Below are positions 1 through 64,000 of a stretch of DNA of 64,000 bases, in pieces. Within the stretch, counting starts at the first letter, position 1; each line of letters begins with the position of its first letter. The notes under the pieces were generated by a model. The model was not told where the DNA came from and did not search any database. It saw nothing but the letters and a program-made list of their open reading frames with translations. Location of the stretch: IMG/VR virus record IMGVR_UViG_3300050034_000334; one strand, given 5' to 3'. The position numbers and the translations under genes were made by a program. The stretch comes from a virus. Its lineage: Duplodnaviria > Caudoviricetes.

Positions 1-1159
1 GAAATGCCTGTTGCATGATCCAATCCCGTTCCGCCGGTGTCAAAGCATTGAACTTCGCCAGCAGTTCCGGAGGGAGATTGCCATAGGAATCCATGTGATT
101 GGCATCTTGCACGATTTCAGCTACATGTTCAGCAGACAAGGTGATCCTCTTGTTGTTGTACATGTTGAGAATGTCGGTACCAATCGCATCCCAAGTGAGC
201 TCAGCCGCTCTCTCTATCTCCTTGATCTCCTGAGGAGTCATGTTCTTGGGCTGTACGGCAGTGGATTTCCGTGTCTCAGTGCGCTCTTCACGCAACCGCT
301 CAAACTCTTCCTCGTCCTCATCTGTGATGTTATCGATGAACTCCTTGCGGAGTGCATCGGTCACCTTCTCATAGAGATCACGATTGTAGTATTCGTACTC
401 AAGATGGAACTTGTCGCGGATGATATCAGTGATGTAATCCCAGGCGCTGTCGCGACCGCCTTCGGATAGAGCTTCTCCGTACTCGAGCTCACCTTCTCCA
501 TGAAGGTACTCAGAGATGCGAGTGATGTATCCAGCCGCCTCTTCCTCTAGCTCCTGTGCAGCCTGTGCTTCGTAGTCTTCTGGCTCTGGCTCGGGCTTCA
601 GAGCTTCAACAAGATCTTCGAGGCCATTGCCTTCCTTCTTGGACTCCTCGAACAGCCAGTTCCCATTTTCGGAGATGTAGAGAGTTTCCCCTGGTTCTCT
701 GGGGACGGTCTTCTTCAGGTTGAAGGTCTTGCCATCTTCGTCTTCGTCGAAAAGACCTTCCCACTTGAATCCGTCTTGCTGGGCAGCCTCGCGCATTTCC
801 TCGACATTCTCAGGAACTGAGACATCAGAGAAAGTGTTGGGTGTACCTTCAACCAAGTCTGGATCGTCTTCGAAGTCGTCGGCTTTCTTTCCCACTGACC
901 CTGTTTTGGAGGACACTGTGCTCTCAGCACCCGCCTTATCCGGATCTCCATGCCAGTGACCATCACTGTGTTCGTAACAGCAGTAGTCTCCGTCATTCCG
1001 ATTCGCGTAGAAATCTTCTCCACATCCTGCACAAGTCTTAACTTCTAGGTGGTCGTCCTGGCGCACGTTTAAGTCGTGCTGATCACGCAACTCTTGATAG
1101 AGTTTAGCTCGCTCTTGAGGAGTCCTCTCAAATCCAGTTTTGACTGATGGGATCTTCAT
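1..1159 (-). CDS. Acidic hypothetical protein, 3' truncated by window edge (not in ORF track)
   Basis: Manual translation: GGAGAG RBS then ATG at 1159 (MKIPSVKTGFERTPQ...), frame open to position 1; D/E-rich. Confidence 0.85.
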   Translation of the reverse strand, partial: MKIPSVKTGFERTPQERAKLYQELRDQHDLNVRQDDHLEVKTCAGCGEDFYANRNDGDYCCYEHSDGHWHGDPDKAGAESTVSSKTGSVGKKADDFEDDPDLVEGTPNTFSDVSVPENVEEMREAAQQDGFKWEGLFDEDEDGKTFNLKKTVPREPGETLYISENGNWLFEESKKEGNGLEDLVEALKPEPEPEDYEAQAAQELEEEAAGYITRISEYLHGEGELEYGEALSEGGRDSAWDYITDIIRDKFHLEYEYYNRDLYEKVTDALRKEFIDNITDEDEEEFERLREERTETRKSTAVQPKNMTPQEIKEIERAAELTWDAIGTDILNMYNNKRITLSAEHVAEIVQDANHMDSYGNLPPELLAKFNALTPAERDWIMQQAF

Positions 1160-1167
1160 GTACTCTC

Positions 1168-2067
1168 CTACCGGATTACAAAGTTGAATTGATATCCTGC
1201 ATCAAGACATGCTTGACGTTTTGCTTTGTTTACGAGCCACCAATCATCACATCCAAACAAAGTCCAGTTGGATTTCACTTCTATCAACCAGTTCAACCTG
1301 GGAAGGTAGAAGTCGGGATAGTAACAGCTCTGCCTGCCTGTAATGGGATTGGTATACCATATCTTAGGTACGTTACCCTTTCCAGAAAGCACCTCTTTCT
1401 CAGCAAAACCAGATTTCAGCAATTCCAATAATACTCTGAATTCATATCCTTGAAGGTAGCGAACCTCTCCTGAAGGGGTTGTGTACGGTTTGGCCTGTAA
1501 CCTGGTTCTGAGACTTTTCTCATAGATTTCAGCATCCTGTGATGGGTTATCTACTCCATATCTTTCTCTACAAGAGGCTACTATCTTCCCTTTCACTATT
1601 TCTGATTGAAAAACAAATCGAGTACCATACTTTCTAAGACAAGTCTTCTGAATTTTTTGTTCTACTTGAACACTTTGTCTGACATTGTCAACACCATACA
1701 CCCTTTGGCAAGTATCATCACGCTTTTTCATCACTTCTTTTGAACACATTGGTGAATTACCACCATATCTATCCAAGCAAGTCCTACTCTTTTTAGCACG
1801 AACATCCGAGCTTGCTAGCGGATTAGTACCTCCAAATTTGTTGATAAAATACTGGTTTCGTTTAGCAACTATTTCAGGCATTAATGACGGGTTTCTAGAA
1901 CTCAAACAAGTCTTCAGTTTCCATCCGTTACAGCTGTTGTGTCTGGAACTGCAACACGGACGTCTCCCCTTTCCAAGAAAGAACTTGGCAGGTAGTGTAC
2001 ATCCATAGTTACAGATAAGGTTGATTTCTGGTGGTATAACTTCGACATGCGGCTTCCCAATGCTCAT
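1168..2067 (-). CDS. Putative homing endonuclease, PD-(D/E)XK type with CxxRYG repeats
   Basis: Repeats CLDRYGGNSP/CQRVYGVDNV/CRERYGVDNPSQ; C-terminal YYPDFYL...LIEVKS. Confidence 0.75.
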   Translation of the reverse strand: MSIGKPHVEVIPPEINLICNYGCTLPAKFFLGKGRRPCCSSRHNSCNGWKLKTCLSSRNPSLMPEIVAKRNQYFINKFGGTNPLASSDVRAKKSRTCLDRYGGNSPMCSKEVMKKRDDTCQRVYGVDNVRQSVQVEQKIQKTCLRKYGTRFVFQSEIVKGKIVASCRERYGVDNPSQDAEIYEKSLRTRLQAKPYTTPSGEVRYLQGYEFRVLLELLKSGFAEKEVLSGKGNVPKIWYTNPITGRQSCYYPDFYLPRLNWLIEVKSNWTLFGCDDWWLVNKAKRQACLDAGYQFNFVIR

Positions 2068-2085
2068 ACTTAGAGTCAGGAAGTC
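2068..2085 (-). promoter_or_regulatory. GACTT-type promoter-like motif abutting ATG (leaderless)
   Basis: GACTTCCTGACTCTAAGT-ATG, no SD sequence. Confidence 0.65.
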
Positions 2086-2112
2086 GCAATGTACGAAGTA
2101 ATAGTCAGAGGA

Positions 2113-5100
2113 CTATTCCGCTTCTTTTGTTCCTGTAATGAACTCATACTCCATAGTAAGAGTGTCTTTGTTGATCTTATTGCAGCGGACGAAAACTTCG
2201 TAAATGTATCCATCTACAGGATCATTTCTCCAAACCGCACTTTGTGCCCATGCCCCGTTGATGATGTCCTGAAGATCTGTGTCATTGAGATCCGCCAGCA
2301 GTGAACGAATCCTGGATCCGTTGCTAATACCAGGCCCAGCACTCATGCCAACTGAGGATACCGGGGAAGTTGAAGACTCGACAAACTCCAGGCTGATTGA
2401 TCCCTTGCCTGGAACCTTGTTCAGCACTGGGCGAGAGGTCACCTTGAAAGCTGAAACGAATGCTGCAGCGATCTCACCAACCAGCAACTTGATGAACTCG
2501 GAGAACTGCTCCTTGTCCTGAGTCTTGTTGGCTGTCTTCTTCAGTCTCATAGAAGCCAGTAGAGCAGAGGGAATACCATCGTCAAGTTGACCATGGTACT
2601 CGTCCATGAAGTCTATACCTCTTATACCTTGCTCATTGCGAAGCGGAAGGCTGTCATTCAGGATCTGAGGCTGGCCCTGGATTCCCACACCCACCGCGCT
2701 GGGAGCCGTGGAGACATACTTGCCCGCATCGCTGACATCAAAGTCGTTGATCATCGGGTTGTTGGCCTCGTTCGGAGCAGGGTTCGGCATGGAGTCTACG
2801 ATCTCTCCTTGAATTTCAGGGTAGAACTCCTGCAGAGCCTGACCAGGATAGAAGAAGCTGAATCCGGCTGTGATTGGACGTTCGGAATTGGTTACCCAAT
2901 CCTCACGCTCGTCCTTGCGAACTGTCTCAGGGTTCTCGGTCTTTCCTTTGGGAGCACCTTCGACTACCACAGGGAGGTCTTCTTCAGCCGCCACAAGGAC
3001 GAATGCAGAAGCCTTCTTGGAAGGATCCGTTTTAACGAAATCCTTGATGTTGAAAGAAGCACCACTGGGCTTGGACTGTTTGGGCTTAGGATCAATCGCG
3101 TTTCTCAGATCGTAAGGTTTGGAGTCAAGTGGATGCTTGGCTTCTTCGGCCTTCTTGGACTTGGCCGCCTTGGCGTGTTCCTCTTCCTCGCGCAAAGCCG
3201 GGCAGCCATCGTAGTGCTGTTGAATTCCCTGAACGCTGGTGCAATTGCAGTCAGGGCACTTCTTCTCAGGAGGAGCCTGCTCGTCACGAGCAGCATGATG
3301 ACGTTGGCCTTCCTCGCGCTCAGACTTCAGCCGCTCGTCGAACTCAGGAGTGTGAGGCTCGTAACCCTCGGAGAAGTAGGGAGCCTCGCCGGCATTCTCT
3401 CCATAGACCGCTCCACAAGCGCAGGTGTAGACGTTCATGCCATCAGGAGCACCCTTGTCCTCTTCCCACTCATGACCTTCGGGAAGAGTGGATGAACCTG
3501 GATCCGGGTATGCCTTCTTGGAGGAAGCCATCCTGCCTTCTTGTGAATGTTCGTTGTTCCACATATCCGCTTCGCTACGATCTTCAGCAGCTGCATCAAC
3601 AGCCTCGAGGATTTCGTAGCTGTTGTATTCTTGAATGAGAGTTCTGATCAACTCGTCCATGAGATCGCCGGTGCGAGCATCGAGGCCAAAATCATTCCAT
3701 CCGCTTCCCACGACTTCATCTTCGCCATTGATGGCTCCAAGAGCCGTTTGGAAGATTAGATGAATCGTTTCGGCATCGAATCCATCGGCCTTCATCTCCT
3801 CAACAAGACTGTCGAGCTCGGTGAATTCCATGGCCGTCTTCACAATACCAGCGAACTTGTCCAACTTCTCGGTGGCAGGAATCTTGATTCCAGTGTGATC
3901 TTCTTCCTCACTGCTGGCGTCATTGATGGAGGTATCACCTTCGAGCCGCTTGGCTGTGTCCTGATCCTCCGGAGGATTAGACAGGGCCTTCTTGACACTT
4001 CCGCCCTTGTGAGTCACTTCGTTGTGGGGATCGTTGTCTTCATCCTCATCTTCGTCTTCGTAGATCCCCGACATGGACTCATCAGTCTGTTCTTCCGGCC
4101 ACTCAATCTTCTCTTCACCGTAGTCCTTGCCATAGTTCGCGATGAAGTCATCGACCCAGGAAGCATTGCCAAAGCTGATGCGCCACATCGCCAAGGTGCC
4201 AACATTGGGCTGGCTTTCCGGGGAGAAGATCAGGGCAAGATCAGTTCTACCCTCCTTGCCAGAGACGTTGCCATCAATGATGAATGCTTCCGAGAACACC
4301 GGGGCCTTGGCAATCCCTTCCTCTACCAGCATCTCTGCAATTCCGTTGACCCATGCCTGCTGAGGAGCTCCTGCTCCCATGATTACCAGACCAAGGTCCT
4401 TGTCGTGTGCCAGGAGTGCTGAGAATGGCTGATTGGATACCTGAGGCTCACCAGCTGTCTTCTTTACAGAAGCAGACTTCTCTTTTTCATGATCCTCAAC
4501 CTCAGCTTCGTGATCGTCTTCTTCCTTCTCGTGATCCTCAACCTCAGCTTCGTGATCTCCTTCTTCGTGAGCTTCCTCCTCAGCCTCGTGTTCGTGACTC
4601 TCTTCCTTGTGCTCTTCCTGCTCCTCAGCGAAGTAGTCCGCATTCCAATAGTCGTCTTCCTTGGGCTCAGCCTTCGGTTCGGACTTTGGCTCTTCAGATT
4701 TCGGTTCAGCAGCTGGTTCTGTTGACTCAGCCTTCGGTTCGGTAGATTCAGCCTTTGGCTCGGACTTCTTGGTTTCCTTGAGTTCTACCAGCGGGGCCGG
4801 TCCAAGGTCCTCAGTGATGGCATTCCAAATGCTGTCAAAGTCCATGTTGACATCAGCCGTCTTGGCATCCACCACACCAGCGGGACGGAGCTTGGCAAGG
4901 CGAGCTTCGCGATCAGCCGCCTTCTTGCTCGCCTTGCTTGAGAATCCTCTTGAATGAGTGGCCGCCGTCTTTCCGCAAATGCATTCAGAGGCTGGACGAT
5001 CACAGGCATCACAGTAACCATCATCAGGAACGTCTTCTTCTGGTTTCTGATACGGAGCAGTGAATGCGGAAACCTTGGGAGCCGGAGCTTCAATCCTGTC

Positions 5101-6321
5101 CACTTCCATGGAGTGAAGCCGACTGATGGCATCGGCATCATTTGCGACACCGGGGGTCCTCAGCATTCCAGCGCCCGCATTGCCACTGGTGTTCTCGCCG
5201 CCGTTGCCAGCCGACTTGAAATACTCATGTGAACGGAGGGCCTTCTCAGCTTCCTCCTTGGATGCGTGAGAGTCAAGAATCTTCCCATCCTTGACATTGC
5301 ACCACGGGGCTTCCTTACCCTCTGAATCCTTGTGACCAGGCTTGTGCTCGATGGTTGCGAACTTGGACTCGAACTTGACTGAAGCACCCTTGCTGTTTTC
5401 GATGTTCATGTCAGAGGTGAATGATCCAGGCTCTCCGTAATCCGGATGGGCGCGAATTCCTTCAGGTTCCTTGATTGTGGTCTTTCCCACTTCCTCAGGA
5501 GCCTTGATCTCCTCGCCCTTGACTGTGAAGTCCTTGGTCAGTTCAGCCAAGACCTGAGTCTCACCAGGTTCCAGACCGTTATTCTCGGCCAGGATGATGG
5601 CTGCAGTCTTTCTGCTGAGCACAGCATAAGGCTTGCGAGCCGATGCCTTCTTGTTGACCTCATCACCCTTCTCCAACTCAGGGAAATTCTTGAGAGGATT
5701 TTCAGTGATGAACGGATACTGCATCTTCGGAGTCACGTCACAGACATCCACGCGAGCGGTGTCGATGTCAGTGGTGAGTGTTTCGAAAGCACTGGACAAG
5801 GCTGGATCGAAGTAGCAAGAGAAGATCAGGTGGCGAACCAGGTTGGCCAGTTCCTGATCATCCTTCGTGTACTTGAACATGACATATTCGCGAGGATTGG
5901 TCCAGGCCGGCAAGAACATGACGATGGATTCATACTTGCCCGACTGTTCGTTCTTGAAGAGCCGGTCTTTGATCTCCTGGTAGTCGGCCTTGCTGTATTC
6001 ATCGAACTCGGACTCACCAATCTTGTGCTCGAGAAGATCTGAAACCTCCTCGCCACCGAACTCACGGACAATTGCTCCGTAGAGGAGAGCCAGAGGGAAG
6101 TCTTCAAGGTTGTCTGCCACTGAAGCAGGAACAATCATGACGCGCCCAATGACAATGTGCTGACGAAGACCCTCGTAGAAGACCTGAAGAGACTGAATCG
6201 TTCCAGAACTCTTGGCCTTGTCCTCGCCCTGTTTGATAGCGGCGACGACTTTCGCGAGTAGATGATCTCCGATCATGAATGACTGCCAAGATCTTGCGGA
6301 GACTGTTCCCATTGGTTGCAT
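2113..6321 (-). CDS. Large acidic modular protein with K-x-A motifs, probable internal virion protein
   Basis: 1402 aa ORF; acidic blocks separated by KTA/KKA motifs. Confidence 0.6.
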   Translation of the reverse strand: MQPMGTVSARSWQSFMIGDHLLAKVVAAIKQGEDKAKSSGTIQSLQVFYEGLRQHIVIGRVMIVPASVADNLEDFPLALLYGAIVREFGGEEVSDLLEHKIGESEFDEYSKADYQEIKDRLFKNEQSGKYESIVMFLPAWTNPREYVMFKYTKDDQELANLVRHLIFSCYFDPALSSAFETLTTDIDTARVDVCDVTPKMQYPFITENPLKNFPELEKGDEVNKKASARKPYAVLSRKTAAIILAENNGLEPGETQVLAELTKDFTVKGEEIKAPEEVGKTTIKEPEGIRAHPDYGEPGSFTSDMNIENSKGASVKFESKFATIEHKPGHKDSEGKEAPWCNVKDGKILDSHASKEEAEKALRSHEYFKSAGNGGENTSGNAGAGMLRTPGVANDADAISRLHSMEVDRIEAPAPKVSAFTAPYQKPEEDVPDDGYCDACDRPASECICGKTAATHSRGFSSKASKKAADREARLAKLRPAGVVDAKTADVNMDFDSIWNAITEDLGPAPLVELKETKKSEPKAESTEPKAESTEPAAEPKSEEPKSEPKAEPKEDDYWNADYFAEEQEEHKEESHEHEAEEEAHEEGDHEAEVEDHEKEEDDHEAEVEDHEKEKSASVKKTAGEPQVSNQPFSALLAHDKDLGLVIMGAGAPQQAWVNGIAEMLVEEGIAKAPVFSEAFIIDGNVSGKEGRTDLALIFSPESQPNVGTLAMWRISFGNASWVDDFIANYGKDYGEEKIEWPEEQTDESMSGIYEDEDEDEDNDPHNEVTHKGGSVKKALSNPPEDQDTAKRLEGDTSINDASSEEEDHTGIKIPATEKLDKFAGIVKTAMEFTELDSLVEEMKADGFDAETIHLIFQTALGAINGEDEVVGSGWNDFGLDARTGDLMDELIRTLIQEYNSYEILEAVDAAAEDRSEADMWNNEHSQEGRMASSKKAYPDPGSSTLPEGHEWEEDKGAPDGMNVYTCACGAVYGENAGEAPYFSEGYEPHTPEFDERLKSEREEGQRHHAARDEQAPPEKKCPDCNCTSVQGIQQHYDGCPALREEEEHAKAAKSKKAEEAKHPLDSKPYDLRNAIDPKPKQSKPSGASFNIKDFVKTDPSKKASAFVLVAAEEDLPVVVEGAPKGKTENPETVRKDEREDWVTNSERPITAGFSFFYPGQALQEFYPEIQGEIVDSMPNPAPNEANNPMINDFDVSDAGKYVSTAPSAVGVGIQGQPQILNDSLPLRNEQGIRGIDFMDEYHGQLDDGIPSALLASMRLKKTANKTQDKEQFSEFIKLLVGEIAAAFVSAFKVTSRPVLNKVPGKGSISLEFVESSTSPVSSVGMSAGPGISNGSRIRSLLADLNDTDLQDIINGAWAQSAVWRNDPVDGYIYEVFVRCNKINKDTLTMEYEFITGTKEAE
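4490..4557. repeat. Direct repeat (26 bp copies, 42 bp period) encoding DHEAEVEDHEKE
   Basis: tgatcctcaacctcagcttcgtgatc at 4490 and 4532; EPKAEST repeats follow at about 4660-4765. Confidence 0.85.
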
Positions 6322-6324
6322 GTC

Positions 6325-6876
6325 TTATTCCTCGTTGTTGTGCCGGTAAATCTTCTGAATATGGGACAGAAAGTCTCTTACTCCCATAGCACTCTTCATA
6401 CGATTACACTGCCAACAACAAGGAACTGCATTGCCTTCAGTGTAACCAAGAGCACTATTGACCCTGTCTATCCCACCATAGATGAAAAACCCAGTATTCT
6501 CTGATTTCTTAAAAACCCTACTTGGAATCTCTCCACAGTAAACGCAAGAGGAAGTGATCAGAGAATCAAATTCTTCGTCAGACAAATCCCATACAATGTT
6601 TCTGTTTCTTGCATTTCTAGTGTAAACCTCTTTGATGCCGTTTCTAGCTGCTACTCCAAAAGGTTTTGCATTGGATTTTCCTGTACCAGAAAGAGATTCC
6701 CTTCTCAAGCAACCGCAACTACGCGCATTGCTACTGGTCAGATTGCCACCTTGAATGCTGCATTCTTTGCCACAGTCACAACGACATATCCAGCGTGCAG
6801 GAGTAATACGTCCGTCTCTCCGCATCACTACAAGTCGTCCATATCGTTTGTCGGTTAAATCGATGAGACGCGTCAT
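6325..6876 (-). CDS. HNH (His-Me finger) homing endonuclease
   Basis: N-term RYGRLVV...WICRCDCG...SCGC; C-term CVYCG...GIDRVNS..GY..GNAVPCCWQCNRMK. Confidence 0.85.
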   Translation of the reverse strand: MTRLIDLTDKRYGRLVVMRRDGRITPARWICRCDCGKECSIQGGNLTSSNARSCGCLRRESLSGTGKSNAKPFGVAARNGIKEVYTRNARNRNIVWDLSDEEFDSLITSSCVYCGEIPSRVFKKSENTGFFIYGGIDRVNSALGYTEGNAVPCCWQCNRMKSAMGVRDFLSHIQKIYRHNNEE

Positions 6877-7409
6877 ACTTCTCCTATCCTTGCAGTCTCT
6901 CGACGAAGCCGTTCATCATTGGTTTTCACCAAATCAGAAAACTGTTTCATGACACTGTCAATTGTAGTTCTGTCCAGTCCTGACTCTTTCAGAGATTTAG
7001 TATACAGAGTCATTAGCTCAACAAAAACGAATTGGAATTTTGGGCCGTCAAACGACAAAAAATCCTTCTTGGAAAGGATATCACTTTCAGTCAGTGATTT
7101 CTGCAATTCCCGAAGCATTTTGATTTCGTCATTCAAACTTCGACGCTGTGATATGAAGGTGGGATCGGAGTTGCCCAGCAGCACCAGTTCCTTGAGAGCG
7201 ATGGTCATCTCAATGGTGATCATCCTGGAGATGTCAGCGACCGATGAAGTCTGGTCCTGCATCTTCACCAGAATGTCTTCGATGTTCGTTTTCCGGTGCT
7301 TCGGCCCATCATCCTTCTCTTCTTCTTTCGGAGGCATAGTATTCTCAGGAGACGGAGCTACCTTTCCATCTGAGCCATCACTGAGAAATTTGAACTCCTG
7401 GTCTTCCAT
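6873..7409 (-). CDS. Hypothetical helical protein
   Basis: 178 aa ORF, overlaps both neighbours at start/stop. Confidence 0.75.
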   Translation of the reverse strand: MEDQEFKFLSDGSDGKVAPSPENTMPPKEEEKDDGPKHRKTNIEDILVKMQDQTSSVADISRMITIEMTIALKELVLLGNSDPTFISQRRSLNDEIKMLRELQKSLTESDILSKKDFLSFDGPKFQFVFVELMTLYTKSLKESGLDRTTIDSVMKQFSDLVKTNDERLRRETARIGEV

Positions 7410-8728
7410 TAAATCTCCAATGAGAAGTGAGAGCCAACTTCAATCTCGTATCCTTTGGGCTGGATGATGTCAATGTCTCCCAGCTTGGCAGTCGACGAGA
7501 GGTCGTATTCATTAAGCATCTGATGACCATCTTTCGGTGCACCAGAAGCAATCTTGTGGTTGGAAGAAGCCGTGCTCATCCCAGGGAAGCTCAGCAAAGT
7601 CCCGCCAGTGAGACCGCAGTGCATGCTGCTGCGATAAGCACAAGAGGAACACTTGGGTGCTCCAACGATGGCGTTCTGGACTCCCAATTTCCCCTTGAGG
7701 AAACGGCAGTCAATCTGGGAGAGAGCGATCTTGGTTCCTGCAGTCTTCAATCCACCCACGAACTTCTTCACGACATCAGCCGCCCGGACTACGCCAGCGG
7801 TCTTGACACCGAATGAATAAATCTTCTCGAGGGATGCTCCAGCAGTGTGAGCCTTGGAAATTGCAGCAACGGTGAATTCCGGAGAGGTGGTCTTGATGGT
7901 AGAAGCTGTCTTGGCCGCCGTGGTTCTCTGGGTGACCTTGTCATCCACTCGGACGATAGGAGCCTTGTCAGCGGTCTTCTGCTCGGCGCCATCACGGATC
8001 TTGGCAAGGTGTTCGGCTGCAGTAAACTGCTTCTTTTCCATGAACTTGTTGGGTTCCCAATAGTCCATGCCGTTCACATCTTCTGTTCCGCCGGCATCCA
8101 GATACTCGTGGGCAGAATTCCAGTTGAAGATGACATTTTCAGCCAGCTTCTTCTTGAGATAGTTGCTGATCTTCTCCTTGGAGTGACCGGCAGCTATGGC
8201 CTTGCGAATGCCCGCCCGGATGCTCTCATCAGAGATACGCTTGCCCTTGGTTTCGACTGTGGTGCCCTTGGCTTTCTCAAGTGAGATTGAGACATCCGCC
8301 AGCGCATTGTCATCCGAAGTGACCGCCGCCGCGCGATTCTTCCAGTCGTTGGGGACGGAAGAAACTCGAACGGTATCAAACGGATCTCCAAGAGGATCTC
8401 TGTCGTCGATTGGTTGCGAAACTTGCGCAGTCAAACCCTCTTCAGAGCAACCATTGTTATAGCAGCGAAGTACACCCAGTTGGTCCTTCTGCAATGGTTT
8501 ACTGCATGCCGGGCAATTCTGGTCGTACCCAGAGGCAAAGTGAACACCACCGTGGACTTCTCCTCGGTCACCTTCAATGGAACGTGTGAATGCCTTGTCA
8601 ACCTCGTCATGAGTCAGGTTCAAGAGTTCCTGACCAGAAGCTCTGGCTGCATTGAGTCCCACATCCTCATAGTCCGATGGTCCGTCAAGGAACGCGTCGA
8701 TGATACTCGAATACAGTTTTTCTGCCAT
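7409..8728 (-). CDS. Hypothetical K-x-A motif protein with Cys-rich segments
   Basis: 439 aa; CPAC...CYNNGC and CSSCAY...HC clusters; QKTA, AKTA, HKIA motifs. Confidence 0.75.
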   Translation of the reverse strand: MAEKLYSSIIDAFLDGPSDYEDVGLNAARASGQELLNLTHDEVDKAFTRSIEGDRGEVHGGVHFASGYDQNCPACSKPLQKDQLGVLRCYNNGCSEEGLTAQVSQPIDDRDPLGDPFDTVRVSSVPNDWKNRAAAVTSDDNALADVSISLEKAKGTTVETKGKRISDESIRAGIRKAIAAGHSKEKISNYLKKKLAENVIFNWNSAHEYLDAGGTEDVNGMDYWEPNKFMEKKQFTAAEHLAKIRDGAEQKTADKAPIVRVDDKVTQRTTAAKTASTIKTTSPEFTVAAISKAHTAGASLEKIYSFGVKTAGVVRAADVVKKFVGGLKTAGTKIALSQIDCRFLKGKLGVQNAIVGAPKCSSCAYRSSMHCGLTGGTLLSFPGMSTASSNHKIASGAPKDGHQMLNEYDLSSTAKLGDIDIIQPKGYEIEVGSHFSLEI

Positions 8729-9519
8729 TACAACCCTCCTTGGTATAGGCCGGACTTGGACCTATTTCTTTCAGCAATTCGAATTGCCTGAGCAGCGCGA
8801 CGTTCGGGAGTCCATGCCGATACCATTTTCTTGCAAAATTCGGAAGAACGCTTCTGACCTAGGTTTGAAAGACGACTTTTTAGACGCTCTTCTTGTGAAA
8901 CTACCCTTCCCTTGGAGGATTCTCTGTGCTTTCGACGAGTTTCATCAGTTACACCTGCTCTAATGGCTGAAGAAGAGTTTTCTCTGTAGTCTGGATCTCT
9001 CCATAAACTTTCCATTCTTACAGCAAGTAAATCGTAATTGACAGAAGGAGTTTTTCCCTTCCTCTGAGCACAAAATAGAGCTCTTGTGAAATTTGAATGA
9101 GTCCTGCCGGTACTACTGACCCTGTGTTTCTCTCGTGTATCCTCAGAAACGAACCTTCCTGTCATTGCTACACGCAGCTTCTGCTTTGTGGATTCTGAGG
9201 AAGTTCTCCCACGCATAGGAGCACCTGCTTGAAGAGCGATGTTGTACCCACTATGAACAGCATCGAAAGCATCAATGGCTAGCTGTTCTTTCTCCAGAAG
9301 TTGCTCTGTAGGACAGTAAATAATCACGTCGAATTCAAAAACGGATTCTCCATACTTATTGAAGGCATTCTGAAGTTTGGGGTTGTAATGCTTGTTTGTT
9401 TTCAACTCTCCGAAGTGTTCCTGGCATCTCTTTGATAAATCGGCACTGCTTCCTATGTACACTTTTTGGTTCAAAGTGTTTAGTATCCTGTAAACCCCGC
9501 AATTTGACCAATCATTCAT
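8728..9519 (-). CDS. GIY-YIG homing endonuclease with NUMOD3-like repeats
   Basis: GVYRILNTLNQKVYIGSS; HYNPKLQNAFNKYG; basic repeat tail. Confidence 0.9.
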   Translation of the reverse strand: MNDWSNCGVYRILNTLNQKVYIGSSADLSKRCQEHFGELKTNKHYNPKLQNAFNKYGESVFEFDVIIYCPTEQLLEKEQLAIDAFDAVHSGYNIALQAGAPMRGRTSSESTKQKLRVAMTGRFVSEDTREKHRVSSTGRTHSNFTRALFCAQRKGKTPSVNYDLLAVRMESLWRDPDYRENSSSAIRAGVTDETRRKHRESSKGRVVSQEERLKSRLSNLGQKRSSEFCKKMVSAWTPERRAAQAIRIAERNRSKSGLYQGGL

Positions 9520-9842
9520 CAGAACGTGAGATCTCCTAAGATTTGACTCAGAAAGTTACCAGGTGAATCCGCTGGTGCTCCAGCTATTGACTCTCCGTTG
9601 TCAACTTCATCAACAGACAGTCGTATAATCTTTCCTCCCTGTACTTTCCAAAAGTTTTTTGTTGATACGCACCTGTATGCATTTCCAGCCACACGAATCA
9701 GCCCCATCTCCTTTATCTTTTGGCGGAGTTCTGGGGTTATGGATGCTGTCTTGAAATGATGTTCAGTAGGAGCAGAAGAGGGTTGTTCACTCACCTGTCG
9801 ACTTCCGCCCAAACCATGACTGCTATACCGAAATCGATCCAT
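9519..9842 (-). CDS. Hypothetical protein
   Basis: 107 aa, AGGAG RBS, FKTA motif. Confidence 0.75.
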   Translation of the reverse strand: MDRFRYSSHGLGGSRQVSEQPSSAPTEHHFKTASITPELRQKIKEMGLIRVAGNAYRCVSTKNFWKVQGGKIIRLSVDEVDNGESIAGAPADSPGNFLSQILGDLTF

Positions 9843-9848
9843 TTTCGG

Positions 9849-9876
9849 ACTCCTCTAAGAAAGGAGTACGAAAGTC
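9849..9876 (-). promoter_or_regulatory. GACTT motif and hairpin masking the AGGAG RBS of gene 9519..9842
   Basis: Minus strand GACTTTCGT-ACTCCT-TTCTTAG-AGGAGT-CCGAAA-ATG. Confidence 0.5.
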
Positions 9877-9901
9877 TCTTTATGCTGGAGAAGTATTCCT
9901 G

Positions 9902-10642
9902 CTATCGGTTTGCCCTAGATACAAAAACGCTGCGCTCGAAATCTGGATCAGAAACATCAATGCAAAACTCTCCTAGGATGTCCGGATCCCGGAGTTGAAT
10001 GTGTCCCTGCTTTGATAGTTTCCGTCTGCTGTATCCCATCCCAGACGCACTCGCCTTCTCAATGAGACCTTGTAGATAGGCACCCAGGGCCTTGCCTTGT
10101 CGATTCTCAGACTGCTCCAGAACTTGAGCAGCGCGACGTATAGCTCGACGCACATCAGGGCGATGCAAGTGGAATACGTCAGCGACAATCTGAAAACTTT
10201 TGGTCTTCTCGTAAAGTTCGATCGCCTTCGACATCTCCATATTCTCGAGCAAAGTGGACTCAAGTCCTTCCTTCTCCAAAATGCCCTTCATCGCTTCCTG
10301 AGTGGGAGGTCCCAGCAGGATGAAAGTGCCCACTCGTTCTACCGCCTTCCGGATCAGAAACGAACACAGAGTCTGTGTTGTGCGGTGGATGACCGCCAGC
10401 GTGTTCTGTGTCTTGGAGAGGAGATAGTAGCTGAGGAGAAGTTCTTGATCTTCTTTGGAAAGGTAACGGATGATCCTGAGGAACTCGGTGAAGTTTTCTT
10501 CCACATAGGTGAAGATGTCATTCTCAGACAAATCCGCCTGAGTTTCCAATGAAATAGTTGTAATCCCTTCCAGCGATTGGTCCTCAGAAAGGAGAAGAGA
10601 TCTTTGTGCGGTAACGGCGTCCATGTAAGGTGATGATTCCAT
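9902..10642 (-). CDS. Sigma-70 region 4-like / double HTH transcription factor
   Basis: YLSKEDQELLLSYYLLSKTQNTLA resembles sigma region 4; second HTH SFQIVADVFHLHRPDVRRAIRRA; start moved to ATG 10642 after GAAGGAGG. Confidence 0.5.
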   Translation of the reverse strand: MESSPYMDAVTAQRSLLLSEDQSLEGITTISLETQADLSENDIFTYVEENFTEFLRIIRYLSKEDQELLLSYYLLSKTQNTLAVIHRTTQTLCSFLIRKAVERVGTFILLGPPTQEAMKGILEKEGLESTLLENMEMSKAIELYEKTKSFQIVADVFHLHRPDVRRAIRRAAQVLEQSENRQGKALGAYLQGLIEKASASGMGYSRRKLSKQGHIQLRDPDILGEFCIDVSDPDFERSVFVSRANR

Positions 10643-10647
10643 GGTAC

Positions 10648-11355
10648 TTAACCCTCCTTCTGCCAAAGAACAGCAGCTCCCTTCATACCAATTTCTGACA
10701 TGCGATTAGGATTTGAGAGAATTTGTTTCCTAGCTCTTTCAGCCTGAGCCTTACGGCGTTCAGGAGTCCATGCTGATTTCATTTTTGTTGTGATTTTAGA
10801 TTTCCATTCAGGATCTTGCCAATTTTCTCTTAACTCTTTTGCAGCACTCTGTATGCCTTTAGCTGTATCTTCGGCAGTGAACTTGTAGTAGTCCTTATCA
10901 GCTTTCCTTCTTACCCAGGCTCTTCTCAGTTTGACAATCGCAGAATCGGAATGCTTCTTTCCCACTCTTCTAACTTTGATGTCGTCCTTGAATTTTTGCG
11001 ATTGAGCACGCTTCTTCCCAGCCGCTCTGCAGGCCTCTACTTGCCCTGGCCATGTACCTCCATCCCATCCATTTTGTGCTGCGTTGTACCCAGTGTCTCT
11101 CAGATGGGACTGTAATCTAAGTATCCAAGCGGACTCTCTGGCTCTCAACCAGAGTTCGTCTTCAACTTCTTCTAGAATCTCAAAATCCCAAAAATCTGAT
11201 TGCTTGTTCCAAGCTCTTTGCAGATAAGGATTTCTGTGTTTACCCGCTATCAAGTCCTTCTTGTGATTTTGAAGACGATTTTCCACGTCTACAGAGGAAC
11301 CTATGTAGACCTTACCATTTACCAGATTGAGAATCCAGTAAACTCCAGCAACCAT
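10648..11355 (-). CDS. GIY-YIG homing endonuclease
   Basis: GVYWILNLVNGKVYIGSS; HRNPYLQRAWNK. Confidence 0.9.
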   Translation of the reverse strand: MVAGVYWILNLVNGKVYIGSSVDVENRLQNHKKDLIAGKHRNPYLQRAWNKQSDFWDFEILEEVEDELWLRARESAWILRLQSHLRDTGYNAAQNGWDGGTWPGQVEACRAAGKKRAQSQKFKDDIKVRRVGKKHSDSAIVKLRRAWVRRKADKDYYKFTAEDTAKGIQSAAKELRENWQDPEWKSKITTKMKSAWTPERRKAQAERARKQILSNPNRMSEIGMKGAAVLWQKEG

Positions 11356-11366
11356 TTGGGTTACTC

Positions 11367-11404
11367 ACCTCCTACCCGATATCTATAATACTTCGGTAGA
11401 AGGT
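11367..11404 (-). promoter_or_regulatory. Hairpin sequestering the AGGAGG RBS of GIY-YIG gene 10648..11355
   Basis: Minus strand ACCTTCTACCGA-loop-TCGGGTAGGAGGT, about 12 bp with one bulge. Confidence 0.65.
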
Positions 11405-11422
11405 AGAAAGGGAAATGTGCAC

Positions 11423-11901
11423 TTACTTGTGCATGTAGTACACGGTTATCGCCCATCCGATAAGCCCACCGACGCCTGAAGCGAGGAAGCAAGACGCAAG
11501 CACCATTCCAATAGTCTTCCAGCGCCATTCATCCAGGACAGCAACTTTTGCTTCCAGTGCTCCATGGACTTTATCGAACCAGTCTTTTCTACCCGACTTT
11601 GCTCAAGGCCGGTAATTCTTACTTCCATCTTCCCATGGTTGGCCTCATACCATTCCTTGTCAACGAACCGATGCCGAACGTCGTTCAGCTCGACCATCTT
11701 TCCTTCGATGGCGTGGTATGCAAGCTCAACAGCCTTCTGTTCTAGAACATGCTTATCGTCATGACCCTTCTGCCAGGTTTCAAACGTGGTTTCGAGGACA
11801 GCCACCTTCCCTTCGTCTGACATCTTCTGCCATGACTGAAAGGTAGCTTCCAGAGCAGCAAACTTCAGTTCTAGATCCTTGTCACGGTTGTTGTCTTCCA
11901 C
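11423..11901 (-). CDS. Coiled-coil protein whose transmembrane C-terminus is in the -1 frame (holin-like if frameshifted)
   Basis: Frame 0 stops at 11446; -1 frame after GAA-AAG (11585-11588) reads DWFDKVHGALEAKVAVLDEWRWKTIGMVLASCFLASGVGGLIGWAITVYYMHK to TAA at 11423. Confidence 0.6.
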
Positions 11902-11915
11902 AACTGACCAACTTC

Positions 11916-13823
11916 CTACTTCCTGACAGGACGAGCACGAGTGAGCTTCGAACCGAACTTCTTCGAAGGATCATCGTTGCCCATCCAGTAGTTGTCGGAG
12001 CCAGAGGCTTCCTTGACTTCATCCTCGATAGGCTCCTCTTCGACAGGTGGCGGTGGCAGCGCAGGCTCTTCTTCGATGTGCTCTTCTTCCATGCCCATGC
12101 CCGGCTCTTCCTCGGTGTGAATTTCCACACCAGAGTTTTCGGCCAGGTTCTCGATGGCGCCAGCGGCTTCATCCAGGAGTCCATACACTTCGCTCAAGGC
12201 CTCGCCGAACTGCTCCGGCTCTTCCTCAGCCAGCTTCTTCAGGCCGGCAGCGAACTTGGAGGCTGCTGCCTTCTTCTCGGTCGGACTCGCTGTCTTCGGT
12301 GGATCGGAGAGATTGAGATTGTCTCTCATGTTGAGGAAGGAAGCACGAAGCGAGCCGAAAACATTGGCCAGTTCCGTAAGGGCTGACTTCACTTCCATGG
12401 GTTCATTCTTCGCAAGGAGAACCAACTTGTGCTGCTTGGGTGCCGCAGTGGCTGTTCTCGCCTTCTTGCGATTCGCGATTTTCTTGAGCAACTCTTGACG
12501 AGTAGTTGTTGAAGTTGCGGCCATGATGGGTTTCTCCTGTTTTGAAGCGTTCAAACTTGTGTGCAAGATCTGATTTGGAAGATCTGGAGGAACGGTCACC
12601 CGCTCCTTGCGCTCTTGAGGTTGACCAGGTGTGGGAGGAGCTCCTTCACTTCCTGGAGGTGGTGTATTCTGAGGTGCCCCATTGGGATTCACCACAGGAA
12701 TCTCTTCTTCCTGACCGGGAGCAGCTGGTGCTGTGCTCGAACCTGGAGTGGTGTGGTAGTAATCAGCCGTCTTCAGGGAGCTAAGCAACAGAGAGGATTT
12801 CTTGGAAGGAGTCTCAACTCCTCCAATGCGATCACGAATCAGATTCAGAATGCTGTGTGATGGATCGTACTCCGAGAACTCCATCATCAGCTTGCCGAAC
12901 TCCTTGTAGAGTTGCTTGAGACGATCGCCGCCCAAGCCGGTGTCACTCTTGAACTTGTCGAGGAACTCGGACTTCTTGCCATGTTCAGACTCGACAATGT
13001 AGTCGAAGATCATCGCCATCACCTTGGCGATCTTTTCAGACTTCTTGGTCTCCTTGACAAATTCATAGAACTCGTCGCGGATGGTCTTGAGTTCGTCCTC
13101 TTCCTCGATGTCCTTCACGCTCCTGTTGGCCTGAGCATGCTCTTCAGTGTCGAGGATGTTGAACTCGGTACCATCGTCTTCGGATTCTTGAATCAGTGAG
13201 ACCTGATGCTGTGAAGGCTCCTCTGAATCTTTGCCTTTCTTCCAATCCACATGCCTGTCGATGAAGTCTTTGGCATCACTGAGACGATAGCCAAAAATGT
13301 ATCTCAGATAGCCAGTTATCTGCTTTTCAAGAGGCTTGGTTCTGTCCTCTTCTGGGACCCTGTTCGGATCGAACTTGGAAAGAGTCTTGCGATCATACAA
13401 CTCTCTGACGAGAACGTGAGAGATCGCTTCATCCACCAAGTCCTCATCAAGTCCACCGGCTGCTCCCTCTCCATAGAGACGAGAGATGTAGTTCTTTTGG
13501 AACCACTTGTCCCAGTTCTGGGCTTCGTCAATAGGATAACCGGATTCCTTGATTGCCTCCTTGACGATCTTGTCGATCTCCAACCCATAGACTGCGATCA
13601 TTCGCAATGTTGCCACGAAACGCATCATCTTGGGTGAAGTGATCAATCCCTTCTTGGCCAACTCGGAGGAGCTCAAGGTCAGCTTTTGTGTTCCAGCTAT
13701 GTTTGTAAGCTGGTATTTCTCTCCAGATGGGGAGGCAATTTTCGCCTTCACCCGGAAGGAACGTCCTTCCCTGGTTGTGATTATCTGACCTGGATCAATC
13801 GAAATGTGAGCATTCAGTATCAT
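11916..13823 (-). CDS. Modular K-x-A motif protein containing a sigma-70-like domain
   Basis: EDLVDEA...SKFDP...ITGYLRYIF...VSL...GLGGDRLKQLYKEFGKLM; KTA motifs in C-terminal half. Confidence 0.55.
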   Translation of the reverse strand: MILNAHISIDPGQIITTREGRSFRVKAKIASPSGEKYQLTNIAGTQKLTLSSSELAKKGLITSPKMMRFVATLRMIAVYGLEIDKIVKEAIKESGYPIDEAQNWDKWFQKNYISRLYGEGAAGGLDEDLVDEAISHVLVRELYDRKTLSKFDPNRVPEEDRTKPLEKQITGYLRYIFGYRLSDAKDFIDRHVDWKKGKDSEEPSQHQVSLIQESEDDGTEFNILDTEEHAQANRSVKDIEEEDELKTIRDEFYEFVKETKKSEKIAKVMAMIFDYIVESEHGKKSEFLDKFKSDTGLGGDRLKQLYKEFGKLMMEFSEYDPSHSILNLIRDRIGGVETPSKKSSLLLSSLKTADYYHTTPGSSTAPAAPGQEEEIPVVNPNGAPQNTPPPGSEGAPPTPGQPQERKERVTVPPDLPNQILHTSLNASKQEKPIMAATSTTTRQELLKKIANRKKARTATAAPKQHKLVLLAKNEPMEVKSALTELANVFGSLRASFLNMRDNLNLSDPPKTASPTEKKAAASKFAAGLKKLAEEEPEQFGEALSEVYGLLDEAAGAIENLAENSGVEIHTEEEPGMGMEEEHIEEEPALPPPPVEEEPIEDEVKEASGSDNYWMGNDDPSKKFGSKLTRARPVRK

Positions 13824-13986
13824 TCTATAGAGGAGGAGGTAGTCGTTTCTTTGATATCAAAATGATAAAGTGTAATGTCTGAACTATCAGAACCACTGTA
13901 GTGAGTGACCTATCCTTATAGTCACGAGCGCAACATCAGACTACGGGATTCTCAGATTGAGAGTCACCTTTCAGGAGAAATTCCAA

Positions 13987-14193
13987 ATGGCTAAAATCGC
14001 AAAGCAGGATCGGGAAACCATGAACGCTCTTTTCACCAAGGAGCTTTCTCGGATGACAGGCACCAAGATCGCCGGGGAGAAAGACCTCCAGGCCTTCAAG
14101 GACCATGAGGAGTACATGGCAACTCTGTCGTCTGTGCTGGCTGATGACAAGACCGAAGGCGGCCAGGACCCTAACGCGAATTTCTTTGAGTGA
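13987..14193 (+). CDS. Small hypothetical protein
   Basis: AGGAG RBS before ATG 13987; GACTA-N6-TCTCAGA motif at 13939-13956. Confidence 0.65.
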   Translation: MAKIAKQDRETMNALFTKELSRMTGTKIAGEKDLQAFKDHEEYMATLSSVLADDKTEGGQDPNANFFE

Positions 14194-14211
14194 TCGAAAA
14201 ACGTACTTTCG

Positions 14212-14245
14212 ACCTCCACCAGTATCAGATCGGACTGGTGGAGGT
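14212..14245 (+). promoter_or_regulatory. 12-bp inverted repeat containing GGAGGT; RBS-masking hairpin, possibly also a terminator between convergent genes
   Basis: acctccaccagt-N10-actggtggaggt. Confidence 0.7.
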
Positions 14246-14252
14246 TTCTGGT

Positions 14253-14285
14253 ATGTTTGTCTATGTGATAGTCAATGCGGATTGA
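14253..14285 (+). pseudogene. Stump of a GIY-YIG homing endonuclease (MFVYVIVNAD*)
   Basis: ATGTTTGTCTATGTGATAGTCAAT nearly identical to the start of 32449..33153; upstream 30 nt also shared. Confidence 0.75.
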
Positions 14286-14352
14286 ACTATCGGACTCATC
14301 GCTTCACCTGCTCTGCTGCGCGGGAGACTTCCTTCCCCGTATTCAACTACGA

Positions 14353-17300
14353 TCAAAGCACCGTAACATTGTATGCCAGACTCGCTGGCGTGCCTGTTCC
14401 ACAAACATACACAGTCACTACCCCTGTTGCAGTGACGGAGGCCCGCACGTTGAATGCACCGCCTACATCCACTCCCGTCGTGCTGCTCACTGCTACTGGA
14501 TGCCCTACAACTGCTCCTGTCACCGTCGCCGTGCCTGAATCGCAGGTTGCCGTTAGCGCCGTTCCTGTGATTGTCCCGGTCGTGCCAGTCAAGACGAGTT
14601 CAACGTAAGCCGCCCCTGTGTTATTGGCAGATTTATTACCGAGAGCCGCCGAGGGTAAGAGTATGCCATTGGCGTTGTAATAAGCCCCCGGAGTCTTTAC
14701 TCCATTGCCATTTGCAAAGGCTCGGAAAAGCTCGGACGGGGAAGTCGTATTGGTCGTCGAAACAATGAAATCGTCGGTGGTTGCGTCCTTTCCGTAGAAC
14801 ATATCAACAAGGTAATAGCCCGCCGCTGATGTACCGCAGAAAATCCCCACTCCTCCATAGCAGCGCGTCGCCTCTGTCGTGGCTGATCCGGTTCCTAGCG
14901 AAGTCTGCGTGCTGAAAAGGCTGAAAAGACTATTTCCCGCATTTGCGGTGCTTGTGGATACGGTTAGCTGGTCGATGTAGCCGTTGCCGTTCGATGGATC
15001 AATACTGAATAACGTTACCGCTGGAAGAATAGGAGTAGTTTCTGTAGAATAAATCAGCTTATCAGTTGCAGCATCTTTACCAAAAAAGGTGCTTCGAGAA
15101 TAGTTCCCATTTAGGTTAATTCCGGCATAGCTTCCAGGGGCAGAATATATCGCCAGACCAGCTATATTCGAAGTCCTGGGTGCTAGAACGGCGGTCGCTA
15201 CTGCTGCCGTTCCTGTTCCACCTGTAAAGGCCACGCTCGGCGCGGACGAGCCGTATGTCCCCCCATTCGTTACGGTTGCGTTGATTACTTGCAAAGAGCT
15301 TCCCACTGTGGCGCAGATTGGCGTTGCGGCTGCTGAACCTGAACCGAAGGTAATGCCGGTGGGACAAACCGTGTATGAGCCACCACTACTTATATTCAAG
15401 TTGACCACTTGCTCTGTGTTATCGAGTGAAGTCTGCGCCGGGAAGAGAGACAACAGACCTGCGCCCGTAGTACCAGCAGCGTTGGTAGTCGCGGATTGCA
15501 GCCCCCATGTGGCGGAGTTTGGATTGTAGTATAGGTGACAGTCCTGAGAAATCCCGTTTGATTGCTGTGTGGGATAGGTCGAGAACGGAACTTCGAGGGT
15601 TGAAATATAGGTCGAGCAGTTGAGCGAATTTAGGTTTTGCGCTCCGTTAACTTTCACCTCCGACCACCAGTTATTTTTTGCTCCGTTCATAGCATTTGAA
15701 AGCCCCGTATAGCTGATCGTCGCGCCCTCGTCCGTACCTACCAAATCGTGCAGAGAGTATGGGGCGATAGATACTTCAATGTTTCCTGAGCCGACAAACT
15801 GCTCGGTCACGTAGGAGTTATAGAGGTATGTCGCGCTTCCCACCTGAATCAGCACCGGATTAGCGACTTGCCCCCCAAGATTGTTTGCGCCTTCCCACAA
15901 TGCAATGCGCGGAAACGTTAGAGTATTGGCCGGATTCTGCGTCCAGGTGTTGAAGTCTGTCGAGACAAAACGCGCAATATCGGTGGGGAGATCACCCACA
16001 CCCGCCCCAGGATAAGCCACGTGCGCCCATGCCCAATAGAAGCCAGTCACGGCGTCCTTCCACAAATACGACCCGCTAACCATGTACGTTCCGTCTGCCC
16101 CCATCACAGGGTTGCCAGAGTACTTTACCCAGTTGATACCGTCGGTAGATGTAGCGGTTCCGGTTAGAAAATCTCCCTGTTGACCCTGAAAATATCCGTT
16201 TGTGTGAACTCCGTTTGCCTGATAAAGCATCCTCCATGTAGACCCATCTACGAGAATTGATCCGGTTGCAATAACATAGTCATCCCATGCTCCACTCTGC
16301 AATGTTCCGCCGCTTAATACGGATGTTACGGTTCCCGGTGTGCCTCCGGCGGTCGCGGTGAAGGTTGGCAGGGTTGCGTAACCGGAACCAGTGGCGGATA
16401 CGGTTGCGATGACGATGGCCCCACCGGATATTGTGACAGTAATCTGAGCGCCAGTACCCCCTCCTCCAGCGCCGTTGATCGTATATGTTCCGTCCGTCTG
16501 CCCCGAACCCGGTGTAAGGATTGTCGCGCCGGTTTGCCCGAGCACTACTCCAGAAAGATTCGCAGTGGTAAGAATTCCCGCCGCAAGATTGGCGGCACTG
16601 CTGGCGGTGTAAACCTCAATCCTGTTTTGCAGGGGCATCGGCACTGCGTAAACGTAGTAAGTTGAACCCTGATGTACAAGCTGCGAACGTGCGTGATTCA
16701 AAAGTATAGGAGTGGCCGCGCTCACCCATCCATTTACACCGTTCAGCGATTCTGCATAGCAGATGTTCGACGTGCTGCTAGTGCCCGTAGTTTTGAATAC
16801 AACCGTTCCCGACGAGAGTCCTAACAGTTGCGAGTTCGCATCCTGAATGACGGACGGTTCGCCGACAACGTTACACGGATTGGAGGTGTAGCCTATTGGT
16901 CCTTTGCGATCCCACACGGTAGACATAAGAATCTTCGAGGTTGTGCCTTCGGCAATGCTTGGGGGGGTAAATCCATCATCGGATGTGGTGCCTGCTGTAA
17001 CGCTCGGCGCGCTCACCGGCCCGGTAAACGCCGCGCCGGTCAGAGCCGCGCCGCCCAGGTTCGCCAGCGCCCCGGCTGCTGTGGTTGCGCCGGTGCCGCC
17101 TGCTGTTATTGGTACTGTATTCTCGCCGGATACAGCCGTGCCGTTCGCCGGATAGTAGGCAATCTGCCCCGTTGTGCCACTGTTCACCGTGCCGCTGCCA
17201 CCTGGATTGCCGCATCCTGTGCCGTCTGCCTTGGCGTAGAGCCCAGTGCAAGAACCGCTTGCACCGCCGATAGTGACAGGGTCCGTAGCGCCAGCCGCTA

Positions 17301-18000
17301 GGGTACTTGCAGTAATCTGCTTTGTAGTGGTCATATTGCCTTGACTATCTACAGTGAGATTAGGAATCGCAGGCTGGGCAGCGTTAGCTGTTGACTGAGC
17401 ATTTGAAGCGGCAGAACGAGCCGTTGAATCGTCGGCACTTCCAGAAAGTGCGGTGCGTGCAGTTGAATCGTTAGCTGAACCAGACAAGGCAGTTCGTGCA
17501 GTGGAGTCATTAGCTGAACCGGAAAGAGCTGAATTGGCACTTGACTGAGCAGTAGCTGCAGCAAGTCTTGCAATGGAGTCGTTAGCCAAACCACTTGCAG
17601 CATTTTCTTGTAAAGAAGCACGAGCATCTGTAATTCCTGTGGTGGGAACAATAGCAGTGCCATTGGTCACTACAACAGCAATTGGAATATCTGAAGCTGT
17701 AAAGGAGGTTGTTTTCACCGCTGGAATACAAGAAGAGGATGTGTTCAGATACACGTAGTTGGTTGTAGAAGCACTCATAGTTAGAGTGCTTGCTGTATAG
17801 GTTACGATTGTTCCTGTACAATTAGCAGTTCCACCACCTAAGTTGAGGACAAGTCCAGTTCCAGGTGTTGGATCATAGCTTCCTTGAACGTACTTGGCTT
17901 TTAGAGCGGAAACTGGAGCATTGGGATTTTGAGGTTGTTGAGCAACAATAGCAGTAGTCACAACCATTGCGAATGTTAGGAAAGCCAAGAGGGTTTTCAT
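14353..18000 (-). CDS. Fibre/spike-like protein with signal-peptide-like N-terminus and glycosidase-like five-bladed propeller
   Basis: MKTLLAFLTFAMVVTTAIVA; G/T/A-rich fibre repeats; ATSTDGINWVKYSGNPVM, STDFNTW, ANPVLIQ propeller motifs. Confidence 0.65.
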   Translation of the reverse strand: MKTLLAFLTFAMVVTTAIVAQQPQNPNAPVSALKAKYVQGSYDPTPGTGLVLNLGGGTANCTGTIVTYTASTLTMSASTTNYVYLNTSSSCIPAVKTTSFTASDIPIAVVVTNGTAIVPTTGITDARASLQENAASGLANDSIARLAAATAQSSANSALSGSANDSTARTALSGSANDSTARTALSGSADDSTARSAASNAQSTANAAQPAIPNLTVDSQGNMTTTKQITASTLAAGATDPVTIGGASGSCTGLYAKADGTGCGNPGGSGTVNSGTTGQIAYYPANGTAVSGENTVPITAGGTGATTAAGALANLGGAALTGAAFTGPVSAPSVTAGTTSDDGFTPPSIAEGTTSKILMSTVWDRKGPIGYTSNPCNVVGEPSVIQDANSQLLGLSSGTVVFKTTGTSSTSNICYAESLNGVNGWVSAATPILLNHARSQLVHQGSTYYVYAVPMPLQNRIEVYTASSAANLAAGILTTANLSGVVLGQTGATILTPGSGQTDGTYTINGAGGGGTGAQITVTISGGAIVIATVSATGSGYATLPTFTATAGGTPGTVTSVLSGGTLQSGAWDDYVIATGSILVDGSTWRMLYQANGVHTNGYFQGQQGDFLTGTATSTDGINWVKYSGNPVMGADGTYMVSGSYLWKDAVTGFYWAWAHVAYPGAGVGDLPTDIARFVSTDFNTWTQNPANTLTFPRIALWEGANNLGGQVANPVLIQVGSATYLYNSYVTEQFVGSGNIEVSIAPYSLHDLVGTDEGATISYTGLSNAMNGAKNNWWSEVKVNGAQNLNSLNCSTYISTLEVPFSTYPTQQSNGISQDCHLYYNPNSATWGLQSATTNAAGTTGAGLLSLFPAQTSLDNTEQVVNLNISSGGSYTVCPTGITFGSGSAAATPICATVGSSLQVINATVTNGGTYGSSAPSVAFTGGTGTAAVATAVLAPRTSNIAGLAIYSAPGSYAGINLNGNYSRSTFFGKDAATDKLIYSTETTPILPAVTLFSIDPSNGNGYIDQLTVSTSTANAGNSLFSLFSTQTSLGTGSATTEATRCYGGVGIFCGTSAAGYYLVDMFYGKDATTDDFIVSTTNTTSPSELFRAFANGNGVKTPGAYYNANGILLPSAALGNKSANNTGAAYVELVLTGTTGTITGTALTATCDSGTATVTGAVVGHPVAVSSTTGVDVGGAFNVRASVTATGVVTVYVCGTGTPASLAYNVTVL
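17410..17530 (-). repeat. Three degenerate 39-bp tandem repeats encoding ALSGSANDSTART
   Basis: Peptide (ALSGSA[N/D]DSTAR[T/S])x3 in the ORF translation. Confidence 0.8.
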
Positions 18001-18005
18001 GAGAG

Positions 18006-18325
18006 TTAAACTCCAAACACAAAGAAATTTTCAGTGGTGAACTGGTCTGGTGGAAGGTTAGAGAGAGAGGCAGAACTGGTTGAACATGCCATCCTATTTG
18101 ATAGTTCCCTTTCCAATTTATGGGAATGGTGAAGCTGGCATAGTAGCAACCTAGAGAAGAACAGGCTGGCATTTGATTGGCAAGGACAGAAATGAGTGTT
18201 CCTTCTGAGATCCCCACAATGCTGTAATTTATGAAAAATGGGGATACGAGATCACCAGTAGAGTCTAGGACCTGAATAGCTAGGTCAGACGTACCTAGTG
18301 TTCTTCCTGGTGTGAATGCTCGCAT
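18006..18325 (-). CDS. Frameshifted paralog of the N-terminal domain of 33207..34268
   Basis: MRAFTPGRTLGTSDLAIQVLDS aligns with MQTLTQGKTLGPGDLGILIHDA; -1 frame ends SNLPPDQFTTENFFVFGV* just before the fibre ATG; end coordinate approximate. Confidence 0.55.
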
Positions 18326-18382
18326 CGTTCCCTTCCCCTCACTTTAGATTGAAAAGTCGTTATCCTAGCAACGGAAGTCAGG

Positions 18383-18745
18383 CTAGTGGAAGCAAGCAGC
18401 GATTGCGGTAACGTCTATATCAGATGCAGTCAAGTACAGATAGAGAGCATCAAACGGAGTACTCTGAAACCAGATTAGCCCTCCAGAGGTCATTTGTAGC
18501 ACAACTGCTGATGGAGGGATTCCTAGGCTATGAGCAACTGTAAAATTGCCAGGAGCAGAGGAAGATACGGGTATATTGCTAACCGTAGTGCCAGCAGGTT
18601 GAATATGCACCCACGCCAATCCAGTATCGTACCATTCTTGTCCGGTATCTGTTGCGAAGTACCTTCGTCCTGGAATTCCAAAAGTTGGAAGATTTGCGTA
18701 GGGACCAATCGCACTCACTGTTGACAAAAGAACAGGTGAACTCAT
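18383..18745 (-). CDS. Tail-associated protein
   Basis: GRRYFATDTGQEWYDTG.AW motif common in phage fibre/baseplate proteins. Confidence 0.55.
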   Translation of the reverse strand: MSSPVLLSTVSAIGPYANLPTFGIPGRRYFATDTGQEWYDTGLAWVHIQPAGTTVSNIPVSSSAPGNFTVAHSLGIPPSAVVLQMTSGGLIWFQSTPFDALYLYLTASDIDVTAIAACFH

Positions 18746-19236
18746 AGGTACACTCCAATCGGTTGCAACGTGCCATCAACATCAGCGTAGACGAAAGGCC
18801 CAAATTCAGTAATTTCCAGATACGACAGTACCTTTGGTACTCCACAAACTACAGCAAAACCGTAAAGTCTCGATTCAATGGAATCAAGCACCTCAATCAG
18901 TTGTGGTACACTACTAATCATTGCGTAAATGAAAGTTCCAGAATTATCAACCGCCAGGTAAGGAGAAACTGTAAATGGCGGGTTTGGCATGTGGTGAATC
19001 ACCTGTACAACATTGTCCGTAGTTAGCGAGATTCCCAAGTACAGCTGGTAAGTTGTCGTGGCAGCGTCATACAAGAAAGATTTCACCTGAATTTGAATAC
19101 CATCCACCCAAACCTCAACATCAGTCATGGGATTGAAATTCACCGTTAGGGCATCCACAGTTCGACTGAATGGTCCTCCTATCGAAGAGATCAGGTTGAC
19201 CACGTTCCCAAGGAACTCTGTGCTAACCTGTGACAT
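18742..19236 (-). CDS. Hypothetical virion protein
   Basis: 164 aa beta-rich ORF in operon. Confidence 0.7.
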   Translation of the reverse strand: MSQVSTEFLGNVVNLISSIGGPFSRTVDALTVNFNPMTDVEVWVDGIQIQVKSFLYDAATTTYQLYLGISLTTDNVVQVIHHMPNPPFTVSPYLAVDNSGTFIYAMISSVPQLIEVLDSIESRLYGFAVVCGVPKVLSYLEITEFGPFVYADVDGTLQPIGVYL

Positions 19237-21478
19237 CTTCGGTCTCCTCTTTCTCTTCGTCTAATGAAGACACCCTGAAATTCTGGTTCCTGTTGCGATT
19301 CTTCTTCCAGTTGTTGAACTTGTCATCCCGCATCTTCTTCAACCTCTTGCGATCGCCTTCTGCTTGTTCTTCGAGCTTGCGCTTTTCCTCCACAAGCATT
19401 TGGTCGATGAGGTCGTGATTCTGTGAATGGCTTTCCTCTTCGTCTTTAACATGCACTTCCTCTTTTCGAGGTTGTTGCAACTTTTCTTTCTGTTCCGCCG
19501 GGGTGGGCTGTGCTTCAACTGCAGCAGGAGCAGTGCGCTCAATTTCACGCTCGGTCTGTTCGTCAAGCTCAGCTTCTTCCTGCAGAAGACGATCACGCTC
19601 CTTGCGCTGCATCTCCTCAAGATCTTCTTTCTCCTTGGGAGTTCTGCGCTTCTTCTTGAGCAGCTGACGCTGGCGCATAGCCTCCTGCTCACGATCAAGA
19701 CGAGTAGGAGCTTTGGTAGGAGTCTGCTTGTATTCCTCAACCACCTTCTCACGAACCAGGTTCTGAATATTGTGCTGAACAGCCGGAAGGATGCGTTCAC
19801 ACACGGCCTTAATGTGTTTACAAATCAGAGCATTCGTTCTTAAATCGAGCCTTTCTTTGGGAGCTTGAAGTTTTGGTCTGGGTTCTCCTTCTAAAGCATC
19901 ACGTTCATGAAGGTTCCACTGATTTCCCCAGTACAGGAACGCCGGGCAATTATGTACCACCACTCCGTTAGCAATGAACGATTCGTCTTCTTCTACTGTC
20001 AAATCAAAAAATGATGGAGGACAGGATACCTGCTTCGCATAATTAAGGCAACGAAGAAATCCTTCTCTCCATTCCAAATCTCTAGATTCAGAAAACACTT
20101 TTCCCAGAGATTTTTCAACTCGTTCTTTATCTCTTTCACGTAGCCATTTGAACATTCGAAGAACTAGAGCAGGGTACTGTCTGTAGCTAATTCGCAGTCT
20201 AGTGTTAGTAAAACTTTGCCAAACTCCTTGGCTAAAGAGGAAAAAAGAGATTTGTTGAAGAAGATTTCTAGAGTAAGAAACAATATCTTGAGTGTCGTAC
20301 TCGATGTTTCCATCCCCTAGAGCATGACTAGAGATCAAATTCCACATTGCTTCCACATCCCAAGCGAGTATTTCCTCTGATAGTCTCTTGGTTAGACTAC
20401 CTTGCCCACACAATTCATACATCTGCTTAGCGAACTGGGAATCTTTCACTCTGACATTTATCCAACTATACTCAGAGTTGTCCTCAATCTCGATTCGAGC
20501 ATTAGGACCAAGGTAGCGACGTGCTCGTTCTGCTGTATCCTTGACTACAGTGTCTTTTTCGTTACGATTGTAGGTAAATGTTACTTCGTAGGCAGAGTAC
20601 TGCTCTCCGTCAACCACCACCTGAGCTGCTTTAACTTTCTTGGTAGACCTTCTTTTATGTAAATGCAAGCAACCTTCAGCGAGGTAGTATCCTGTCAAAG
20701 CAGCAAGATCTGGATCAACTACCTTAGTTCCTGTCCACGCGAACTTAGGGAAGTACAGTGTCTCTCGGTCAACTATTTCCAAGGGAGTTTTCCAAAAAGA
20801 AGAAATCTCTGGTTTAACCAACAGTCTAGTATTTCCTAGAGTGTTATGTCCGGATAAGAAATTTCTACCAAGTCTCTTTTTAACAACAGAAGAATACTTT
20901 CCTGAAGTGGGCCATAGGGGTGCTCCACATCCACAAGCACAATTTTCTCTTCCTCTGACTACAGCAATAGGATGATCTTCAGACAAAATAAGCGGAGTCT
21001 GGTACCCTTTGGCTTTAACCTCCCAAGCCTGTTCTCCTTCTCTAGGTTTTCTTTCCGACACCGCTGTGACTTTCTTAGCTCTTCCCTTGTGAGTGATGAC
21101 ATGATCACCTACAGATACTTCATCTATTCTCTTCTCTGTTCCATCAGCCATCCTAATCATGCTGTCTAGAGCTACACAGCTGCAGTTCACTTTGATATCC
21201 AGATCATTGGCTCTCATTTCCGGAGTAACCTTAGACACGTCAAAGTGAACTTTCACATCATGACCGTTAGGATCGCTAGTTTCAAGATTACATTTGACAT
21301 TATAACGAAGGAAAAGGTCTTTGGGATCAGAAGCCTCAAGATGGGGAACGCAACCTGGTCTATTTTTCACAGAAAAACTGTTTGTTTGGGACACTAATTC
21401 CGGCAAAGATATAGCCAGCTTCACCTTCTTGGTAAGGTAATCCGACAATTTGAAAGAAGACCAGATTTCGCTCATCAT
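19223..21478 (-). CDS. SWIM zinc-finger protein interrupted by an intein
   Basis: Spliced product reads VNCS|CPAFLYWG...CKH (CxC-Xn-CxH); charged coiled-coil C-terminus. Confidence 0.8.
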   Translation of the reverse strand: MMSEIWSSFKLSDYLTKKVKLAISLPELVSQTNSFSVKNRPGCVPHLEASDPKDLFLRYNVKCNLETSDPNGHDVKVHFDVSKVTPEMRANDLDIKVNCSCVALDSMIRMADGTEKRIDEVSVGDHVITHKGRAKKVTAVSERKPREGEQAWEVKAKGYQTPLILSEDHPIAVVRGRENCACGCGAPLWPTSGKYSSVVKKRLGRNFLSGHNTLGNTRLLVKPEISSFWKTPLEIVDRETLYFPKFAWTGTKVVDPDLAALTGYYLAEGCLHLHKRRSTKKVKAAQVVVDGEQYSAYEVTFTYNRNEKDTVVKDTAERARRYLGPNARIEIEDNSEYSWINVRVKDSQFAKQMYELCGQGSLTKRLSEEILAWDVEAMWNLISSHALGDGNIEYDTQDIVSYSRNLLQQISFFLFSQGVWQSFTNTRLRISYRQYPALVLRMFKWLRERDKERVEKSLGKVFSESRDLEWREGFLRCLNYAKQVSCPPSFFDLTVEEDESFIANGVVVHNCPAFLYWGNQWNLHERDALEGEPRPKLQAPKERLDLRTNALICKHIKAVCERILPAVQHNIQNLVREKVVEEYKQTPTKAPTRLDREQEAMRQRQLLKKKRRTPKEKEDLEEMQRKERDRLLQEEAELDEQTEREIERTAPAAVEAQPTPAEQKEKLQQPRKEEVHVKDEEESHSQNHDLIDQMLVEEKRKLEEQAEGDRKRLKKMRDDKFNNWKKNRNRNQNFRVSSLDEEKEETEDVTG
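19949..21178 (-). mobile_element. Intein (410 aa) with LAGLIDADG endonuclease
   Basis: Begins CVALDSMIRMADG, block B LSEDHP, LTGYYLAEG and SHALGDG, ends FDLTVEEDESFIANGVVVHN followed by Cys+1. Confidence 0.92.
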
Positions 21479-21513
21479 TTAGAATCTCAAAGTCTGACTT
21501 TCTCATTCTAAGT
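21479..21513. promoter_or_regulatory. Back-to-back divergent GACTT-N6-TCTAA motifs
   Basis: ttagaatctcaaagtc-t-gactttctcattctaagt between divergent ATGs 21478/21475 and 21517. Confidence 0.7.
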
Positions 21514-21516
21514 CAG

Positions 21517-22185
21517 ATGGACATCACAATGAAAACCGGGTATGTTTCTCCGCCAAAAGGACAGTTGAGTCTCACTGTCATCCGCGATGCTCATCCCACT
21601 GTGGTCATGACTCTTGATCTCGGAATTCCGAACTTCACAGTCTTCAGTTTGAAGTACCCATTGGTGGACGACGAGAAGCGAGCCATGAGTGAACTGACAG
21701 CCGAAGCTCTCAATGCCCTGAATGACGATGTCATCACGTTCATGCTGAGCATGGGATACGCTGAAGAGGTCTGTGTACAGATCTGTGCAACAGTCCTCAC
21801 TTGCTTCAAGAATTTCAGTCCAAAGAACGACACCCAGGCAAATTTGCCCATGGTCGGACATGACGACAGTATTGTGACCTATGAGGGCGAATTTGTAATG
21901 CCACAGATCTTTGTGGACGAGACATACGACAAGGTGGTCACAGCTGCTACAATCATCAAGAGGTTGCCAATTGTTCGTCACTTGGAATTGACTCATGTGC
22001 CTCCCACAAAGAACACGATGTCAGACGCAGCGAGGGCTGTGAAGCTATTCCGTGGTGTGAGTCTCACAAGCCAACCTCAACCTCTCTATGTCATGGTGTA
22101 CGATCAAAAAGGTAGATCTCGAGGCGTTTTGCCGATGTCACCAGGTTTCAAAAATCAAGTCTTGCAAAATCTGAGGAAACGATGA
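21517..22185 (+). CDS. Hypothetical protein
   Basis: 222 aa ORF, ATGA overlap with next gene. Confidence 0.75.
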   Translation: MDITMKTGYVSPPKGQLSLTVIRDAHPTVVMTLDLGIPNFTVFSLKYPLVDDEKRAMSELTAEALNALNDDVITFMLSMGYAEEVCVQICATVLTCFKNFSPKNDTQANLPMVGHDDSIVTYEGEFVMPQIFVDETYDKVVTAATIIKRLPIVRHLELTHVPPTKNTMSDAARAVKLFRGVSLTSQPQPLYVMVYDQKGRSRGVLPMSPGFKNQVLQNLRKR

Positions 22186-22835
22186 ACAATCCAATCCAGC
22201 AGTATATCGATCCTATTCCCTATCGCCTGAATGGTCACATCCGGATCTTCCCGAAGCCAACCGTGAAGAAGCCAATTGTGGAACCGATCTTTGATGAAAA
22301 GAACGTCATCGTGATCACGGTGAAGTCCCTCTTCGCTCGACTAATGAAGAACTCTGTCGAGCCTCAGTTCGGCATCTGGGGTCTGGCTGTTGGACTGGGT
22401 GACGGATTATGGCAGACTGCTCCACTCGAGAATGCAAGCACTTCTGCCTTGATCGGACCCTTGGCAAATCGTCCTCTGTCATCGGCCAACTTCGTGGACA
22501 TCAGCTATAATCCGCTGCCGGCAGGACAATTCTACGATCCAACTGATCTATCCACGGTGCGTGTCGATTTCCAAACGGAGATCACTTCACCTGATGACAT
22601 TCCGGCTAATTCTCAGATCCGGGAGATGGGGCTGATTGGAGGAGGATCTACTGCCAGTGCCACAAACATGGCCTCAGTTGCAACTCCGTATTGGATTCCA
22701 GGTGCCACAGGAAACGTATTATTTCCCACGGCTCCAAGTTTGAATAGCGTGGTGCTTGTGAACTATAAATCACTACCTCCGCTAAATCTTCCTCCGGAAG
22801 TACCATTTATATTTTCTTGGATTATCGCCTTTTGA
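22182..22835 (+). CDS. Probable baseplate/tail structural protein
   Basis: VDFQTEI...IREMGLIGG...FSWIIAF pattern typical of myophage tail-collar/baseplate proteins. Confidence 0.5.
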   Translation: MNNPIQQYIDPIPYRLNGHIRIFPKPTVKKPIVEPIFDEKNVIVITVKSLFARLMKNSVEPQFGIWGLAVGLGDGLWQTAPLENASTSALIGPLANRPLSSANFVDISYNPLPAGQFYDPTDLSTVRVDFQTEITSPDDIPANSQIREMGLIGGGSTASATNMASVATPYWIPGATGNVLFPTAPSLNSVVLVNYKSLPPLNLPPEVPFIFSWIIAF

Positions 22836-22869
22836 TCCAGTCACTTTCATCCCACCCATAGCCAGGTTG

Positions 22870-22902
22870 GATCTAGGGGAGTGAAACACACTCCCCTAGA
22901 TC
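22870..22902. terminator. 14-bp hairpin between convergent genes
   Basis: gatctaggggagtg-aaaca-cactcccctagatc. Confidence 0.75.
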
Positions 22903-22913
22903 ATCGTTCAGGA

Positions 22914-23597
22914 CTAGATGGGGACTTCTTCCCACGTGATGCGACCATAGACGCTGAAGGTGGTGGTGGAGATAGTGTTCAGCAGAGCCAATACACCACC
23001 TGGAGGAACGATAAGTCCACCATCAAAATTCTGCACTCCACCTATGAGTGGCGCTATGGAAGTGTTGGCGATGGTGCCGTAAGCCAGAGATCCGGGAGTC
23101 GGAATATCAGATGCCGCGAAAATAACGAGGTTGTTGGTGAGACCAGTGAGGGCCGTCGCTGGTGTAAAATACTTGGCCTGAGAACCAGAACCAGTGAGCG
23201 TCTTTACGTTTGTTGGTGTAGTACCAGTAGAAATACCACCATTGCTGGCTGATGCAGCCCAAACCAGAGCACCAGGAGGTGCTGGAGTAGTGGCAGTGTT
23301 ATACATCATCTGCAACGATGCCTGCAGAAGTACCAAGTTTACGGTGTTGGACAAATTGTTCCACAACCCAAGAATCGGAGTTGCAGTGGCCGTCAACCCG
23401 ATGGTGTTGGCAGACAAAGCTGTGACTGCGTTGATGCCACCTGTGAACACGTTGCCACGATAGGCCTGTTCATAGAATCTGCCGTGCAACTCCGACATAA
23501 TGACGTCGCCAAGGTTGCCTGAACGCATGGCCGCGACTGTGCCGGGAGCAATTGAAGCTGTGGTTGCAATTGGACCAACCTGAGTTTGAACCTGCAT
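22914..23597 (-). CDS. Probable virion structural protein
   Basis: 227 aa G/T/A-rich; AGGAG RBS. Confidence 0.6.
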   Translation of the reverse strand: MQVQTQVGPIATTASIAPGTVAAMRSGNLGDVIMSELHGRFYEQAYRGNVFTGGINAVTALSANTIGLTATATPILGLWNNLSNTVNLVLLQASLQMMYNTATTPAPPGALVWAASASNGGISTGTTPTNVKTLTGSGSQAKYFTPATALTGLTNNLVIFAASDIPTPGSLAYGTIANTSIAPLIGGVQNFDGGLIVPPGGVLALLNTISTTTFSVYGRITWEEVPI

Positions 23598-23609
23598 ATG
23601 ACTTTCTCC

Positions 23610-26600
23610 TTAACCGAATACAGTCGCGATCGGATCGTTGCGGAGTGATGATGGTTCATCACCAACACTATTAGTGGTTCCAGTAGTCAACAAAGCAGGA
23701 AGACTGTACTGGTAAAAGTTTGAAATCTTGAGTTCAATGAGGATCTGGAATAAAAGTTCTGGAACAGTTTGACCTTCAAATTGAGACAGATCTTCGATGG
23801 CCAGGGCCGCCGTATTTTGCATATTGTGGTTTGGAGACACTGATCCCAGGCTACGAGCGACGTTTGCCTGATCTATTGAAGCAGTGATAAGACGACCTGA
23901 AGTATCTGTTTGAAGACGACGAGTCAAACCAGCTGGAGTGCCAGTTGCTGATAGGGTTGTATCGATGCCGGCCATCAACACAGGGTTAGCTGTGGGAAGC
24001 ACACCAGCAGCAATGTTGCCACCTACAGCTACAACACCGGCCACACCAGCAGAAGGTCCAGCAGTACCAGCCCATGTCGCTACATTGGTGGTCAGAGAAG
24101 ATGTTGGTCCTGTGGTGGTGTAATTACCCGCCCAAGGAGTACTGCGCAGGAACACGGTTGCTGTTCCCGCTGTAGTTACAACAAAACGAATGTAACGAGC
24201 AATACAAGGGAAGCTGAATCCAGCACCAGCAGATGTAGAGGAAGTAAGAGCACCTAAGATCAGTGGAGTTCCAGACAAAGCACTCCAAGTCACCTTGTCA
24301 TTAGAACAGGTGACAGTAGCCACCATGGTTTGAGTCGTGACGTTCAGAGACTGGTACCCTTGTGTGTCTAAGATAGAAGTTTGACCAGCACTACCACCGA
24401 TATAGATGGGATTCGGGGCATCACTGATAATCAGAGAATTGTTTATGTCCTTGTTCAGATTGATGACATTGGTGTTCATTTGAACACCAGTCGTAGCATC
24501 AAATGACTGAGCCAGCAGTGGCGTATCATCCGGAGCAGCAAACTTACCTACAACTACAACAGAAAGACTTCCTAAAAGTTCCAGCACGTTATAGCGCATG
24601 TATCTAGAACATACAGGAACAGCATAGATACCTTGCCCATAGAAAACATCTAGATTGATGCCATCAGAAGCATTCTGTCCAAATAGTGGAAACCAGCTTA
24701 TGTTATCGTTGCTTCCTTCAACCCTGATATTTCCTGCCCATAGACCTGAAAACTGAAAACTGAAGGTCTGGTATCCAAAGGTAGAATACGATATTCCCGG
24801 TCCCACCAAAGTGACAGTTTCCGTGTCCAGAAGAGAATTGTCATAGGGCAAGAAATATAGATTTCCGTTGGGATCAGTTTGTACTGCCAAAACCGTGGAA
24901 CCATTTTGACCCATCATAACCGTGCCAGTGGGGGTAGGTCCTGGTGTAGTTCCATCGGTGTACTGAACACCACCAAACGAACCAGTCACGGGAATGGAAG
25001 CATTTGTGACATTGACTTGCAACTGAGCACCAGTCACCGCACCAGCTAGTGTACTCAAGGATGTTTCAGCAGCAGAATCAGCCACAGCAATGGCTGTCGA
25101 ATTGTCAACCTGCACTGACCACAAAGCTCCAGAGGAGGATGTTCCCTGATTGACTGTTCCTGAAATAGTAGGTGTTCCAGTAATCGACACTGATCCGGAA
25201 ATGGGCTGAATCACGCCTGATCCATCAACCCGCAATGCCGTCATTCCAGTGATGCCCTGGATTGAAATCACATCGGCAGAAGCAGACCCAGCAGTTCCAA
25301 GGGCTGGCTGGTTGGCGGCGGTCGCCGCACCTGTTGGAAGAGGAAGTGAAGCTGCGCTCACTGGCTGGGTTACAGGGAAATTGTCGACGCTAACACTGGG
25401 AGTTCCTGTAATCGAAACTGATCCGGAAATGGGTTGTGTGGTTTGATAGAAGGAACCGCTCACTGCAACTGTGCCCAGTGTTGCTGAATCCACTATCACA
25501 TGCTGAGGAGAAGCAAATGTGATAGCATCAGCAGTGACAGCAATCTTTGTCTTGCCACCCGTAGCAGAGTTGACAATAGCAACATCACCTGTCACACCGA
25601 ATGCAGTATTAGAGACAGAGCCGGAAATGTTGGCTGTTACAGTACCACTGACAGGTTGAGTGGCCTGGTAAAAAGCTCCAGTGACCGCGATTGACGAATT
25701 CTCAATGGCAACTTTGAGGTTTCCAGAACCATCTAAGGTCGTCGGAAGTTGAGTGCTAGAAACTGGTTGAGTGGCTTGCCAAAAGGTTCCTGTGACAGCA
25801 ACTGAGTTTTCTACAGCAACTTTGAGATACCCACTTCCATCAACTGCCAGAGCCGATACATTTGTTCCATTGTAACCCAGAGCAACAGTACCTGTCGAAG
25901 TTACAACAGCCGTTCCCGTAGCATATTGTACACCTCCACCACCTCCACCGCCACCAGTGATATTGACATTCAAAGACCCAGATGTCGATGACAGAGTGTT
26001 TCCTAATCCGTCCTGCAATCTGGAAGTTACTGTGCCACTGATTGGTTGAGTGGTCTGCCAAAATACACCTGTGACCGCTTGCGATGATGGGAAGTTAGAA
26101 ACGGAAATAGATCCGGAAATAGGAACAGTACCTGAAATAGAGACAGGTTGCGTCGCTTGCCAGAAAGTACCAGTTACAGCCTGACTTGAAGGGAAGTTAC
26201 TGACGCTGACAGAGGGAGTTCCAGAAATAGAAACTGATCCAGACACTGGCTGAGTAGTTGGCCAGAAGGTTCCTGTTACTGCAAGGCTGGAGTTCTCAAT
26301 AGCAACCTTCAAATTGCCTGAACTATCAAGGGCTGCTGGGAGTTGAGTACTTGATACTGGCTGGGTGGTCTGCCAAAAGACTCCTGTCACTATCTGAGAA
26401 GATGGAAAGTTGCTGACACTAACTGATCCTGCTACAGTCTGAGTTAAAGGAAGATTGCTGACACTCACTGATCCTGAAATAGATTGTATCGATGGCAAGT
26501 TTGAGATATTGACTGATCCACTAACTGCTTGCGTGGAAGGAAAATTATCCACACTGACAGTTTCGTATATTGGAACCTCCATGATGATCTGAAGAGGATC

Positions 26601-26834
26601 CAGGTTACTCATGGCCGTTGTATTATATGCCAACGTGATAGTACTGTGGATTTCAGACACCACAGCAGTCAGAGTAGGATCTGCAAGGTTGAAGATGATG
26701 ATGTTGGTCGCCGCATTGATGATCAATTTCACCTGTCCGGCAGCAAGAGGAGCTGGAAGACCAGATAGAGTGATCACACCTGTGGAGGCATCAAAGGTGT
26801 ATGATCCGTAGTTTTGACCAACCATTACTTGCAT
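23610..26834 (-). CDS. Long tail-fibre-like repeat protein
   Basis: 1074 aa; many SGSVSVSNFP..Q.VTGTFWQ.TQPV repeats; poly-Gly hinge. Confidence 0.7.
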   Translation of the reverse strand: MQVMVGQNYGSYTFDASTGVITLSGLPAPLAAGQVKLIINAATNIIIFNLADPTLTAVVSEIHSTITLAYNTTAMSNLDPLQIIMEVPIYETVSVDNFPSTQAVSGSVNISNLPSIQSISGSVSVSNLPLTQTVAGSVSVSNFPSSQIVTGVFWQTTQPVSSTQLPAALDSSGNLKVAIENSSLAVTGTFWPTTQPVSGSVSISGTPSVSVSNFPSSQAVTGTFWQATQPVSISGTVPISGSISVSNFPSSQAVTGVFWQTTQPISGTVTSRLQDGLGNTLSSTSGSLNVNITGGGGGGGGVQYATGTAVVTSTGTVALGYNGTNVSALAVDGSGYLKVAVENSVAVTGTFWQATQPVSSTQLPTTLDGSGNLKVAIENSSIAVTGAFYQATQPVSGTVTANISGSVSNTAFGVTGDVAIVNSATGGKTKIAVTADAITFASPQHVIVDSATLGTVAVSGSFYQTTQPISGSVSITGTPSVSVDNFPVTQPVSAASLPLPTGAATAANQPALGTAGSASADVISIQGITGMTALRVDGSGVIQPISGSVSITGTPTISGTVNQGTSSSGALWSVQVDNSTAIAVADSAAETSLSTLAGAVTGAQLQVNVTNASIPVTGSFGGVQYTDGTTPGPTPTGTVMMGQNGSTVLAVQTDPNGNLYFLPYDNSLLDTETVTLVGPGISYSTFGYQTFSFQFSGLWAGNIRVEGSNDNISWFPLFGQNASDGINLDVFYGQGIYAVPVCSRYMRYNVLELLGSLSVVVVGKFAAPDDTPLLAQSFDATTGVQMNTNVINLNKDINNSLIISDAPNPIYIGGSAGQTSILDTQGYQSLNVTTQTMVATVTCSNDKVTWSALSGTPLILGALTSSTSAGAGFSFPCIARYIRFVVTTAGTATVFLRSTPWAGNYTTTGPTSSLTTNVATWAGTAGPSAGVAGVVAVGGNIAAGVLPTANPVLMAGIDTTLSATGTPAGLTRRLQTDTSGRLITASIDQANVARSLGSVSPNHNMQNTAALAIEDLSQFEGQTVPELLFQILIELKISNFYQYSLPALLTTGTTNSVGDEPSSLRNDPIATVFG
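25640..26540 (-). repeat. Degenerate peptide repeats (VSNFPxxQxVxG / FWQxTQPVSG) including a roughly 50-aa duplication
   Basis: QPVSSTQLPAALDSSGNLKVAIENSS vs QPVSSTQLPTTLDGSGNLKVAIENSS; coordinates approximate. Confidence 0.7.
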
Positions 26835-26865
26835 GAAGTACTCCTATTATTCACATCAGAAAGTC

Positions 26866-27564
26866 TTACAAAGCGATTGCATAAGCGATGGCAAGAGACC
26901 TGCTTGCTGCATTGACAATGCGAGAATCATCACCAGCAGCCACCGTACCCGCTGTGGTTCCAACATTCAGAGCAGCCGCGCCTCCCAACGTGGGTTTATT
27001 CAGAATCTCGGTCACTCCACTGACAGCATTCCAATCAGAATTCATCTGAGCAGTCGGAATCACGGGAGTGTGATTGAGATCCAGGTATGAACCTGAGGTT
27101 GCTACGGCTGCCAACCCATAGATGTCAGACGCCGCCAAAGTCACAGCACCAGTTCTACCTGCCACCGATTGAACCGGAGCACCTGCTGCTGTGATATATC
27201 CAGCATCATTGGTAAAAGTGCTGATAAGTGTTGGCTTATTAGAGAGATCCGTATAGCTACCGGAGGTTGCCACCGTGGCTAGAGTTGGCTTATGGAGAAT
27301 CGATGCAAGACCGGAAGTTGCATTCCAATCAACCTGAACCTGCGGAGTTGGTAGAGCCCAGGTTCTATCACCTCTGAGGAAATGAATTGCATCGCCAATA
27401 GCTGGAGCAGGAACATTGCCCGCCAGACCTCCAGTTCCTGTATCTCCCACAAAAATTGGATCTGAAGCAGAAACCAGGTTGCTAAAGGCATTGAACGTGA
27501 TGTTCTGCTGACCCGTTGGAGGAGCCGGGGTTATCGAGTTGTACCTGATAAAGACGGTAGTCAT
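26866..27564 (-). CDS. Tail-fibre-associated protein
   Basis: QVDWNATSG...HKP, ATSGSYTDLSNKP, VQSVAGRTGAVTL repeats. Confidence 0.7.
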   Translation of the reverse strand: MTTVFIRYNSITPAPPTGQQNITFNAFSNLVSASDPIFVGDTGTGGLAGNVPAPAIGDAIHFLRGDRTWALPTPQVQVDWNATSGLASILHKPTLATVATSGSYTDLSNKPTLISTFTNDAGYITAAGAPVQSVAGRTGAVTLAASDIYGLAAVATSGSYLDLNHTPVIPTAQMNSDWNAVSGVTEILNKPTLGGAAALNVGTTAGTVAAGDDSRIVNAASRSLAIAYAIAL

Positions 27565-27572
27565 CAGAATCC

Positions 27573-29282
27573 TCAGAGATACTGGTTGACGAATACACCG
27601 TTGACTTCGATGATTGTCTGCGGTGTTACAAATTGAGGAGTGTTGTTCTGCGTTTGCGTGATCGGAATTCCGTTGATCTCAATTACGATCTCCGGAGGAA
27701 TGATTGAAGGCGAAATGAACTGGGTCATACCCAGTTCGTTGTATCTCGGAACGATCGAAATCTGACTTGAATATCCGGCATAGTAGGGAGTTTCTGTGAC
27801 ATCGATCGCAACTACACGAGTCACTAGAGGAAGATAGACTTTCCAGTCACACATGGCAGATACATTCAAAGTTGAGATGTACCGGGTGGCCGTGCCACTC
27901 TCATCACGAGCCTCACCCTGTATATCTCTGGCAGCCTCGAAGATCGTGATTCCATCGCGCTCCATGGATACTCTTTGAGTTATCAGCAAGGCTTGCTTAA
28001 TGAGCTCAGCAATCTCTGAGGCGGTCGAGTAGTCGTTGGCCTTACAGTCCAGCGTGAAGTTCACGTTGTCCTTGGAGCCGTAGACGTTATACGTCTCACA
28101 CATCTGTGGGGCAATGATGATAGCAACCTGATCTCCAGCAGTAACCGAATCCCCGATGGCAACTCGATATCCAGGAATCAGATTTATGTTGATGCCCCTC
28201 TTTTTGGCAATTACTGTGGTCTCTGCCCCTGTATCAATGCGAATTTCGAATCTCATCCATTCCCCAGGATTGAGAGGATACGGAAGATTGACAGTACCAT
28301 CACTGTTTGCGATGAGAATCAGATTGCTTCGAGTTGAAGTGTTTACGAACACCTGACCAGCCGCCAAAGTTTCCCCTGGGTCAAGAGTGACATTGAGAAT
28401 GTTCTCAGGATTCAACGCGCTTGCAGTTGTGGGATTGATTTTCTGAATTCCCACGACATACAATTGCGTGCCAGGAGTGTTCCAAGCTGCCACACGAATG
28501 AGAGTCGGAGAGACAAAGACGTAGTCAATTCCTTGGCGAAGAATGTATCCGTTGTTGTCTGTGATCTGAATAGAGATCCAATCTCCAGGAATCAGAAATG
28601 TTTGGATTCCACCCAAGCTCGTACCGATGTCCACAGTACTCGTTCTTTGATACCAGAAATCTCTGTAGGGTACAAGAACCAGTCCTCCCAGTCCGATCGA
28701 GCAATTGATGTTATTTACGATGGATTGTAGCAAGACTCGACCAGGGACCGCCGCGAAAGTCACTGGACTCAAGGGTGTATCAGCATTTTCAATGTACACC
28801 GTCGAAGTGTCAATGCCAGAAGCAAAGTACACCCAGCTTCCCTCTGCGTTCGACAAGTTGCCTTCACGCCATTTGAACTTCTTGACATTCAGTGAAACTG
28901 TGGCATTCTGCTCATTGGGATTGGGTACAGTGACGACACCGTCAACTACGGTAGGAGGATTCACTGCGAGATAGTACACACCAGGGTCAATGAGACTCTC
29001 ACTAAATGGAATCATCCACTCCACGAACGTCCCAGCATAGTCACGAACCTTGGCCACGAGGCCGCGTCCACGCTGTGTGAACATGAAATAGTCTGGTGAC
29101 AGGCGAGTTCCCTGGGCTGTCACATTCTTGACAATGATCTGGGCATCACCAAAACTTACTCGATTGCTAGTGAATGCTGAGACATCCCCCAGCGTCTGTC
29201 TAAACCGGGGGTTGCTGCTCACCACATTCCTGCAGATCCGCAGTATGTATGCCGCCAAGTTTGCGCCTGTTAGATCCAGCAT
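27573..29282 (-). CDS. Probable tail/neck structural protein
   Basis: 569 aa beta-rich; C-terminal NFTLDCKAND..TASEIAE resembles tail-completion folds. Confidence 0.5.
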   Translation of the reverse strand: MLDLTGANLAAYILRICRNVVSSNPRFRQTLGDVSAFTSNRVSFGDAQIIVKNVTAQGTRLSPDYFMFTQRGRGLVAKVRDYAGTFVEWMIPFSESLIDPGVYYLAVNPPTVVDGVVTVPNPNEQNATVSLNVKKFKWREGNLSNAEGSWVYFASGIDTSTVYIENADTPLSPVTFAAVPGRVLLQSIVNNINCSIGLGGLVLVPYRDFWYQRTSTVDIGTSLGGIQTFLIPGDWISIQITDNNGYILRQGIDYVFVSPTLIRVAAWNTPGTQLYVVGIQKINPTTASALNPENILNVTLDPGETLAAGQVFVNTSTRSNLILIANSDGTVNLPYPLNPGEWMRFEIRIDTGAETTVIAKKRGININLIPGYRVAIGDSVTAGDQVAIIIAPQMCETYNVYGSKDNVNFTLDCKANDYSTASEIAELIKQALLITQRVSMERDGITIFEAARDIQGEARDESGTATRYISTLNVSAMCDWKVYLPLVTRVVAIDVTETPYYAGYSSQISIVPRYNELGMTQFISPSIIPPEIVIEINGIPITQTQNNTPQFVTPQTIIEVNGVFVNQYL

Positions 29283-29291
29283 TGTTCATCC

Positions 29292-29780
29292 CTACTTCAC
29301 AACTTTGACAAGCTGAGCACCGTAGTCTACTCCCGGTGGAGGTGGCGGGACGGTTTGTTGGATAGGCTCGATCCAGGCAGCTATAGATCTCCGGACGTCG
29401 TTGACGGACACCTGCGCATTCATCCGAGGATACCAGCGATTGGTCAGTTCCACACGGCCATCCCAGTCGTATTCCTCGATGATCCACTGCTGTCCATCAT
29501 GAGACTGGAACACGGCTCCAGGATCCATGTACATGAAGAAGATTTCGTCTCCTTGGATCGGAGATAGAGGATTTGGAATCTGTTCATCATGTGGATTCGG
29601 CCTGAACTGAGCGAAGGTCGAGATCGCCACATCATCCGGATCTCCCACGATCACTTGTAGTTCCATGTTCGTGGAAGGATGGTCATCAGTCGTGAGAATA
29701 GCAGCGGTCTTGGTGGTTCCTTCCTCTGCAACTCCAGCGAACGATGCAAGCATGTTTGCGAGTTTTGATTCTTTGGCCAT
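29292..29780 (-). CDS. Hypothetical protein
   Basis: Start moved to MAKES after GGAG; TKTA motif. Confidence 0.7.
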   Translation of the reverse strand: MAKESKLANMLASFAGVAEEGTTKTAAILTTDDHPSTNMELQVIVGDPDDVAISTFAQFRPNPHDEQIPNPLSPIQGDEIFFMYMDPGAVFQSHDGQQWIIEEYDWDGRVELTNRWYPRMNAQVSVNDVRRSIAAWIEPIQQTVPPPPPGVDYGAQLVKVVK

Positions 29781-29797
29781 GGAAACTCCGTGTGTTC

Positions 29798-30406
29798 TTA
29801 GATGGATTGTGAAGTCAAACAAGGAGGAATGAACACTTCTTTTCCTTCTCGCATCTGCTCTTCAGTTGTCAGGCGAGATTGATTCAGAGATTTATCTCTG
29901 CTCCAGTTATTCTGCTGCCGGCGCAGTCGCACAGTCTCTGCTATTCGTTGCTTTGTAGCCTCTGAATGCTTAGTAACTCCTCCGTGTTGAGTGGAACCCT
30001 TTGGTCTAGACAATCTCATTTTCTGTCGTGTTTCTTCCGGTAGACACTTGTTCCAAAAAGGATGATTTTCACCTCTCACTGCCTTGCTGATTCGTTTCCT
30101 AACATCTTTGTTAGGTTCTCCACCATCAGCTCCCTTTGTCATATTGTACCCATCGACAAAAGTTCCAAGTTTCTCTATCCAGAAGACTTCAGCCTCATTC
30201 AGTTCTTCAGGACTATCACAATGTTGAATTGTACTGATGTCAAATGCTGCCTCTCCGTGCTTTCTAAGGGATCTATGCAAGTAATAACGCGATCCTCTAG
30301 ATGATTCCAGCCGGTGTCTATACCAGCGATCATCAGGAGTATCCTTGATGCTCTGGCCTACATACATCTTACCATTTATCCTGTTTCGTACCAAGTAGAC
30401 TATCAT
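29798..30406 (-). CDS. GIY-YIG homing endonuclease with NUMOD3
   Basis: MIVYLVRNRINGKMYVGQS; GENHPFW; ATGA overlap with upstream stop. Confidence 0.88.
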   Translation of the reverse strand: MIVYLVRNRINGKMYVGQSIKDTPDDRWYRHRLESSRGSRYYLHRSLRKHGEAAFDISTIQHCDSPEELNEAEVFWIEKLGTFVDGYNMTKGADGGEPNKDVRKRISKAVRGENHPFWNKCLPEETRQKMRLSRPKGSTQHGGVTKHSEATKQRIAETVRLRRQQNNWSRDKSLNQSRLTTEEQMREGKEVFIPPCLTSQSI

Positions 30407-31923
30407 GACATTATTGCCCCCCAAACCGTTGTCCTTCCAACTTCTGGATTGGGATTTTCCCACTGAGCATCTGGCTGATTGGTCTTTTCGAAGATAGGTT
30501 CCGGATCGACGCCAGGTACTCCATCGTTGACATTCGCCTGCAATGGATTGTACAAAGTGGGAGGATATGGATTCCCAGCAATGACCGGAATGAGGTAACG
30601 AGTGTCTTTGGGATTCAGCAACTTGACATTGAACTCTTGCTGAGCGATAGCACCCTGAGGCTGCGTATAGTTCATGTCGAACACGATCAGCCGTTCACCG
30701 TTCCGTCGAATGATGAGGTCACCATTTTGAATGATGGGAGTCGGTCCAAGGTAGGATTTCGAGATGCGCTCTACTTTCCGGCCTCCCTCCTCAATGGTGG
30801 TATTGGTTGCCGTGTCTGGCGGAATGTAGACAATGTCGAATGGTCCGTAGTATCCGCCAACCCATCCTGTTTCGTAACACACTGGGCAGCCGTGACGAGG
30901 CTCTCCAACTCCGTCTCCCACGCAGCCACACGCTGTACCTCGCGACATCCGGAACATGATAAATGCTGGCTCTCCTACTCTCTCAAAGAGCCAGGCATTT
31001 CTCCGTATCTGCTCCTTGAGCATGTAATTCAGACGTTCAATCGTCTGAGTGTTGACGATTTCCGATCCTGCAGCACCGGGTGCGTGGAGATCTCCACTTG
31101 CTCCTACTGGGACCACGGTGTAGTATGTCCGCACCATGTTGGTATAGATGTCGACGAAGTTCGTCAACTGGTTGTAAGTCACCTTGAAGGTAGTGACACT
31201 GGCTAGAGCCGAAATTGGGAAGTTGGAAACTGCACCACCGATTGGCAGAGTCTTGTCAACATTGATCCAGATGGCCTTGTCAATTCCACTCACCATCGCA
31301 GGGCGAACAGTCGAGGTTGCAACGAGGCTCGATATCACCGTGAGAGTATCTGTAGGAACGGTTGGTGCCAGCGAAAGGGTATATGGTCCACCATAAGCGA
31401 CAAGGGTGGCAGTCACTCCGATGGACGCAGCTGTGATGGCCGCCGCAAGCAGTACGATGCTATTGTTGGAGGTGGTTGTGAAAACCACAGGAGTTGATAC
31501 TCCCACTTGTAGAGAAATGGTTCCGGAGAGAACATCGGTACCAGAAACTGTGGTGAGGGAACCATTCAGGAAATTCAGATCCGTTGCAAGTATGACACTG
31601 ACATCCTCAGGAGAAGTGGCCACCTGAGGTCTGGTCTCCACAATCCCTGAATATGGAACGTCTGGAATCTGAAATGACCAGCGACCAAAAGTTCCCTTTT
31701 CAATCCAGTCGGAATCTTGCACTGTGTAAGTGGTTGAGGCTAGAGTTGAAATGTCACGATAGAACTGACCAGGAATTGGAGCAAGATTGAGCAGTTGCCA
31801 GTTGGCTGGATAGTCGATAGCTCGGTAGACATTGTATCCCACTGTGGCCTTGGGATCATTTGGCCACCACAGGTCACGGCTCCCGACATAGCTCGAATTG
31901 AGGACTACCAACCCACAAATCAT
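30403..31923 (-). CDS. Probable head-tail joining (neck) protein
   Basis: FN3-like N-term (VGYNVYRA); CGC...CPVCYETGWVGGY motif seen in large-phage neck proteins. Confidence 0.5.
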   Translation of the reverse strand: MICGLVVLNSSYVGSRDLWWPNDPKATVGYNVYRAIDYPANWQLLNLAPIPGQFYRDISTLASTTYTVQDSDWIEKGTFGRWSFQIPDVPYSGIVETRPQVATSPEDVSVILATDLNFLNGSLTTVSGTDVLSGTISLQVGVSTPVVFTTTSNNSIVLLAAAITAASIGVTATLVAYGGPYTLSLAPTVPTDTLTVISSLVATSTVRPAMVSGIDKAIWINVDKTLPIGGAVSNFPISALASVTTFKVTYNQLTNFVDIYTNMVRTYYTVVPVGASGDLHAPGAAGSEIVNTQTIERLNYMLKEQIRRNAWLFERVGEPAFIMFRMSRGTACGCVGDGVGEPRHGCPVCYETGWVGGYYGPFDIVYIPPDTATNTTIEEGGRKVERISKSYLGPTPIIQNGDLIIRRNGERLIVFDMNYTQPQGAIAQQEFNVKLLNPKDTRYLIPVIAGNPYPPTLYNPLQANVNDGVPGVDPEPIFEKTNQPDAQWENPNPEVGRTTVWGAIMS

Positions 31924-31951
31924 ATCTCTTCCTCAATCGAGAAAGAGAAAG

Positions 31952-32446
31952 TTAGGATTTTGCCTTGAACCATTCGGGGTGTTTCTTCTTGGCTGGATTA
32001 AGGAACTCTGTTTCGTGCTCTTCAGGATGGTAGAATTCCTTCTTCTTGTCCTCAAATTGAGAGGGCATCCACTTCGTCACCTGTTCCTTGCACTCCAACT
32101 CAGCCCTCTTCTCGTTAGGGAGCGCGTCATAGTCTTCTTGTGAAATTCCCCAGTGTTCTTCAGGGAAATCCATCCACTTCCCAGATGGGACCGGGTAAGG
32201 ATCTCCTGCTTTCATCCAGATCTGGGAGTGCTCCCAGTCACTGAGTACATAACAAGTGTACGTGCCATCGCTGTAAGAAGCCATAGGCTGGATTGTCTTC
32301 TTCAGGAATCCAATCACAGTCCGAACACAGCGGTTGCGGAACTCTTGGACCATCGGGGAGAAGAATGGATCCACCTTGTGATCCAGCTTGATCTCCTGAA
32401 TGATCTCTTCCGCCGATTTTGCTTTCTTGAGAAGTTTTGAGTTCAT
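31952..32446 (-). CDS. Hypothetical protein
   Basis: 164 aa; starts MNSKLLKKA. Confidence 0.7.
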   Translation of the reverse strand: MNSKLLKKAKSAEEIIQEIKLDHKVDPFFSPMVQEFRNRCVRTVIGFLKKTIQPMASYSDGTYTCYVLSDWEHSQIWMKAGDPYPVPSGKWMDFPEEHWGISQEDYDALPNEKRAELECKEQVTKWMPSQFEDKKKEFYHPEEHETEFLNPAKKKHPEWFKAKS

Positions 32447-32448
32447 GA

Positions 32449-33153
32449 CTATAGAGAAAGAGAAAGTTCACAAAAGGAACATCCTGGTTTTTTAATTCCT
32501 CGATTGAGATGCCAACGTGTGTGATGAGCCTTTGGAAGACTTCGAGCAGCTATCCGACCGGCTCTTTGTAGGGTTTCTCTGGAATGAGACTTGCCTCCAA
32601 GGGAGTGAACTTCACGAGACATGCGGGTTGACATTTCTTCCGGATGTTCTTCCGCATATTTCCGGCAACCAGCTACTCGAGGAGTTTCGTCTTGGACTGC
32701 ACGGGCTGCCTTGATTTTGTCAATGGTTTCCTCCGAAGTGAGATGTCCCATCATCTTGGCAGAGAACCTTTCTTTATGACCAGGACGTTGCCACATGAGA
32801 CGAGTGTTTTCAATTATCTTGAGACGAGATTCTTCAGAGTGAGGTGCAGTATGCCCTTCTCCACCTTTGCAAATATTGTATCCGATTTCAGGATCACGAG
32901 CTAAGAAAATCTTAATCAGTGCTTGTTCCCAAACACAGAGAGCCTCATTATTTGCACAATCAGTAACGAGAGGATAGATAGTGAAATTATCCCAACCATA
33001 CTTTCGAACAGCATTATAGAGATGAGGCTTTCCAGCATCGCCTTTCAGAATTGAATCTTTCTGCCTAGACCAATAATGTTGAAGATTGTTCTCTTTCGTT
33101 TTACCGACATAGATCTTGCAGTTTACCACATTGACGATCACGTAGACAAACAT
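32449..33153 (-). CDS. GIY-YIG homing endonuclease
   Basis: MFVYVIVNVVNCKIYVGKT; HLYNAVRKYG; GYNICKGGEG. Confidence 0.9.
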   Translation of the reverse strand: MFVYVIVNVVNCKIYVGKTKENNLQHYWSRQKDSILKGDAGKPHLYNAVRKYGWDNFTIYPLVTDCANNEALCVWEQALIKIFLARDPEIGYNICKGGEGHTAPHSEESRLKIIENTRLMWQRPGHKERFSAKMMGHLTSEETIDKIKAARAVQDETPRVAGCRKYAEEHPEEMSTRMSREVHSLGGKSHSRETLQRAGRIAARSLPKAHHTRWHLNRGIKKPGCSFCELSLSL

Positions 33154-33160
33154 GCCATAC

Positions 33161-33201
33161 CTCCACTCACTGATACTGGTGGAGATTGGAAAGTACGTTT
33201 T
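33161..33201 (-). promoter_or_regulatory. Promoter-like element and RBS-masking hairpin of GIY-YIG gene 32449..33153
   Basis: AAAACGTACTTTCCAAT-CTCCAC-CAGTATCAGTGA-GTGGAG-G; shared with 14197-14229. Confidence 0.65.
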
Positions 33202-33206
33202 CTTGT

Positions 33207-34268
33207 CTAGCCCAATAGCCAGCGTTGCTGTCTGAGACCCACACTCGCTGGTCTGTTCGCGGTGATTAGAGGTGCCCAGGTTTCGAACATAGCAGTGTAG
33301 GTCTGTCCTAGACCTTGGTACAGAGAGGATTTATTGATGTCCAAACTCACACCATTCAAGCTGTATCCGAACTCTTCTTCCGCCCAGCGAGCTGATTCTC
33401 CCAGCAAGCACTTGGCCGCCGCGCCGACCGCCGCCGCTTCAGCCCAGTCTTCAGGAATCGAGCGAATGTTGTAGTTGGTGAGAGCCATAGGGTTCCAGGT
33501 ATTGAGTTGGGCAATCGTGATCTTCAGCATGAGTGTGATTGTCATGTCGACCCAGATATACCCCACTCTCGAAGTGTATCCTGCTACGATCTTGCTCGGA
33601 GTTGGAGGACGGAAATGGTAGTTTCTATCCGGATTGGTGTCTGAAAGAAGCTCTCTGACACTCATGATCATCTGTGCTGTCTTTTGGTCCATCCCAGGCT
33701 TCCGAGCTACGATCATCGACGGTGCTTCGAAACTGTTGGAAGCGTAGTCGACCACCTGCACGAAGAAGTCTTCAGTCACCACATCAGAAACTAGGACAGG
33801 AGTTGAAGTTGGAGTGAACTGAGCATTGCTCGATTGACCGACCCAGATATCAGTTGAATTTGTGGTCAGGATTTGAGCAGGGGTCAATCCGTTGATCTGC
33901 ATGCTACCAGTGGAAGCCAGCACCATTGTCGCAGAAGCGAGTGTGACATTCTGGATGACAATCTCCCCGGGAATGAACACACCAGAGGTGATTGCTCCTG
34001 CTACGTTGCTGACAGGATACTGAACCAGATTCCATCGCAGTTGATACTCACCTTCCCAGCTGGTCGGGATAGTGATTGGAACATAGTAAGCTCCGATGTT
34101 CGTGTTTCCAGGAGTCTGACTTAACACGACCGGCGAGAACACTCCACTGACATTACTGTAGATGTCATAATTGATGGCGGTCGGATTCATCAGCATTCCA
34201 TTGGCATCATGGATGAGAATGCCCAGATCGCCTGGTCCTAGAGTTTTTCCTTGGGTCAAAGTCTGCAC
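33207..34268 (-). CDS. Probable head-tail adaptor/neck protein
   Basis: Ig-like N-term paralogous to 18325 gene; C-term MSVRELLSD...GYSLNGVSLDI pattern. Confidence 0.5.
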   Translation of the reverse strand: MQTLTQGKTLGPGDLGILIHDANGMLMNPTAINYDIYSNVSGVFSPVVLSQTPGNTNIGAYYVPITIPTSWEGEYQLRWNLVQYPVSNVAGAITSGVFIPGEIVIQNVTLASATMVLASTGSMQINGLTPAQILTTNSTDIWVGQSSNAQFTPTSTPVLVSDVVTEDFFVQVVDYASNSFEAPSMIVARKPGMDQKTAQMIMSVRELLSDTNPDRNYHFRPPTPSKIVAGYTSRVGYIWVDMTITLMLKITIAQLNTWNPMALTNYNIRSIPEDWAEAAAVGAAAKCLLGESARWAEEEFGYSLNGVSLDINKSSLYQGLGQTYTAMFETWAPLITANRPASVGLRQQRWLLG

Positions 34269-35146
34269 GAGCTCACCACCTCACTTAGAACTTGAAAGCC
34301 ATTCCTTGGCTTCATTCCTCGTTTCCATCCGTTGGCTTCATATTTCTGCCATTCTTCTTGTTTTATGGCTTTGCTTCCAAGGATTTCATGATGGATTCTT
34401 ATCCTCCCCTTGTTTCCTTTTCCCATTGACTGCACCTGATTCAAGTGATCATCTGTTCCAAAGTACGTTTTCCGAAGAATCTCAAGAGTTTTCCTCCGAT
34501 GTTTCGCAGCCTCTTCCGTAGCATTCCATATACGAACACTCTGTTTAGATTTCTCAATTCTAAAAGGATGTGAAGCCAGTCTTTCACGATGAGATTTTCC
34601 TTCTTCACTGTCATTCCAATTCTTCAAATGAGCGATGGCCTCTGCGGATCCCAACCAGTTATCTCGCACATAATCCCATCCTTTAGACATAGCTTTTCTT
34701 GTAAACTGCTTTCCTCTTTCAGTATTGTGCCAAGCAGCAAGCCTTGCCAATTTCTTGGGACTGCGCCTCGAGGCTTGAGCCTTAAGACTATTTCTAACAG
34801 AGCCACCAATCAAAATTCTAGTTTCTTCAGAGTGCTTCCATCCGCTAACTCCTTCTCCTCCATCTGTATGATTAATCAGTATTCCAGTTCCATTATCTTT
34901 CCTACCATACAAATAAATCAGGTTCATCTCCAGTTGAAGAGCATCCTTCTCATAAAGATTTCCAGCCAAGATCACTATGTTCAAAGGATCAGCTGGAATA
35001 GGAGTCTTCCTGTGATCTTCATACGGACGAAGATTCCTCCCCTTACCTATGTAGTAAGGAGCTCCCTTTGGTGCCGTTTGAGAATCCTTAGAACGAAGGT
35101 ATGCGTACACGAAAAACTCTTGTTCACCTTGTGTTAGAGCAACCAT
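34256..35146 (-). CDS. Divergent GIY-YIG homing endonuclease
   Basis: FVYAYLR...PYYIGKG...EMNLIYLYGR...LINHTDGGEG. Confidence 0.8.
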   Translation of the reverse strand: MVALTQGEQEFFVYAYLRSKDSQTAPKGAPYYIGKGRNLRPYEDHRKTPIPADPLNIVILAGNLYEKDALQLEMNLIYLYGRKDNGTGILINHTDGGEGVSGWKHSEETRILIGGSVRNSLKAQASRRSPKKLARLAAWHNTERGKQFTRKAMSKGWDYVRDNWLGSAEAIAHLKNWNDSEEGKSHRERLASHPFRIEKSKQSVRIWNATEEAAKHRRKTLEILRKTYFGTDDHLNQVQSMGKGNKGRIRIHHEILGSKAIKQEEWQKYEANGWKRGMKPRNGFQVLSEVVSSCRL

Positions 35147-35164
35147 ACTAAGGATCAGGAAGTC
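35147..35164 (-). promoter_or_regulatory. GACTT-type promoter-like motif abutting ATG (leaderless)
   Basis: GACTTCCTGATCCTTAGT-ATG; same geometry as 2068-2085 and 59312-59329. Confidence 0.65.
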
Positions 35165-35180
35165 AAGTAAGTTTCCACAT

Positions 35181-35208
35181 TACCCGAAACTCGTGTCCCT
35201 TCGGTAGA
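35181..35208 (+). promoter_or_regulatory. TACCCGA-N16-GTAGA promoter-like motif
   Basis: Exact motif upstream of GGAGG RBS and ATG 35226. Confidence 0.65.
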
Positions 35209-35225
35209 AAGAACTGGAGGGAATC

Positions 35226-35444
35226 ATGAACAAAGCACTATTAAAATCGCTCAAACAGGCAGTTCGATACATTGAAGTCACGAATGCATACCGTGGAGCA
35301 ATGACTGCTGCTGAAGTAGAAGCAGCGATCAAGCGTAACATCAATGACTCTCGCGTGGAAATCGGAGCCAACAGTTGCACCACGCTGGACTCATTTGATA
35401 TTCATGCTGCCAAGGCGGCTATTAAACTGGCCGAAGAGGTATAA
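35226..35444 (+). CDS. Small hypothetical protein
   Basis: 72 aa, GGAGG RBS. Confidence 0.7.
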   Translation: MNKALLKSLKQAVRYIEVTNAYRGAMTAAEVEAAIKRNINDSRVEIGANSCTTLDSFDIHAAKAAIKLAEEV

Positions 35445-35454
35445 TCAAGAAAAA

Positions 35455-35474
35455 CGGTCGCCCGAAGACGACCG
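35455..35474 (-). terminator. Hairpin with U-tract between convergent genes
   Basis: aaaaa-cggtcg-N8-cgaccg. Confidence 0.5.
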
Positions 35475-35495
35475 CTTGACTTGTAAAGGATCTCG

Positions 35496-35753
35496 TTACA
35501 CGGCGGACAAGGTCATTCTATTTCTAGACTCGATCTTTGTGGGCTTGGGATCTGGGTTCAGCATGGTCATTCTAGAGGGACTTTTGGAACCTTGATTTTC
35601 AGGGGTGAATCTCAAGTATCCCTTCGAAATGCTCTGTTTCAGAAAAACTTCAAGCTCTTTTGCCAATTTGGGGTTTGATGTTTGAACTACCAGATCTCCA
35701 CTTCCAGTGAGAAAATCAGTAATCATGATTTCAGTAGTAACTTCCGCTTCCAT
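35496..35753 (-). CDS. Small hypothetical protein
   Basis: 85 aa, AGGA RBS. Confidence 0.55.
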   Translation of the reverse strand: MEAEVTTEIMITDFLTGSGDLVVQTSNPKLAKELEVFLKQSISKGYLRFTPENQGSKSPSRMTMLNPDPKPTKIESRNRMTLSAV

Positions 35754-35829
35754 TTCGTTTTCCTATCTCCTGAATTCAATGATATACCTAGATTTCCCAC
35801 GAGGGTAACTGTTTTACACCTGATTTCAC

Positions 35830-35857
35830 TACCCGAAACTCACATGAACTCCGTAGA
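35830..35857 (+). promoter_or_regulatory. TACCCGA-N16-GTAGA promoter-like motif
   Basis: Exact motif 7 nt upstream of ATG 35865. Confidence 0.65.
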
Positions 35858-35864
35858 GAGAAGT

Positions 35865-36104
35865 ATGGAAAATAGAGCAAAGGTCATCAAGCAGAAGTAC
35901 ACCACAGCCAAAGCCAAGCTCCCTTCTTGGGCGCGCAACCTTCAGGTCGATGACGATCCTCGCCTCCCGGTGAAGACTCTCGAGAACTTGAAGCAAGCTG
36001 TTCGTGACGAGATCACGATGTACCTTCGCGGCCTGAACCCTCTCACCGACAAGCAGTATGCTCAACTCCGCGAATGGCAGGATTGGGCCGGGAGATCACT
36101 GTGA
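35865..36104 (+). CDS. Small hypothetical protein
   Basis: MENRAKVIKQK...; start reassigned from 35682. Confidence 0.6.
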   Translation: MENRAKVIKQKYTTAKAKLPSWARNLQVDDDPRLPVKTLENLKQAVRDEITMYLRGLNPLTDKQYAQLREWQDWAGRSL

Positions 36105-36330
36105 AGAGACTGACTTCGGTGGCTCTTACCTCTACACCTTCGCTGACCCGACTGGCAATGTCATCAAGTGGTTCGCTTCCAACGAACTGCAGCTGGGCGA
36201 CGGAAGCTACAATGTGAATTCCATGATTGACGCCATCGGAAAGATTGTTAGTTTGAAAGGAACCATCACCAAACACGAAGAGTACAACGGTGTCAAGGCA
36301 ACCTACATCAACCGGGCTGTGATAGTGTAA
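36058..36330 (+). pseudogene. Probable OB-fold C-terminal fragment lacking its N-terminus
   Basis: ETDFGGSYLYTFAD..GNVIKWFAS...LKGTITKHEEYNGVKATYINR; first about 15 residues look non-homologous. Confidence 0.4.
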
Positions 36331-36394
36331 CCATAATTCAACTACATTTTCACCTACAGGATTCTCTATAGCATCACAGTAAAGGAGAATCCAC

Positions 36395-37534
36395 ATGCTC
36401 AAACTGGACTATTATGGCCAGAACGATGGAACCACGGTTCCTAACGTGGTTTTGACTGGCACCCCAGGGGTTGACCAGACTACCCTCACCAACGCTGGTT
36501 ACCTTGGCGGAAAAGTTATGGCCATGGTGGGAACGTACTCAGCAGATGGATTCCCACTCATCGCGCCTTGCGATGCGTACACCATGAACCCCTATGGACT
36601 GCTCGCAAACGGTCCTGGAGAGTTCGCTGGGGCAATCGGACCTTCCGGCTCCAAGAAAGCTCCAATCTTCCGCGCAATGCTCAAGGGCGGAGTGGACAGT
36701 CAAGCATATGCCGGCAGTGGATTCGTCGCCGGACATCCCATCTACTGCGGTGCCGGAGTCAACTCTGGACTCATGGTTGCGACCGCTCCGATCATTCCTC
36801 TGGCGCTGACCAATCCCTCGGTAGTTCTGGCACAAGTTGCTGCAGTTTCCACCGCGACGTTTACCTTCAACGCTGCCGCAGACACCCTCTTTGGCAACTT
36901 CGTTGTTGGACTTGGCGCAAGAACTCTGATTACAAACCCCACTCCAACCGTACCCACTGCCCTGGTTCCTGCGACCGCGACCTACACCTTTGCCGCTGCC
37001 GGCGACACTGTGATTGGCAGCTTTGTGATCAACATCGCTGCGGTTGGCGCAGTTACCACTGTCATCCCTGCAAGAACAACTCTTGGCGGTGCTGTCACTC
37101 TGCTGAATACCGCTGGCAATCTTCCTGCTGGAGTGACCGCCTCTGTCTCTGGTGCCTCGATCGTCTTTACAGGTATCGTTGGAACAGGCAACACTCTGAC
37201 GGTCTCTGCGACTGCGGTCTATGACGTGGTGACAACCACCACCACTATCGTTATTCCGGATGACACGACCCTTCCAGCCGCCGTTCTTCTGCTGAATGCT
37301 CTGCCGGCTGCTGGTGGTCTTCCCACCGGAGTGGTTGCCACTAACCCTGGCGCTGGTGCAACGATCGTTCTTACCGGCAGTCCAGTTGGAATCGGCAACG
37401 ATCTGGTCATCACCGGAACTTCACTCTTCGACGTCAAGGCAACGGGAGGAGTTGCTGTTCCTCCCATTGGCATCTGCATGGCGCCACCTTCGGCAACCAA
37501 CAGTTTCTTCCTGAAATTCGCGTCCTTGCTGTAA
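36395..37534 (+). CDS. Probable capsid decoration/fibre protein
   Basis: 379 aa G/A/T/V-rich with internal duplicated TATFTFNAAADT/TATYTFAAAGDT modules; AAGGAG RBS. Confidence 0.45.
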   Translation: MLKLDYYGQNDGTTVPNVVLTGTPGVDQTTLTNAGYLGGKVMAMVGTYSADGFPLIAPCDAYTMNPYGLLANGPGEFAGAIGPSGSKKAPIFRAMLKGGVDSQAYAGSGFVAGHPIYCGAGVNSGLMVATAPIIPLALTNPSVVLAQVAAVSTATFTFNAAADTLFGNFVVGLGARTLITNPTPTVPTALVPATATYTFAAAGDTVIGSFVINIAAVGAVTTVIPARTTLGGAVTLLNTAGNLPAGVTASVSGASIVFTGIVGTGNTLTVSATAVYDVVTTTTTIVIPDDTTLPAAVLLLNALPAAGGLPTGVVATNPGAGATIVLTGSPVGIGNDLVITGTSLFDVKATGGVAVPPIGICMAPPSATNSFFLKFASLL

Positions 37535-37555
37535 TCAGTATTTGCCGCTAAGACC

Positions 37556-37594
37556 AGAACCTCTCCGAGATTAAGCGGAGAGGTTCTTCTTTTT
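37556..37594 (+). terminator. Intrinsic terminator
   Basis: agaacctctccg-N8-cggagaggttct then tcttttt; contains the stop of the convergent kinase gene. Confidence 0.85.
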
Positions 37595-38365
37595 GAATTC
37601 AGATCTCTTGAAGTGATAGAGATCGTCTGCACGACCGCACACTCCACAAGTGGGATCCTTGGGATCAGGTTCACCCTCCGAGAAATCTGGTTCCCACTGA
37701 TGATGAAAGGCCTCTGCTTCATCCCTGATCCAACCCAACACAGTTGAGACCGCTTGCTTGTGAGGAATGGTCCGCACGTCCTTGGTCTTGGACTGGCAGG
37801 GCTTGATCTTGCAACACTCACACTTGTCAGTTCCCGCCAGTTCGAACTTCTTCCTGGATGAGATGATAGCCTCGAACTTCGGCGCCAGAGTCTTGTAAGG
37901 ATCGAAGGGCTTGATATTCCCCTTGGCCGCCCTGCGGGACAGCGTCTGATCGATGCAACGCTGGAGAGGGGTGTCGAGAAAGCCAAAGATGAAGTGATGC
38001 TCATTGAGTTCATCAGCCAAACTGTTGTAGCGACTGAACAGACCGGAGATCAGCAAACCTTCATACAGGACGTTGCCCAGAGGAGCCCACTCACGAATGA
38101 GATCACAGATCTTATCCTGAGTGTTGATCCCGTCACATCCACCACACTCATTGACATAGGAGCCTAGAACATACAAATCTTTGGGTTGCATCTGTTTGTT
38201 ATTTGGATTCTTAGGAGGGATAACCACGTTCTTACACACGTATCCACGGATCTTGCCTTTTTCATCCAGAATGGGCTGACCATCGTATACACTCAGAATC
38301 GCTCTGACAATGGTACTTTTCCCTCCGCCATTCGTGGAGCGGATGTTCACAACTAGGTTCCCCAT
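37571..38365 (-). CDS. P-loop kinase resembling 5-hydroxymethyluracil-DNA kinases of hypermodification loci
   Basis: NIRSTNGGGKSTIVR; YVLGSY...CGGCDGI; VLYEGLLIS; LDTPLQRCIDQTLSRR. Confidence 0.65.
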   Translation of the reverse strand: MGNLVVNIRSTNGGGKSTIVRAILSVYDGQPILDEKGKIRGYVCKNVVIPPKNPNNKQMQPKDLYVLGSYVNECGGCDGINTQDKICDLIREWAPLGNVLYEGLLISGLFSRYNSLADELNEHHFIFGFLDTPLQRCIDQTLSRRAAKGNIKPFDPYKTLAPKFEAIISSRKKFELAGTDKCECCKIKPCQSKTKDVRTIPHKQAVSTVLGWIRDEAEAFHHQWEPDFSEGEPDPKDPTCGVCGRADDLYHFKRSEFKKKNLSA

Positions 38366-38406
38366 TCGTTAATTCCCCTAACATTGAGACTTCCTGTTTC
38401 CAGGTT

Positions 38407-39282
38407 ATGAGAACTAATACTGAGAAAATCTGTTCATGTGGTAAGTCATTCAGAATGACATATAGGCTGGAGGGAATTCCCACCAATAAATGTCTTGCTT
38501 GTTCCTTCCCAGAAGAAATTGCTCGAAGAAAGGAGCGTTTCAAGGGATCCAGTAATCCTAGATTTGGAAAACCAGGCACTATGAAAGGAAGAAATCCGTA
38601 TGATCTGTGGGTTGAGAAGTACGGAACGGAAGAAGCCGATCGTCGTAAATCTGAACTCAACTCTAAACAGGGACGTCCTCATACAAAGGATTGGAAAGAA
38701 GATCACAGTAGGAAAATGACTGAATCTAATTCCATGGCTGGCCGTTCTATATACTCAGTCTGGCTGGAGAACTATGGGAAGGAAGAAGCCGACTGTAGGA
38801 TGATAGCATCCAGAGCTAAATGGAGTCTAGCTTCTTCCGGATCCAACAACCCCATGTTTGGAAAACCCTCTCCTATCGGTTCCGGTTGTGGATGGAGCGG
38901 CTGGTATCGGGTTCACTACTTTCGAAGTCTCCTTGAACTCTCTTACATGCTCAAATTTGATGAGGAAGGTACTGTTTGGGAATCCGCTGAGAAGAAATAC
39001 CACAAAATTCCCTACCAGACTTCAACCGGATCTAAGAATTTCTTTCCTGATTTCTATCTTCCTCTCACAGAGGAATTTGTTGAAATCAAACCTCGAGCAT
39101 TGACGTACACAGAGGGTAATAAGGCCAAATTTGCTGCCGCCAAAAATCTCCTAGGAGATAAGTTCAAAGTGCTCACAGAAGACAACATTCACAAGATACA
39201 AGGAGATCAACTGAGTCACTTAGTTTCTTCTGGAACGGTCAAGCTACTTCCAAAATGGCAAAACCGACTTTCAATCTCGTAA
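38407..39282 (+). CDS. Putative homing endonuclease, TnsA-like PD-(D/E)XK with NUMOD3 repeats
   Basis: GSSNPRFGK/GSNNPMFGK; FRSLLEL; FFPDFYL...VEIKP. Confidence 0.75.
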   Translation: MRTNTEKICSCGKSFRMTYRLEGIPTNKCLACSFPEEIARRKERFKGSSNPRFGKPGTMKGRNPYDLWVEKYGTEEADRRKSELNSKQGRPHTKDWKEDHSRKMTESNSMAGRSIYSVWLENYGKEEADCRMIASRAKWSLASSGSNNPMFGKPSPIGSGCGWSGWYRVHYFRSLLELSYMLKFDEEGTVWESAEKKYHKIPYQTSTGSKNFFPDFYLPLTEEFVEIKPRALTYTEGNKAKFAAAKNLLGDKFKVLTEDNIHKIQGDQLSHLVSSGTVKLLPKWQNRLSIS

Positions 39283-39299
39283 CACAAGGAGAAAATTTC

Positions 39300-39854
39300 A
39301 TGGCGTCGTTTAGCATCGCATTCGCCTGGACAATGGTCTTTGAAGACCCCAAACTCCAATACGCACAAGTTGATGACGTGCCTAATCAGTATGACGGCAA
39401 TGGAAAACGGATTGGTGCATTTGCCATTTCCGGAATCAACAGTGCTGCTTTCCCCACTCAGTTTGCCAAGATCGCCCTGGTTCCTCAGTCGCAGAGAGGT
39501 CCGGATGTTCAGGCTTTCTATCAAGGTAACTTCTGGGGCATCCACTATGGTCAGCTGGCTGATGACATTGCCAAGAGATTGTTCGATGCAGGAGTCAATG
39601 CTGGAGAAGTGACCGCTGTCGAAATCTTCCAGAAGGCCATCAACTCTCTCGGTGGAACACTCAAGGTGGACGGAGGCATGGGTCCCATGACCGTGGCCGC
39701 CGCCAATGCTCTTGACATCAGTCATCTGGTTTCAGCCTTTCAGAACTTCCGTCTGGCTCACTACCAAGACATCGTGGCCAAGAATCCCAACGATGCTAAA
39801 TTCCTCGGCACTGCTGCCAAACCTGGTCCTTGGTGGAAGAGAGCGATGGCCTAA
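39300..39854 (+). CDS. Endolysin, glycoside hydrolase family 108 with peptidoglycan-binding domain
   Basis: FE.P...SGI...FY...FW...LFDAGVNAG...FQKAI...KVDGGMGPMT; AAGGAG RBS before ATG 39300. Confidence 0.85.
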   Translation: MASFSIAFAWTMVFEDPKLQYAQVDDVPNQYDGNGKRIGAFAISGINSAAFPTQFAKIALVPQSQRGPDVQAFYQGNFWGIHYGQLADDIAKRLFDAGVNAGEVTAVEIFQKAINSLGGTLKVDGGMGPMTVAAANALDISHLVSAFQNFRLAHYQDIVAKNPNDAKFLGTAAKPGPWWKRAMA

Positions 39855-39889
39855 TCATCCAGGGTGAACATAGGTTCGTCCTGTTCCAG

Positions 39890-40420
39890 TCAGGTATCAA
39901 GCAAGTCTCCCATGTCCTTCACTTTGGCCATTTCTATGTCGCGCCGCCGCTCGTTGGGAGACTTGCGGGTCTTGTTCAGAGGAAGTGATTGCAGGCGGGA
40001 GACGGCCTCATTGAAATTCAAGCCATCTTCCAACTGCTCATCAGAGATGTCTCCCTTGCGATGAAGGAACTCGGCAACTGTGCCCAGCAGGATCCTAAGT
40101 TGATCCACAGCAATCACTGCTGTAGGATTAGGACGAGCAGCCGCTTCGGCAATCTGGTGCTGGGCATACTCCTCGGGATAGTAGAAGAGCATCGCTTTGG
40201 TCAGGTAGGACTGAGACTTGAGCAGATCCTGGAAGCCGTTCTTGTCCTGATGACGATCAATGTACTTGCTGATCTGAGCATCCAGGTACGGAAGTCCGGC
40301 TGCGTAGTCCCAGTGCTGAATGATCCCTGAGCAATGAGGGCATTTGGACTTCTTGTTGTAATGACTTCCACCAACCTGCTTCACTGGATGGTCTTCGATA
40401 TTTGGCATGAGATCCTCCAT
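39890..40420 (-). CDS. DUF3310-like protein
   Basis: KQVGGSHY...IQHWDY...ISKYIDRHQDKNGFQDLLKSQSYL. Confidence 0.75.
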   Translation of the reverse strand: MEDLMPNIEDHPVKQVGGSHYNKKSKCPHCSGIIQHWDYAAGLPYLDAQISKYIDRHQDKNGFQDLLKSQSYLTKAMLFYYPEEYAQHQIAEAAARPNPTAVIAVDQLRILLGTVAEFLHRKGDISDEQLEDGLNFNEAVSRLQSLPLNKTRKSPNERRRDIEMAKVKDMGDLLDT

Positions 40421-40441
40421 TTGACTATTACTGTGGAAATC

Positions 40442-41038
40442 TCAGTTCTGCCAAATCCAAACCCGGTTCAATTCAGGAGAAGTGGCACGACTGCGGATGA
40501 AGGAAAGATTGTACTCTTCGTGAGGCAGAGCCATAATCTTCTTCTGTCCATGAATCTTCACGTTTCATACATTTCCACCTGACTCTGGAGGAGGAAGGTT
40601 CTGGTCGATCCACTCAGTGACCCATGAGGCAATCACAACTTCTGGTTGATAGAAGTCAACTGCTTCCACTGCGTCTAGGGTGTGAACCTCGCTGGGATAC
40701 TTTATGACAGGCTGTCTCATGATTGCATAGTGCTGGCGGATCTCTGGCCATTCCTGCATCCTGTTGTCTGTTGCAGCTATACCCAAATAGTGAGCCAGGT
40801 CTCCAGAACCAGCACCAATCTCAATTGCTTTTCTTCCGTTGATACGCTCACGAAGCCATGCCACGAGTTCAGTAGTCGGCAGCCCATACCTGGCATTCTG
40901 ATTGCACCAGACTCGCAAGGCGTCATGTGAAATCTGATCGTAGGATTCAGCGGGAAGCAACTTGAGTCTGCCATTCGCTTCCAGAAGATCCGGAAGAGAC
41001 AATGAGTTCGAAAGGATGCTGATTTCCACTGAATTCAT
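40442..41038 (-). CDS. Class I SAM-dependent methyltransferase-like gene with in-frame TGA at 40565
   Basis: AIEIGAGSG motif I; frame stays open 40 codons past GGNV* (NVKIHGQKK...VWIWQN*). Confidence 0.6.
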
Positions 41039-41295
41039 CTCTCTTCCATAAGTTTGTCGACCTCTTCGTCGTCAGCAATTTGCTTCTTCTGGATCTCGTC
41101 CTTGATCCTTGCATACTCGGTTTTCAGGGCCTCTCCCTGGCAATCCTTTGCATGGGTGATCTCAGACCCTCCCTTGCCGCCCACGTCGGAATGACCGCAG
41201 AAATGGCAGCGGGTACGACCCCAATCAATGTCGTAGTAATACTGGTACTTCTCTACAAACTGCATTGCCTGTTCGGTGACACTCTCAACGCTCAT
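41035..41295 (-). CDS. Small hypothetical protein
   Basis: 86 aa with CHFCG...H...C. Confidence 0.65.
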   Translation of the reverse strand: MSVESVTEQAMQFVEKYQYYYDIDWGRTRCHFCGHSDVGGKGGSEITHAKDCQGEALKTEYARIKDEIQKKQIADDEEVDKLMEER

Positions 41296-41313
41296 AGTTT
41301 TCTCTACGGAATT

Positions 41314-42027
41314 TCATGCCAGAGCGGGTACAAATTCGATATCCCATCTATCACATGATTCCTTTGAGAGAAATTGACCCATCGCTCGCCTAGTCATCAT
41401 CTGATTGCGAATACTTTTGCGGATTTGTTCAGGAGAGTTTACCTGCCCTTTGTGTGATTCACTAAGTCTGTCAACTGTTTCCTGTGAGGCTTTCTGGCCT
41501 ATCCTCCGACTTCGAATATCAGCAATCTGCTGTTCTGACCAAGGGTTTTCTCTTCGTATCTTGGACAACAATTGCTTCTGTTCAGCACTCATAGGCCCTT
41601 TTGTCTTGCCTCTCTGTACATCACCAATTTTCTTTCTGGAGGCTGCTGTATGACAGTAGTTCCCCCTTCTTCTTCGAGTTTCAACTCTTTTTCGTATTTC
41701 TTCTTGAGACTGAACTCTTCCAGCACCACTGTACGCCTTAGCTAGACTGTTGTATCCATTGTGGAAAGCATCTAGCTTATCAATCCAGAATTGTTCTCGT
41801 TCTTCCAATTTTGCTCTGTTTGGGTTAGTAATTTCTTCAAGCACATTCCAATCCCAAACCTCTGAACCATACTTCTTCCAGGAACGAAGCAGCTTTGGGC
41901 CGGTGTGGCTCCCGTCTTTGAATCCTTGAATATGAATTTGCCATCTTCCATAAATATCCACAGAACTTCCAACGTAGGACTTCTTGGAATTCCGATTGTA
42001 TATTTGATATACACCAGCAGTCTTCAC
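41314..42027 (-). CDS. GIY-YIG homing endonuclease with NUMOD3
   Basis: GVYQIYNRNSKKSYVGSS; REQFWIDKL; GGAGGT RBS. Confidence 0.9.
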   Translation of the reverse strand: MKTAGVYQIYNRNSKKSYVGSSVDIYGRWQIHIQGFKDGSHTGPKLLRSWKKYGSEVWDWNVLEEITNPNRAKLEEREQFWIDKLDAFHNGYNSLAKAYSGAGRVQSQEEIRKRVETRRRRGNYCHTAASRKKIGDVQRGKTKGPMSAEQKQLLSKIRRENPWSEQQIADIRSRRIGQKASQETVDRLSESHKGQVNSPEQIRKSIRNQMMTRRAMGQFLSKESCDRWDIEFVPALA

Positions 42028-42059
42028 TCTTCGTCTACCTCCAGAATCGGAAGCAGAAG

Positions 42060-44183
42060 TCAGGAAATTCCTAACATCGTCAAAAAGCGACTTGGCTCAA
42101 CCGGGGTCTTAGTCCATCCTGTGCTAGTCTTCTTCAGAAGAAAAGTTGGTACACAGATAGTCACTTTGTTTCTGGCCCTAGTGAGTGCCACGTAAAATAG
42201 GCGCATTTCTTCCTCGATTTCTGTTTCATTTCCCATCGAATACATATGGGGCAATGAGCCTTCATAACAGTTCGTTAGAAAAATCGCATCCCATTCTAAT
42301 CCCTTGGCCTTGTGAATGGTGGAGATGACCACACGACCATCCTTGTCTTCATCCTTGGCCTGTTCATCCATGGACAACTGAAAGACCACGTCTGCCAAGT
42401 TCATGATGTTCGTTTCAAGGAGACCGACTACGAGGAGCGCGAGCCGCTCGAGGTTCTCGAGCTTGATGGTCAGCTTCTCAACATCCTTCCTGTACTTGTC
42501 TCTGAGATAGTTGCTGTATCCCGAGAGCTTGATTGCGAAGTCGAATGCGTTGACCGGGTCATCGTGTTTCTGCTGGATGTGCTTGACGATATCGACGAAG
42601 GCACCGGCCTTGTCTTTGTTCACTGCCCAGCATCCCGACAGGAGATCCCCGGCGAACTGCTTGTTGGCAACGTCACGAATTTTCTCTAGGGCGACCGTAC
42701 CAAGACCTCTCTTGGGAGCCGCTATCGCTCGATTCAAAGCCATGAAATCCTTGGGATTGACCGCCAGTCGGAGATAAGCAAGGACATCACGGACCTCCTC
42801 GGTCTGAAGAAGTCCTTGGCCGCCGCGCACCACATAGGGGATGCGCAACTTGACCAGTTCGGCCTCTAGGTCGCGAACCTGGCTCTTGCCCGATCTGACA
42901 AGGATTGCGTTCTCCTTGTAGGGAGTCGTCTGCCGATCACGATAGATCTGTGAAGCGATCCGATTGGCGATCTCCCGGGGAGTACCGTCGTCCTCTCCAC
43001 CCTTCATCAAGCTGGTGGTGCCTGTGTGTCCCAGTTCTCCTCTGGCAGAGGCCATCTGTAGAGGGATAGTCATCACCATTTTCTTCTGCACAGCGTTCGC
43101 TAGACCAACGATCTCAGGCACGCTCCGGTAGTTCTGAGCGAGCCGGTAGAGTGTTGGGGTTACACCACGCCACTTCTCACTGTAAGCCTTGAGGATCTCT
43201 GGAGCAGCGCCGTTGAAGCCGTAGATACTTTGTGACAAATCTCCTACAACGAACAAGTTGAAATTGTCCACAGGAATGAGAGATTCCACAAACTGCCATT
43301 GAACCGGACTAAGGTCCTGAACCTCGTCCACAAGGACATAGTTGAACATCTTGGCCCAAGCAGTTGCCCAGGATTTATCAGCCTGAACACGTCGCACCAC
43401 TAGATGGAGCATGTCCGAAAAATCTAATGTAGACGTGGCTTGTTTTTCATCTTCGAACTTCTTCCACAGATAAACTACCTCAGAATCAAGAGCATGATAT
43501 CCTGAATGACTATGCAGGGATTGCTGATGAATTTCAGCAGTATAATCAGTTGAAAACCCAACTCCTCTGGCACGATGATAGGCAATTCGTTCAAGCAAAT
43601 TCCAGGGATTGAACTGATCACGATCACTTTCTTTAATTTCACGATCGATGATCTTTTTAAGCAGGATACCCTGATCATAGTCATCTAGTAGAGACACTCT
43701 CTCCTGCAGACCAAATCCTCTAGGATTTCTTCTAATTGCTGCCAGAGCCAACGAGTGAATTGTGGATACTCGAGGCACTCTATCTCTAGGGGTGTCAACA
43801 GTGACTCCTAGTCTATCAGCCATCTCGTTTGCAGCTTTATTGGTGAAAGTTAGAGCAGCTAATTTGCGAGGTTCTTGTCCGGCCTCTGCAATGAGCCATC
43901 TCACTCTTTCAGTAAGAACTAGAGTTTTTCCACTACCTGCTCCAGCAATCAAGCACACCGGGGATCCTACAGGATGTCTAACCACAAGTTGTTGTTCTTC
44001 GTTCATGATAATCTCCAATACTAAACTTCCTGAACCAAGGATCACAGTTCCTTTGCAGCCATTCATGAAGCAGAATCCTCCAATCGAAGGAAATTTAGAC
44101 TCTGCTCCACACTTGGGACATGTACCCGGTTTGGTGAGAAGGTTCGCAATCTGACTTTGTTGCAAAACCTTGAGGCGAGTCAT
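42060..44183 (-). CDS. uvrD: UvrD/PcrA superfamily 1 helicase
   Basis: AGAGSGKT, LTFTNKAA, STIHSLA, VDEVQD, VGDLSQSIYGF, NYRS, STIHKAKGLEW, RLFYVALTRA. Confidence 0.95.
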   Translation of the reverse strand: MTRLKVLQQSQIANLLTKPGTCPKCGAESKFPSIGGFCFMNGCKGTVILGSGSLVLEIIMNEEQQLVVRHPVGSPVCLIAGAGSGKTLVLTERVRWLIAEAGQEPRKLAALTFTNKAANEMADRLGVTVDTPRDRVPRVSTIHSLALAAIRRNPRGFGLQERVSLLDDYDQGILLKKIIDREIKESDRDQFNPWNLLERIAYHRARGVGFSTDYTAEIHQQSLHSHSGYHALDSEVVYLWKKFEDEKQATSTLDFSDMLHLVVRRVQADKSWATAWAKMFNYVLVDEVQDLSPVQWQFVESLIPVDNFNLFVVGDLSQSIYGFNGAAPEILKAYSEKWRGVTPTLYRLAQNYRSVPEIVGLANAVQKKMVMTIPLQMASARGELGHTGTTSLMKGGEDDGTPREIANRIASQIYRDRQTTPYKENAILVRSGKSQVRDLEAELVKLRIPYVVRGGQGLLQTEEVRDVLAYLRLAVNPKDFMALNRAIAAPKRGLGTVALEKIRDVANKQFAGDLLSGCWAVNKDKAGAFVDIVKHIQQKHDDPVNAFDFAIKLSGYSNYLRDKYRKDVEKLTIKLENLERLALLVVGLLETNIMNLADVVFQLSMDEQAKDEDKDGRVVISTIHKAKGLEWDAIFLTNCYEGSLPHMYSMGNETEIEEEMRLFYVALTRARNKVTICVPTFLLKKTSTGWTKTPVEPSRFLTMLGIS

Positions 44184-44461
44184 TCCTTGTAACCAGAAAG
44201 TATTTCGGCTGTGTCTCGGTCAATCAGCACATACCGACATGATCTTGAATCCCTCGGATCTGTGAAACAGGCAAATTCACTCGCATCGTAGCAGAAACCC
44301 GCTGCCTCAAATGCTCCATTGTTCACCACAGCGATGAGTGCTTTCCCTGCTGGGATATCCTCATAGGTTTTGGGTGCAGAGGCCAGGAGCACTCCGTTGT
44401 ACTTCTCGGCTATTTCCTGAGCCTTGCCATGGTTGTAGTCTGTCTGAATGTAGTAACCCAT
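44180..44461 (-). CDS. Hypothetical protein
   Basis: 93 aa; AAAGGGG RBS; upstream TTGTTC-N17-TATATA. Confidence 0.7.
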   Translation of the reverse strand: MGYYIQTDYNHGKAQEIAEKYNGVLLASAPKTYEDIPAGKALIAVVNNGAFEAAGFCYDASEFACFTDPRDSRSCRYVLIDRDTAEILSGYKE

Positions 44462-44494
44462 GATTTTTGCCCCCTTTGAGGTATATACTGATGT

Positions 44495-45136
44495 TCAGTT
44501 CACTGAACAAGTGAAACCTTTGGGAAGATCTTGCAAGTCATACCGCAGGAGTTTGCTACCGGCGATGCATCTCACGATTTCGTCAGGAGTCACAGGGCAG
44601 ACCGGAGGATAGGGACTTTCCTTGAGAGTCTGAACCACCTGTCCCGGGATACGACCCACAGAGTACTCAGGACGCATGATGAGCGGAGCATCCACGCAAA
44701 CTTCGCGGCCTCTGATCATCTTTCCCTTCTCGTCGCGAACCTCAGGTGTGATTCCCCAGAGCAGATGACCCAGGGCATGGTGCATCATCATGCCGGCATA
44801 GGTTCCTGCCAGACTCTTGATCCTCTTGCATCCACGCTTGATCGCTTCGGCCTCGACAACCTTGTAGAGTTCCGTGGCATATCCTTTGCGACGGATGGCG
44901 ACCGGAGTGTAGGCTGTGTACCAGTTGGCATAGGGTTCCCAGATGTTCTTGCTCTTCTTGCCGAAATAGGTGACATTCAGCGTGAGCAGGGCACCAGCCG
45001 GGTCACGGAGGATATAGAGGGGTGCCCCTCTGAAGACTCCCATATCAACTTCTGACAGGACTGAGGATTTCTCTCCGATATCCTTGACGATCCTTCTGGC
45101 TTCTTTGGGCTCAGTTACGATTTCAATCGTGTTCAC
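44495..45136 (-). CDS. GNAT-family acetyltransferase
   Basis: YTPVAIRRKGYATELY acetyl-CoA motif A; GTG start overlaps the TGA of the upstream gene (GTGA), GGAG RBS. Confidence 0.75.
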   Translation of the reverse strand: MNTIEIVTEPKEARRIVKDIGEKSSVLSEVDMGVFRGAPLYILRDPAGALLTLNVTYFGKKSKNIWEPYANWYTAYTPVAIRRKGYATELYKVVEAEAIKRGCKRIKSLAGTYAGMMMHHALGHLLWGITPEVRDEKGKMIRGREVCVDAPLIMRPEYSVGRIPGQVVQTLKESPYPPVCPVTPDEIVRCIAGSKLLRYDLQDLPKGFTCSVN

Positions 45137-47010
45137 TTGGACACTCCAATCGGTGCGTTGGGTAGCAGTCCTCGATTGATCATCGGCCACAAGCCGATCA
45201 TTCGACCTTCATCTCTAAGGACGTGCTCCATGGATCGGGTAACTCTGACTCTTGGAGGATCTACCAACTCTCCAAGATACTCATGAATGAGGTTTTCTTT
45301 CCTGAATTGCCATAGAACATTCCAGTCTATTCCGCTGGTGATATCCTGCTGATCTTGCATCTGCTGAATCTCGTCCGCCATTCGATCAAGGTAGTATGGC
45401 AGATAGCGACCTTTGGTGGTCCGGAAGTATCCCTTGTATGCACACAGACACGACTCCATGAACCAGTGATCCATGCCCAGCAGAGGGTACTCAACTTGGA
45501 TCTCCTTGATCAGAATTTCGAGCTCTTTCTCGAGCCAAGCCCACTGCTCCTTGTTGAGTTTTTCGAAGGCCCAATCGGCTTTGCCCAGGACGATGCAGAG
45601 GCCAGCGCGTGGCGAGTCAGCTTCTTTAAGGAAGACTGTGTCAGCCTGGAGAGGCATTCCCATACAGCGAGCAAGGCACTCAGTGTAGATGTACACACTG
45701 TAACGACCGAAGCGCATGAATTGGTTCAGGGCCTTGGTCACGTTGTGGAAGTTCTCAATCTTGTTGGTGGAGGTGAGGTGCTTGGCGAAGAATTCCTCCT
45801 GGGCAGTCGAGGTCTGTTTGCCCATCTGCTTGACATAGTCCTCGAACATCTCCACGAAGTGACCCTTGAGATACTTCCGGTCCGTGTTGTACCTCAGCTT
45901 CTTCCAGTTCTCAGTATGCCAACGACGGAGCCGCCCGATGTCGATCTTCTCGAACTCAGGAAATTCCTGCATCACATAGAAGACAGAGCCGGGGTGATAG
46001 AACACTCCATACAAGTAACAAATCCAGTACTCCTGACTCTTTGACATCTCCCACCGGCGGAAGACGTAGTTCAGCAGAGCATAGTTTGGATCTATCTCCC
46101 AGGAGGCCACGGAGGATACACAGTACCTTTTGAATGAGTCACGAAGAGCCTTGCGATGGTCTCCTCCGGTCCAAATTGGGAGGTCAAGAATCACATGCTT
46201 GCTGTCAAAAGGGACCGAATGCTTGCTCATCATGACGTTCGCAATGGGAGGTCTCTCAAATCTCTTCTCAGGAGCATAGTACGTTTTGTATCTCTGAGAA
46301 CTGACGGACTTTCCTGTACCAGAGAAGGTGTATATGGTGTAAGGTTCACACTCCTGAACTGTACACTTGTGTCCCTCGAACTCGAAGGCTCTCATGATGA
46401 TGTCCTGAGTGGAAGCGAATCCTTGCATGGACAATTCAGGACAGTCAAACATCCACAAAGGTCTCAAGTGGTCCCGCATCAGATAGATGGACCCCAGATA
46501 GTCTAGGAATCCACAAGCAAAGATAGGAGGAGCCACTTCATAAACTTTTCGAAAAGCCTCAGCAATGGTGCCTTTCAATGCATGACGTAAGAATATCTCG
46601 GAGTCATTGGCGGTCTCGGTGTCGATCTTGTAATCGGCTTCGAACTCTTCCTTGGTCGCCATAGACACCAGACCGTTATGGACGATCGCCAGCTGCGGAG
46701 TGCTGAGAGGCTGAGTGTTATTGTTGTCATGCCAGTCTCCACTGGTGGAGTACCGGCAATGTCCAATCATGGTCTTCGGAATCTTGCAAGACAGATCCGT
46801 CCAGCCAGCCGTTTCCAGCAGGGCCTCAGCACAAATTGGCGCCTTGAAGGTCTTGACCTCTCCCTGTTGCCAGGTTGGACCTTCCACCCAAGACACCCCA
46901 GACGCGTGCTTCCCACGAACCTGAGCCTCAATCATCAGCCGCTCAAATACCTTGAAGGCATCGTGTGCTCGGTCAGTATTGTACAGCTTGTACCCAACGA
47001 TTCCGCACAT
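45133..47010 (-). CDS. Class II glutamine amidotransferase fused to amino acid:DNA transferase (aGPT-Pplase2-like) domain
   Basis: MCGIVG, GHCRYSTSG, HNG, DSE; C-half DPNY, FGRYSVYIYTECL, SPRAGLC, ESCLCAYKG, GRYLPYYLDR. Confidence 0.75.
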   Translation of the reverse strand: MCGIVGYKLYNTDRAHDAFKVFERLMIEAQVRGKHASGVSWVEGPTWQQGEVKTFKAPICAEALLETAGWTDLSCKIPKTMIGHCRYSTSGDWHDNNNTQPLSTPQLAIVHNGLVSMATKEEFEADYKIDTETANDSEIFLRHALKGTIAEAFRKVYEVAPPIFACGFLDYLGSIYLMRDHLRPLWMFDCPELSMQGFASTQDIIMRAFEFEGHKCTVQECEPYTIYTFSGTGKSVSSQRYKTYYAPEKRFERPPIANVMMSKHSVPFDSKHVILDLPIWTGGDHRKALRDSFKRYCVSSVASWEIDPNYALLNYVFRRWEMSKSQEYWICYLYGVFYHPGSVFYVMQEFPEFEKIDIGRLRRWHTENWKKLRYNTDRKYLKGHFVEMFEDYVKQMGKQTSTAQEEFFAKHLTSTNKIENFHNVTKALNQFMRFGRYSVYIYTECLARCMGMPLQADTVFLKEADSPRAGLCIVLGKADWAFEKLNKEQWAWLEKELEILIKEIQVEYPLLGMDHWFMESCLCAYKGYFRTTKGRYLPYYLDRMADEIQQMQDQQDITSGIDWNVLWQFRKENLIHEYLGELVDPPRVRVTRSMEHVLRDEGRMIGLWPMINRGLLPNAPIGVSK

Positions 47011-47059
47011 AGATTCCTAATCGTCCCCAGTTAGTCAATACTGGAAAATCGAGGATTAT

Positions 47060-47257
47060 CTAGATTTGGGTCATCTTCTCTTGAAGAACAGCGAGCCCAT
47101 CCAGCACCATTGCCACAAGCAGCGTTTGGCGATGGACGTTCAATCTCAGAGCATGCTCTTCGATCAGATTCGCTTGCGACTCAGGAATTCGCAACGTGAA
47201 CGCCTTGAATGGTTCTTTCTTTCCCAGGTTATTCACCAGATTTTCAACGTAGCTCAT
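47060..47257 (-). CDS. Ribbon-helix-helix-like DNA-binding protein
   Basis: FTLRIPESQANLIEEHALRLNVHRQTLL; ATGA overlap with Nudix stop. Confidence 0.5.
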   Translation of the reverse strand: MSYVENLVNNLGKKEPFKAFTLRIPESQANLIEEHALRLNVHRQTLLVAMVLDGLAVLQEKMTQI

Positions 47258-47709
47258 AACCACCCCATGTGTCGAAACTTCTCGATGCACGGATACCAGA
47301 TCTTGTCCTGCAGCTTCGGCAAATCTGTTACTGGGACCCACTGCCAGTCGCTACTCTTGGTTGGCTCTGTGTTGACCGGCTCGCCGCCGATCCATTCTCC
47401 GACGAAGTAGATCGTGATGTAATGCTTGCCCTGTTCCCGACTGATGTCCTCGGTGAATCCGACGAGATGGACTTTTCCCAAAGTTAGACCCGTCTCTTCT
47501 TCGGTCTCACGACGAGCCGCTTCAGATGCCAACTCGTACTTCTCTACATGACCGCCTGGTAAACTGAGGAATCCATATCCGTATTCCTTCCTGCGAATTC
47601 CCAACAGGATGTACTCCAGCCCAATCCCTTCCGGGTCTCCACCAGGAAGGTACTTGTGGACGATCATGCCGGTGCCAACACCGGGCCTCTCAATAGAGTC
47701 TGAACTCAC
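47254..47709 (-). CDS. Nudix hydrolase
   Basis: GGHVEKYELASEAARRETEEETG Nudix box. Confidence 0.92.
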   Translation of the reverse strand: MSSDSIERPGVGTGMIVHKYLPGGDPEGIGLEYILLGIRRKEYGYGFLSLPGGHVEKYELASEAARRETEEETGLTLGKVHLVGFTEDISREQGKHYITIYFVGEWIGGEPVNTEPTKSSDWQWVPVTDLPKLQDKIWYPCIEKFRHMGWL

Positions 47710-48302
47710 TGTTTGCCTCTGGCTTTCTCTACAGTTTCCCGATCGATGGCCGGGTATTCAAAGACGATAGGCATCTTCCGCTTGGCGACTTCAACCTTGA
47801 CCCAGAGCGGATGACCTTGGAAGATCACTTGGCCGGTGCGATAGGCAATGGCGAGCACTTGTTCTTGACGAGGACCGTTGCTCTCGTATGGAACGATTAT
47901 GACACCATGATCAATGGCGATTTGTTCGTCAGTGATGTGGTAGGTGTGCTTGACCGCCAGCGGACCTTTGCTGGGCTTGAAGAGATTGCCAAATGCTGCC
48001 AGAGCCCAGGCGACCTGAAATCTCTGGTAGACTGTTCGCTTCTCAGGAAAGTTGATGAAGTCGACATATCCGAACCCAGGACGCAAGGTTTGTTCGTCGA
48101 GCCATGACTTCGCAGCAAGGAATTCCTCGATGGTCACATCACCATCAATCTTGGGTGTCGGATCCTCAGAAGTGGCACTCAAACCCAGTAGCCTTGAGGC
48201 TGTGTCCTTGAGGGCTTGAAAATTGAACCACCGGCGATATGCTTTCTCGCTGTAGTCCTCATCCGGCTTCTTCAACTGTGCTGCTGTGGCTCTCTTGAAC
48301 AT
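47706..48302 (-). CDS. Hypothetical protein
   Basis: 198 aa, coupled overlaps with neighbours. Confidence 0.7.
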   Translation of the reverse strand: MFKRATAAQLKKPDEDYSEKAYRRWFNFQALKDTASRLLGLSATSEDPTPKIDGDVTIEEFLAAKSWLDEQTLRPGFGYVDFINFPEKRTVYQRFQVAWALAAFGNLFKPSKGPLAVKHTYHITDEQIAIDHGVIIVPYESNGPRQEQVLAIAYRTGQVIFQGHPLWVKVEVAKRKMPIVFEYPAIDRETVEKARGKQ

Positions 48303-48574
48303 CAGTGTGCCACTCGTAGGACAGTGAGCGGTGTGTCGATAACGGAGTCATTGTCCCAGCCCAAAGAGGCCAGCAGTTCCAGCAGAGTTGTTTTGTGCTT
48401 GTTCGTGTTGTAACGAGTGACGATCATGGGCAGTCCCTCGTTGCCGATGTTGGGCTCGTTGCCCACGTGAAGCTCGGAGTGGACCTTGATGAACTCCTTC
48501 GCCTCCTCACGAGTGCCAGCGAAGTCGACCTTGAGTGTGCCCTGAGTGTGGATCTTACGTCTTAGTGACATCAT
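48302..48574 (-). CDS. Hypothetical protein
   Basis: 90 aa in a coupled gene array. Confidence 0.65.
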   Translation of the reverse strand: MMSLRRKIHTQGTLKVDFAGTREEAKEFIKVHSELHVGNEPNIGNEGLPMIVTRYNTNKHKTTLLELLASLGWDNDSVIDTPLTVLRVAH

Positions 48575-48828
48575 GCCATCCTTTCACTTCTTCCGTCTGG
48601 TGATGCTACCCAACGAATCCCAGTGGCTTGTTCGATTGCCTCTTTCGCCCAGGGGAGCAACTCTTGTTTCTCAATCAGACCAAAATCGAACTCGGTGATC
48701 TGCGTTCCATCTTCTGTATATCCTGCTGATTTCTCAGCACGACCAGCCTTGCGCTGATAACGGACATGGATGGGACCAAAGACTTCAAGCATTATATCCC
48801 AGCCGCCATATTGTCTGCCGTTACTCAT
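48571..48828 (-). CDS. Hypothetical protein
   Basis: 85 aa, GAGGA RBS. Confidence 0.65.
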   Translation of the reverse strand: MSNGRQYGGWDIMLEVFGPIHVRYQRKAGRAEKSAGYTEDGTQITEFDFGLIEKQELLPWAKEAIEQATGIRWVASPDGRSERMA

Positions 48829-48836
48829 GTGAATCC

Positions 48837-49061
48837 TCAGTAGCGAGAAGACGGCCTTGTTGACTTCCCACAGATAAGACAGTTGTCACAGTCACGTCCA
48901 GATGAAGCATCTTCGCCCCAAGGGAAGGTATGATCACAGGCCGCCACCAGAGGGTTCAGGGTCTTATCTCTGAATTCCTTGAGAGCAATCTCCTGCTGAT
49001 CCCTGAATGCCTGGACATCCTTCGTGGCCTGACGAATCACAGCGATCTGCTCACTGGTCAT
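48837..49061 (-). CDS. Hypothetical protein
   Basis: 74 aa with CDH...CLICG. Confidence 0.6.
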   Translation of the reverse strand: MTSEQIAVIRQATKDVQAFRDQQEIALKEFRDKTLNPLVAACDHTFPWGEDASSGRDCDNCLICGKSTRPSSRY

Positions 49062-49242
49062 GTTCCCATCCTAGGCTCTTGCTGATCTCTGGTGAGAAGC
49101 CACCCAATTCTCTGAGCCGGGTGGCGAAATAGGTTCCTGCTTCGTCTTGGAGCAGTGGATTTCCTACTGGAGCAAAACGCCACAACCGACACAGTTCGTA
49201 TCGAGTCATGGCGTCGATTTCAGCTTTTTGTTCAGGAGTCAT
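49051..49242 (-). CDS. Hypothetical protein
   Basis: MTPEQKAEIDAM...; TAATG overlap with upstream stop. Confidence 0.65.
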   Translation of the reverse strand: MTPEQKAEIDAMTRYELCRLWRFAPVGNPLLQDEAGTYFATRLRELGGFSPEISKSLGWEHDQ

Positions 49243-49802
49243 TACAGTTCGAATTCTCCAAGAGCGGTGTCCGCCGCGTCGCGCTGTTCCTGCAACCAGG
49301 CTTCTTTGTTCTCCACCCACTCTTCGTGCTTCTCTTCGTCATCGAGGGAAGGCTCGCTCTCTTCGTCCTCAAAGGATGTGCCGTCAACTTCATCGGCAGC
49401 GGTGTTCAGGGAATCGAGGAAGGTGTCGAGCGCATCGACCTTCTCCTGCATGTCAGAAGAATCGCGAAGGCCATCCGGCAGAGCTTCGAGGGCCTCTTCG
49501 TACTCACCCTTCACTTCTTCGCAGGTAGTGGCGCAGTCACGCAGAGCCTGAGCGATATCGCTGATATCTTCGGCAGCCGTAACATTGGCCGACGCATCCT
49601 CAATGGCAGAGTAGACGCCACTGAGTTTGGATGTGGTCAACTGAGACTGGGTGGGATGGCCGTGCTTCGAATGCTGGCGGCGAGAAGCAGACTTGTAGGG
49701 CGTCCACTCGAAATACTGGTCACCGGCGACGATCAGGTCGGGACACTTCTCGCAGGGATATTCCCTGCCGGCTTTGCTCTTTTTGTGCTCTGTAACTCGC
49801 AT
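49242..49802 (-). CDS. Hypothetical acidic protein with zinc-ribbon-like N-terminus
   Basis: YPCEKCPDLI..GDQY. Confidence 0.7.
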   Translation of the reverse strand: MRVTEHKKSKAGREYPCEKCPDLIVAGDQYFEWTPYKSASRRQHSKHGHPTQSQLTTSKLSGVYSAIEDASANVTAAEDISDIAQALRDCATTCEEVKGEYEEALEALPDGLRDSSDMQEKVDALDTFLDSLNTAADEVDGTSFEDEESEPSLDDEEKHEEWVENKEAWLQEQRDAADTALGEFEL

Positions 49803-49809
49803 ACTTCAC

Positions 49810-49837
49810 TCTACCAGTAGAATCGTAAATTCGGGTA
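49810..49837 (-). promoter_or_regulatory. TACCCGA-N16-GTAGA promoter-like motif
   Basis: Exact motif 7 nt upstream of ATG 49802. Confidence 0.65.
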
Positions 49838-49871
49838 ATGCCAAGAAACTGACTATCCGTCCCTATAGTAG

Positions 49872-50642
49872 ATGACTACAAATCTATACGCAGAGAAACT
49901 GGAGCAAAACGCCATCAGCAACAAGTACACTCGATGGTATCTACGTCTTTGCCTCAGAGCAGGTAATCGAAGTGATCTTCAAGGATACATTGAAGAACAT
50001 CATGTCCTTCCTAGATGTCTCGGAGGAAATTCTGAAAAGACTAATCTTGTGATTTTAACCGCAAGAGAACATTTCATTGCTCATCTTCTCCTCACTAAAA
50101 TGTTCAGAGGGCAACGGTTGTACAAGATGCTGGCCGCTGCTTTCTTCATGGCAAACCGTACTCGGATGTATCGAGGAAGCCGCACTTATCAAACTCTACG
50201 AGAAAACTATGCCCAGGAAGTGAGTAACCATTTCAAGGGAGTTCCAATTTGTTCAGACGTGCTGGCCGCAAGGATCGGAAAGTCTCACGACCATCATGTT
50301 CTTCCACATCCTGTTCACCAATGTATACTCGTTGGAGAAACAATAGCTGAATTTGGGCACGATCCTCGTATTCTTAAATCTATGAGTAACCGCAAAGTGA
50401 AAGTCAGGTATCCCTGCTGTGGAACTATTTTAGACCGGCCATTCTATGCAGCCAATAAAGGATTGAACTACTGTAAATCCTGTTTTATACAGAAGAATCT
50501 GGAGGCAATGAATACCTTTCAAGGGCGCAAAGAAGCTGCTGAAAGGATGCGTGATAAGTGGACAAAAGCATCCTTCCGGGAGCATACCTCTCGAGCAGTA
50601 TCCAATGCGAACAAGACTAGGAGAACTCCACCAAGTACCTGA
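49872..50642 (+). CDS. HNH homing endonuclease
   Basis: EEHHVLPRCLGG...NLVILTAREHFIAHLLL. Confidence 0.88.
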   Translation: MTTNLYAEKLEQNAISNKYTRWYLRLCLRAGNRSDLQGYIEEHHVLPRCLGGNSEKTNLVILTAREHFIAHLLLTKMFRGQRLYKMLAAAFFMANRTRMYRGSRTYQTLRENYAQEVSNHFKGVPICSDVLAARIGKSHDHHVLPHPVHQCILVGETIAEFGHDPRILKSMSNRKVKVRYPCCGTILDRPFYAANKGLNYCKSCFIQKNLEAMNTFQGRKEAAERMRDKWTKASFREHTSRAVSNANKTRRTPPST

Positions 50643-52083
50643 TGTTGGCTTGGCTTACTCTGTAGACTATGGCCTCATGATTCATGATTCCACTTCTTCC
50701 TGGTACTGCATTGCAAGAATCATACCCAGACTGCTTTCCGTTGCCTGGTCCAGAAGGAACGTACTCTCTCCCCATGGCCACATCCACTAAGAACATATAG
50801 CAGTTTTTGTCTTTGTTTCCACCGTCCCAGTAACCATATGAATAGTTCAAACTTTTCGTGCTATTTTCACTGAAATACAATCCATTTCCGAACATCGCGC
50901 CGGTGGTGGAGATGGTGCTCAGTGCATTGGGCATGACCAAGCCACGCTTGAGGATCGACAGCACGTTGAACATACGAGTTCCGTGCCACAATTCCTTGAT
51001 GTTGCCGACCTTGTGACCGTCGGTGTCGAAAGCCTTGATCATGTGAGGGATGGTAACCTCATAGACCCGAACTGGCTTCAACACGGAGGACTGATGACCA
51101 CGAGTGCCGGTCGTGAGATACTTGTGCTTGATGCGCTCGATGAGTTTGTTGTCCGAAACCAAAGTGAGTTTGCATTCAAAGGTCGAAGGAGCAGCCACGA
51201 CTTTCTTGTCAGTGACCTTGTTGGCCGCGTTCACGGCATCCGTGATGCGCTGTTCGGCGATTTCGATCGAGGTTTCGATCTGGTCGAGCAAAGAGGTCTG
51301 CTTCGCGAGATCGATGAAATCTTTGTGCCATCCCCGCAGACGAGGAGTAGCTTGGGGAACCAAGCGGAGGTATCTGCTGAGCAGACCAGGTTCACCGGGC
51401 TTGCCACAGTAGATAGGATTTTCGGTGTCGTTCTTGCGAACGAACGGCTCCATCTGAGAGAGGATTGTACGGGCACCTTGAACTGCTTCGAGAGTCACAA
51501 CGCCCATCGCGGTGCGAACGATGCCCGTTGCCAGGTCTATGTCCATGCCGCCTTGTTCGATACCACCAGTCGCCTTGATGAGTTCGTGCCTGTTCGCTTC
51601 CGCAAGTTTCTTGACCAGTTCAGCCGTGACAGGACAGGCACCGGCGATTTCCTTGACAGCCACTCTCTTGACTTCTTCCTTGGCCATTGACGATCCGCCG
51701 TTGCCATTGGAAGGCCGATTGAAAGAGACTTTGCCCGACTCAGCTTCGCCGCCCACGATCGTGATTTCCGTGTAGCTTGGCTCAGGGAAAGGCTTGTGAG
51801 TCTTCTCGTAGACCTTGGAGAGGAAGTCCCTCTCGCTGGAAGAAACAGTCTTCTTCAGAAGTTTGAAACGGATCTCGTTATTGATGACTGTCATGTCGAG
51901 AGGGAAGGTGAGACCTGAGCGCACAAGAGGTTTGGTCTGCGTGGCCATTGGGCCACCCACTCTGCCCCACTCGTATTTGACAGTATTGTCGTCGTAGACG
52001 GTATAGGTCCAGGCCTTATTGTGATTAGCGTCAGCATTTGCCTCAACTGCGATGAACTTCCGATGCTCGATTATACCAGCCAT
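50617..52083 (-). CDS. PARP-like ADP-ribosyltransferase with N-terminal WGR domain
   Basis: NKAW...YEWGRVG; LWHGT, GAMFGNGLYFSENSTKSLNY, NHEAIVY (H-Y-E); start moved to 52083. Confidence 0.88.
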   Translation of the reverse strand: MAGIIEHRKFIAVEANADANHNKAWTYTVYDDNTVKYEWGRVGGPMATQTKPLVRSGLTFPLDMTVINNEIRFKLLKKTVSSSERDFLSKVYEKTHKPFPEPSYTEITIVGGEAESGKVSFNRPSNGNGGSSMAKEEVKRVAVKEIAGACPVTAELVKKLAEANRHELIKATGGIEQGGMDIDLATGIVRTAMGVVTLEAVQGARTILSQMEPFVRKNDTENPIYCGKPGEPGLLSRYLRLVPQATPRLRGWHKDFIDLAKQTSLLDQIETSIEIAEQRITDAVNAANKVTDKKVVAAPSTFECKLTLVSDNKLIERIKHKYLTTGTRGHQSSVLKPVRVYEVTIPHMIKAFDTDGHKVGNIKELWHGTRMFNVLSILKRGLVMPNALSTISTTGAMFGNGLYFSENSTKSLNYSYGYWDGGNKDKNCYMFLVDVAMGREYVPSGPGNGKQSGYDSCNAVPGRSGIMNHEAIVYRVSQANIRYLVEFS

Positions 52084-52090
52084 GCACTTC

Positions 52091-52118
52091 TCTACTGTCT
52101 TTGAGTGAAAATCGGGTA
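52091..52118 (-). promoter_or_regulatory. TACCCGA-N16-GTAGA promoter-like motif
   Basis: Exact motif 7 nt upstream of PARP ATG 52083. Confidence 0.65.
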
Positions 52119-52205
52119 ATCTATTTGACTTCCCAATCCATAGTGTACGTGCCAATCGCGACCCTGGCAGGTCCACTGGCCCTATGACTGAGAAGGAGTC
52201 ACAGC

Positions 52206-52940
52206 ATGATAAATGGAACAGAAAGTCCCATCTATTGCCAGAAATATCTCGATAAGATCTCTGAAATTTCCCTTGACAACAAGTACACCAAGTGGTATCT
52301 GAAATTGTGTCGGAAGGCTGCTCTCAGAGACCATCCGGCCAAAGTAGATATGCACCACATTCTTCCATTCTGTTTTGATCTAGGTGGAGAAAGTGATTCA
52401 GACAACCTGGCTCACCTTTCTCTTCGAGAACACTTCGTCTGCCATCTGCTTCTCACCAGAATGATGACAGGCACTCGTCGATACCAGATGCTAGCGGCTG
52501 CTTTCCTGATGGCCAACCGGGTCAAATCCTCACGTGCATATGAGTATCTTCGCATTCAGAGAGATATAGAACAAGGGCCTCTTCACAGTATACGACTCAA
52601 GGAAACTCACAGGAATCACCCTGAAATCCAAGTGAGGCGGAAGGTTACTCTGGCTTCAAAACCCACACTGACTTGTCCCAGATGTCACAGGAATTTCCGG
52701 TATCCAGACCATCTCCTGCCAGGTAAACACATATGCAGAATCAAGAACGAGAAGGCCGCTCGGACTCACCGAGAACTAGGATCGGGGAGTATGAACCGTC
52801 TCCGAGAAACGATGGCTGGGTACACTCAGGATCTGGAGTGCTGTCACTGCAAGAGGATTTTCAAACTTCCCTGGAGATGGCGCAAGCATGTGGGATGCGT
52901 GGGGAATTCTAGTTCGTCAAAAGATGGTACCAAATCCTAA
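52206..52940 (+). CDS. HNH homing endonuclease, paralog of 49872..50642
   Basis: DMHHILPFC..GG...NLAHLSLREHFVCHLLL...MLAAAFLMANR. Confidence 0.88.
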   Translation: MINGTESPIYCQKYLDKISEISLDNKYTKWYLKLCRKAALRDHPAKVDMHHILPFCFDLGGESDSDNLAHLSLREHFVCHLLLTRMMTGTRRYQMLAAAFLMANRVKSSRAYEYLRIQRDIEQGPLHSIRLKETHRNHPEIQVRRKVTLASKPTLTCPRCHRNFRYPDHLLPGKHICRIKNEKAARTHRELGSGSMNRLRETMAGYTQDLECCHCKRIFKLPWRWRKHVGCVGNSSSSKDGTKS

Positions 52941-52945
52941 GTCAA

Positions 52946-53812
52946 TCAAAATGTCTTCCGGAATGAACTTGTTGCCACCGTCAGCATCGGATGAGCCGCC
53001 AGTTCGTCCTTGCCAATCATTTGGATAGTTGGTGCCAGTGAACTTTTCATCAGTGTTGGAGAACCTCTCCGGAACAACTGATAGCTCGACAATTCAGTCC
53101 CCAACTTGTGGCCGGACGTCGTGCGATGATGAGTGACATCCGTGAGATGCCAGTCAGGACCGATGAACTGCTTGTACCATTCACCCACCGCTTGGAAGTA
53201 CTCCGGGAGGTTGGTGATCGTCTGTCCCAGCATCTTGGAGTAGACCTCATACGACTTCTTGCCATACTGCAGGAAGTGAACTCCACAGTCGTTCAGCAGC
53301 AGGAACTTCTGGGCTGAATTAAACGATTCGACAGTAGTATCCCGGTATTCTCCCTTCCAGAACTTTGTGGGAGTGTACTCGTTGTAGTCGAGGAAGATGA
53401 AGTCTGGCTTGACACTGAGGAGCTTCGCCCGTTCCTTCTTGTCGAAGAAGTTCAGACGCGAGATGAAAGCCTGAGGGAAGTTCGCCAGCAGTAGCTCGAG
53501 GCAGCCCATGTCGATGTCGTTCAGATAGACCTGGGTCGGATCCTGTTCGAAGAGCTTCGCGTCGATCCCTGCGCCGCCCAAAGGCTCCATGTAGGACTTG
53601 TACTGTCCATCGACCTTCTGTTGGAGAACGTACGAACACAGCTTCCGGATGGACATGCTGCCACTGGCGAAACCGAAGTCACCGGGCTGATTCTTCTTGA
53701 GAAACTCTGCGAGCCATGATGTAGAATCGCTCAGATGTTCAAACTGAGATCCAAACTGAAGAAGATGTGGAGGCACTACTATGGATTTTCCGTTGCATAG
53801 ATCAAATCTCAT
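52946..53812 (-). CDS. Atypical SAM-dependent methyltransferase-like protein
   Basis: EPLGGAG motif I, YLNDID motif II, DFIFLDYNEY in place of DPPY; GAGGAG RBS before 53812. Confidence 0.55.
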   Translation of the reverse strand: MRFDLCNGKSIVVPPHLLQFGSQFEHLSDSTSWLAEFLKKNQPGDFGFASGSMSIRKLCSYVLQQKVDGQYKSYMEPLGGAGIDAKLFEQDPTQVYLNDIDMGCLELLLANFPQAFISRLNFFDKKERAKLLSVKPDFIFLDYNEYTPTKFWKGEYRDTTVESFNSAQKFLLLNDCGVHFLQYGKKSYEVYSKMLGQTITNLPEYFQAVGEWYKQFIGPDWHLTDVTHHRTTSGHKLGTELSSYQLFRRGSPTLMKSSLAPTIQMIGKDELAAHPMLTVATSSFRKTF

Positions 53813-54365
53813 CTTGCTCCTCGTGTAACCCATCCCACAATCTCTGATACTCTTCACGAACTTCTTCAGCCAAAAGAAAATCTCGTGGACAGTTGTTAGC
53901 TTTCATCAATTCCACTACGTCAGCTACATCTTTCTGACGAGTATTTGGATTACCCAAGTAACTGGATAGTTTGATTTCAATAATCTGTTGAAGACTTGCA
54001 ATGATTGGTCTCTTGGATACTTGCGTTGGCATAGGAAGTTTCAGCGGTCCACGTCCAACCGATCCTCCTCCAGGAAGTAGATCGACTTCCACTTTAGACG
54101 CACGATCAGTAACAGTCATACTTGAACCTGGATTTGCTCGAAAGCCACTGATGGACAACTTGTCTTTTGCCTCTTGTACGCTGGGAACCACCAAGTCAAC
54201 ATCGATAGTAAATCGTGGATATCCATTTTCCTGAACAGCGTACCCACCAACAACCAAAGAAGGAATTCCTGCATCTGCAAGAATGGCCACAGCACTTCTC
54301 ATTGTTTTTTCAATGTCGGTGGAGTTAGAAACCTTGCGCAGCAGCTTTGCTTTCAGGTTAGACAT
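53802..54365 (-). CDS. Nucleotidyltransferase-fold protein
   Basis: LVVGGYAV...RFTIDVDLVV; KL...RQKDVADVVEL. Confidence 0.75.
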   Translation of the reverse strand: MSNLKAKLLRKVSNSTDIEKTMRSAVAILADAGIPSLVVGGYAVQENGYPRFTIDVDLVVPSVQEAKDKLSISGFRANPGSSMTVTDRASKVEVDLLPGGGSVGRGPLKLPMPTQVSKRPIIASLQQIIEIKLSSYLGNPNTRQKDVADVVELMKANNCPRDFLLAEEVREEYQRLWDGLHEEQDEI

Positions 54366-54742
54366 CAGATTTTCTCCGCTATCACAATGCAGTTTTCCTT
54401 CGGGTTAGGCCCAACGATCCAAGCACCGGATTTACTTCTGGCCTCAATACCTTCTTCCGGCTTGGAGAATCCAAACCATCCAGCGATGATCGTAGCTGCG
54501 ATCATGTTAGGGAACCGACCAGTGATTGGAATGGAGATCGAGAGATGACGATAGTTCTGTCCATGTGATACTGTAAAGCTGAACACGCAGTGATAGGTGT
54601 CTAGAAAGCAGCAGTGGCCGGGGATGTCGCCAGGAGAGACTGCGTTGGGAGCATCGAGGATATAAGGGTGAGACATCGCATAGGCTATAACAATGTCGAC
54701 TTTGTCTTTGTTCTCGTCACTGAGAGTGAGAAATCTTGCCAT
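54365..54742 (-). CDS. Hypothetical protein
   Basis: 125 aa; RHLSIS motif. Confidence 0.7.
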   Translation of the reverse strand: MARFLTLSDENKDKVDIVIAYAMSHPYILDAPNAVSPGDIPGHCCFLDTYHCVFSFTVSHGQNYRHLSISIPITGRFPNMIAATIIAGWFGFSKPEEGIEARSKSGAWIVGPNPKENCIVIAEKI

Positions 54743-54753
54743 TGGAACCTTCT

Positions 54754-54786
54754 AACACGAAATCCGGAGACCTTTCGATCTCCGGA
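54754..54786 (-). terminator. Hairpin with GAAA tetraloop and U-rich tail
   Basis: TCCGGAGATC-GAAA-GGTCTCCGGA-TTTCGTGTT. Confidence 0.7.
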
Positions 54787-54822
54787 CTCGGGAATTGTCG
54801 AGGGCCATAGCCCACAGACGTC

Positions 54823-55572
54823 CTAGACGAACAGCTTGGCGATGTGCGAGAACTGCGAGAACGTGACTGCCTGGATGGGGCTGTCGATGTTCAGGCCGAT
54901 GCTCTGAGTGATGGCGCGAATCTCCTGCGACTTGACACCGAGAATATCGTCGCCGGCAATGAACGGTCCGAAGGTCCACTTGATACCAACGGTCGTGCGG
55001 AAGCCGGGAAGTCCAATGCACTCACAGTTGATGCCGGCCTCGCGAACCACGGTTGCGATACCCAGCAACCCAACGCGCGAAGGGACATTGACGATGACCT
55101 GTGCGCCCACGCGAACGGCTGCCAGCTTGGAGCGCATGCGAAGAAGGCCATTGACAAGGGCGTCGTCGGTTTCGGTCGAGATCACTCCCAGATGAGCCAG
55201 CTTGAAGGAGCGAAGCTCGTTGGCCATGTCCTGGCGAGCCTGAAGATAGGAAGGTGCCGTGGGATCCGGATCGACAGTGGTGTCATCGTCGTCCTGATCG
55301 ATGTAATCGGGATCGTCGCTATCAGTCTGAGATAGAAAGGAGGGAACAGGATCCACGCCATTGGAAGCGGAATGAATCTCGGTGTCAACCACGTTGCCGC
55401 TGAAGAAGGCGAGCAGGTTCCGGCGAGCACAGGCAAGTGCCAGCTTCTTGTTGTCAGCCATACGCTGTGCAAATCTGATGGGAAGTCCGGTGGAGAGGGT
55501 CTCTTCCAGACGATAGGCGGCGAGGTTTGCCCAGTAGAAACCAGGCGTGATGTTCTGCTCATTGGCAGTCAT
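54823..55572 (-). CDS. Hypothetical protein
   Basis: AAGGAG RBS before MTANEQ. Confidence 0.7.
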   Translation of the reverse strand: MTANEQNITPGFYWANLAAYRLEETLSTGLPIRFAQRMADNKKLALACARRNLLAFFSGNVVDTEIHSASNGVDPVPSFLSQTDSDDPDYIDQDDDDTTVDPDPTAPSYLQARQDMANELRSFKLAHLGVISTETDDALVNGLLRMRSKLAAVRVGAQVIVNVPSRVGLLGIATVVREAGINCECIGLPGFRTTVGIKWTFGPFIAGDDILGVKSQEIRAITQSIGLNIDSPIQAVTFSQFSHIAKLFV

Positions 55573-55713
55573 GGGTGCTCCTTGGTGTTGCTCTTCAGTG
55601 TTCGAATACCATGACCGAAGATTCATCCCTTCGATTCTGCATCCGAAGACCGTCGTAGTTTCGCTTATCCAGCGAACTCATGATACTACACTTTCCTCTG
55701 TTTCAGCGCGAAA

Positions 55714-56049
55714 TTATTTTGCCCACATCCAATTCCAGATGTATTCGACCTTGTCCTGGTGTGTGACGAACCAGTATACGAAAACCAGGAGGAATGTGGT
55801 CTCGCACAGTACACCGAAAACGAACAAGAGGGCGCGAAGGGTGCGAAGAACATTGAGCATGTTGTCCAATCTCAGTGGCAAAGAGGCTGCTGCTTGGCAC
55901 TTGGGACAGACCAGAGAAGAATCCTTGGTCCAGTTTGGACCATTCCGGTCTATCTCGCCGTGAATGGGACAGATTCCCTTCCACCAGCAGTAGATCTCAC
56001 GCTTCGTTTCACTTATCCAGTGAACTGTTTGTTGCCAGAATTTATTCAT
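55714..56049 (-). CDS. Membrane protein with CxxH/CxxC motif
   Basis: CPIHG...CPKC; hydrophobic C-terminal stretch. Confidence 0.6.
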   Translation of the reverse strand: MNKFWQQTVHWISETKREIYCWWKGICPIHGEIDRNGPNWTKDSSLVCPKCQAAASLPLRLDNMLNVLRTLRALLFVFGVLCETTFLLVFVYWFVTHQDKVEYIWNWMWAK

Positions 56050-56082
56050 CGATTCCCTCTACCACCGGGTGGAGAGAAACGG

Positions 56083-56748
56083 TTACTGGGCAACCACTTC
56101 GAAGCGAACCGACTTGATCCACTTCTCGGCTTCGGCCTTCGGAACGATCCACTTGCCTTTGCGCTTCTCACCGACAAGCTGACTCGATCGGAGAGCCTTC
56201 ATCACAAGAGTTTCGGTGCTACCGGCCAATTTGGCTACTGTACTAGCACTCCAAAATCCTCTTGGAGCAGGATTGGAACCTTGACGACGCTTCTTGCGAG
56301 GAGCAGGCACTGGGAGATCTTCGATGTTAGGGAGTCCAGGAGCTTCGACCCTGGGGATGACAATCTCCTCTTCGTCGTCCAGGGCGAAGTTGAAGATCTT
56401 CTTCTGCTTGAAGTATTGAGTTTGGACGATGTCGAAGTAGTTCAACAGGGAGAGTGTCACATCCTTGGACTTGTCGCGACACCACTCGATCAGATTGAGG
56501 AGATACCAGTCAGGTAGATCTCTCCTCTTGAACTCGTTCATCAAAGTCCGGATGCCCTCGGGATTGATGTCATGTGAATTGCGGCGCTCGCCGCGCTCCG
56601 TGGTCACCTTGCCTTTGGTGATTGGCCAAAACTCCTCGCACCAGGAGACCGCAGTATCGAACACCTCTTGTGGATCAACGCATGTGTTAATGGAGCGTTC
56701 GATGAATGGAACCAGTTTGGGATCATTAAAGGGTCGCATCATACCCAC
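56083..56748 (-). CDS. Protein with C-terminal excisionase-like HTH
   Basis: SASTVAKLAGSTETLVMKALRSSQLVGEK..GKWIVP. Confidence 0.55.
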   Translation of the reverse strand: MGMMRPFNDPKLVPFIERSINTCVDPQEVFDTAVSWCEEFWPITKGKVTTERGERRNSHDINPEGIRTLMNEFKRRDLPDWYLLNLIEWCRDKSKDVTLSLLNYFDIVQTQYFKQKKIFNFALDDEEEIVIPRVEAPGLPNIEDLPVPAPRKKRRQGSNPAPRGFWSASTVAKLAGSTETLVMKALRSSQLVGEKRKGKWIVPKAEAEKWIKSVRFEVVAQ

Positions 56749-56799
56749 TCAATACTGGGGAATTCAGGACTACCAAAATCAGAACAAAGGATGGATGTC

Positions 56800-57225
56800 A
56801 TGAAGATCTGGATTTGTTTGTTCTTGGTTTGTGCTCCATTGTTGCTTGGTCAAACAGCTAAAAAGACGACTCAGTATGTCAAGACCAAAAGTGTTCAAGC
56901 AAGCACTGGATGCGCCTTAGTCGATAGGACACAGTGCTCTCTCAATGCCATGTTGACGTCTGTCAGATCACTCAATACCGTGGAAACCATGAGAGTCTAC
57001 CAGCAAGGAGGACACGATCTGCTTCTTCCTGACTGGCTGGCTGAAAACCAGACGAGACTGTCCTTTTACAACACAGGATGTCTGTACGGAGATAGACTGG
57101 TTACCGGATGGCTGATCAGACGAGGACATCCTCGCTGGGCGAAGGCGGTCACCATCATAGACATGGGAGTGGTCATTCCATTTACAGCACGAAATATGAA
57201 GGTAGATTTTCAGTCTACGAAGTAG
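56800..57225 (+). CDS. Putative exported/membrane protein
   Basis: MKIWICLFLVCAPLLLG signal-like N-terminus. Confidence 0.55.
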   Translation: MKIWICLFLVCAPLLLGQTAKKTTQYVKTKSVQASTGCALVDRTQCSLNAMLTSVRSLNTVETMRVYQQGGHDLLLPDWLAENQTRLSFYNTGCLYGDRLVTGWLIRRGHPRWAKAVTIIDMGVVIPFTARNMKVDFQSTK

Positions 57226-57226
57226 T

Positions 57227-57303
57227 TGGAGGACGGAGAGAGAATCGAACTCTCGCATTATGGGATTTGCAGTCCCACGCCTTACCGTCTTGGCTATCCG
57301 TCC
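57227..57303 (-). tRNA. tRNA-Cys(GCA)
   Basis: Cloverleaf; TGGGA-CTGCAAA-TCCCA; U73, encoded CCA. Confidence 0.95.
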
Positions 57304-57310
57304 TCAATTT

Positions 57311-57384
57311 TGGCACCGCCGAAGGGATTCGAACCCCTACACCTGGCTCCAAAGGCCAGAGTCCTGCCATTAAACGACGGCGGT
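57311..57384 (-). tRNA. tRNA-Gln(TTG)
   Basis: CTGGC-CTTTGGA-GCCAG; G73, encoded CCA. Confidence 0.93.
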
Positions 57385-57395
57385 GTATTTCTAAC

Positions 57396-57605
57396 TCATA
57401 CTGATACAAAATGACACGAGTTGTGCCACTCTCTTGACATGAACGAACCCTTGGGCCGGTCAGGATTCTCAACCAGCAGACTGACCCCTCCACTATCTTC
57501 GTTGTGAGTGTCTCGAACGACGTAAAATTCGGGTGCAGGCCGCCAGTACACAAGATCCTTCGCGGCCTCCTTCATCCGAACTTTGTCGCCCTTCTTGTAT
57601 TCCAT
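57396..57605 (-). CDS. Small hypothetical protein
   Basis: 69 aa MEYKKGDKVR; AAGGTG RBS. Confidence 0.65.
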   Translation of the reverse strand: MEYKKGDKVRMKEAAKDLVYWRPAPEFYVVRDTHNEDSGGVSLLVENPDRPKGSFMSREWHNSCHFVSV

Positions 57606-57606
57606 C

Positions 57607-58524
57607 TCACACCTTCATAAATTTCTTGTCTCTCAATTCTTGCATGCTCAATTTCTTCCTAGAAAGTCCGAATTTCTTGGCCCATTCATGAACTGTCATA
57701 GCACTGACGCCGTAGATATTTCCAATTTGGCGATAACCAGTGTGTTCTAAGTGAGTTCTAAGTTCTTCAACCGGCGGAATTTTCTTCATTAGACCACAAG
57801 CTGAACTGCAGTGAACTACTGTTTTGTCCCTAGTCACGAATTCTTTCTCGCACTTAGGACAAACTCGGACAAATTCAGAAATTGCACCTCTCCCTGGCAA
57901 CCAGCCTAGACGAATTCTCTCTTTAGCCTCACTCTCTGGCACCGAAATAACCTCTGAATTTTTGTACATCCACATATTTCCAAAAGAGTGATTATTTTCT
58001 CCCATTGCGAGCCTAGACATCTCTTTTCTACATTCAAGAGTATGATGCTTACCTCTACGAGATTCTGCCAATCTCCTACAAGCAGCTAGAAGTTTTGGAG
58101 TAACCCGCTTGGGAAGGACTCTAATCCTGTTCCACTTCTCCATAAATTCTCTAGCAAATTCAGGATCTCGTCGCCTTCTTTCTTGAACCTTCTGAGAGCC
58201 CAGTCTTCCCCAGGATACTCTGTCAAATTTGAAGTGAGTGTTGACGTAGTCAAACCCACCAGATCCCCCTTTTCTCAGATTCATACAAAGAGGATCTTTC
58301 CGATGAAGTTCTACTACCTCATCTTCTTTCTTCCAGGCTTCCTCCTGAGTTTCAAACTCGAAGAGAATTTCTTTCTTAAAACTTGCTGGACCATACTTTG
58401 CAACGGCTCGTATGATGTAAGTACCAGAACCAAGATACTCATCATTTGGGTTATCAGTCTTATGAACACCCAAGTAGAACTTGCCGTTGACCAAATTCAC
58501 TGTTTTGTATACAGTGTATATCAT
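57607..58524 (-). CDS. GIY-YIG homing endonuclease within tRNA cluster
   Basis: MIYTVYKTVNLVNGKFYLGVH...YLGSG; GGAGG RBS; start moved out of the tRNA. Confidence 0.88.
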   Translation of the reverse strand: MIYTVYKTVNLVNGKFYLGVHKTDNPNDEYLGSGTYIIRAVAKYGPASFKKEILFEFETQEEAWKKEDEVVELHRKDPLCMNLRKGGSGGFDYVNTHFKFDRVSWGRLGSQKVQERRRRDPEFAREFMEKWNRIRVLPKRVTPKLLAACRRLAESRRGKHHTLECRKEMSRLAMGENNHSFGNMWMYKNSEVISVPESEAKERIRLGWLPGRGAISEFVRVCPKCEKEFVTRDKTVVHCSSACGLMKKIPPVEELRTHLEHTGYRQIGNIYGVSAMTVHEWAKKFGLSRKKLSMQELRDKKFMKV

Positions 58525-58568
58525 GAACCCTCCTGTACCCTCTACTTGGATACTGGAAGTCACGAAAG

Positions 58569-58641
<73 letters not shown>

Positions 58642-58656
58642 ACTACTTCTAAACTC

Positions 58657-58738
58657 TGGAGCCTTGGGAGGGACTCGAACCCCCGTTGTGTTATAGCAGA
58701 TTACAGATCTGCTGCTGTCGCCGCTGAGCCACCAAGGC
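58657..58738 (-). tRNA. Atypical tRNA, Thr(TGT) by position on a Tyr-like body
   Basis: GCAGA-TCTGTAA-TCTGC (C33); 11-nt variable region; C2:G71, U73, CCA. Confidence 0.7.
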
Positions 58739-59311
58739 TAGTCTCGTGACTTGAATCCTTTGTTGCATAGGACTCTTATCAGATGTTAACTTACAGTCTC
58801 CATTTACTGCATTTCTTCCTCTTCCCCAGTTTAGTGCTTTGTACGTTGGAGTGATCGCATGACAACATGGACAGAGCAATAACACGTTATCCGGAGAGTT
58901 ATCCTTCCAATCTCCATTCTCGTGTTCTAGTTCAATAGGTGCAATTCCAGTTACCAGATTGACTTCACACCATCCACAACGCTGACATTTATTTCCAAAC
59001 AAGTGAATGAGAGCTCGCTTAGTCCTTCCGTGAGTTTCTTCCTTTGGAGATAGCGTTCTTTCCAGCCAACGCTTAATCCAAATTGAAAGTTCGTAGCTGC
59101 TCTTACATTTGTTAGAGCAGTAAGTATTAGCAGATTTGATACCAGTTCCACAACCAGGACAAAACTTTACGACCTTTTCTGGTTTCTTCTTCACCAACCC
59201 CAGTTTGGTCAGATGATATCGGACATTGGTTTGACTTGCACCTAGTTGTTCCGCTATCTTCCAACTGCTAAATCCTGCTGTCCACAACCGAGTTAGCTCA
59301 ACTATATCCAT
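58691..59311 (-). CDS. HNH homing endonuclease within tRNA cluster
   Basis: CQRCGW...ELEHENGDW.DNS.DNVLLLCPCCHA; start moved to 59311; tail overlaps the tRNA. Confidence 0.85.
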   Translation of the reverse strand: MDIVELTRLWTAGFSSWKIAEQLGASQTNVRYHLTKLGLVKKKPEKVVKFCPGCGTGIKSANTYCSNKCKSSYELSIWIKRWLERTLSPKEETHGRTKRALIHLFGNKCQRCGWCEVNLVTGIAPIELEHENGDWKDNSPDNVLLLCPCCHAITPTYKALNWGRGRNAVNGDCKLTSDKSPMQQRIQVTRLALVAQRRQQQICNLL

Positions 59312-59346
59312 ACCCAGATTCCTAAAGTCGGAAAACAGGTGAGCTA

Positions 59347-59423
59347 TGGAGCACCCCATCGGATTCGAACCGATGTCCACTGAGTACGAAACAGTGATCC
59401 TAAACCAACTAGACGAGAGGTGC
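59347..59423 (-). tRNA. tRNA-Thr(CGT) with U31:U39 mismatch
   Basis: ACTGT-TTCGTAC-TCAGT; C2:G71, U73, CCA. Confidence 0.8.
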
Positions 59424-59437
59424 ATACTACGAAACTT

Positions 59438-59513
59438 TGGTGGACGAGAATGGTCTTGAACCATCCACCTTTCCCTTATCAGGGGAATGCTCTACCACAT
59501 GAGCTACTCGTCC
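59438..59513 (-). tRNA. tRNA-Ile(GAT)
   Basis: TTCCC-CTGATAA-GGGAA; A73, CCA. Confidence 0.95.
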
Positions 59514-59525
59514 ATTTTGACTCCC

Positions 59526-59694
59526 AAAACACGAATGCCGCCCTTATTCTGGCGGCAGATCATACGAGATTTTGTTGTTCTCTTACTCTCGCAGACTCCC
59601 ACCGCCACCCGTTTGGGTGCATGTAATGGTGATGCTAGTTTGCAACGTCTGCTTCATGATTTGATGATACCTCAACTTTTCCCATTCCGGGAAA
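59526..59694 (-). ncRNA. Putative structured RNA / attenuator-like leader upstream of the tRNA cluster
   Basis: ORF-free on minus strand; nested stems GCAGAC/GTCTGC, CACCC-AAAC-GGGTG, terminal TGCCGCC-N8-GGCGGCA plus TTCGTGTTTT. Confidence 0.35.
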
Positions 59695-59925
59695 TTATTT
59701 TGCTTCCCCAAACTGGAGACTCATTACTTCTCCTGCCAGAAAGGGTGGCGCCAGCACAACTGCTTCAAACAAGATTCGAGAAGTGTGTCCTTTGTGTTCA
59801 GCTACAAACGATTCCAAATCAGCATTGACAACTGTCTCTCTATGAGAAGAACATCTCTCACAAGATACACTCATAATCTGGAACTCTACATCCATAGCAT
59901 TCTTTCGAGATTGTTCTACCCTCAT
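59695..59925 (-). CDS. Small hypothetical protein
   Basis: CERC motif; start may be 59895. Confidence 0.55.
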   Translation of the reverse strand: MRVEQSRKNAMDVEFQIMSVSCERCSSHRETVVNADLESFVAEHKGHTSRILFEAVVLAPPFLAGEVMSLQFGEAK

Positions 59926-59939
59926 GATCAGAGGAACGG

Positions 59940-60188
59940 TTAGGCTTCGTTTTCCTGACCAAACCAGGTGTTGATCTTGTTTTCGACATACCCATCACTG
60001 ACGAGGAACGGATGGTGAATCACAGTCACTGTGAGAGTGGGTTCGACATACTCGAATTTCACTTTGCAGCCCATCTTATCAATGTTTCCGCTGTCACCCA
60101 CCAACTGAACACCTTCGTTGGTTAGATCTATGCGAATCTTTTCAAGCTGCTGACGATTCAGTGTGAAGGTTTGAACTGTCTGTGGCAT
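59940..60188 (-). CDS. Small hypothetical protein
   Basis: 82 aa; GAAGGAG RBS. Confidence 0.7.
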   Translation of the reverse strand: MPQTVQTFTLNRQQLEKIRIDLTNEGVQLVGDSGNIDKMGCKVKFEYVEPTLTVTVIHHPFLVSDGYVENKINTWFGQENEA

Positions 60189-60237
60189 GTGATCTCCTTC
60201 AGTGATGTAATACTCATCTTATTGCTTCTGCAGAAAG

Positions 60238-60921
60238 TTACATTAGGGTACTTCTCAACATTCGTTCTCGCTCCCGTCTAGAATGCTGAGCCTCAGATAG
60301 TTTAGCACGAACTTTCGTTGATCTCAAAGCAGTGCCTGCGTTTTCTAGACGCTTCGAGGACTCCTTGAAATTTGAACTATGATAGTAACAAACCGGAGAA
60401 CAGAATAACCGACTATTTCTTTTGGAGAATGGTACGGAAAAAGGTCTGCTGCATATAAGGCAAATCTTAGTTAGTGGTGGATTGCCAACTCCTTTTTTGG
60501 CATCACTTATCCTTTTACCCATCAATTTTCTAGTATCAGCGTTGGCAGGATTTGCATGCCATGATCTACGAGTAGTACTCAGTAGTTGACGAGTTGCTTC
60601 AGAATGAGGTCCAGTGAATCCCTCACCACCCTTACAAATGTTGTAGCCGTATTCAGGATCTCGAGATCTAAGGAACTCTATAAATTCCTTCTCTCTTTGA
60701 TCCAGTTCTTCCCTGGTTTCAATATCTGAAAGAAGAGCGTGAATGCTCCACAAGGAGGGATCTGGGTACTTCCTCATCGAATTGTAGAGATAGGATCTTC
60801 CGTTTCTTTGATGGCGAGCATCCCAAAATTTACCCTTGAGATAGGCTTTCAAATCCTTTCCCTTGTGCTGACCTACATAGTATTTCCCAGTGACGTGATT
60901 CACTATCAAATAGATGAACAT
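60238..60921 (-). CDS. GIY-YIG homing endonuclease
   Basis: MFIYLIVNHVTGKYYVGQH; GYNICKGGEG. Confidence 0.9.
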   Translation of the reverse strand: MFIYLIVNHVTGKYYVGQHKGKDLKAYLKGKFWDARHQRNGRSYLYNSMRKYPDPSLWSIHALLSDIETREELDQREKEFIEFLRSRDPEYGYNICKGGEGFTGPHSEATRQLLSTTRRSWHANPANADTRKLMGKRISDAKKGVGNPPLTKICLICSRPFSVPFSKRNSRLFCSPVCYYHSSNFKESSKRLENAGTALRSTKVRAKLSEAQHSRRERERMLRSTLM

Positions 60922-60928
60922 TTCTTCA

Positions 60929-60952
60929 ACCTCTAATGAGAGGTAAGAAGTC
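60929..60952 (-). promoter_or_regulatory. GACTT motif and hairpin masking the AGAGG RBS
   Basis: GACTTCTT-ACCTCT-CATT-AGAGGT-TGAAGAA-ATG. Confidence 0.55.
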
Positions 60953-60966
60953 AGGAAACGCGGGCA

Positions 60967-62433
60967 CTAACCTAAATTCAGAATCGTTAGAGTGTCGGTG
61001 CCCATCTCCCAGGCAGTGTCAATACGAGGAGCCAACAGGCCCCTGGCCTTCGTGATTACTCCAGGTGGCAAATAGGCGCCAGTATCATCCACCAGAGCCA
61101 CATCAGAGTAACAATCCGGATTGAGAGTGTAGGATGTCTGAGTGGAATCGGTCCAGGTGAGGACAGCGCCGGTTGCCGGCGGAACTGTGAAAGTCACTGT
61201 GGCGATTGTGGTTACTGGAGCAGGAGCAGTCGTTGGAGTAAAGTGAGCTCCACTTGCTTGGCCAACCCAGATGTGACTGGCATCTGGAGATCCAGTGATC
61301 GCTCCAAAGATCATCACTCCGCCAACCTGACCAATGATGTTGGCATGTGCTCCCGTGGAAGCCTGAATCACCTCTTCGTTGGCAGTGAATATACCACTCG
61401 TGATCGAGCCATAGGCCATCGTCGAACTGTAGGTGGAGAACGTGTAATCAGTTCCCTCAGTGAGTTGAACACCACCAGCATAGATTACAACAGTTCCTGA
61501 TACCACAGGAGCCGCGAACTGGTAGAACGTGTTGGTCCCATTTCCTGTTCCGAACGATGTGCTGTACTCCACCTTGAATGCCGCAGGCAGAGCAGCGAAC
61601 TGCAATGAACTGAGAATCATGCCAAAGTCAATCGGAAATGACTGACCCACATTCTTACCCAGGGCTGTCAACTGCGTCTCCGGAAGGGTCTGATCATAAA
61701 ATGGCGACTGTGTGAACGTGGTCTCCCAAGTTCCGGTGTCTGTGTTGCGGACATAGATTCTCAAGAAGTCCGTGATCGAATTGAGAATCGACTCCATGCT
61801 AAGACTCTCGGTCTGAATGGTGGTGAAATTCAGTCCAATGTGAGCAGGCTTATTCAAGTCGATCGCAGTGTACAAATTTGAAGTGATCTGCTGAATCTGG
61901 TTGATGTTGACGATGTTGATTTCAAGATCGGAGGGATTGCCGCTTCCGTAGTTGATGGACACAACGATCCCATTGTGATCGGTCATGTTGTATCCATCGC
62001 CAACCTTCTTGTAGAGTTCGACGACCGTGATCATCTTCCCAGTGTAGGCTTCAATGATCTCAGCAATGGCTATCGCAGTCGAACCTTGCTGGTAAGCAGG
62101 GATCAGGTTGACGATCATCTGCTTGTAGTCAAGGTCGTACTGGGTGCTTCCTGGATACCCGCTGCTGATGAACAGAGGAGTAGCAAACCTGCGCTTGATG
62201 TCTGGAGGAGTCAGGTATTCAGGATTCTTGGCCACGATGTCGTATGCAGTCATGTACTCCAGTCGCGCAAGTTCGATGGCGACCGCTCTCTGAACATGAC
62301 CCCACAGATTGTCGTCGTTCCTTGAGATGTAGAAGTTGGCAACAGCCGACATGAGGGCATTGAAACGAGCATCCTCGTATCGTAGCAGATCCTCACGGGT
62401 TCGGAGGTACGCGATATCGGCCTGGAATGCCAT
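60967..62433 (-). CDS. Probable baseplate wedge / tail protein
   Basis: Follows baseplate-J-like gene; AYQQGST..AI.EIIEAYTG...IDLNKPAHI pattern. Confidence 0.55.
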   Translation of the reverse strand: MAFQADIAYLRTREDLLRYEDARFNALMSAVANFYISRNDDNLWGHVQRAVAIELARLEYMTAYDIVAKNPEYLTPPDIKRRFATPLFISSGYPGSTQYDLDYKQMIVNLIPAYQQGSTAIAIAEIIEAYTGKMITVVELYKKVGDGYNMTDHNGIVVSINYGSGNPSDLEINIVNINQIQQITSNLYTAIDLNKPAHIGLNFTTIQTESLSMESILNSITDFLRIYVRNTDTGTWETTFTQSPFYDQTLPETQLTALGKNVGQSFPIDFGMILSSLQFAALPAAFKVEYSTSFGTGNGTNTFYQFAAPVVSGTVVIYAGGVQLTEGTDYTFSTYSSTMAYGSITSGIFTANEEVIQASTGAHANIIGQVGGVMIFGAITGSPDASHIWVGQASGAHFTPTTAPAPVTTIATVTFTVPPATGAVLTWTDSTQTSYTLNPDCYSDVALVDDTGAYLPPGVITKARGLLAPRIDTAWEMGTDTLTILNLG

Positions 62434-64000
62434 TAGCTCCCCACAATGTAGTCAATCGTGATGTTTCCTGGTGACAGATACTCAGTGGAGGACGTGGTGA
62501 TATCCTTGGCCCCTTCTTCGTTCCACACCTGATAGGTCACTCTGTACGAGTTGGAGTTGGCTGAGTTCTGATAGGTCGGAATGCGGATCCATACATCACC
62601 AGCAGCCGAGATGAAGAACGACTGATCAATTCTTCCCTGGAATTCGGTGAGGCTGAACGTCCGAGTGTAGGACTCACTCTCGTAGAGGAAACCCACATAG
62701 GCATTGGCCGTTCCTCCAGAGTTCAGCGTGCTGTTCTGAAGGATGGCATAGGCCACGTACACTTGATTTCCCATGGATACCCAAGGAGTGTTGCTGGGAA
62801 TCAGGAAGCCAATGTCGTAGGCTCCGTCAGACTTAGCACACTTCGTGATAGGAATCTGAACACCAGTCACTCCAGGCTGGGACCTTACCTGCTGAACAAG
62901 CAGCGATTGGTCCAGGTCAGTCTGAGAGTTGTTGAGGACTATTCCAATAGCCGAACGCACCAGGTTGTCTACAGTATCCTGGGTTGCTGTTGGACTGATG
63001 GTCACGGTCATCGTGATATCCACCGGGCTGGCGACCATCGCCTTCACGAGCACATCTGCATCAGCGTGCTTGCTTGTCGCCAAAGTGGCCGCAAGTTGAT
63101 CTACCCAGGTTGGAATCTGAGTACTGACCGCGAAGACCTCTGATGCATAGTAGGAAATGAACAGAGGATAGGTCGTTCCTCCAGTGAGGAAAGGCATCGT
63201 CGAACTTCCGCCAGACTTAGCTGTAATCGAAGTCTGGCCAGAGGTGTGATCGACAGTCAGAATGAAGTCACGATTTTCCTGCAAGACTGTCCAGATTGGA
63301 ACTGAAGTGGTTCCGCTATTCCACACCACCTTGATGTATCTGCTGGTGAGAGGCACCGGCGGAGTCGCATTGATCAGTGAAACATCACTGGTTAGAGTGG
63401 TGAGTCCGTAGCTGTTTGGCAACCAGGTGTTGTAGATGAAACCAGACTGAGTTAAATACGAGGGAACTGTTCCTGTCAAAGTGAGGGTGTCAGTGTAGAA
63501 GTTGACCTTCTCGGTCAGGATGAACTTGTAGTATGTCACCACAACCGATGGGCTTCCATTCAGGGGAATGCCGGACTGATTCAGTATGTTCAGGCCAACC
63601 AACTGCAAGTTGTACTGTTCATAAGGACCAGCAGAAGTGATCGTGTAGTCCACTCCAAAAACATAGGGTGGCCCAACAGGATCGTAAGCATTGACAACCG
63701 TGAATCCCTTGGGAGGAGAAATGGCCCCGGTGCTGGGATCGATCATCATCACCATGTTGCTGTCGATCAGTAAGCTGGTGATTGGAGAGACGTAGACAAG
63801 CGTAACCTGCTGAACTGCCGACTGAGTGCTGTCTACCTGCACCGCATCACCCGCCGCGTTGGATCCTCCAGAGAGTAGAAAGTCCTGTGTATGGATAAGT
63901 TCAATGTTCGAAGGATCGATGACTCCAGTTTGAGGTCCTGTCACTGAATTGATGCTCAGCAACGGCTGCGAAGGAGGATTGTAGAAAATGTCCTCATGGT
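62433..64000 (-). CDS. Baseplate J-like protein, 5' truncated by window edge
   Basis: Frame open past 63962 to the edge; C-term VDITMTVTI...LDQSLLVQQVRSQPGVTGV. Confidence 0.6.
   Translation of the reverse strand, partial: HEDIFYNPPSQPLLSINSVTGPQTGVIDPSNIELIHTQDFLLSGGSNAAGDAVQVDSTQSAVQQVTLVYVSPITSLLIDSNMVMMIDPSTGAISPPKGFTVVNAYDPVGPPYVFGVDYTITSAGPYEQYNLQLVGLNILNQSGIPLNGSPSVVVTYYKFILTEKVNFYTDTLTLTGTVPSYLTQSGFIYNTWLPNSYGLTTLTSDVSLINATPPVPLTSRYIKVVWNSGTTSVPIWTVLQENRDFILTVDHTSGQTSITAKSGGSSTMPFLTGGTTYPLFISYYASEVFAVSTQIPTWVDQLAATLATSKHADADVLVKAMVASPVDITMTVTISPTATQDTVDNLVRSAIGIVLNNSQTDLDQSLLVQQVRSQPGVTGVQIPITKCAKSDGAYDIGFLIPSNTPWVSMGNQVYVAYAILQNSTLNSGGTANAYVGFLYESESYTRTFSLTEFQGRIDQSFFISAAGDVWIRIPTYQNSANSNSYRVTYQVWNEEGAKDITTSSTEYLSPGNITIDYIVGS

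Follow-up and report, generated by a model that had tools for sequence, protein, structure and literature searches.

Why does the same short motif, Lys-x-Ala (K-x-A), recur in several large proteins of a soil phage? The window analysed here, a stretch of 64,000 nucleotides, belongs to a 143.6-kb fragment of an uncultured soil jumbo phage, which represents about 46% of the genome according to a completeness estimate. The initial annotation read the motif as the site of a head-maturation protease with an Ala-ending specificity, releasing many small cargo domains inside the capsid. The proteins and motif sites discussed below are listed in Table 1.

Table 1. Proteins and K-x-A sites in the window (aa, residue of the protein)
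Feature	Position	Strand	Description
P0001	2113..6321	-	1402 aa, acidic mosaic protein, homologue of Tunturi_5 gp350
P0001 KTAN (aa 1262)	2530..2538	-	between two conserved C-terminal sub-domains
P0001 KFAG/KTAM (aa 822, 828) and KKAY (aa 935)	3511..3858	-	
P0001 KTAA (aa 451), KTAD (aa 487), KTAG (aa 621)	4453..4971	-	each starts another cassette
P0001 cassette of ~60 aa, edges KGAS (aa 311) / KSAG (aa 369)	5209..5391	-	
P0001 KKAS (aa 224) and KTAA (aa 238)	5602..5652	-	end of conserved N-domain
P0002	7409..8728	-	439 aa, homologue of Tunturi_5 gp348
P0002 HKIAS (aa 392)	7547..7555	-	coil after folded core in model
P0002 KTAG (aa 309) and KTAG (aa 328)	7739..7804	-	within helices H300-311, H327-330
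P0002 KTAD (aa 251) and KTAS (aa 273)	7904..7978	-	disordered linker ahead of C-domain
107-aa protein	9519..9842	-	single FKTAS (aa 30-34)
P0003	11916..13823	-	635 aa, homologue of Tunturi_5 gp345
P0003 VKEAS (aa 603-607)	12006..12014	-	ahead of conserved C-terminal GSD tail
P0003 PKTAS (aa 509-513)	12288..12296	-	inside C-module
P0003 SSLKTA (aa 348-353)	12765..12773	-	exact N-module end
68-aa protein, Tunturi_5 gp344 homologue	13987..14193	+	KIA at aa 3 and aa 27
P0004, intein-bearing protein	19223..21478	-	K-x-A 3 vs 3.7 expected
162-aa protein, Tunturi_5 gp323 homologue	29292..29780	-	KLA (aa 6; 29757-29765), KTA (aa 24; 29703-29711)
164-aa protein	31952..32446	-	KKA, KSA at aa 7-12

K-x-A is enriched in three large ORFs

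The tetrapeptides quoted in the initial annotation for P0001, P0002 and P0003 were all present in the translations. In these three ORFs combined, K-x-A was found 42 times versus 21.8 expected, K-x-A-[ASGD] 24 times versus 6.6 and KTA 12 times versus 1.37, based on shuffling within 20-residue blocks (n = 5000); none of the 5000 shuffles reached the observed counts. The reverse motif A-x-K was flat (21 vs 21.7), as were the control patterns R-x-A, K-x-S, K-x-G, E-x-A and ATK. The anticipated excess over other ORFs was borne out, with K-x-A-[ASGD] at background both in the 26 other ORFs at 1-35 kb of the window (7 vs 6.7) and in the 38 ORFs past 35 kb (9 vs 8.5). Over the whole 143.6-kb fragment, KTA ranked third in enrichment among all tripeptides (29 vs 10.5) and K-x-A second among 400 gapped pairs (256 vs 183).

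The excess was visible in single proteins and in their families. P0001 contained 22 K-x-A (10.3 expected), 12 K-x-A-[ASGD] (3.2) and 6 KTA (0.5), P0003 contained 13 K-x-A (4.7) and 7 K-x-A-[ASGD] (1.3), and P0002 alone had 4 KTA (0.4). Every one of 14 non-redundant P0001 family members carried about twice the expected K-x-A and about four times the expected K-x-A-[ASGD], and 80 non-redundant P0002 homologues showed 952 versus 432 and 540 versus 137, respectively. Ser or Val was preferred before Lys, Thr or Lys at x, where Pro, Gly and Asn were depleted, and Ala, Ser, Gly or Asp after the Ala, followed by Val or Phe. These preferences are compatible with the subsite pattern of a protease.

Motif sites coincide with module junctions

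P0001 has conserved ends, an N-domain (about 1-260) and a C-domain in two parts (about 1150-1402), with shuffled cassettes in between. At the end of the N-domain, the KKAS column reads K-x-A-S in 8/9 aligned homologues, with K, T, I, R or Q at x, and the second site is retained in 6/9. The ~60-aa cassette was found at other positions in P0101, P0105, P0106 and P0107, where its edges are KVAS/KDAA (P0107) or KVAG/KTAA (P0101). In P0001 and Tunturi_5 gp350 alike, KTAD (487 and 748, respectively) is precisely where the block common to the two begins, and a phage G gp597-like module (aa 627-730) begins just past KTAG. Homology blocks to P0098 and P0099 stop at aa 824-830, and a block to P0098 begins at aa 932, beside KKAY. 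In the C-terminal region, the KTAN column is K-x-A-[A/N/G/S] in 12/13 aligned homologues (x = T/K/V/R/S); it is immediately preceded by indels and lies between conserved blocks. The family alignment also shows K-x-A-[GA]-F opening the C-domain; P0001 itself has ITAG where its homologues have K-x-A-G.

Across this mosaic family, 185 of 524 homology-block ends, which are not independent observations, were located at most 3 residues from a K-x-A, where random placement gave 51.5 +/- 10 and never more than 85 in 1000 trials. With a 6-residue window the numbers were 249 and 91.7 (2.7x), versus at most 1.8x for control motifs, the Lys-containing ones being mildly raised (1.5-1.8x).

P0003 is arranged as an N-module (aa 8-353), a Pro/Gly-rich linker, a helical C-module (aa 440-610) and an acidic tail, and language-model features suggest that the N-module is sigma-factor-like. 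Among 194 homologues, both modules also exist as separate genes. Most N-module matches stop at aa 316-354, and the alignment with a relative of 28% identity (L030:2176-4029) stops on an identical SSLKTA, with divergence beyond. The PKTAS position is P-K-x-A-[S/T/A] in most of 45 aligned representatives (x = T/E/A/M/G/S/N), including stand-alone genes of 150-250 aa, and VKEAS is retained in only the three closest representatives.

The C-terminal domain of P0002 (aa 287-400) is conserved and Cys/His-rich. In the AF2 model (mean pLDDT 66), the linker preceding this domain (aa 249-286) has a pLDDT of 46-54, and a column near its sites is K[RK]AA in 70/79 homologues; the HKIAS column is HK[IVT]A[ASDE] in 56/80. 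The two KTAG sites appear doubtful as cleavage sites because they are inside confidently modelled helices, in a domain at pLDDT 88-97. The claim that the motif separates domains is supported for most junctions but not for these two sites. Some other conserved K-x-A columns of the P0002 family are plainly structural, such as TKIAL or the KCAS of a Cys motif.

K-x-A sites on either side of the protease core in related phages

Searches with PF03420 and PF04586 found no prohead protease gene on the 46%-complete, 143.6-kb fragment. The protease sought by the initial annotation was located in relatives, namely gp331 of the cultured Tunturiibacter phage Tunturi_5 (phrog_18299, E 3.8e-13) and 13 metagenomic loci, and one 75-kb contig carries a P0002 homologue together with a protease that has K-x-A flanks (L016, L020). 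The family also includes Bacillus phage G gp19 and the N-terminal domain of Bxz1-like mycobacteriophage gp100. In Tunturi_5 and the 13 metagenomic relatives, a nearly invariant K-x-A lies on either side of the protease core; K5, A7, K270 and A272, all outside the catalytic core, each reach a conservation of at least 90% across 11 protease sequences, and closer relatives have a further K-x-A-S near residue 33. Phage G gp19, which shares 28% identity with the protease of the soil-phage lineage, likewise has K-x-A before and after its core (VKIAG, VKTAA, EKVAS, LKIAS). In Pleione gp100, NNKTAGY immediately follows the protease domain and K-x-A is found 17 times versus 7.7 expected.

The capsid protein of the lineage, identified in relatives and not on this fragment, matches phage G gp27 (PDB 6WKK, E 1.4e-52), and the order of the capsid and protease genes is the same as in the phage G head module. 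Its N-terminal K-x-A sites (aa 19, 26) are conserved within the lineage; phage G gp27 lacks both, and its solved chain matches from residue 1.

Among 366 Tunturi_5 ORFs, the four most K-x-A-enriched were gp328, gp350, gp332 and gp348, which are described as head-associated. For gp328 (14 vs 2.7) the annotation is DNA ejection protein, gp332 is a scaffold-like neighbour adjoining the protease gene, and both are encoded within a few genes of it. Without the 15 most enriched ORFs, Tunturi_5 was at background (116 vs 101). This concentration, the flanking of the protease core and the conservation of sites at module junctions while the middle residue varies lend support to the proposed Ala-ending specificity.

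The protease could not be assigned to known types. A T4 gp21/phiKZ gp175 type had no sequence support, since Peptidase_S77 (PF03420) had no match in the fragment or Tunturi_5 and was not among the Pfam matches of the 11 protease sequences (E<=5), and the enriched motif ends in Ala, not Glu; hhalign against T4 gp21 gave a probability below 1%, and the controls E-x-A and K-x-E were not enriched comparably to K-x-A. The HK97 gp4 type likewise had no sequence support, with no match to Peptidase_S78 (PF04586) and an hhalign probability below 1%. One of the 11 sequences matched PF14550 weakly (E 0.2), and the AF2 model of the protease (pLDDT 43) was too poor for a fold search.

A candidate cleavage signal and its alternatives

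We estimate at roughly 60% the probability that P0001, P0002 and P0003 are head-associated precursors which a prohead protease of the phage G type cuts at K-x-A-small. The motif is probably the cutting site of this protease because it flanks the head-maturation protease of related phages. The signal is most likely Lys, any residue but Pro, Gly, Asn or Asp (mostly Thr or Lys), Ala and a small residue (Ala, Ser, Gly or Asp), and the cut would probably fall after the Ala. Protease and substrates would co-assemble in the prohead, where the protease would release itself at the K-x-A on either side of its catalytic core. The scaffold-like neighbour and the cargo precursors would then be cut at module junctions, and modules would be released or removed before or during DNA packaging, the survivors leaving with the DNA. 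We infer that P0001-P0003 are packaged into the head and ejected in this way. Also most likely processed in this way are five multi-enzyme proteins from other parts of the fragment; such proteins outside the window combine GNAT, pyrophosphatase and NUDIX domains.

The motif might instead be a conserved but uncut junction signal, either a docking or capsid-targeting peptide for scaffold or portal or a helix cap at module ends. Folded or structural elements do contain two of the KTA sites and several of the conserved K-x-A columns, the capsid protein has N-terminal K-x-A sites without a phage G counterpart, and several small neighbours have M-x-K-x-A N-termini. However, one would not expect an element conserved for structure to preserve just Lys, Ala and a small residue while x and all flanks vary, nor to occur at both ends of the protease core in three lineages of ~28% identity, and many copies per protein lie in disordered linkers; we consider this reading unlikely. 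Propeptide removal, in which clustered sites fragment long N-terminal or internal propeptides and leave one mature protein per gene, would fit P0002, whose linker sites directly precede a single well-folded conserved C-domain (AF2). It also has a precedent in SPN3US, where 13/14 mapped cuts remove N-terminal propeptides that are themselves cut several times (PMC10052503). On this precedent, "many small cargo domains" may overstate the outcome, as one or two mature domains could be left. As a complete explanation it is rather improbable, given that P0001 family cassettes shuffle independently, each bounded by sites, and that polyproteins outside the window join recognisable enzymes.

Cutting by another protease outside the prohead, supplied by the host or encoded by the phage as a second peptidase, draws on the HslV-family peptidase encoded by Tunturi_5 (gp106) and on the fact that we only infer head packaging. 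It is very improbable when set against the K-x-A flanks of the head-maturation protease itself, the neighbouring scaffold-like gene among the most enriched, and the background level of non-head ORFs. A chance or compositional artefact of Lys/Ala-rich linkers was rejected for the three large ORFs by the shuffle tests and has only a minimal likelihood overall: Lys-containing controls were mildly enriched near block ends, but local-block shuffles never reached the observed counts, the reverse motif was flat, and the excess is independently present in every P0001 family member and in Tunturi_5.

Extending the preferred reading, K-x-A|small could tentatively be the ancestral specificity of the whole widespread prohead-protease family, from the ~200 Bxz1-like mycobacteriophages and Bacillus phage G to the Acidobacteriota jumbo phages of soil. 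On this view the motif would be the basis of a cassette system: any module bounded by it would be packaged, excised and delivered together with the DNA, and the P0003 N-module would be one such cargo, a sigma-like factor; we hold this joint proposal possible, at clearly less than even odds. If cleavage at K-x-A-small is confirmed, it would provide a rule for a prohead-protease family so far without known specificity. Such a rule would allow mature virion proteins and ejected cargo to be predicted from sequence in many soil jumbo phages, and would explain the evolution of mosaic multi-enzyme proteins through the shuffling of cassettes that cleavage sites delimit. The rule lends itself to a direct test, since the protease occurs in three cultured phages (Tunturi_5, phage G and cluster C mycobacteriophages).

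Comparison with known systems

We found no report of K-x-A-small specificity for any protease in the literature. T4 gp21 cuts the capsid-targeting sequence of the internal proteins IPI-III and Alt at L/I-x-E. The lineage differs in the P1 residue, no Peptidase_S77 was detected in it, and a comparison of the large proteins here revealed no N-terminal leader common to them. Herpesvirus assemblin, also a capsid-maturation protease, cuts at V/L-x-Ala|Ser and resembles the present case in the Ala at the presumed P1 followed by Ser or another small residue, but its P3 is hydrophobic instead of Lys, and a Pfam scan of the protease family here gave no Peptidase_S21 match.

The systems of phiKZ (gp175) and SPN3US (gp245) are similar in that a jumbo myovirus has many head proteins bearing a motif of three residues whose middle position is free, with a protease self-cleavage site after the catalytic domain and several motif copies per propeptide (PMC10052503, PMC5694885). 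Their motif is A/S/G-x-Glu, whereas here it is Lys-x-Ala-small, and their cuts were mapped by mass spectrometry, whereas the sites here are predicted from sequence; no sequence relation was detected. The phage G head module shares with the lineage a gp27-type capsid protein, a gp19-type protease, the gene order and K-x-A on both sides of the protease core, and differs in the capsid sites noted above. No report of gp19 cleavage specificity was found in the literature (PMC12484599). The Dar system of phage P1 carries very large enzyme-bearing proteins in the capsid (DarB and partners; PMC9024508). An N-terminal signal targets DarB, for which no cutting into modules is known. Tunturi_5 gp350 is automatically annotated "DarB-like", whereas Pfam and PHROG searches of P0001 gave no match.

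Smaller ORFs

The recurrence claimed for further ORFs was only partly upheld, each of them having one to three K-x-A and none being significant alone. P0004 was rejected as part of the motif system on its counts. The 107-aa protein is not supported as a motif bearer, its homologue in L016 having no site at the position aligned with FKTAS. The 164-aa protein (K-x-A 3 vs 1.0, shuffle p 0.046), which has no homologue in Tunturi_5 or the retrieved metagenomic loci, has no clear support either, and 33207-34268, just past the region first annotated, is not supported. The two remaining proteins fared better by conservation: KLA and KTA of the 162-aa protein correspond to KFA and KRA in Tunturi_5 gp323, and both KIA sites of the 68-aa protein, whose gene is too short for statistics, are kept in its Tunturi_5 homologue (KIA, KVA). 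An N-terminal M-x-K-x-A is present on several small neighbour proteins.

Genomic context of the motif-bearing genes

The window spans positions 60399-124398 of an IMG/VR virus record 143.6 kb in length. PHROG and Pfam scans of its first 35 kb returned almost no families beyond six homing endonucleases and one tail-fibre domain, and assigned no family to P0001-P0003, the three large proteins considered here; megablast of 2113-8728 matched none of the phage records searched. The closest cultured relative was Tunturiibacter phage Tunturi_5, a myovirus of 308.7 kb that infects a tundra-soil member of the Acidobacteriota (PMC11924767). A common gene order was observed between the window and Tunturi_5, in which smaller window ORFs were also matched by gp344, gp323, gp324 and gp319.

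Features of the window and of related loci, with their Tunturi_5 counterparts
Position (strand)	Feature	Tunturi_5 counterpart
2113-6321 (-)	P0001, 1402 aa	gp350
4133-4441 (-)	P0001 aa 627-730, cassette with 37% identity to a segment of Bacillus phage G gp597	
7409-8728 (-)	P0002, 439 aa	gp348
11916-13823 (-)	P0003, 635 aa	gp345
12765-13823 (-)	P0003 aa 1-353, N-module resembling phage clusters with Sigma70_r2 (protein-language-model features, score 0.93; a lead only)	
13957/13987-14193 (+)	Small conserved gene	gp344
19223-21478 (-)	751-aa protein with intein (Intein_splicing, Hom_end_hint, Hint_2; weak Pfam matches, all below curated cut-offs)	gp336
1168-2067, 6325-6876, 8728-9519, 10648-11355, 29798-30463, 32449-33153 (all -)	Six free-standing homing-endonuclease genes between structural genes: four GIY-YIG-type (PHROG match), one HNH, one other	none at any of the six places
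57227-59513 (-)	Six tRNA genes (Cys, Gln, three Thr, Ile), late in the window	
G000:C1:47674-50241 (full record, outside the window)	Portal homologue with a 440-aa N-terminal extension	portal, extension absent
L035:7013-11122	Pleione gp100, annotated hypothetical; protease fused to a giant extension	

Enrichment of K-x-A in a few large proteins

The initial annotation had read K-x-A (x, any residue) as possible sites at which a head-maturation protease cuts polyproteins, releasing cargo domains in the capsid. Every tetrapeptide that it quoted was found in the translations, and the K-x-A observation holds for each of the three large ORFs, where the motif exceeded the shuffled background. Across the fragment, KTA was the third most over-represented tripeptide (29 vs 10.5 expected) and K-x-A ranked second among the 400 gapped pairs (256 vs 183), and the excess was concentrated in a few proteins. 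The counts in P0001-P0003 were reached by 0 of 5000 shuffles, while the reverse motif A-x-K (21 vs 21.7) and the control patterns R-x-A, K-x-S, K-x-G, E-x-A and ATK were flat in these proteins. GNAT, pyrophosphatase and NUDIX domains were present among the five motif-rich proteins upstream of the window. The sites favored Ser or Val before the Lys, Thr or Lys at x, Ala, Ser, Gly or Asp after the Ala, and then Val or Phe; Pro, Gly, Asn and Asp were depleted at x.

Motif counts by protein group, observed vs expected
Group	K-x-A	K-x-A[ASGD]	KTA
P0001, P0002 and P0003 (local-block shuffles)	42 vs 21.8	24 vs 6.6	12 vs 1.4
Five large proteins upstream of the window	42 vs 22.3	24 vs 6.0	10 vs 1.1
26 other ORFs, window 1-35 kb	35 vs 24.6	7 vs 6.7	3 vs 1.6
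38 ORFs, window beyond 35 kb	29 vs 32.8	9 vs 8.5	1 vs 1.9

The smaller ORFs of the initial annotation carry one to three sites each, too few to be judged by counts. Conservation weakly favored the sites in 29292-29780 and in the gp344 homologue, and the FKTA of 9519-9842 was dropped because the site is not conserved; the protein encoded at 19223-21478 showed no K-x-A enrichment. The ORF at 31952-32446, for which Tunturi_5 and the fetched loci yielded no homologue, may or may not belong to the motif-bearing set. A KTA in a head-tail connector homologue (33207-34268), located just beyond the region covered by that annotation, was rejected on the same ground of non-conservation.

Association of K-x-A with module boundaries

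In the P0001 family, the 13 database homologues and Tunturi_5 gp350 each showed an approximately twofold excess of K-x-A and a fourfold excess of K-x-A[ASGD]. The family is a mosaic: its members share an N-domain and a two-part C-domain, and the cassettes in the middle differ in order and occur in different proteins. Alignments of otherwise divergent sequences showed that the N-domain is closed by K-x-A-S, that the C-domain is opened by K-x-A-[GA]-F (P0001 itself has ITAG there), and that K-x-A-[A/N/G/S] separates the two C-terminal blocks, immediately downstream of a stretch rich in indels; x varies freely at all three positions. Several cassettes had the motif at each end in two or more of the proteins that contain them. 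Internal homology-block ends lay within three residues of K-x-A in 185 of 524 cases, compared with 51.5 +/- 10 at random (maximum 85 in 1000 trials), a rough figure that is indicative only, the block ends being non-independent. With a six-residue window, 249 block ends were near K-x-A vs 91.7 expected (2.7-fold), and five control motifs reached at most 1.8-fold. The Atlas look-up of the N-domain gave no usable result, and all-against-all BLAST of the fragment proteins for a targeting domain common to the large proteins returned nothing useful. The identity between one P0001 cassette and phage G gp597 indicates a module common to the soil Acidobacteriota phage lineage and the Bacillus megaphage.

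P0003, which has 194 homologues, contains an N-module ending on SSLKTA; the alignment with a 28%-identical relative stops at that same hexapeptide, and the sequences diverge thereafter. The C-module also occurs as stand-alone genes of 150-250 aa in which P-K-x-A-[S/T] is kept; in an Atlas look-up it gave weak helical-hairpin matches only. Relatives carry the N-module joined to C-terminal extensions that differ widely and reach ~1900 aa.

A putative head-maturation protease flanked by K-x-A in related phages

No protease, capsid or scaffold gene was found on the fragment, which is 46% complete according to CheckV, and searches with PF03420 and PF04586 gave no match in the fragment or in Tunturi_5. 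Tunturi_5 gp331, encoded a few genes away from the capsid protein gp334, had a match to PHROG 18299, 'head maturation protease' (E 3.8e-13). We fetched 13 related metagenomic loci and aligned 11 of their protease sequences. K5, A7, K270 and A272, all located outside the catalytic core, were nonetheless conserved to 90% or more. The C-terminal K-x-A lies between the core and a tail of ~20 residues, in place of which three sequences have an extension of ~280 residues, and closer relatives carry a third K-x-A-S near residue 33. In Bacillus phage G gp19 (28% identity), two K-x-A sites precede the core and two follow it, and in Pleione, a Bxz1-like mycobacteriophage, the protease domain forms the N-terminus of a 1369-aa protein, with NNKTAGY directly after the domain. 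Among the 366 ORFs of Tunturi_5, the top four for enrichment were gp328 (annotated as DNA ejection protein), gp350, gp332 (adjoining the protease gene) and gp348, and without the 15 most-enriched ORFs the rest were at background. A P0002 homologue and a K-x-A-flanked protease were found together on one 75-kb contig. The AF2 protease model built from the 11-sequence alignment had a low pLDDT of 43; a protease-family profile search against PDB sequences found no match, and hhalign comparisons with HK97 gp4 and T4 gp21 were not significant.

The 80 non-redundant homologues of P0002 contain 952 K-x-A vs 432 expected and 540 K-x-A[ASGD] vs 137, and several columns keep the Lys, the Ala and a small residue while x is variable. 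Some of the conserved columns, however, are structural, which counts against cleavage, as does the AF2 model (mean pLDDT 66), in which KTA309 and KTA328 lie in helices of a domain at pLDDT 88-97. The sites supported in this ORF are KTA251 and KTA273, both located in a disordered linker, and HKIAS. Taken together, cleavage by the protease is the best explanation of K-x-A, to which we assign a probability of roughly 0.6. The candidate system would resemble those of phiKZ/SPN3US and T4 in its working, but its protease falls outside both of those protease families by sequence and its motif differs from theirs.

Conserved K-x-A sites at residues 19 and 26 of the lineage capsid protein might point to propeptide removal but were judged ambiguous and are not counted as evidence, because the phage G capsid homologue (PDB 6WKK, E 1.4e-52) lacks both and its solved chain aligns from residue 1. 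The portal homologue on the full record has a mild K-x-A[ASGD] excess (4 vs 1.3), and the phage G portal carries K-x-A-[AS] at residues 18, 55 and 625; these sites make portal processing possible. The limited literature consulted contained no report of the specificity of this protease family, nor of a K-x-A specificity in any phage, phage G and Bxz1-like phages included.

Other variation relative to Tunturi_5

Tunturi_5 gp336, at just 376 aa, aligns to the region of its counterpart that follows the insert, so the intein appears to be specific to this phage. The gp344 homologue is encoded on the strand opposite to all its neighbors, whereas gp344 is co-oriented with its own, which looks like a local inversion.

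Follow-up and report, generated by a model that had tools for sequence, protein, structure and literature searches.

A jumbo-phage protein family combining a Tudor-like barrel, a divergent sigma-like module and conserved Lys-x-Ala borders as a candidate packaged RNA polymerase-docking protein

The gene P0001 occupies positions 11916..13823 on the minus strand of the window (the whole 64,000-nucleotide stretch of the virus record IMGVR_UViG_3300050034_000334 analyzed here) and, according to the list of open reading frames and its translation, encodes a protein of 635 aa. Its source is an uncultured soil jumbo phage of ~300 kb whose host is probably a member of the Acidobacteriota. From N to C terminus, the protein consists of a Tudor barrel, a connector, a sigma-2-like domain, an acidic linker, a sigma-4-like domain, a Lys-x-Ala site (site 1), a Pro-rich linker, and a C-terminal module (C-module). 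P0001 belongs to a previously unrecognized family of more than 200 proteins which is invisible to Pfam; an exhaustive profile search returned 214 relatives at E ≤ 1e-3. Scans of P0001 against Pfam and PHROG gave no match, and hence no recognized effector or enzyme domain, and a BFVD viral fold search reached just uncharacterized proteins at E > 0.003. In a cultured phage, the homolog is gp345 of Tunturiibacter phage Tunturi_5, whose label "virion structural protein" is the output of an automated pipeline. No second copy of either the N-terminal module (N-module) or the C-module was found on the contig. The AF2 model of the full-length protein reached a pLDDT of 56 with a poor C-terminal half, while the N-module modeled separately reached a pLDDT of 84 and a pTM of 0.68.

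The syntenic neighbor of P0001 is P0002 (9902..10642, minus strand), a helix-turn-helix protein of 246 aa counted from Met9 for which we found no fewer than 200 homologs (53-86% identity). In L126, L128, L138, L140, and Tunturi_5, the P0001 homolog is followed directly by that of P0002. An earlier note on this DNA had called P0002 a second sigma-like gene; its match to Sigma70_r4_2 was sub-threshold (E 0.021), and its profile matched neither ECF sigmas (P 0.15) nor any solved sigma factor significantly, so we rejected this assignment as unproven. The gene order P0001, P0002, a 439-aa protein, and a DarB-like protein is kept down to 26% identity, with the context of distant relatives taken from IMG/VR loci only. 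P0001 itself is set among fiber and polyvalent-type genes, and the same contig encodes GNAT, NUDIX, and InPase giants and a portal. Tested as a polyvalent protein, P0001 has, as expected, genes for packaged or polyvalent proteins and head genes in its genomic surroundings; the other expected feature, at least two conflict-related effector domains in one polypeptide, was not found in P0001. Relatives of its N-module are fused to effector domains in P0045 (DMP19), P0047 (NUDIX), and one ART-PolyVal member.

We found no gene for the beta or beta' subunit of RNA polymerase (RNAP) in 143 kb of contig, which would fit dependence on the host RNAP. The motif TACCCGA-N16-GTAGA, proposed in the earlier note as a possible early promoter, proved to be a real promoter-like motif, with five copies in the window against 0.01 expected and eight on the contig, each 7-20 nt ahead of an ATG and one of them ahead of rIIA. 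The copy nearest to P0001 (11373..11400) is on the plus strand, opposite the gene.

The protein begins with a Tudor/SH3-like beta-barrel (residues 8-63; 13635..13802, minus strand), which AF2 modeled at a pLDDT of 85-95. Foldseek gave CarD and Mfd as its best PDB matches, and VIA matched it to the translocation-signal domain of TraI (Z 7.3, the top row of a wide search), the RNAP-interacting domain of CarD (Z 7.1-7.5), and the C-terminal Tudor of UvrD/PcrA (Z 6.3-6.4), all of the structural Z values in this study (~6-7.5) falling in a range that VIA describes as "common" for domains that are helical or small. Taken together, the CarD, Mfd, UvrD, and PcrA Tudors matched at Z 6.3-7.5 with an rmsd of 2.3-2.6 across 53-56 residues. 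CarD, Mfd, and UvrD grip the beta lobe of RNAP through a Tudor-type barrel. As a candidate CarD_TRCF domain, the P0001 barrel has the Tudor-like fold, with a Z tied with those of TraI and generic Tudor domains, and it gave no Pfam match at E ≤ 1 and therefore no match to the CarD_TRCF sequence family.

Connector helices follow (residues 64-120; 13464..13634, minus strand; pLDDT 77-96), defined by two family alignments (A1 and A3) and carrying the most conserved motif of the family, GLPVD..NW.KWF, in which P97 and W104 are invariant across 67 sequences. The N-terminal flank described earlier as "low-complexity" is instead this confidently modeled barrel and these conserved helices. RMIA (residues 74-77), previously suggested as a cleavage boundary, lies inside a helix and outside the K-x-A pattern, and we therefore rejected it as a K-x-A site. 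Several homologs start exactly at the RMIA position, and homologs without the Tudor barrel begin with Met at about residue 77.

The strings from which the earlier note had read a sigma-70-like domain are all present in this ORF: EDLVDEA (residues 127-133), SKFDP (149-153), ITGYLRYIF (169-177), and GLGGDRLKQLYKEFGKLM (296-313), followed by LKTA (350-353); the interval given for the domain, 12860-13590, corresponds to residues 78-321 and is about right. HHalign and VIA point to a sigma region-2-like helical domain (residues 121-199; 13227..13463, minus strand; DEDLVDEA ... KFDP ... PLEKQITGYLRYIFGYR). An acidic disordered linker follows (residues 200-235; 13119..13226, minus strand), with a net charge of -9, a pLDDT below 50 at 203-214, and a short motif, E..NILDTEEHA (13134-13160), which is conserved in A1 and A3. 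VIA then points to a sigma region-4-like helical domain with a helix-turn-helix (residues 236-333; 12825..13118, minus strand; …TGLGGDRLKQLYKEFGKLM…).

When the family profile was compared with a 26-sequence ECF profile by HHalign, residues 125-191 aligned with RpoE 42-90, covering regions 2.1-2.4, at a score of 23.8 (P 0.002, HH probability 14%). This score is 5.7 sd above that of column shuffles and was reached by none of the 200 (mean 11.3, sd 2.2, maximum 19.6), and a reversed control gave 12.3. Scanning genome contigs with RpoE and FecI gave just near-identical RpoE, so the diverse ECFs were collected otherwise; HHalign against one RpoE sequence was uninformative. The sigma-4-like half gave no direct HHalign signal to the ECF profile and is tied to ECF sigmas by sequence only via a 506-aa ECF-like family of the phage's own, which forms a collinear 183-column alignment with the sigma module (P 0.0025) and itself aligns across RpoE 20-182 (P 8e-4) with consistent registers of regions 2.4 and 4.2. 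In VIA, residues 235-328 matched sigma-4 of the T. aquaticus and T. thermophilus sigmaA in four holoenzyme entries (Z 5.8-6.3, 80-82 residues, rmsd 3.5-3.8), and residues 95-328 matched M. tuberculosis SigL (6dv9_F) over 148 of 174 residues (Z 6.0). Sigma70_r2 was present in 23 of the 30 nearest named clusters of the ESM Atlas, where the top structure row was a sigma-70 cluster.

HH probabilities for the sigma resemblance were just 5-25%. Neither P0001 nor any of 67 relatives matched the Pfam models Sigma70_r2, r4, or r4_2 at E ≤ 1, PF04542 had no match anywhere on the contig even at E ≤ 10, and a search of PDB sequences with the family profile returned coiled-coil noise only and matched no solved sigma. 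The sigma-2-like segment has a family median net charge of -2, compared with +6 for ECF sigma-2 and +4 for the 506-aa family, and this slightly acidic character, where ECF sigma-2 is basic, argues against classical -10 DNA melting; net charge does not discriminate for sigma-4, control ECF sigma-4 domains being likewise non-basic. The claim of a sigma-70-like domain stands in part: the region-2-like half scores above chance, but the resemblance is weak and has no Pfam sigma match. In its more restrained form, a divergent sigma-2/linker/sigma-4-like module, it is supported by HHalign, VIA, the ESM Atlas, and the 506-aa-family alignments. This weak but convergent evidence suggests that the module is homologous to sigma factors, and we consider it likely that P0001 has a sigma-like fold.

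Just after the N-module lies site 1, LKTAD (12762..12776, minus strand), a candidate protease site in which K351 and A353 are invariant in A1. It follows the pattern S-L-[K/R/H]-x-A-[D/E/A], with a middle residue that varies in distant homologs, and is kept in 70 of 94 such homologs versus ~48% expected from a loose pattern. LKTA had been predicted to be a border, and a positionally conserved [K/R/H]-x-A site indeed marks the end of the sigma-like module. Site 2, PKTAS (12285..12299, minus strand), sits between the two C-module repeats and is near-invariant as P-K-[T/E]-A-S-[L/I/V]; among 33 C-module proteins, P is found in 30, K in 23 (with R in 3 more), A in 31, and S in 26. Site 3, KEASG (12000..12014, minus strand), near the C terminus, has the pattern K-E-A-[A/S]-G, which is invariant in A1, and K, E, and A are each found in 22 of the 33 C-module proteins. 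We counted KTA 21 times across six large proteins, a grouping picked after inspection of the data, versus 8 times on the remainder of the contig (18-fold enrichment, Fisher 2e-13), and GNAT, NUDIX, or InPase/MuF-like domains are present in four of the six. As sequence patterns, this enrichment and the conserved [K/R/H]-x-A borders would fit processing by a head protease and packaging. Capsid and protease genes were not found in 144 kb of Tunturi_5 annotation; the Pfam models for T4-type capsid and protease were silent in Tunturi_5 and silent in controls too.

Residues 355-433 (12525..12761, minus strand) form a Pro-rich, low-complexity linker (pLDDT 23-33) whose end, TVPPDLPNQ, is conserved in the alignments; at this position, long relatives carry inserts or DMP19 or NUDIX domains. 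At the border with the C-module, a Shine-Dalgarno AGGAG (12534-12538) is followed by a 9-nt spacer and the ATG of Met434 (12522-12524; together 12522..12538, minus strand), and a GGAGG stands 5 to 8 nt ahead of an ATG at this junction in L131 and L137 and in the L133 split gene. Standalone C-module proteins start at the Met434 junction. From these signals, Met434 is probably an in-frame internal start for the C-module; as in a nested in-frame gene, an internal ribosome-binding site and a start lie at a module border, with the C-module as the predicted product. The C-module (residues 434-635; 11919..12524, minus strand), delimited by profile matches to the standalone proteins, is made up of two repeated helical units, an acidic tail, and a conserved C-terminal motif. 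In many related phages it is a separate adjacent gene, with split pairs in L129-L140. It has no Pfam or PHROG family, and a fold search gave generic helical-hairpin matches only.

We propose, with a probability of about 0.5, that P0001 is an RNAP-docking, sigma-like head carried on a K-x-A-bounded linker with a helical partner, and that it is packaged and injected. The constant head (residues 8-333) would comprise a barrel of the CarD/Mfd/UvrD type and a very divergent ECF-type sigma module, and it would act as a docking unit on the host RNAP, whether it confers specificity in the true sense or serves as a subunit that docks on or blocks the enzyme. The linker with its conserved [K/R/H]-x-A borders would join this head to the helical partner module, which would also be made alone from the internal start. 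Because the conserved cluster to which P0001 belongs also includes K-T-A-rich proteins of the polyvalent type, its most likely life history is that of packaged cargo, in which the protein would be synthesized late, loaded into the procapsid, trimmed by the head protease at the K-x-A sites, and delivered with the DNA. For packaging in the capsid, considered by itself, we put the chances slightly short of even, and we think it unlikely that P0001 is a true injected sigma. The corresponding scenario, in which a capsid-loaded sigma is freed from its partner at Lys-x-Ala by the head protease, injected, and re-aims the host RNAP before phage gene expression, is doubtful; its targets would be phage early promoters, possibly TACCCGA-N16-GTAGA. 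If true, phages would have a third strategy in addition to the injection of polymerases (N4, phiKZ) and of modifying enzymes (T4 Alt).

P0001 could also be an ordinary, non-packaged phage sigma made during infection, with the C-module as a regulator analogous to an anti-sigma and with K-x-A motifs that have a structural role, mediate binding, or allow regulated cytoplasmic proteolysis of the partner. An anti-sigma factor is encoded just downstream of ECF sigma genes, and the separate C-module gene directly after the N-module gene in many relatives reproduces this classic order; the P0001 fusion with its internal start would fit a tight stoichiometric pair, and the near-invariant P-K-T-A-S-L sits in the middle of the partner. 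RNAP-less jumbo phages, moreover, often encode sigma factors (PMC7824862, PMC13282480). We nevertheless regard this explanation as improbable. Beyond its adjacency, the C-module matches no anti-sigma family, has no Cys/His or zinc-binding motif, and resembles generic helical folds only; the neighbors of the gene encode fibers and polyvalent-type proteins and are not early or regulatory genes, N-module relatives bear effector domains typical of injected proteins, and K-T-A is also enriched in the neighboring giants.

Alternatively, P0001 may have no role in transcription, and the Tudor and helical N-module could be a constant head for anchoring, packaging, or translocation of variable cargo, the part that the MuF domain plays in other polyvalent proteins, with a sigma likeness that stems from a geometry common among helical bundles and HTHs or from an ancient exaptation that does not involve RNAP binding. 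Such a head would explain why the N-module is constant ahead of variable inserts and DMP19, NUDIX, or ART domains, why the barrel matches the TraI translocation-signal domain, why the sigma-2-like part is without the positive charge of a true sigma-2, and why there is no Pfam sigma signal. This is also an unlikely account in our judgment, since the results of four different methods for residues 95-333 all point to sigma and to nothing else, the order of the domains and an acidic linker carrying a conserved motif agree with the ECF layout, and three of the families matched by the barrel, unrelated to one another, bind the RNAP beta lobe. Least probable is that P0001 is a generic structural protein, for instance of a scaffold or of the inner body, that resembles sigma by chance and has no specific target. 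Each similarity score is weak on its own, low-complexity and coiled helical segments abound in the protein, and its sole database label is that of a virion structural protein; against this, no shuffle equaled the HHalign score, the N-module is strongly conserved throughout the family with its invariant Pro and Trp, and its model is confident and globular.

Jumbo phages without an RNAP need to take over the host polymerase from time zero, and for the start of transcription in these phages, on modified DNA in particular, the packaged sigma-like docking protein that we propose would be a new solution. We found no mention of such a protein in the polyvalent-protein survey, in jumbo-phage reviews, or in a full-text literature search; in the survey, the word "sigma" occurs 0 times (Iyer et al. 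2017, PMC5512222). Even without packaging, a CarD/UvrD-type barrel joined to a sigma-like module points to a new way to grip RNAP, and with Tunturi 5 gp345 a relative and its host are in culture, so that the idea can be put to a direct test.

P0001 resembles polyvalent and host-takeover proteins (PMC5512222; T4 Alt; P1 DarB) in its cluster with a DarB-like giant and in having relatives fused to DMP19, NUDIX, and ART-PolyVal domains; it differs in lacking a recognized enzyme domain and in being just a candidate for packaging. Like head proteins processed by a prohead protease (T4 gp21 with IPI-III and Alt; phiKZ gp175/SPN3US gp245 substrates), it carries a short motif, conserved in position and variable in its middle residue, which is located in linkers at module borders and is common to several large phage proteins. 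Prohead proteases of the T4/phiKZ type recognize L/I-x-E or S/A/G-x-E, whereas the candidate motif of P0001 has [K/R/H]-x-A and then a residue that is small or acidic. As in lambda C/Nu3 and Mu I/Z, an internal in-frame SD-ATG would give the C-terminal module alone in addition to the full fusion. In those pairs, the N-terminal part is a protease and the nested product a scaffold, whereas the N-terminal part of P0001 is sigma-like and no match of the C-module implies a role in assembly. The barrel shares with the Tudors of CarD, Mfd (TRCF), and UvrD/PcrA its five strands over ~55 residues and the helix that follows; unlike theirs, it has no sequence-family match, and generic Tudors and the TraI domain score equally. 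Compared with ECF (group 4) sigmas such as RpoE and SigL, P0001 has in the same order a sigma-2-like domain, a flexible acidic linker, and a sigma-4-like domain with a C-terminal HTH, and like ECF regions 2.1-2.4 it has DEDLVDEA, FDP, and then an aromatic-rich helix ending in R. It departs from them in scoring below all Pfam thresholds, in a 15-residue insert in region 2.3, and in its acidic sigma-2-like part; it carries an N-terminal Tudor barrel and connector, unlike any sigma, and a Pro-rich linker and a partner module are fused to it.

P0001, which the earlier note had proposed as a virion-packaged sigma factor, is encoded by a minus-strand ORF of 635 codons (11916..13823), and every sequence string quoted from it was found at its place. 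An exhaustive profile search returned 214 relatives at E ≤ 1e-3 (below 1e-30 for 69), and by sequence comparison the family is modular: the N-module (residues ∼1–340) is N-terminal in proteins of 400 to 1900 aa, and the C-module (∼434–620) can also stand alone, in proteins of 150 to 350 aa. An AlphaFold2 model of residues 1–340, built with a 67-sequence alignment (mean pLDDT 84, pTM 0.68), shows a β-barrel (residues 14–51), connector helices (64–116) carrying the family-invariant P97 and W104, a first helical domain (127–199), a disordered acidic linker (200–235; charge −9) with the short conserved motif NILDTEEHA, and a second helical domain (236–333). Because of the modeled barrel and connector helices, the N-terminal flank previously described as low complexity is instead a folded domain.

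No Pfam sigma domain was found in P0001 or any of 67 relatives, and the P0001 family profiles matched no solved sigma factor. Four more sensitive, largely independent approaches (structure, profile–profile comparison, the ESM Atlas, and a transitive link) pointed to sigma. Using VIA-align without Foldseek prefiltering, residues 95–328 aligned with 148 of 174 residues of the M. tuberculosis ECF factor SigL (6dv9_F; Z 6.0), with an rmsd of 28 because the two domains are placed independently; residues 235–328 aligned with sigma-4 of T. aquaticus sigmaA (Z 5.8, rmsd 3.7, 80 residues), a match which recurred in three T. thermophilus holoenzymes when Foldseek's top chains were re-aligned (Z 5.8–6.3). 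These were the best structural matches outside the barrel, but their Z scores are in the range the tool flags as common. Against an ECF profile of 26 sequences from genomes of one phylum, HHalign placed residues 125–191 on RpoE 42–90 (regions 2.1–2.4; P 0.002, probability 14%), reproducing the region 2 register first read from the sequence; none of 200 column shuffles (mean 11.3, SD 2.2, maximum 19.6) reached the score of 23.8, nor did the reversed control (12.3). The sigma-4 half gave no direct HHalign signal against this profile. Sigma70_r2 was present in 23 of the 30 named ESM Atlas clusters nearest to residues 95–335, mostly phage sigma clusters (scores 0.94–0.95), and an Atlas structure search with the same residues ranked a sigma-70 cluster top, with a TM of only 0.35. 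Finally, the profile of a 506-aa protein family was collinear with both RpoE 20–182 (P 8e-4, 154 columns) and P0001 104–321 (P 0.0025, 183 columns). Regions 2.4 and 4.2 kept the same residue correspondence in all three alignments (P0001, 506-aa family, RpoE), and GLGGDRLKQLYKEFGKLM of P0001 falls via this link on the region 4.2 recognition helix. We conclude that residues ∼121–333 are likely a diverged sigma-2/linker/sigma-4 module; what is established is that P0001 belongs to a new family, invisible to Pfam, whose sigma-like core stands in an unusual architecture and context.

The 506-aa ORF itself lies ∼2.3 kb before the window (contig 56564–58084, minus strand; L124:16564–18084). In its family, the C-terminal half spans almost the whole of RpoE in alignment yet is missed by Pfam sigma profiles, and PF28530 is found in the N-terminal half of four close relatives.

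The sigma-2-like segment of the P0001 family has a slight negative charge (median net −2; positive in 18%), in contrast to the basic ECF sigma-2 (+6) and 506-aa family (+4). This casts doubt on a classical −10-melting role and makes "RNAP-docking," rather than "promoter-specificity factor," the safer label. The barrel (residues 8–63) matched the TraI translocation-signal domain (Z 7.3), the CarD RNAP-interacting domain with its following helix (Z 7.1–7.5), the C-terminal Tudor by which UvrD/PcrA bind the RNAP β lobe (Z 6.3–6.4), and many generic Tudor domains, all with essentially tied scores; CarD and Mfd were at the top of both Foldseek lists. This fold-level resemblance suggests that the barrel could be a second RNAP contact.

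RMIA and LKTA had been taken as the boundaries of an excised sigma domain. RMIA (residues 74–77) is off-motif and inside a helix; several homologs lacking the barrel begin with Met at exactly this position, which makes this a natural border between modules. LKTA fared better: LKTAD (350–354) follows the N-module as S-L-[K/R/H]-x-A-[D/E/A], with a variable middle residue, in 70 of 94 relatives versus ∼48% expected for so loose a pattern. It is one of three [K/R/H]-x-A sites conserved in position, the others being the nearly invariant PKTAS (509–513) between two C-module helical repeats (P in 30, A in 31, and S in 26 of 33 C-module proteins) and KEASG (604–608), kept in about two-thirds of sequences. 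Six large proteins of the contig (5,659 aa) hold 21 copies of KTA, against eight in the other 39,332 aa (odds ratio 18, Fisher P 2e-13, with the protein grouping chosen post hoc). Four of the six carry GNAT, NUDIX, or InPase/MuF-like domains, which are typical of polyvalent proteins (PMC5512222). The KTA pattern is consistent with processing by a head-maturation protease; 144 kb of Tunturi_5 annotation revealed neither a protease nor a capsid gene of this lineage.

Many related phages encode the N-module and the C-module, in this order, as separate neighboring genes (694 and 182 aa in L140; 476 and 270 aa in L133–136; 570 and 291 aa in L130). At the P0001 junction there is an in-frame AGGAG-9 nt-ATG at Met434, with an equivalent GGAGG-5 to 8 nt-ATG in L131, L133, and L137, from which we infer that P0001 probably gives the 202-aa C-module on its own as well as the fusion. 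The two ORFs overlap by ∼40 bases in different frames in L131/L132 (7756–7801) and L138/L139 (8761–8801), which may reflect a frameshift, programmed or erroneous, rather than two separate genes. Family scans assigned the C-module to no known family; it may be a capsid-targeting or co-assembly module or, given a gene order resembling that of ECF operons, an anti-sigma-like partner.

P0001 is followed by P0002 (246 aa), a KTA-rich 439-aa protein, a small ORF, and a 1402-aa homolog of Tunturi_5 gp350 ("DarB-like antirestriction protein"), and the order from P0001 to the DarB-like gene is kept in relatives down to 26% identity. P0002 (9902..10642, minus strand), once read as a second sigma-like gene, did not bear this out: beyond a region-4.2-like HTH, nothing significant was found against ECF sigmas (P 0.15), a profile search matched no solved sigma factor, and its profile is unrelated to the N-module. 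By sequence it is an HTH protein, always linked to P0001, from a family of at least 200 proteins (53–86% identity, contigs up to 1.4 Mb), two named "sigma24" by JGI and some with Phage_antitermQ. This family is far better conserved than the neighboring genes; its Tunturi_5 member gp346 (L001:11041–11775) is annotated "exonuclease," a label the HTH-only signal does not support. In the 439-aa protein (7409–8728, minus strand), the C-terminal half holds a cluster of four KTA sites; the protein also gives a weak zinc-ribbon match (C-x2-C ... C-x4-C; DNA_ligase_ZBD E 0.17) and adjoins P0002 also in Tunturi_5 (gp348) and L140. GIY-YIG homing endonuclease genes interrupt the conserved cluster (8728–9519 and 10648–11355, minus strand) and recur at 29798–30463 and 32449–33153; in relatives they are elsewhere or missing. 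A 1215-aa Ala/Thr/Gly-rich fiber-like protein (14353–18000, minus strand) starts with the signal-peptide-like MKTLLAFLTFAMVVTTAIVAQQ and is missing at this position in the 91 to 92% identical L126 and L127. A 751-aa protein (19223–21478, minus strand) with subthreshold Intein_splicing and Hint matches (residues ∼105–510) probably carries an intein, since its homologs in L126, L128, and L138 have only 315 to 340 aa.

TACCCGA-N16-GTAGA, the proposed target of the factor, is real: five copies occur in the window versus 0.01 expected, always with 16-base spacing (11373–11400, 35181–35208, and 35830–35857 on the plus strand; 49810–49837 and 52091–52118 on the minus strand). With three copies outside the window, the 143-kb contig has eight of TACCCGA-N16-GTAGA(G), each 7 to 20 nt upstream of an ATG and one directly before rIIA. 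This suggests a class of phage promoter serving genes with short leaders or none; no observation links the motif to P0001.

The parent IMG/VR virus record (143.6 kb) is rated 46% complete by CheckV, and the genome is therefore roughly 300 kb. It encodes a portal protein, DNA polymerase, RIIA/RIIB, and several giant proteins with GNAT, NUDIX, and InPase/MuF-like domains, and no RNAP β or β′ homolog was found within the 143.6 kb. Jumbo phages lacking an RNAP commonly carry sigma factors (PMC7824862, PMC13282480). The sole cultured relative is Tunturi_5, a 309-kb jumbo phage of Tunturiibacter (Acidobacteriota), whose gp345 (27–30% identical to P0001) is labeled "virion structural protein," an automated annotation given that the Tunturi_5 paper reports no virion proteomics (PMC11924767).

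Of the earlier note, the observation is confirmed in part, and the interpretation likewise has partial support. Our preferred reading, at a probability of about one-half, is that P0001 is a modular protein, probably processed and packaged, with a sigma-like module that probably docks on RNAP. Chance resemblance to sigma seems very improbable. An ordinary sigma with a regulator partner is conceivable though unlikely, and so is a nontranscriptional cargo anchor. In relatives the N-module is followed by DMP19 (P0045, 605–701), NUDIX (P0047, 492–601), or ART-PolyVal, so by sequence it acts as a constant head to which different effector or partner parts are joined. This pattern would be explained by a polymerase-docking role and by a packaging-anchor role alike.

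Packaged transcription tools are already known, namely RNA polymerases (N4, phiKZ) and modifying enzymes (T4 Alt) (PMC5512222). The searchable literature yielded neither a packaged sigma factor nor a Tudor–sigma fusion; delivery of a sigma by the virion, which we hold improbable, would if true be the truly new part of the finding. The arrangement predicted for P0001, a fusion plus a separately started in-frame C-terminal product, has a counterpart in lambda C/Nu3.

Follow-up and report, generated by a model that had tools for sequence, protein, structure and literature searches.

The window examined here, a 64,000-nucleotide stretch of DNA, belongs to a 143-kb record (46% complete) of an uncultured jumbo phage from peat soil. 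By a CheckV estimate the entire genome is ~310 kb, and the peat runs X19 and X20 contain 72-78% of the sampled words. Positions 37571-38365 on its minus strand constitute an open reading frame that runs from ATG to TAA and encodes a protein of 264 amino acids (P0001), with a purine-rich AGGGGA sequence located ~9 nt 5' of the ATG. The translation, tblastn, hhalign, and AlphaFold2 results divide this frame (37571..38365) into a kinase core of residues 1-216 and a low-confidence tail of residues 217-264 (37574..37717, minus strand). Searches identified 33 homologues of P0001 with E values down to 1e-172 as well as 2320 family representatives at E<=1e-3, and comparison with the closest relative yielded a dN/dS of 0.21 with a dS of 0.43. 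Judged from its sequence relatives, P0001 is the product of a real gene, with a chance open reading frame being excluded, and the gene is under purifying selection. In a peat RNA library, one contig of 956 nt spans the whole gene (37430-38382), and contigs from RNA libraries of two studies cover it, these being assembled contigs that do not give strand, transcript ends, expression rank, or proof of transcription. Kinases that are 50% and 44% identical to P0001 are encoded on contigs of 249 kb and 346 kb, respectively. A 12-bp hairpin followed by a T-run (37556..37587, plus strand), found with a terminator scan and in the sequence itself, is the predicted terminator of the convergent plus-strand gene and overlaps the final kinase codons. 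Upstream of the kinase gene, the phage motif TACCCGA-N16-GTAGA was not found, and the sites detected by a sigma-70 scan were no more numerous than those in shuffled sequence. Another 264-codon open reading frame in a different frame (37219-38013) was set aside as probably spurious, given its overlap with the kinase gene and the convergent gene.

An initial annotation of this DNA had pointed to three motifs in the protein, and all three were confirmed: STNGGGKST at residues 10-18 (Walker A), CGGCDGI at residues 74-80, and YEGLLIS at residues 101-107. Alignment of 179 family sequences placed the P-loop R-S-T-N-G-G-G-K-S (residues 9-17; 38315..38341, minus strand) against the Arg-preceded family pattern R-G-T-x-G-S-G-K-S/T. 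R9, T11, G13, G15, and K16 are kept in 88-99% of these sequences, S17 is also present in P0001, and the only departures, G10S and S14G, are both conservative, with position 14 being conserved in 82%. The family-specific sequence C-G-G-C-D (residues 74-78; 38132..38146, minus strand) is likewise well conserved (G75, 97%; G76, 99%; C77, 87%; D78, 100%) and has counterparts in PaMx11 gp49 and, as C-G-G-L-D, in the SH-Ab 15599 kinase; D78 is a candidate general base. Among the 23 positions conserved in >=85% of the alignment, P0001 differs only by G10S and R140Q, the latter being a position that is Arg in 85% of the family and Gln in P0001 and its subclade. The residues retained include G68, Y70, G75, G76, C77, D78, E102, G103, T132, P133, C137, R144, and R145 (each 87-100%), so that the family motifs beyond the P-loop, G-x-Y-x4-C-G-G-C-D, E-G, D-T-P, C137, and R-R, are present. 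A clade-specific four-Cys insertion, C-x-C-C-x4-C (residues 179-194; 37784..37831, minus strand), occupies a region that is gapped in ~93% of the alignment; the motif occurs in 8 of the 179 sequences, its block has a pLDDT of 80, and it may form a small metal-binding knuckle. In the nearest relative, L003 (protein P0003), ~100 extra residues including C-P-K-C lie between the core and a common tail with C-G-V-C, and the tail of P0001 is, according to this alignment, a remnant of that longer Cys-rich extension.

By these and the following comparisons, P0001 belongs to the known family of 5-hydroxymethyl-2'-deoxyuridine (5-hmdU) DNA kinases (5-HMUDK; Pfam PF18748, HMUDK_HMUD1), of which it is a divergent yet intact representative. 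These enzymes phosphorylate 5-hydroxymethyluracil in the DNA of phages and thereby activate it for thymine hypermodification. Given that a direct Pfam scan gave nothing, with PF18748 yielding no match to P0001 at E<=1 and none at E<=10 in a six-frame search of the record, membership was established through homologues and profile-profile comparison. The best cultured-phage match in a tblastn search of a 2.3-Gb phage database was gp49 of Pseudomonas phage PaMx11 (34% identity, E 9e-17), and gp49 and its Abidjanvirus relatives share 33-35% identity with P0001 over residues 1-184 (E 2e-17 to 8e-16). Gene 00164 of Acinetobacter phage SH-Ab 15599 (SHAb15599_00164), whose annotation notes a similarity to M6 gp54, was also matched by tblastn (E 3e-12). 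In the reciprocal search with gp49, the kinase locus was the sole match in the 143-kb record (E 1.5e-19). A profile search against phage 5-HMUDK kinases, as had been proposed in the initial annotation, was positive in that a profile of the P0001 clade aligned with two characterised kinases across the whole core (hhalign probability 99.96%, E 3.7e-39, 203 columns), although PF18748 itself did not match P0001. PF18748 is nevertheless the top family for homologues that are 50-61% identical to P0001. Where the cut-off is 27 bits, P0007 reaches 30.3 bits at 61% identity to P0001 and P0023 reaches 44 bits at 35% identity, and some other homologues fall just under the cut-off; the PF18748 model is insensitive for the P0001 clade. 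PaMx11 gp49 is listed as a "5-hmdU DNA kinase" among purified enzymes and has been proven in vitro (PMC8989533), and the 15599 5-HMUDK has been assayed (PMC13458397).

The AlphaFold2 model of P0001 has a mean pLDDT of 81, with most core blocks at >=90 and the tail at <50, and its predicted fold is that of a P-loop kinase nearest to other 5-HMUDKs. In a viral structure library, the 5-hmdU DNA kinases of phages PhiW-14 (Delftia) and SP10 (Bacillus) were among the top matches to the model, with E values of 4.7e-9 and 1.4e-8, respectively, at a sequence identity of just 20%; the SP10 enzyme is, unlike P0001, a 637-aa multidomain fusion. Models of dTMP and deoxynucleoside kinases in the same library were far behind (E 1e-4 to 1e-3), and ViI-like and PaMx11-like phage kinases also ranked above the dTMP kinases. 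The PDB matches (Foldseek, VIA) were generic P-loop kinases tied at Z scores of 10-12 and did not discriminate substrate: C. thermocellum Pnkp (4gp6), gluconate kinase (1knq), and PSTK (3a4l) share the fold at Z 11.7, 11.4, and 11.1, with an rmsd of ~3 Å over 141-154 residues and 8-16% identity, and, being tied within one Z unit, are uninformative as to substrate. Nucleoside monophosphate kinases of the PDB reached a TM of only 0.3-0.4, and a sequence search of the PDB with P0001 returned only noise (E>0.2).

These results bear on the idea that P0001 is a free-nucleotide kinase, such as a 5hmdUMP or dNMP kinase serving the dNTP pool, that does not act on DNA. Its fold is indeed that of nucleoside monophosphate kinases, some homologues have weak secondary Pfam matches to dNK or Thymidylate_kin, two have been named "thymidylate kinase" by their sources, and the replacement of T by 5hmU in a phage requires the phosphorylation of 5hmdUMP. 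That phosphorylation has been ascribed to host kinases, however (PMC13458397), and family members phosphorylate 5hmdU within DNA (PMC8989533). P0001 itself has no match to dNK (PF01712) or Thymidylate_kin (PF02223), PF18748 is always the top family among its homologues, and the structure search placed 5-hmdU DNA kinases 4-5 orders of magnitude before dTMP kinases. Top matches to free-nucleotide kinases, the outcome that the initial annotation had named as contrary to its assignment, were not obtained, and we regard a role confined to free nucleotides as improbable.

With regard to the genes upstream, the claim that the kinase shares its strand with a GATase-transferase was borne out. The latter gene (45133..47010, minus strand) encodes a fusion of a class II GATase_6 domain with an N-terminal M-C-G (Pfam E 1.8e-8) and an ADDT domain (3.5e-20); it is the only ADDT protein of the record and lies 6.8 kb upstream of the kinase. 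Downstream of the fusion is a gene for a GNAT acetyltransferase (44495..45190, minus strand; Acetyltransf_1, 21.3 bits). Closer to the kinase is a gene for a DUF3310 protein (39890..40420, minus strand), for which the Pfam score of 18.8 bits is below the cut-off and the same region of which is matched by PHROG families labelled nucleotide kinase. The methyltransferase that had been placed in this upstream run was not detectable: positions 41314-42027 encode a GIY-YIG/NUMOD3 homing endonuclease, and the frames at 40565-41038 and 41035-41295 have no family match.

Linkage of these kinds of gene to the kinase is conserved. Among 80 viral kinase loci, genes on the kinase strand encode HMUDK_hel in 75, a thymidylate-synthase-like protein in 64, DUF3310 in 45, and a transferase in 39, and HMUDK_hel lies within 3 kb of the kinase in 70 of the 80. 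A GATase-transferase fusion is located <=2 kb upstream of the kinase homologue in L024/L143, L150, L101, and L115; in L024/L143 and in L150 the two genes are immediate neighbours, and the L024 cluster likewise includes a GNAT gene. The DUF3310 homologues of kinase loci include PaMx11 gp53, and the DUF3310 protein is a recurrent member of thymidine-hypermodification clusters. With a gene of this recurrent class just upstream, the kinase is therefore less "cut off" from its operon than the initial annotation had it. In the present record, ADDT and HMUDK_hel co-occur with the kinase and yet are dispersed, with the HMUDK_hel of the phage (G000:C1:35342-36229, 139 bits) lying 62 kb from the kinase.

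Genes for a dUMP hydroxymethylase, Thymidylat_synt, Thy1/ThyX, Tet_JBP, or Radical_SAM proteins were not found in the 143-kb record, nor did the PaMx11 hydroxymethylase match it in a tblastn search; the second kinase type, HMUD2, was also not found in the record. A weak ParB_N match that had been considered as a dioxygenase lead was rejected, the protein being a 749-aa InPase plus FR47 protein. Such a gene set would fit a role of P0001 as a DNA kinase for another hydroxylated base, such as 5-hydroxymethylcytosine or another oxidised pyrimidine, as would the fact that a diverged allele provides its N-terminal third, in which the substrate-side motif lies. The record is just 46% complete, however, and of two complete records in which no thymidylate-synthase-like gene adjoins the kinase, both carry one elsewhere, far from it. 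Moreover, the family-invariant residues are all unchanged and the partner is an ADDT-family transferase, a family known from thymidine pathways only. A substrate base other than 5hmdU is thus a very unlikely reading.

Between the kinase and DUF3310 genes lie two plus-strand genes, as had been noted, but only the first of them is an insertion relative to the nearest relatives, L003 and L087. That gene (38407..39282), defined by Pfam, its translation, and comparison with relatives, is free-standing and homing endonuclease-like; the predicted 291-aa protein has an N-terminal Cys4 motif, two NUMOD3 repeats (21.5 bits), and, toward its C-terminus, a DUF7487-like region (23.2 bits, under the cut-off of that model) that shows a D...E-x-K pattern. 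The second encodes an endolysin (GH108 plus PG_binding_3 by Pfam; 39300..39854), the start of which is probably at 39300 rather than 39255 on the basis of the L003 open reading frame and an AAGGAG ribosome-binding site. The endonuclease gene is present in L088 and missing from L003 and L087. These two relatives, which provide the synteny comparison without the insert, retain the oppositely oriented endolysin gene in DNA that is ~100% identical, and the supposed insert at 38407-39854 is thereby reduced to its endonuclease part. The endolysin-kinase spacer that holds the endonuclease gene is 71 bp, and the insertion junction is situated within the endonuclease stop codon. Adjoining the insertion, the 5' tract of the kinase gene from codon 1 to about codon 80 (38123..38365, minus strand) is diverged from L003, with a nucleotide identity of 58-72% compared with 97-100% from 38122 to 37704; the corresponding amino acid identities are 66% (residues 1-80) and 99% (residues 81-216). 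The first ~80 kinase codons thus look like a diverged allele acquired together with the endonuclease gene, and intronless homing with one-sided co-conversion would be the simplest explanation for the mosaic.

In T-even phages, free-standing homing endonucleases such as SegG and MobE spread through intronless homing. As in those cases, the endonuclease gene described here occupies an intergenic spacer beside a conserved gene, it has one sharp junction and on its other side a diverged tract extending into the neighbouring gene, and alleles with and without the endonuclease coexist. Unlike those of the T-even enzymes, the putative nuclease domain is neither GIY-YIG nor HNH according to Pfam, with only NUMOD3 and DUF7487-like regions being recognized.

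The mosaic structure raises the prospect that P0001 is a decaying or inactive chimera whose front third has been swapped, whose C-terminal extension has been trimmed, and which is stranded from its partners. The ~100 residues missing relative to L003, the disorder of the tail in the model, and the distance to HMUDK_hel would fit such a fate. Most family members (~185-200 aa) lack any C-terminal extension, however, and P0001 retains every invariant residue, both before and after the junction, within a frame that is open and preceded by a ribosome-binding site. The dN/dS value, the coverage of the gene by RNA-library contigs, and the recurrence of the endonuclease-containing arrangement at 99.3% identity in L088, which is from another sample, also argue against decay, and we consider an inactive copy to be a remote prospect. 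Finally, P0001 is almost certainly not a small terminase subunit, even though it matches phrog_800, "terminase small subunit" (E 3.7e-16), and this label is attached in RefSeq to PaMx11 gp49 and to its Ab18, Ab19, and ZC01 homologues, because gp49, the founding member, has been experimentally characterised as a kinase, P0001 has the Walker A P-loop kinase fold, and the neighbouring genes function in nucleotide metabolism, as helicases, or in lysis, with no packaging genes among them; the label is a propagated misannotation.

PaMx11 gp49 (YP_009196302), which serves as the 5-hmdU DNA kinase in the pathway to 5-acetylaminomethyl-dU (PMC8989533), can be aligned with P0001 across the kinase core at 33-35% identity, and the two proteins share the P-loop R-G/S-T-x-G-x-G-K-S, G-x-Y-x4-C-G-G-C-D, E-G, D-T-P, and R-R. 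The 189-aa gp49 lacks the loop at residues 47-59, the four-Cys insertion, and the C-terminal tail of P0001. The PaMx11 genome also carries a transferase, an acetyltransferase, HMUDK_hel (gp50), and DUF3310 (gp53), but its partner genes form one tight co-oriented operon that includes a dUMP hydroxymethylase, whereas those of the present phage are dispersed over >=70 kb. The PaMx11 transferase works with glycine and lacks a GATase domain, whereas that of the present phage is fused to GATase_6. The 5-HMUDKs of M6 (gp54)/YuA and SH-Ab 15599 belong to the same family, with the same predicted conversion of 5hmdU in DNA to 5-phosphomethyl-dU, and the downstream chemistry differs, involving diaminopropane or glycine (PMC8989533, PMC13458397). 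The SH-Ab 15599 enzyme has C-G-G-L-D, lacks L-D-T-P, and possesses its own unrelated NH2- and COOH-terminal extensions.

We therefore favor the reading that P0001 is a 5-HMUDK that acts on the phage's own DNA and feeds the GATase-ADDT fusion and then the GNAT protein, with the gene being a mosaic generated through intronless homing, and we assign this explanation as a whole a probability of roughly 80%. The proposal in the initial annotation of a 5hmU-DNA kinase that supplies the first step of the pathway, here understood as the first one after replication and as serving the GATase-transferase, is supported computationally by homology, motifs, fold rank, and neighbourhood. By analogy with the biochemistry of PaMx11, M6, ViI, and SH-Ab 15599, from which both the presumed substrate and the presumed reaction order are drawn, the kinase would phosphorylate the 5-hydroxymethyl group of 5hmdU in phage DNA with ATP after replication, giving 5-phosphomethyl-dU. 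This phosphate would then be the leaving group for the ADDT domain of the fusion, and the GNAT protein would act next. The predicted series is thus 5hmdU, 5-phosphomethyl-dU, an aminated base, and, as the putative final product, an acetylated base. The endonuclease gene would have entered the endolysin-kinase spacer and brought ~80 diverged kinase codons along.

A bolder and rather doubtful extension is that the endonuclease homes on the 5' end of the kinase gene or the preceding spacer and that each event imports a foreign N-terminal third (P-loop, beta-hairpin, and C-G-G-C-D), so that selfish traffic would continually yield chimeric hypermodification kinases in these jumbo phages; because the genes are dispersed and no 5hmU-forming enzyme was detected, this extension also supposes that the lineage may use an undescribed route to the kinase substrate.

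Kinases of this kind are already known, and what is new here is the diverged 5' allele beside the endonuclease gene. This endonuclease-linked mosaic would be a clean natural case of how a mobile nuclease remodels a gene for DNA modification. The Pfam 5-HMUDK model misses a whole clade of soil jumbo phages, and this, together with the "terminase small subunit" label in PHROG and RefSeq, means that surveys of thymidine hypermodification undercount the family. For the phage itself, the kinase would be the activating enzyme that the proposed GATase-transferase/GNAT route had lacked, and the whole predicted pathway would therefore be testable with three recombinant proteins.

The kinase is encoded on the minus strand by an open reading frame of 264 codons (37571–38365), whose ATG is preceded at about 9 nt by the purine-rich AGGGGA. 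The three motifs listed in the initial annotation were all confirmed, with STNGGGKST at residues 10–18, CGGCDGI at residues 74–80, and YEGLLIS at residues 101–107. A large protein collection yielded 33 homologues (best E value, 1e-172), and a search of 1.84 billion representatives with a profile yielded 743 relatives at E ≤ 1e-30, rising to 2320 at E ≤ 1e-3, with lengths mostly of 180–200 amino acids. On sequence grounds, a chance open reading frame is ruled out. One protein recovered by the profile search (P0037, 400 amino acids) carries two 5-hmdU DNA kinase (5-HMUDK) domains fused in tandem in one polypeptide, an arrangement reminiscent of the pair of kinase paralogues in phage ViI. The window corresponds to bases 60399–124398 of a 143,574-bp IMG/VR virus record with a CheckV completeness of 46%, and the runs containing this record are from peat, wetland, and permafrost samples.

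We consider it probable (roughly 0.8) that the protein is a 5-HMUDK, which would phosphorylate 5hmdU in phage DNA to 5-phosphomethyl-dU, with this product then serving as substrate for the transferase domain of the GATase–transferase fusion; we infer the substrate and the order of steps by analogy from PMC8989533 and PMC13458397. A Pfam scan of the window kinase itself reported nothing. Among 50,697 phage records, the top matches were PaMx11 gp49 and its Abidjanvirus relatives (33–35% identity across residues 1–184; E values of 2e-17 to 8e-16), followed by Acinetobacter phage SH-Ab 15599 (E value, 3e-12; gene 00164, whose annotation cites similarity to M6 gp54). In the reverse search of the 143-kb record with gp49, the window kinase was the sole match (E value, 1.5e-19). 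PaMx11 gp49 (YP_009196302) is listed as a P-loop "5-hmdU DNA kinase" in Table 1 of PMC8989533, M6 gp54 and its homologues put one phosphate on 5hmdU in DNA (PMC8989533), and the 15599 5-HMUDK has been purified and then used in vitro (PMC13458397). For homologues 50–61% identical to the window kinase, the top Pfam family was PF18748 (HMUDK_HMUD1, "5-hmdU DNA kinase"); against a cut-off of 27 bits, scores were 30.3 bits for the homologue P0007 and 44 bits for P0023, a more distant protein with 35% identity to the window kinase. Alignment by hhalign of the 33-member clade profile with gp49 and the 15599 kinase covered 203 columns with a probability of 99.96% (E value, 3.7e-39).

In an alignment of 179 family sequences, 23 positions reached a conservation of at least 85%, and the window kinase keeps 21 of these: R9, T11, G13, G15, K16, Y42, G68, Y70, G75, G76, C77, D78, V99, E102, G103, T132, P133, C137, R144, R145, and G149. 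The two altered positions are G10S, in the P-loop, and R140Q, which is common to the subclade of the window kinase, and a third departure in the P-loop is Gly in place of S14 (82% conserved in the same sequences). A 16-residue insertion at residues 179–194 with the pattern C-x-C-C-x4-C is present in only 8 of the 179 sequences. The COOH-terminal extension is about 100 residues longer in the kinase of the relative L003, where it includes C-P-K-C, with the window kinase keeping only the last part, which contains C-G-V-C and is disordered in the AlphaFold2 prediction. Most family members do not have the extension, which makes a requirement for it in catalysis unlikely. The L003 kinase (P0003) is 366–370 amino acids long, and its Cys-rich segment of about 100 residues (C-P-K-C ... 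C-G-V-C; L003 3895–4220), located between core and tail and lost from the window copy, is zinc-ribbon-like; within this segment, the sole Pfam match of P0003 was a weak one to Zn-ribbon_GIR1 (E value, 0.03).

The AlphaFold2 model built from the clade alignment was confident for residues 1–216 (mean pLDDT, 81; pTM, 0.77), with residues 217–264 disordered. Compared with predicted viral structures, it matched the "5-hmdU DNA kinase" proteins of PhiW-14 and SP10 (E values of 4.7e-9 and 1.4e-8, respectively), with kinases from phages of the ViI-like and PaMx11-like types likewise ranking high. The foremost alternative, that the protein is a kinase of free nucleotides, appears unlikely: dTMP and deoxynucleoside kinases reached just 1e-4 to 1e-3 in the same comparison. 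Solved structures gave only generic P-loop kinases, which were tied (polynucleotide kinase 4gp6, Z of 11.7; gluconate kinase, 11.4; PSTK, 11.1), and a sequence search of a PDB copy found no 5-HMUDK.

Assignment as a 5-HMUDK is also consistent with gene neighbourhoods. In tblastn searches of 80 viral-contig loci carrying a kinase homologue, we detected, all on the kinase strand, a homologue of PaMx11 gp50 (PF18723, HMUDK_hel) in 75 (within 3 kb in 70), a thymidylate-synthase-like gene in 64, a DUF3310 protein, of which PaMx11 gp53 is one, in 45, and an amino acid:DNA transferase in 39. The corresponding counts for 33 metagenome loci of at least 8 kb were 28 for HMUDK_hel, 26 for the thymidylate-synthase-like gene, and 24 for the transferase, the last being the summed matches of two queries, and the two sets of loci share several contigs. 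In four loci (L024/L143, L150, L101, and L115), a GATase–transferase fusion like that of the window lies no more than 2 kb upstream of the kinase, and it directly adjoins the kinase in L024/L143 and L150; among the contextual arguments for a partnership of window kinase and fusion, this arrangement is the strongest. The L024 cluster continues with GNAT, HMUDK_hel, thymidylate-synthase homologue, and HD hydrolase genes. In canonical clusters (PaMx11 gp52, L024), the HD-domain hydrolase gene is downstream of that for the hydroxymethylase.

In this phage, the fusion (45133–47010; GATase_6 with NH2-terminal M-C-G; ADDT transferase domain, 3.5e-20) and a GNAT gene downstream of it (44495–45190) are located 6.8 kb upstream of the kinase on the same strand. 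Between GNAT and kinase are genes for a UvrD helicase (42060–44183), a GIY-YIG homing endonuclease (41314–42027), and DUF3310 (39890–40420), as well as two genes that matched no family. The 143-kb record encodes one amino acid:DNA transferase and a strong stand-alone HMUDK_hel (PF18723, 139 bits) at G000:C1:35342–36229 (plus strand; full-record coordinates), 62 kb from the kinase and 24 kb before the window start, so that the modification module is present but scattered; no second kinase type was found in the record. This HMUDK_hel is a homologue of PaMx11 gp50 and M6 gp55, the latter of which is dispensable in vitro (PMC8989533). A DNA kinase acting on another hydroxylated base is a less probable alternative still. 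Thymidylate-synthase-family, ThyX, TET/JBP, and radical SAM genes were not detectable in the 143-kb record (46% complete), and the missing source of 5hmdU is not decisive because the record covers roughly half of the genome; two complete viral records without a thymidylate-synthase-like gene beside the kinase have it elsewhere in the genome.

Other genes were also noted. A NUDIX hydrolase gene (47254–47709, minus strand) directly upstream of the fusion might be a functional stand-in for the HD hydrolase in dTTP/dUTP clearance. A 749-residue protein (G000:C1:26645–28894, minus strand) combines an InPase domain at its NH2 terminus (PF18823, 93 bits) with a region resembling FR47/GNAT and a stretch weakly similar to ParB_N, and it may be a further accessory enzyme of DNA modification; a 994-residue protein with a NUDIX domain adjoins it. 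The protein encoded at 50617–52176 (minus strand; 519 residues) carries a PARP catalytic domain (PF00644, 81.7 bits).

An endolysin gene and a NUMOD3 endonuclease-like gene lie on the opposite strand between the kinase and DUF3310, and the initial annotation treated this whole block (38407–39854) as an insert. Only the endonuclease gene (38407–39282) proved to be an insertion, with the endolysin being ancestral. The nearest relatives, L003 and L087 (neighbouring proteins 91–99% identical), lack the endonuclease but share DUF3310, the kinase, and the endolysin in its opposite orientation. The window and L003 are about 100% identical in DNA over 40282–39281, a match that ends inside the endonuclease stop codon. 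In L003, the spacer between the start codons of endolysin and kinase measures 71 bp. This comparison places the real endolysin start in the window at 39300, which is accompanied by an AAGGAG ribosome-binding site. The window is matched collinearly over endolysin, endonuclease, and kinase (99.3% identity) by a third contig, L088, obtained from a different sample, indicating that forms with and without the endonuclease both exist in nature.

The kinase gene itself is a mosaic. Its first ~240 nt (38362–38123) show 58–72% nucleotide identity to L003 and the stretch from 38122 to 37704 shows 97–100%, corresponding to 66% amino acid identity for residues 1–80 and 99% for residues 81–216; no database protein was closer than 66% to residues 1–80. 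The junction is sharp at the endolysin side, with the diverged tract extending into the kinase, a pattern expected if a free-standing endonuclease had spread by intronless homing accompanied by one-sided co-conversion, by analogy with the Seg and Mob endonucleases of T-even phages. That the kinase is an inactive chimera is similarly improbable, with the swapped part retaining all invariant residues of the 179-sequence alignment; dN/dS for the kinase core was 0.21 at a dS of 0.43, and dS was 0.008–0.04 for the adjoining endolysin and DUF3310. GIY-YIG/NUMOD3 homing-endonuclease genes are dense in the window (29798–30463, 32449–33153, 41314–42027, and 57607–58626). In L003, that at 32449–33153 is swapped for a 689-residue open reading frame, and an extra 448-residue frame is inserted where the window has 36106.

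A small terminase subunit, as suggested by the PHROGs match (phrog_800 "terminase small subunit"; E value, 3.7e-16), can be dismissed almost entirely, this label being wrong for the window kinase and PaMx11 gp49, under the same RefSeq label, being a 5-hmdU DNA kinase (PMC8989533). The mislabel affects the kinase family in phrog_800 and in RefSeq records NC_028770, NC_026594, NC_042115, NC_052965, and NC_029061, with the experimentally characterized gp49 among the RefSeq proteins concerned.

A 956-nt contig from peat metatranscriptome library X1 spans 37430–38382, including the whole kinase gene, and one from library X2 spans 37796–38249, although such contigs are uninformative on strand and transcript boundaries, and carry-over of DNA is possible. 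Contig depth over the region was very uneven (0 to 1427) and is no basis for ranking genes. A 12-bp hairpin with a T-run (37556–37587) lies across the last kinase codons and terminates the convergent gene on the plus strand. This convergent gene (36395–37534; very high RNA-library contig depth, 1427 in X1 and 209 in X2) encodes 379 residues that matched neither Pfam nor PHROG families; the two ends are conserved and the middle (about 36810–37419) is replaced in L003/L087 and an X3 contig. From sequence, the product looks like a variable-cassette protein. The motif TACCCGA-N16-GTAGA had 11 matches at no more than two mismatches, versus 2.7 expected, and none was found ahead of the kinase. One-mismatch copies on the minus strand are located at 41303–41330, ending 7 nt before the start of 41035–41295, and at 45214–45241, inside the fusion gene at its 3' end and immediately before GNAT.

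The kinase family, its reaction, and the link among GATases, P-loop kinases, and transferases have already been published (PMC8989533; PMC13229309). Specific to this locus are a clade missed by the Pfam model, the erroneous "terminase" naming, the dispersal of the module in a jumbo phage, and the endonuclease-linked chimeric 5' third of the kinase gene.
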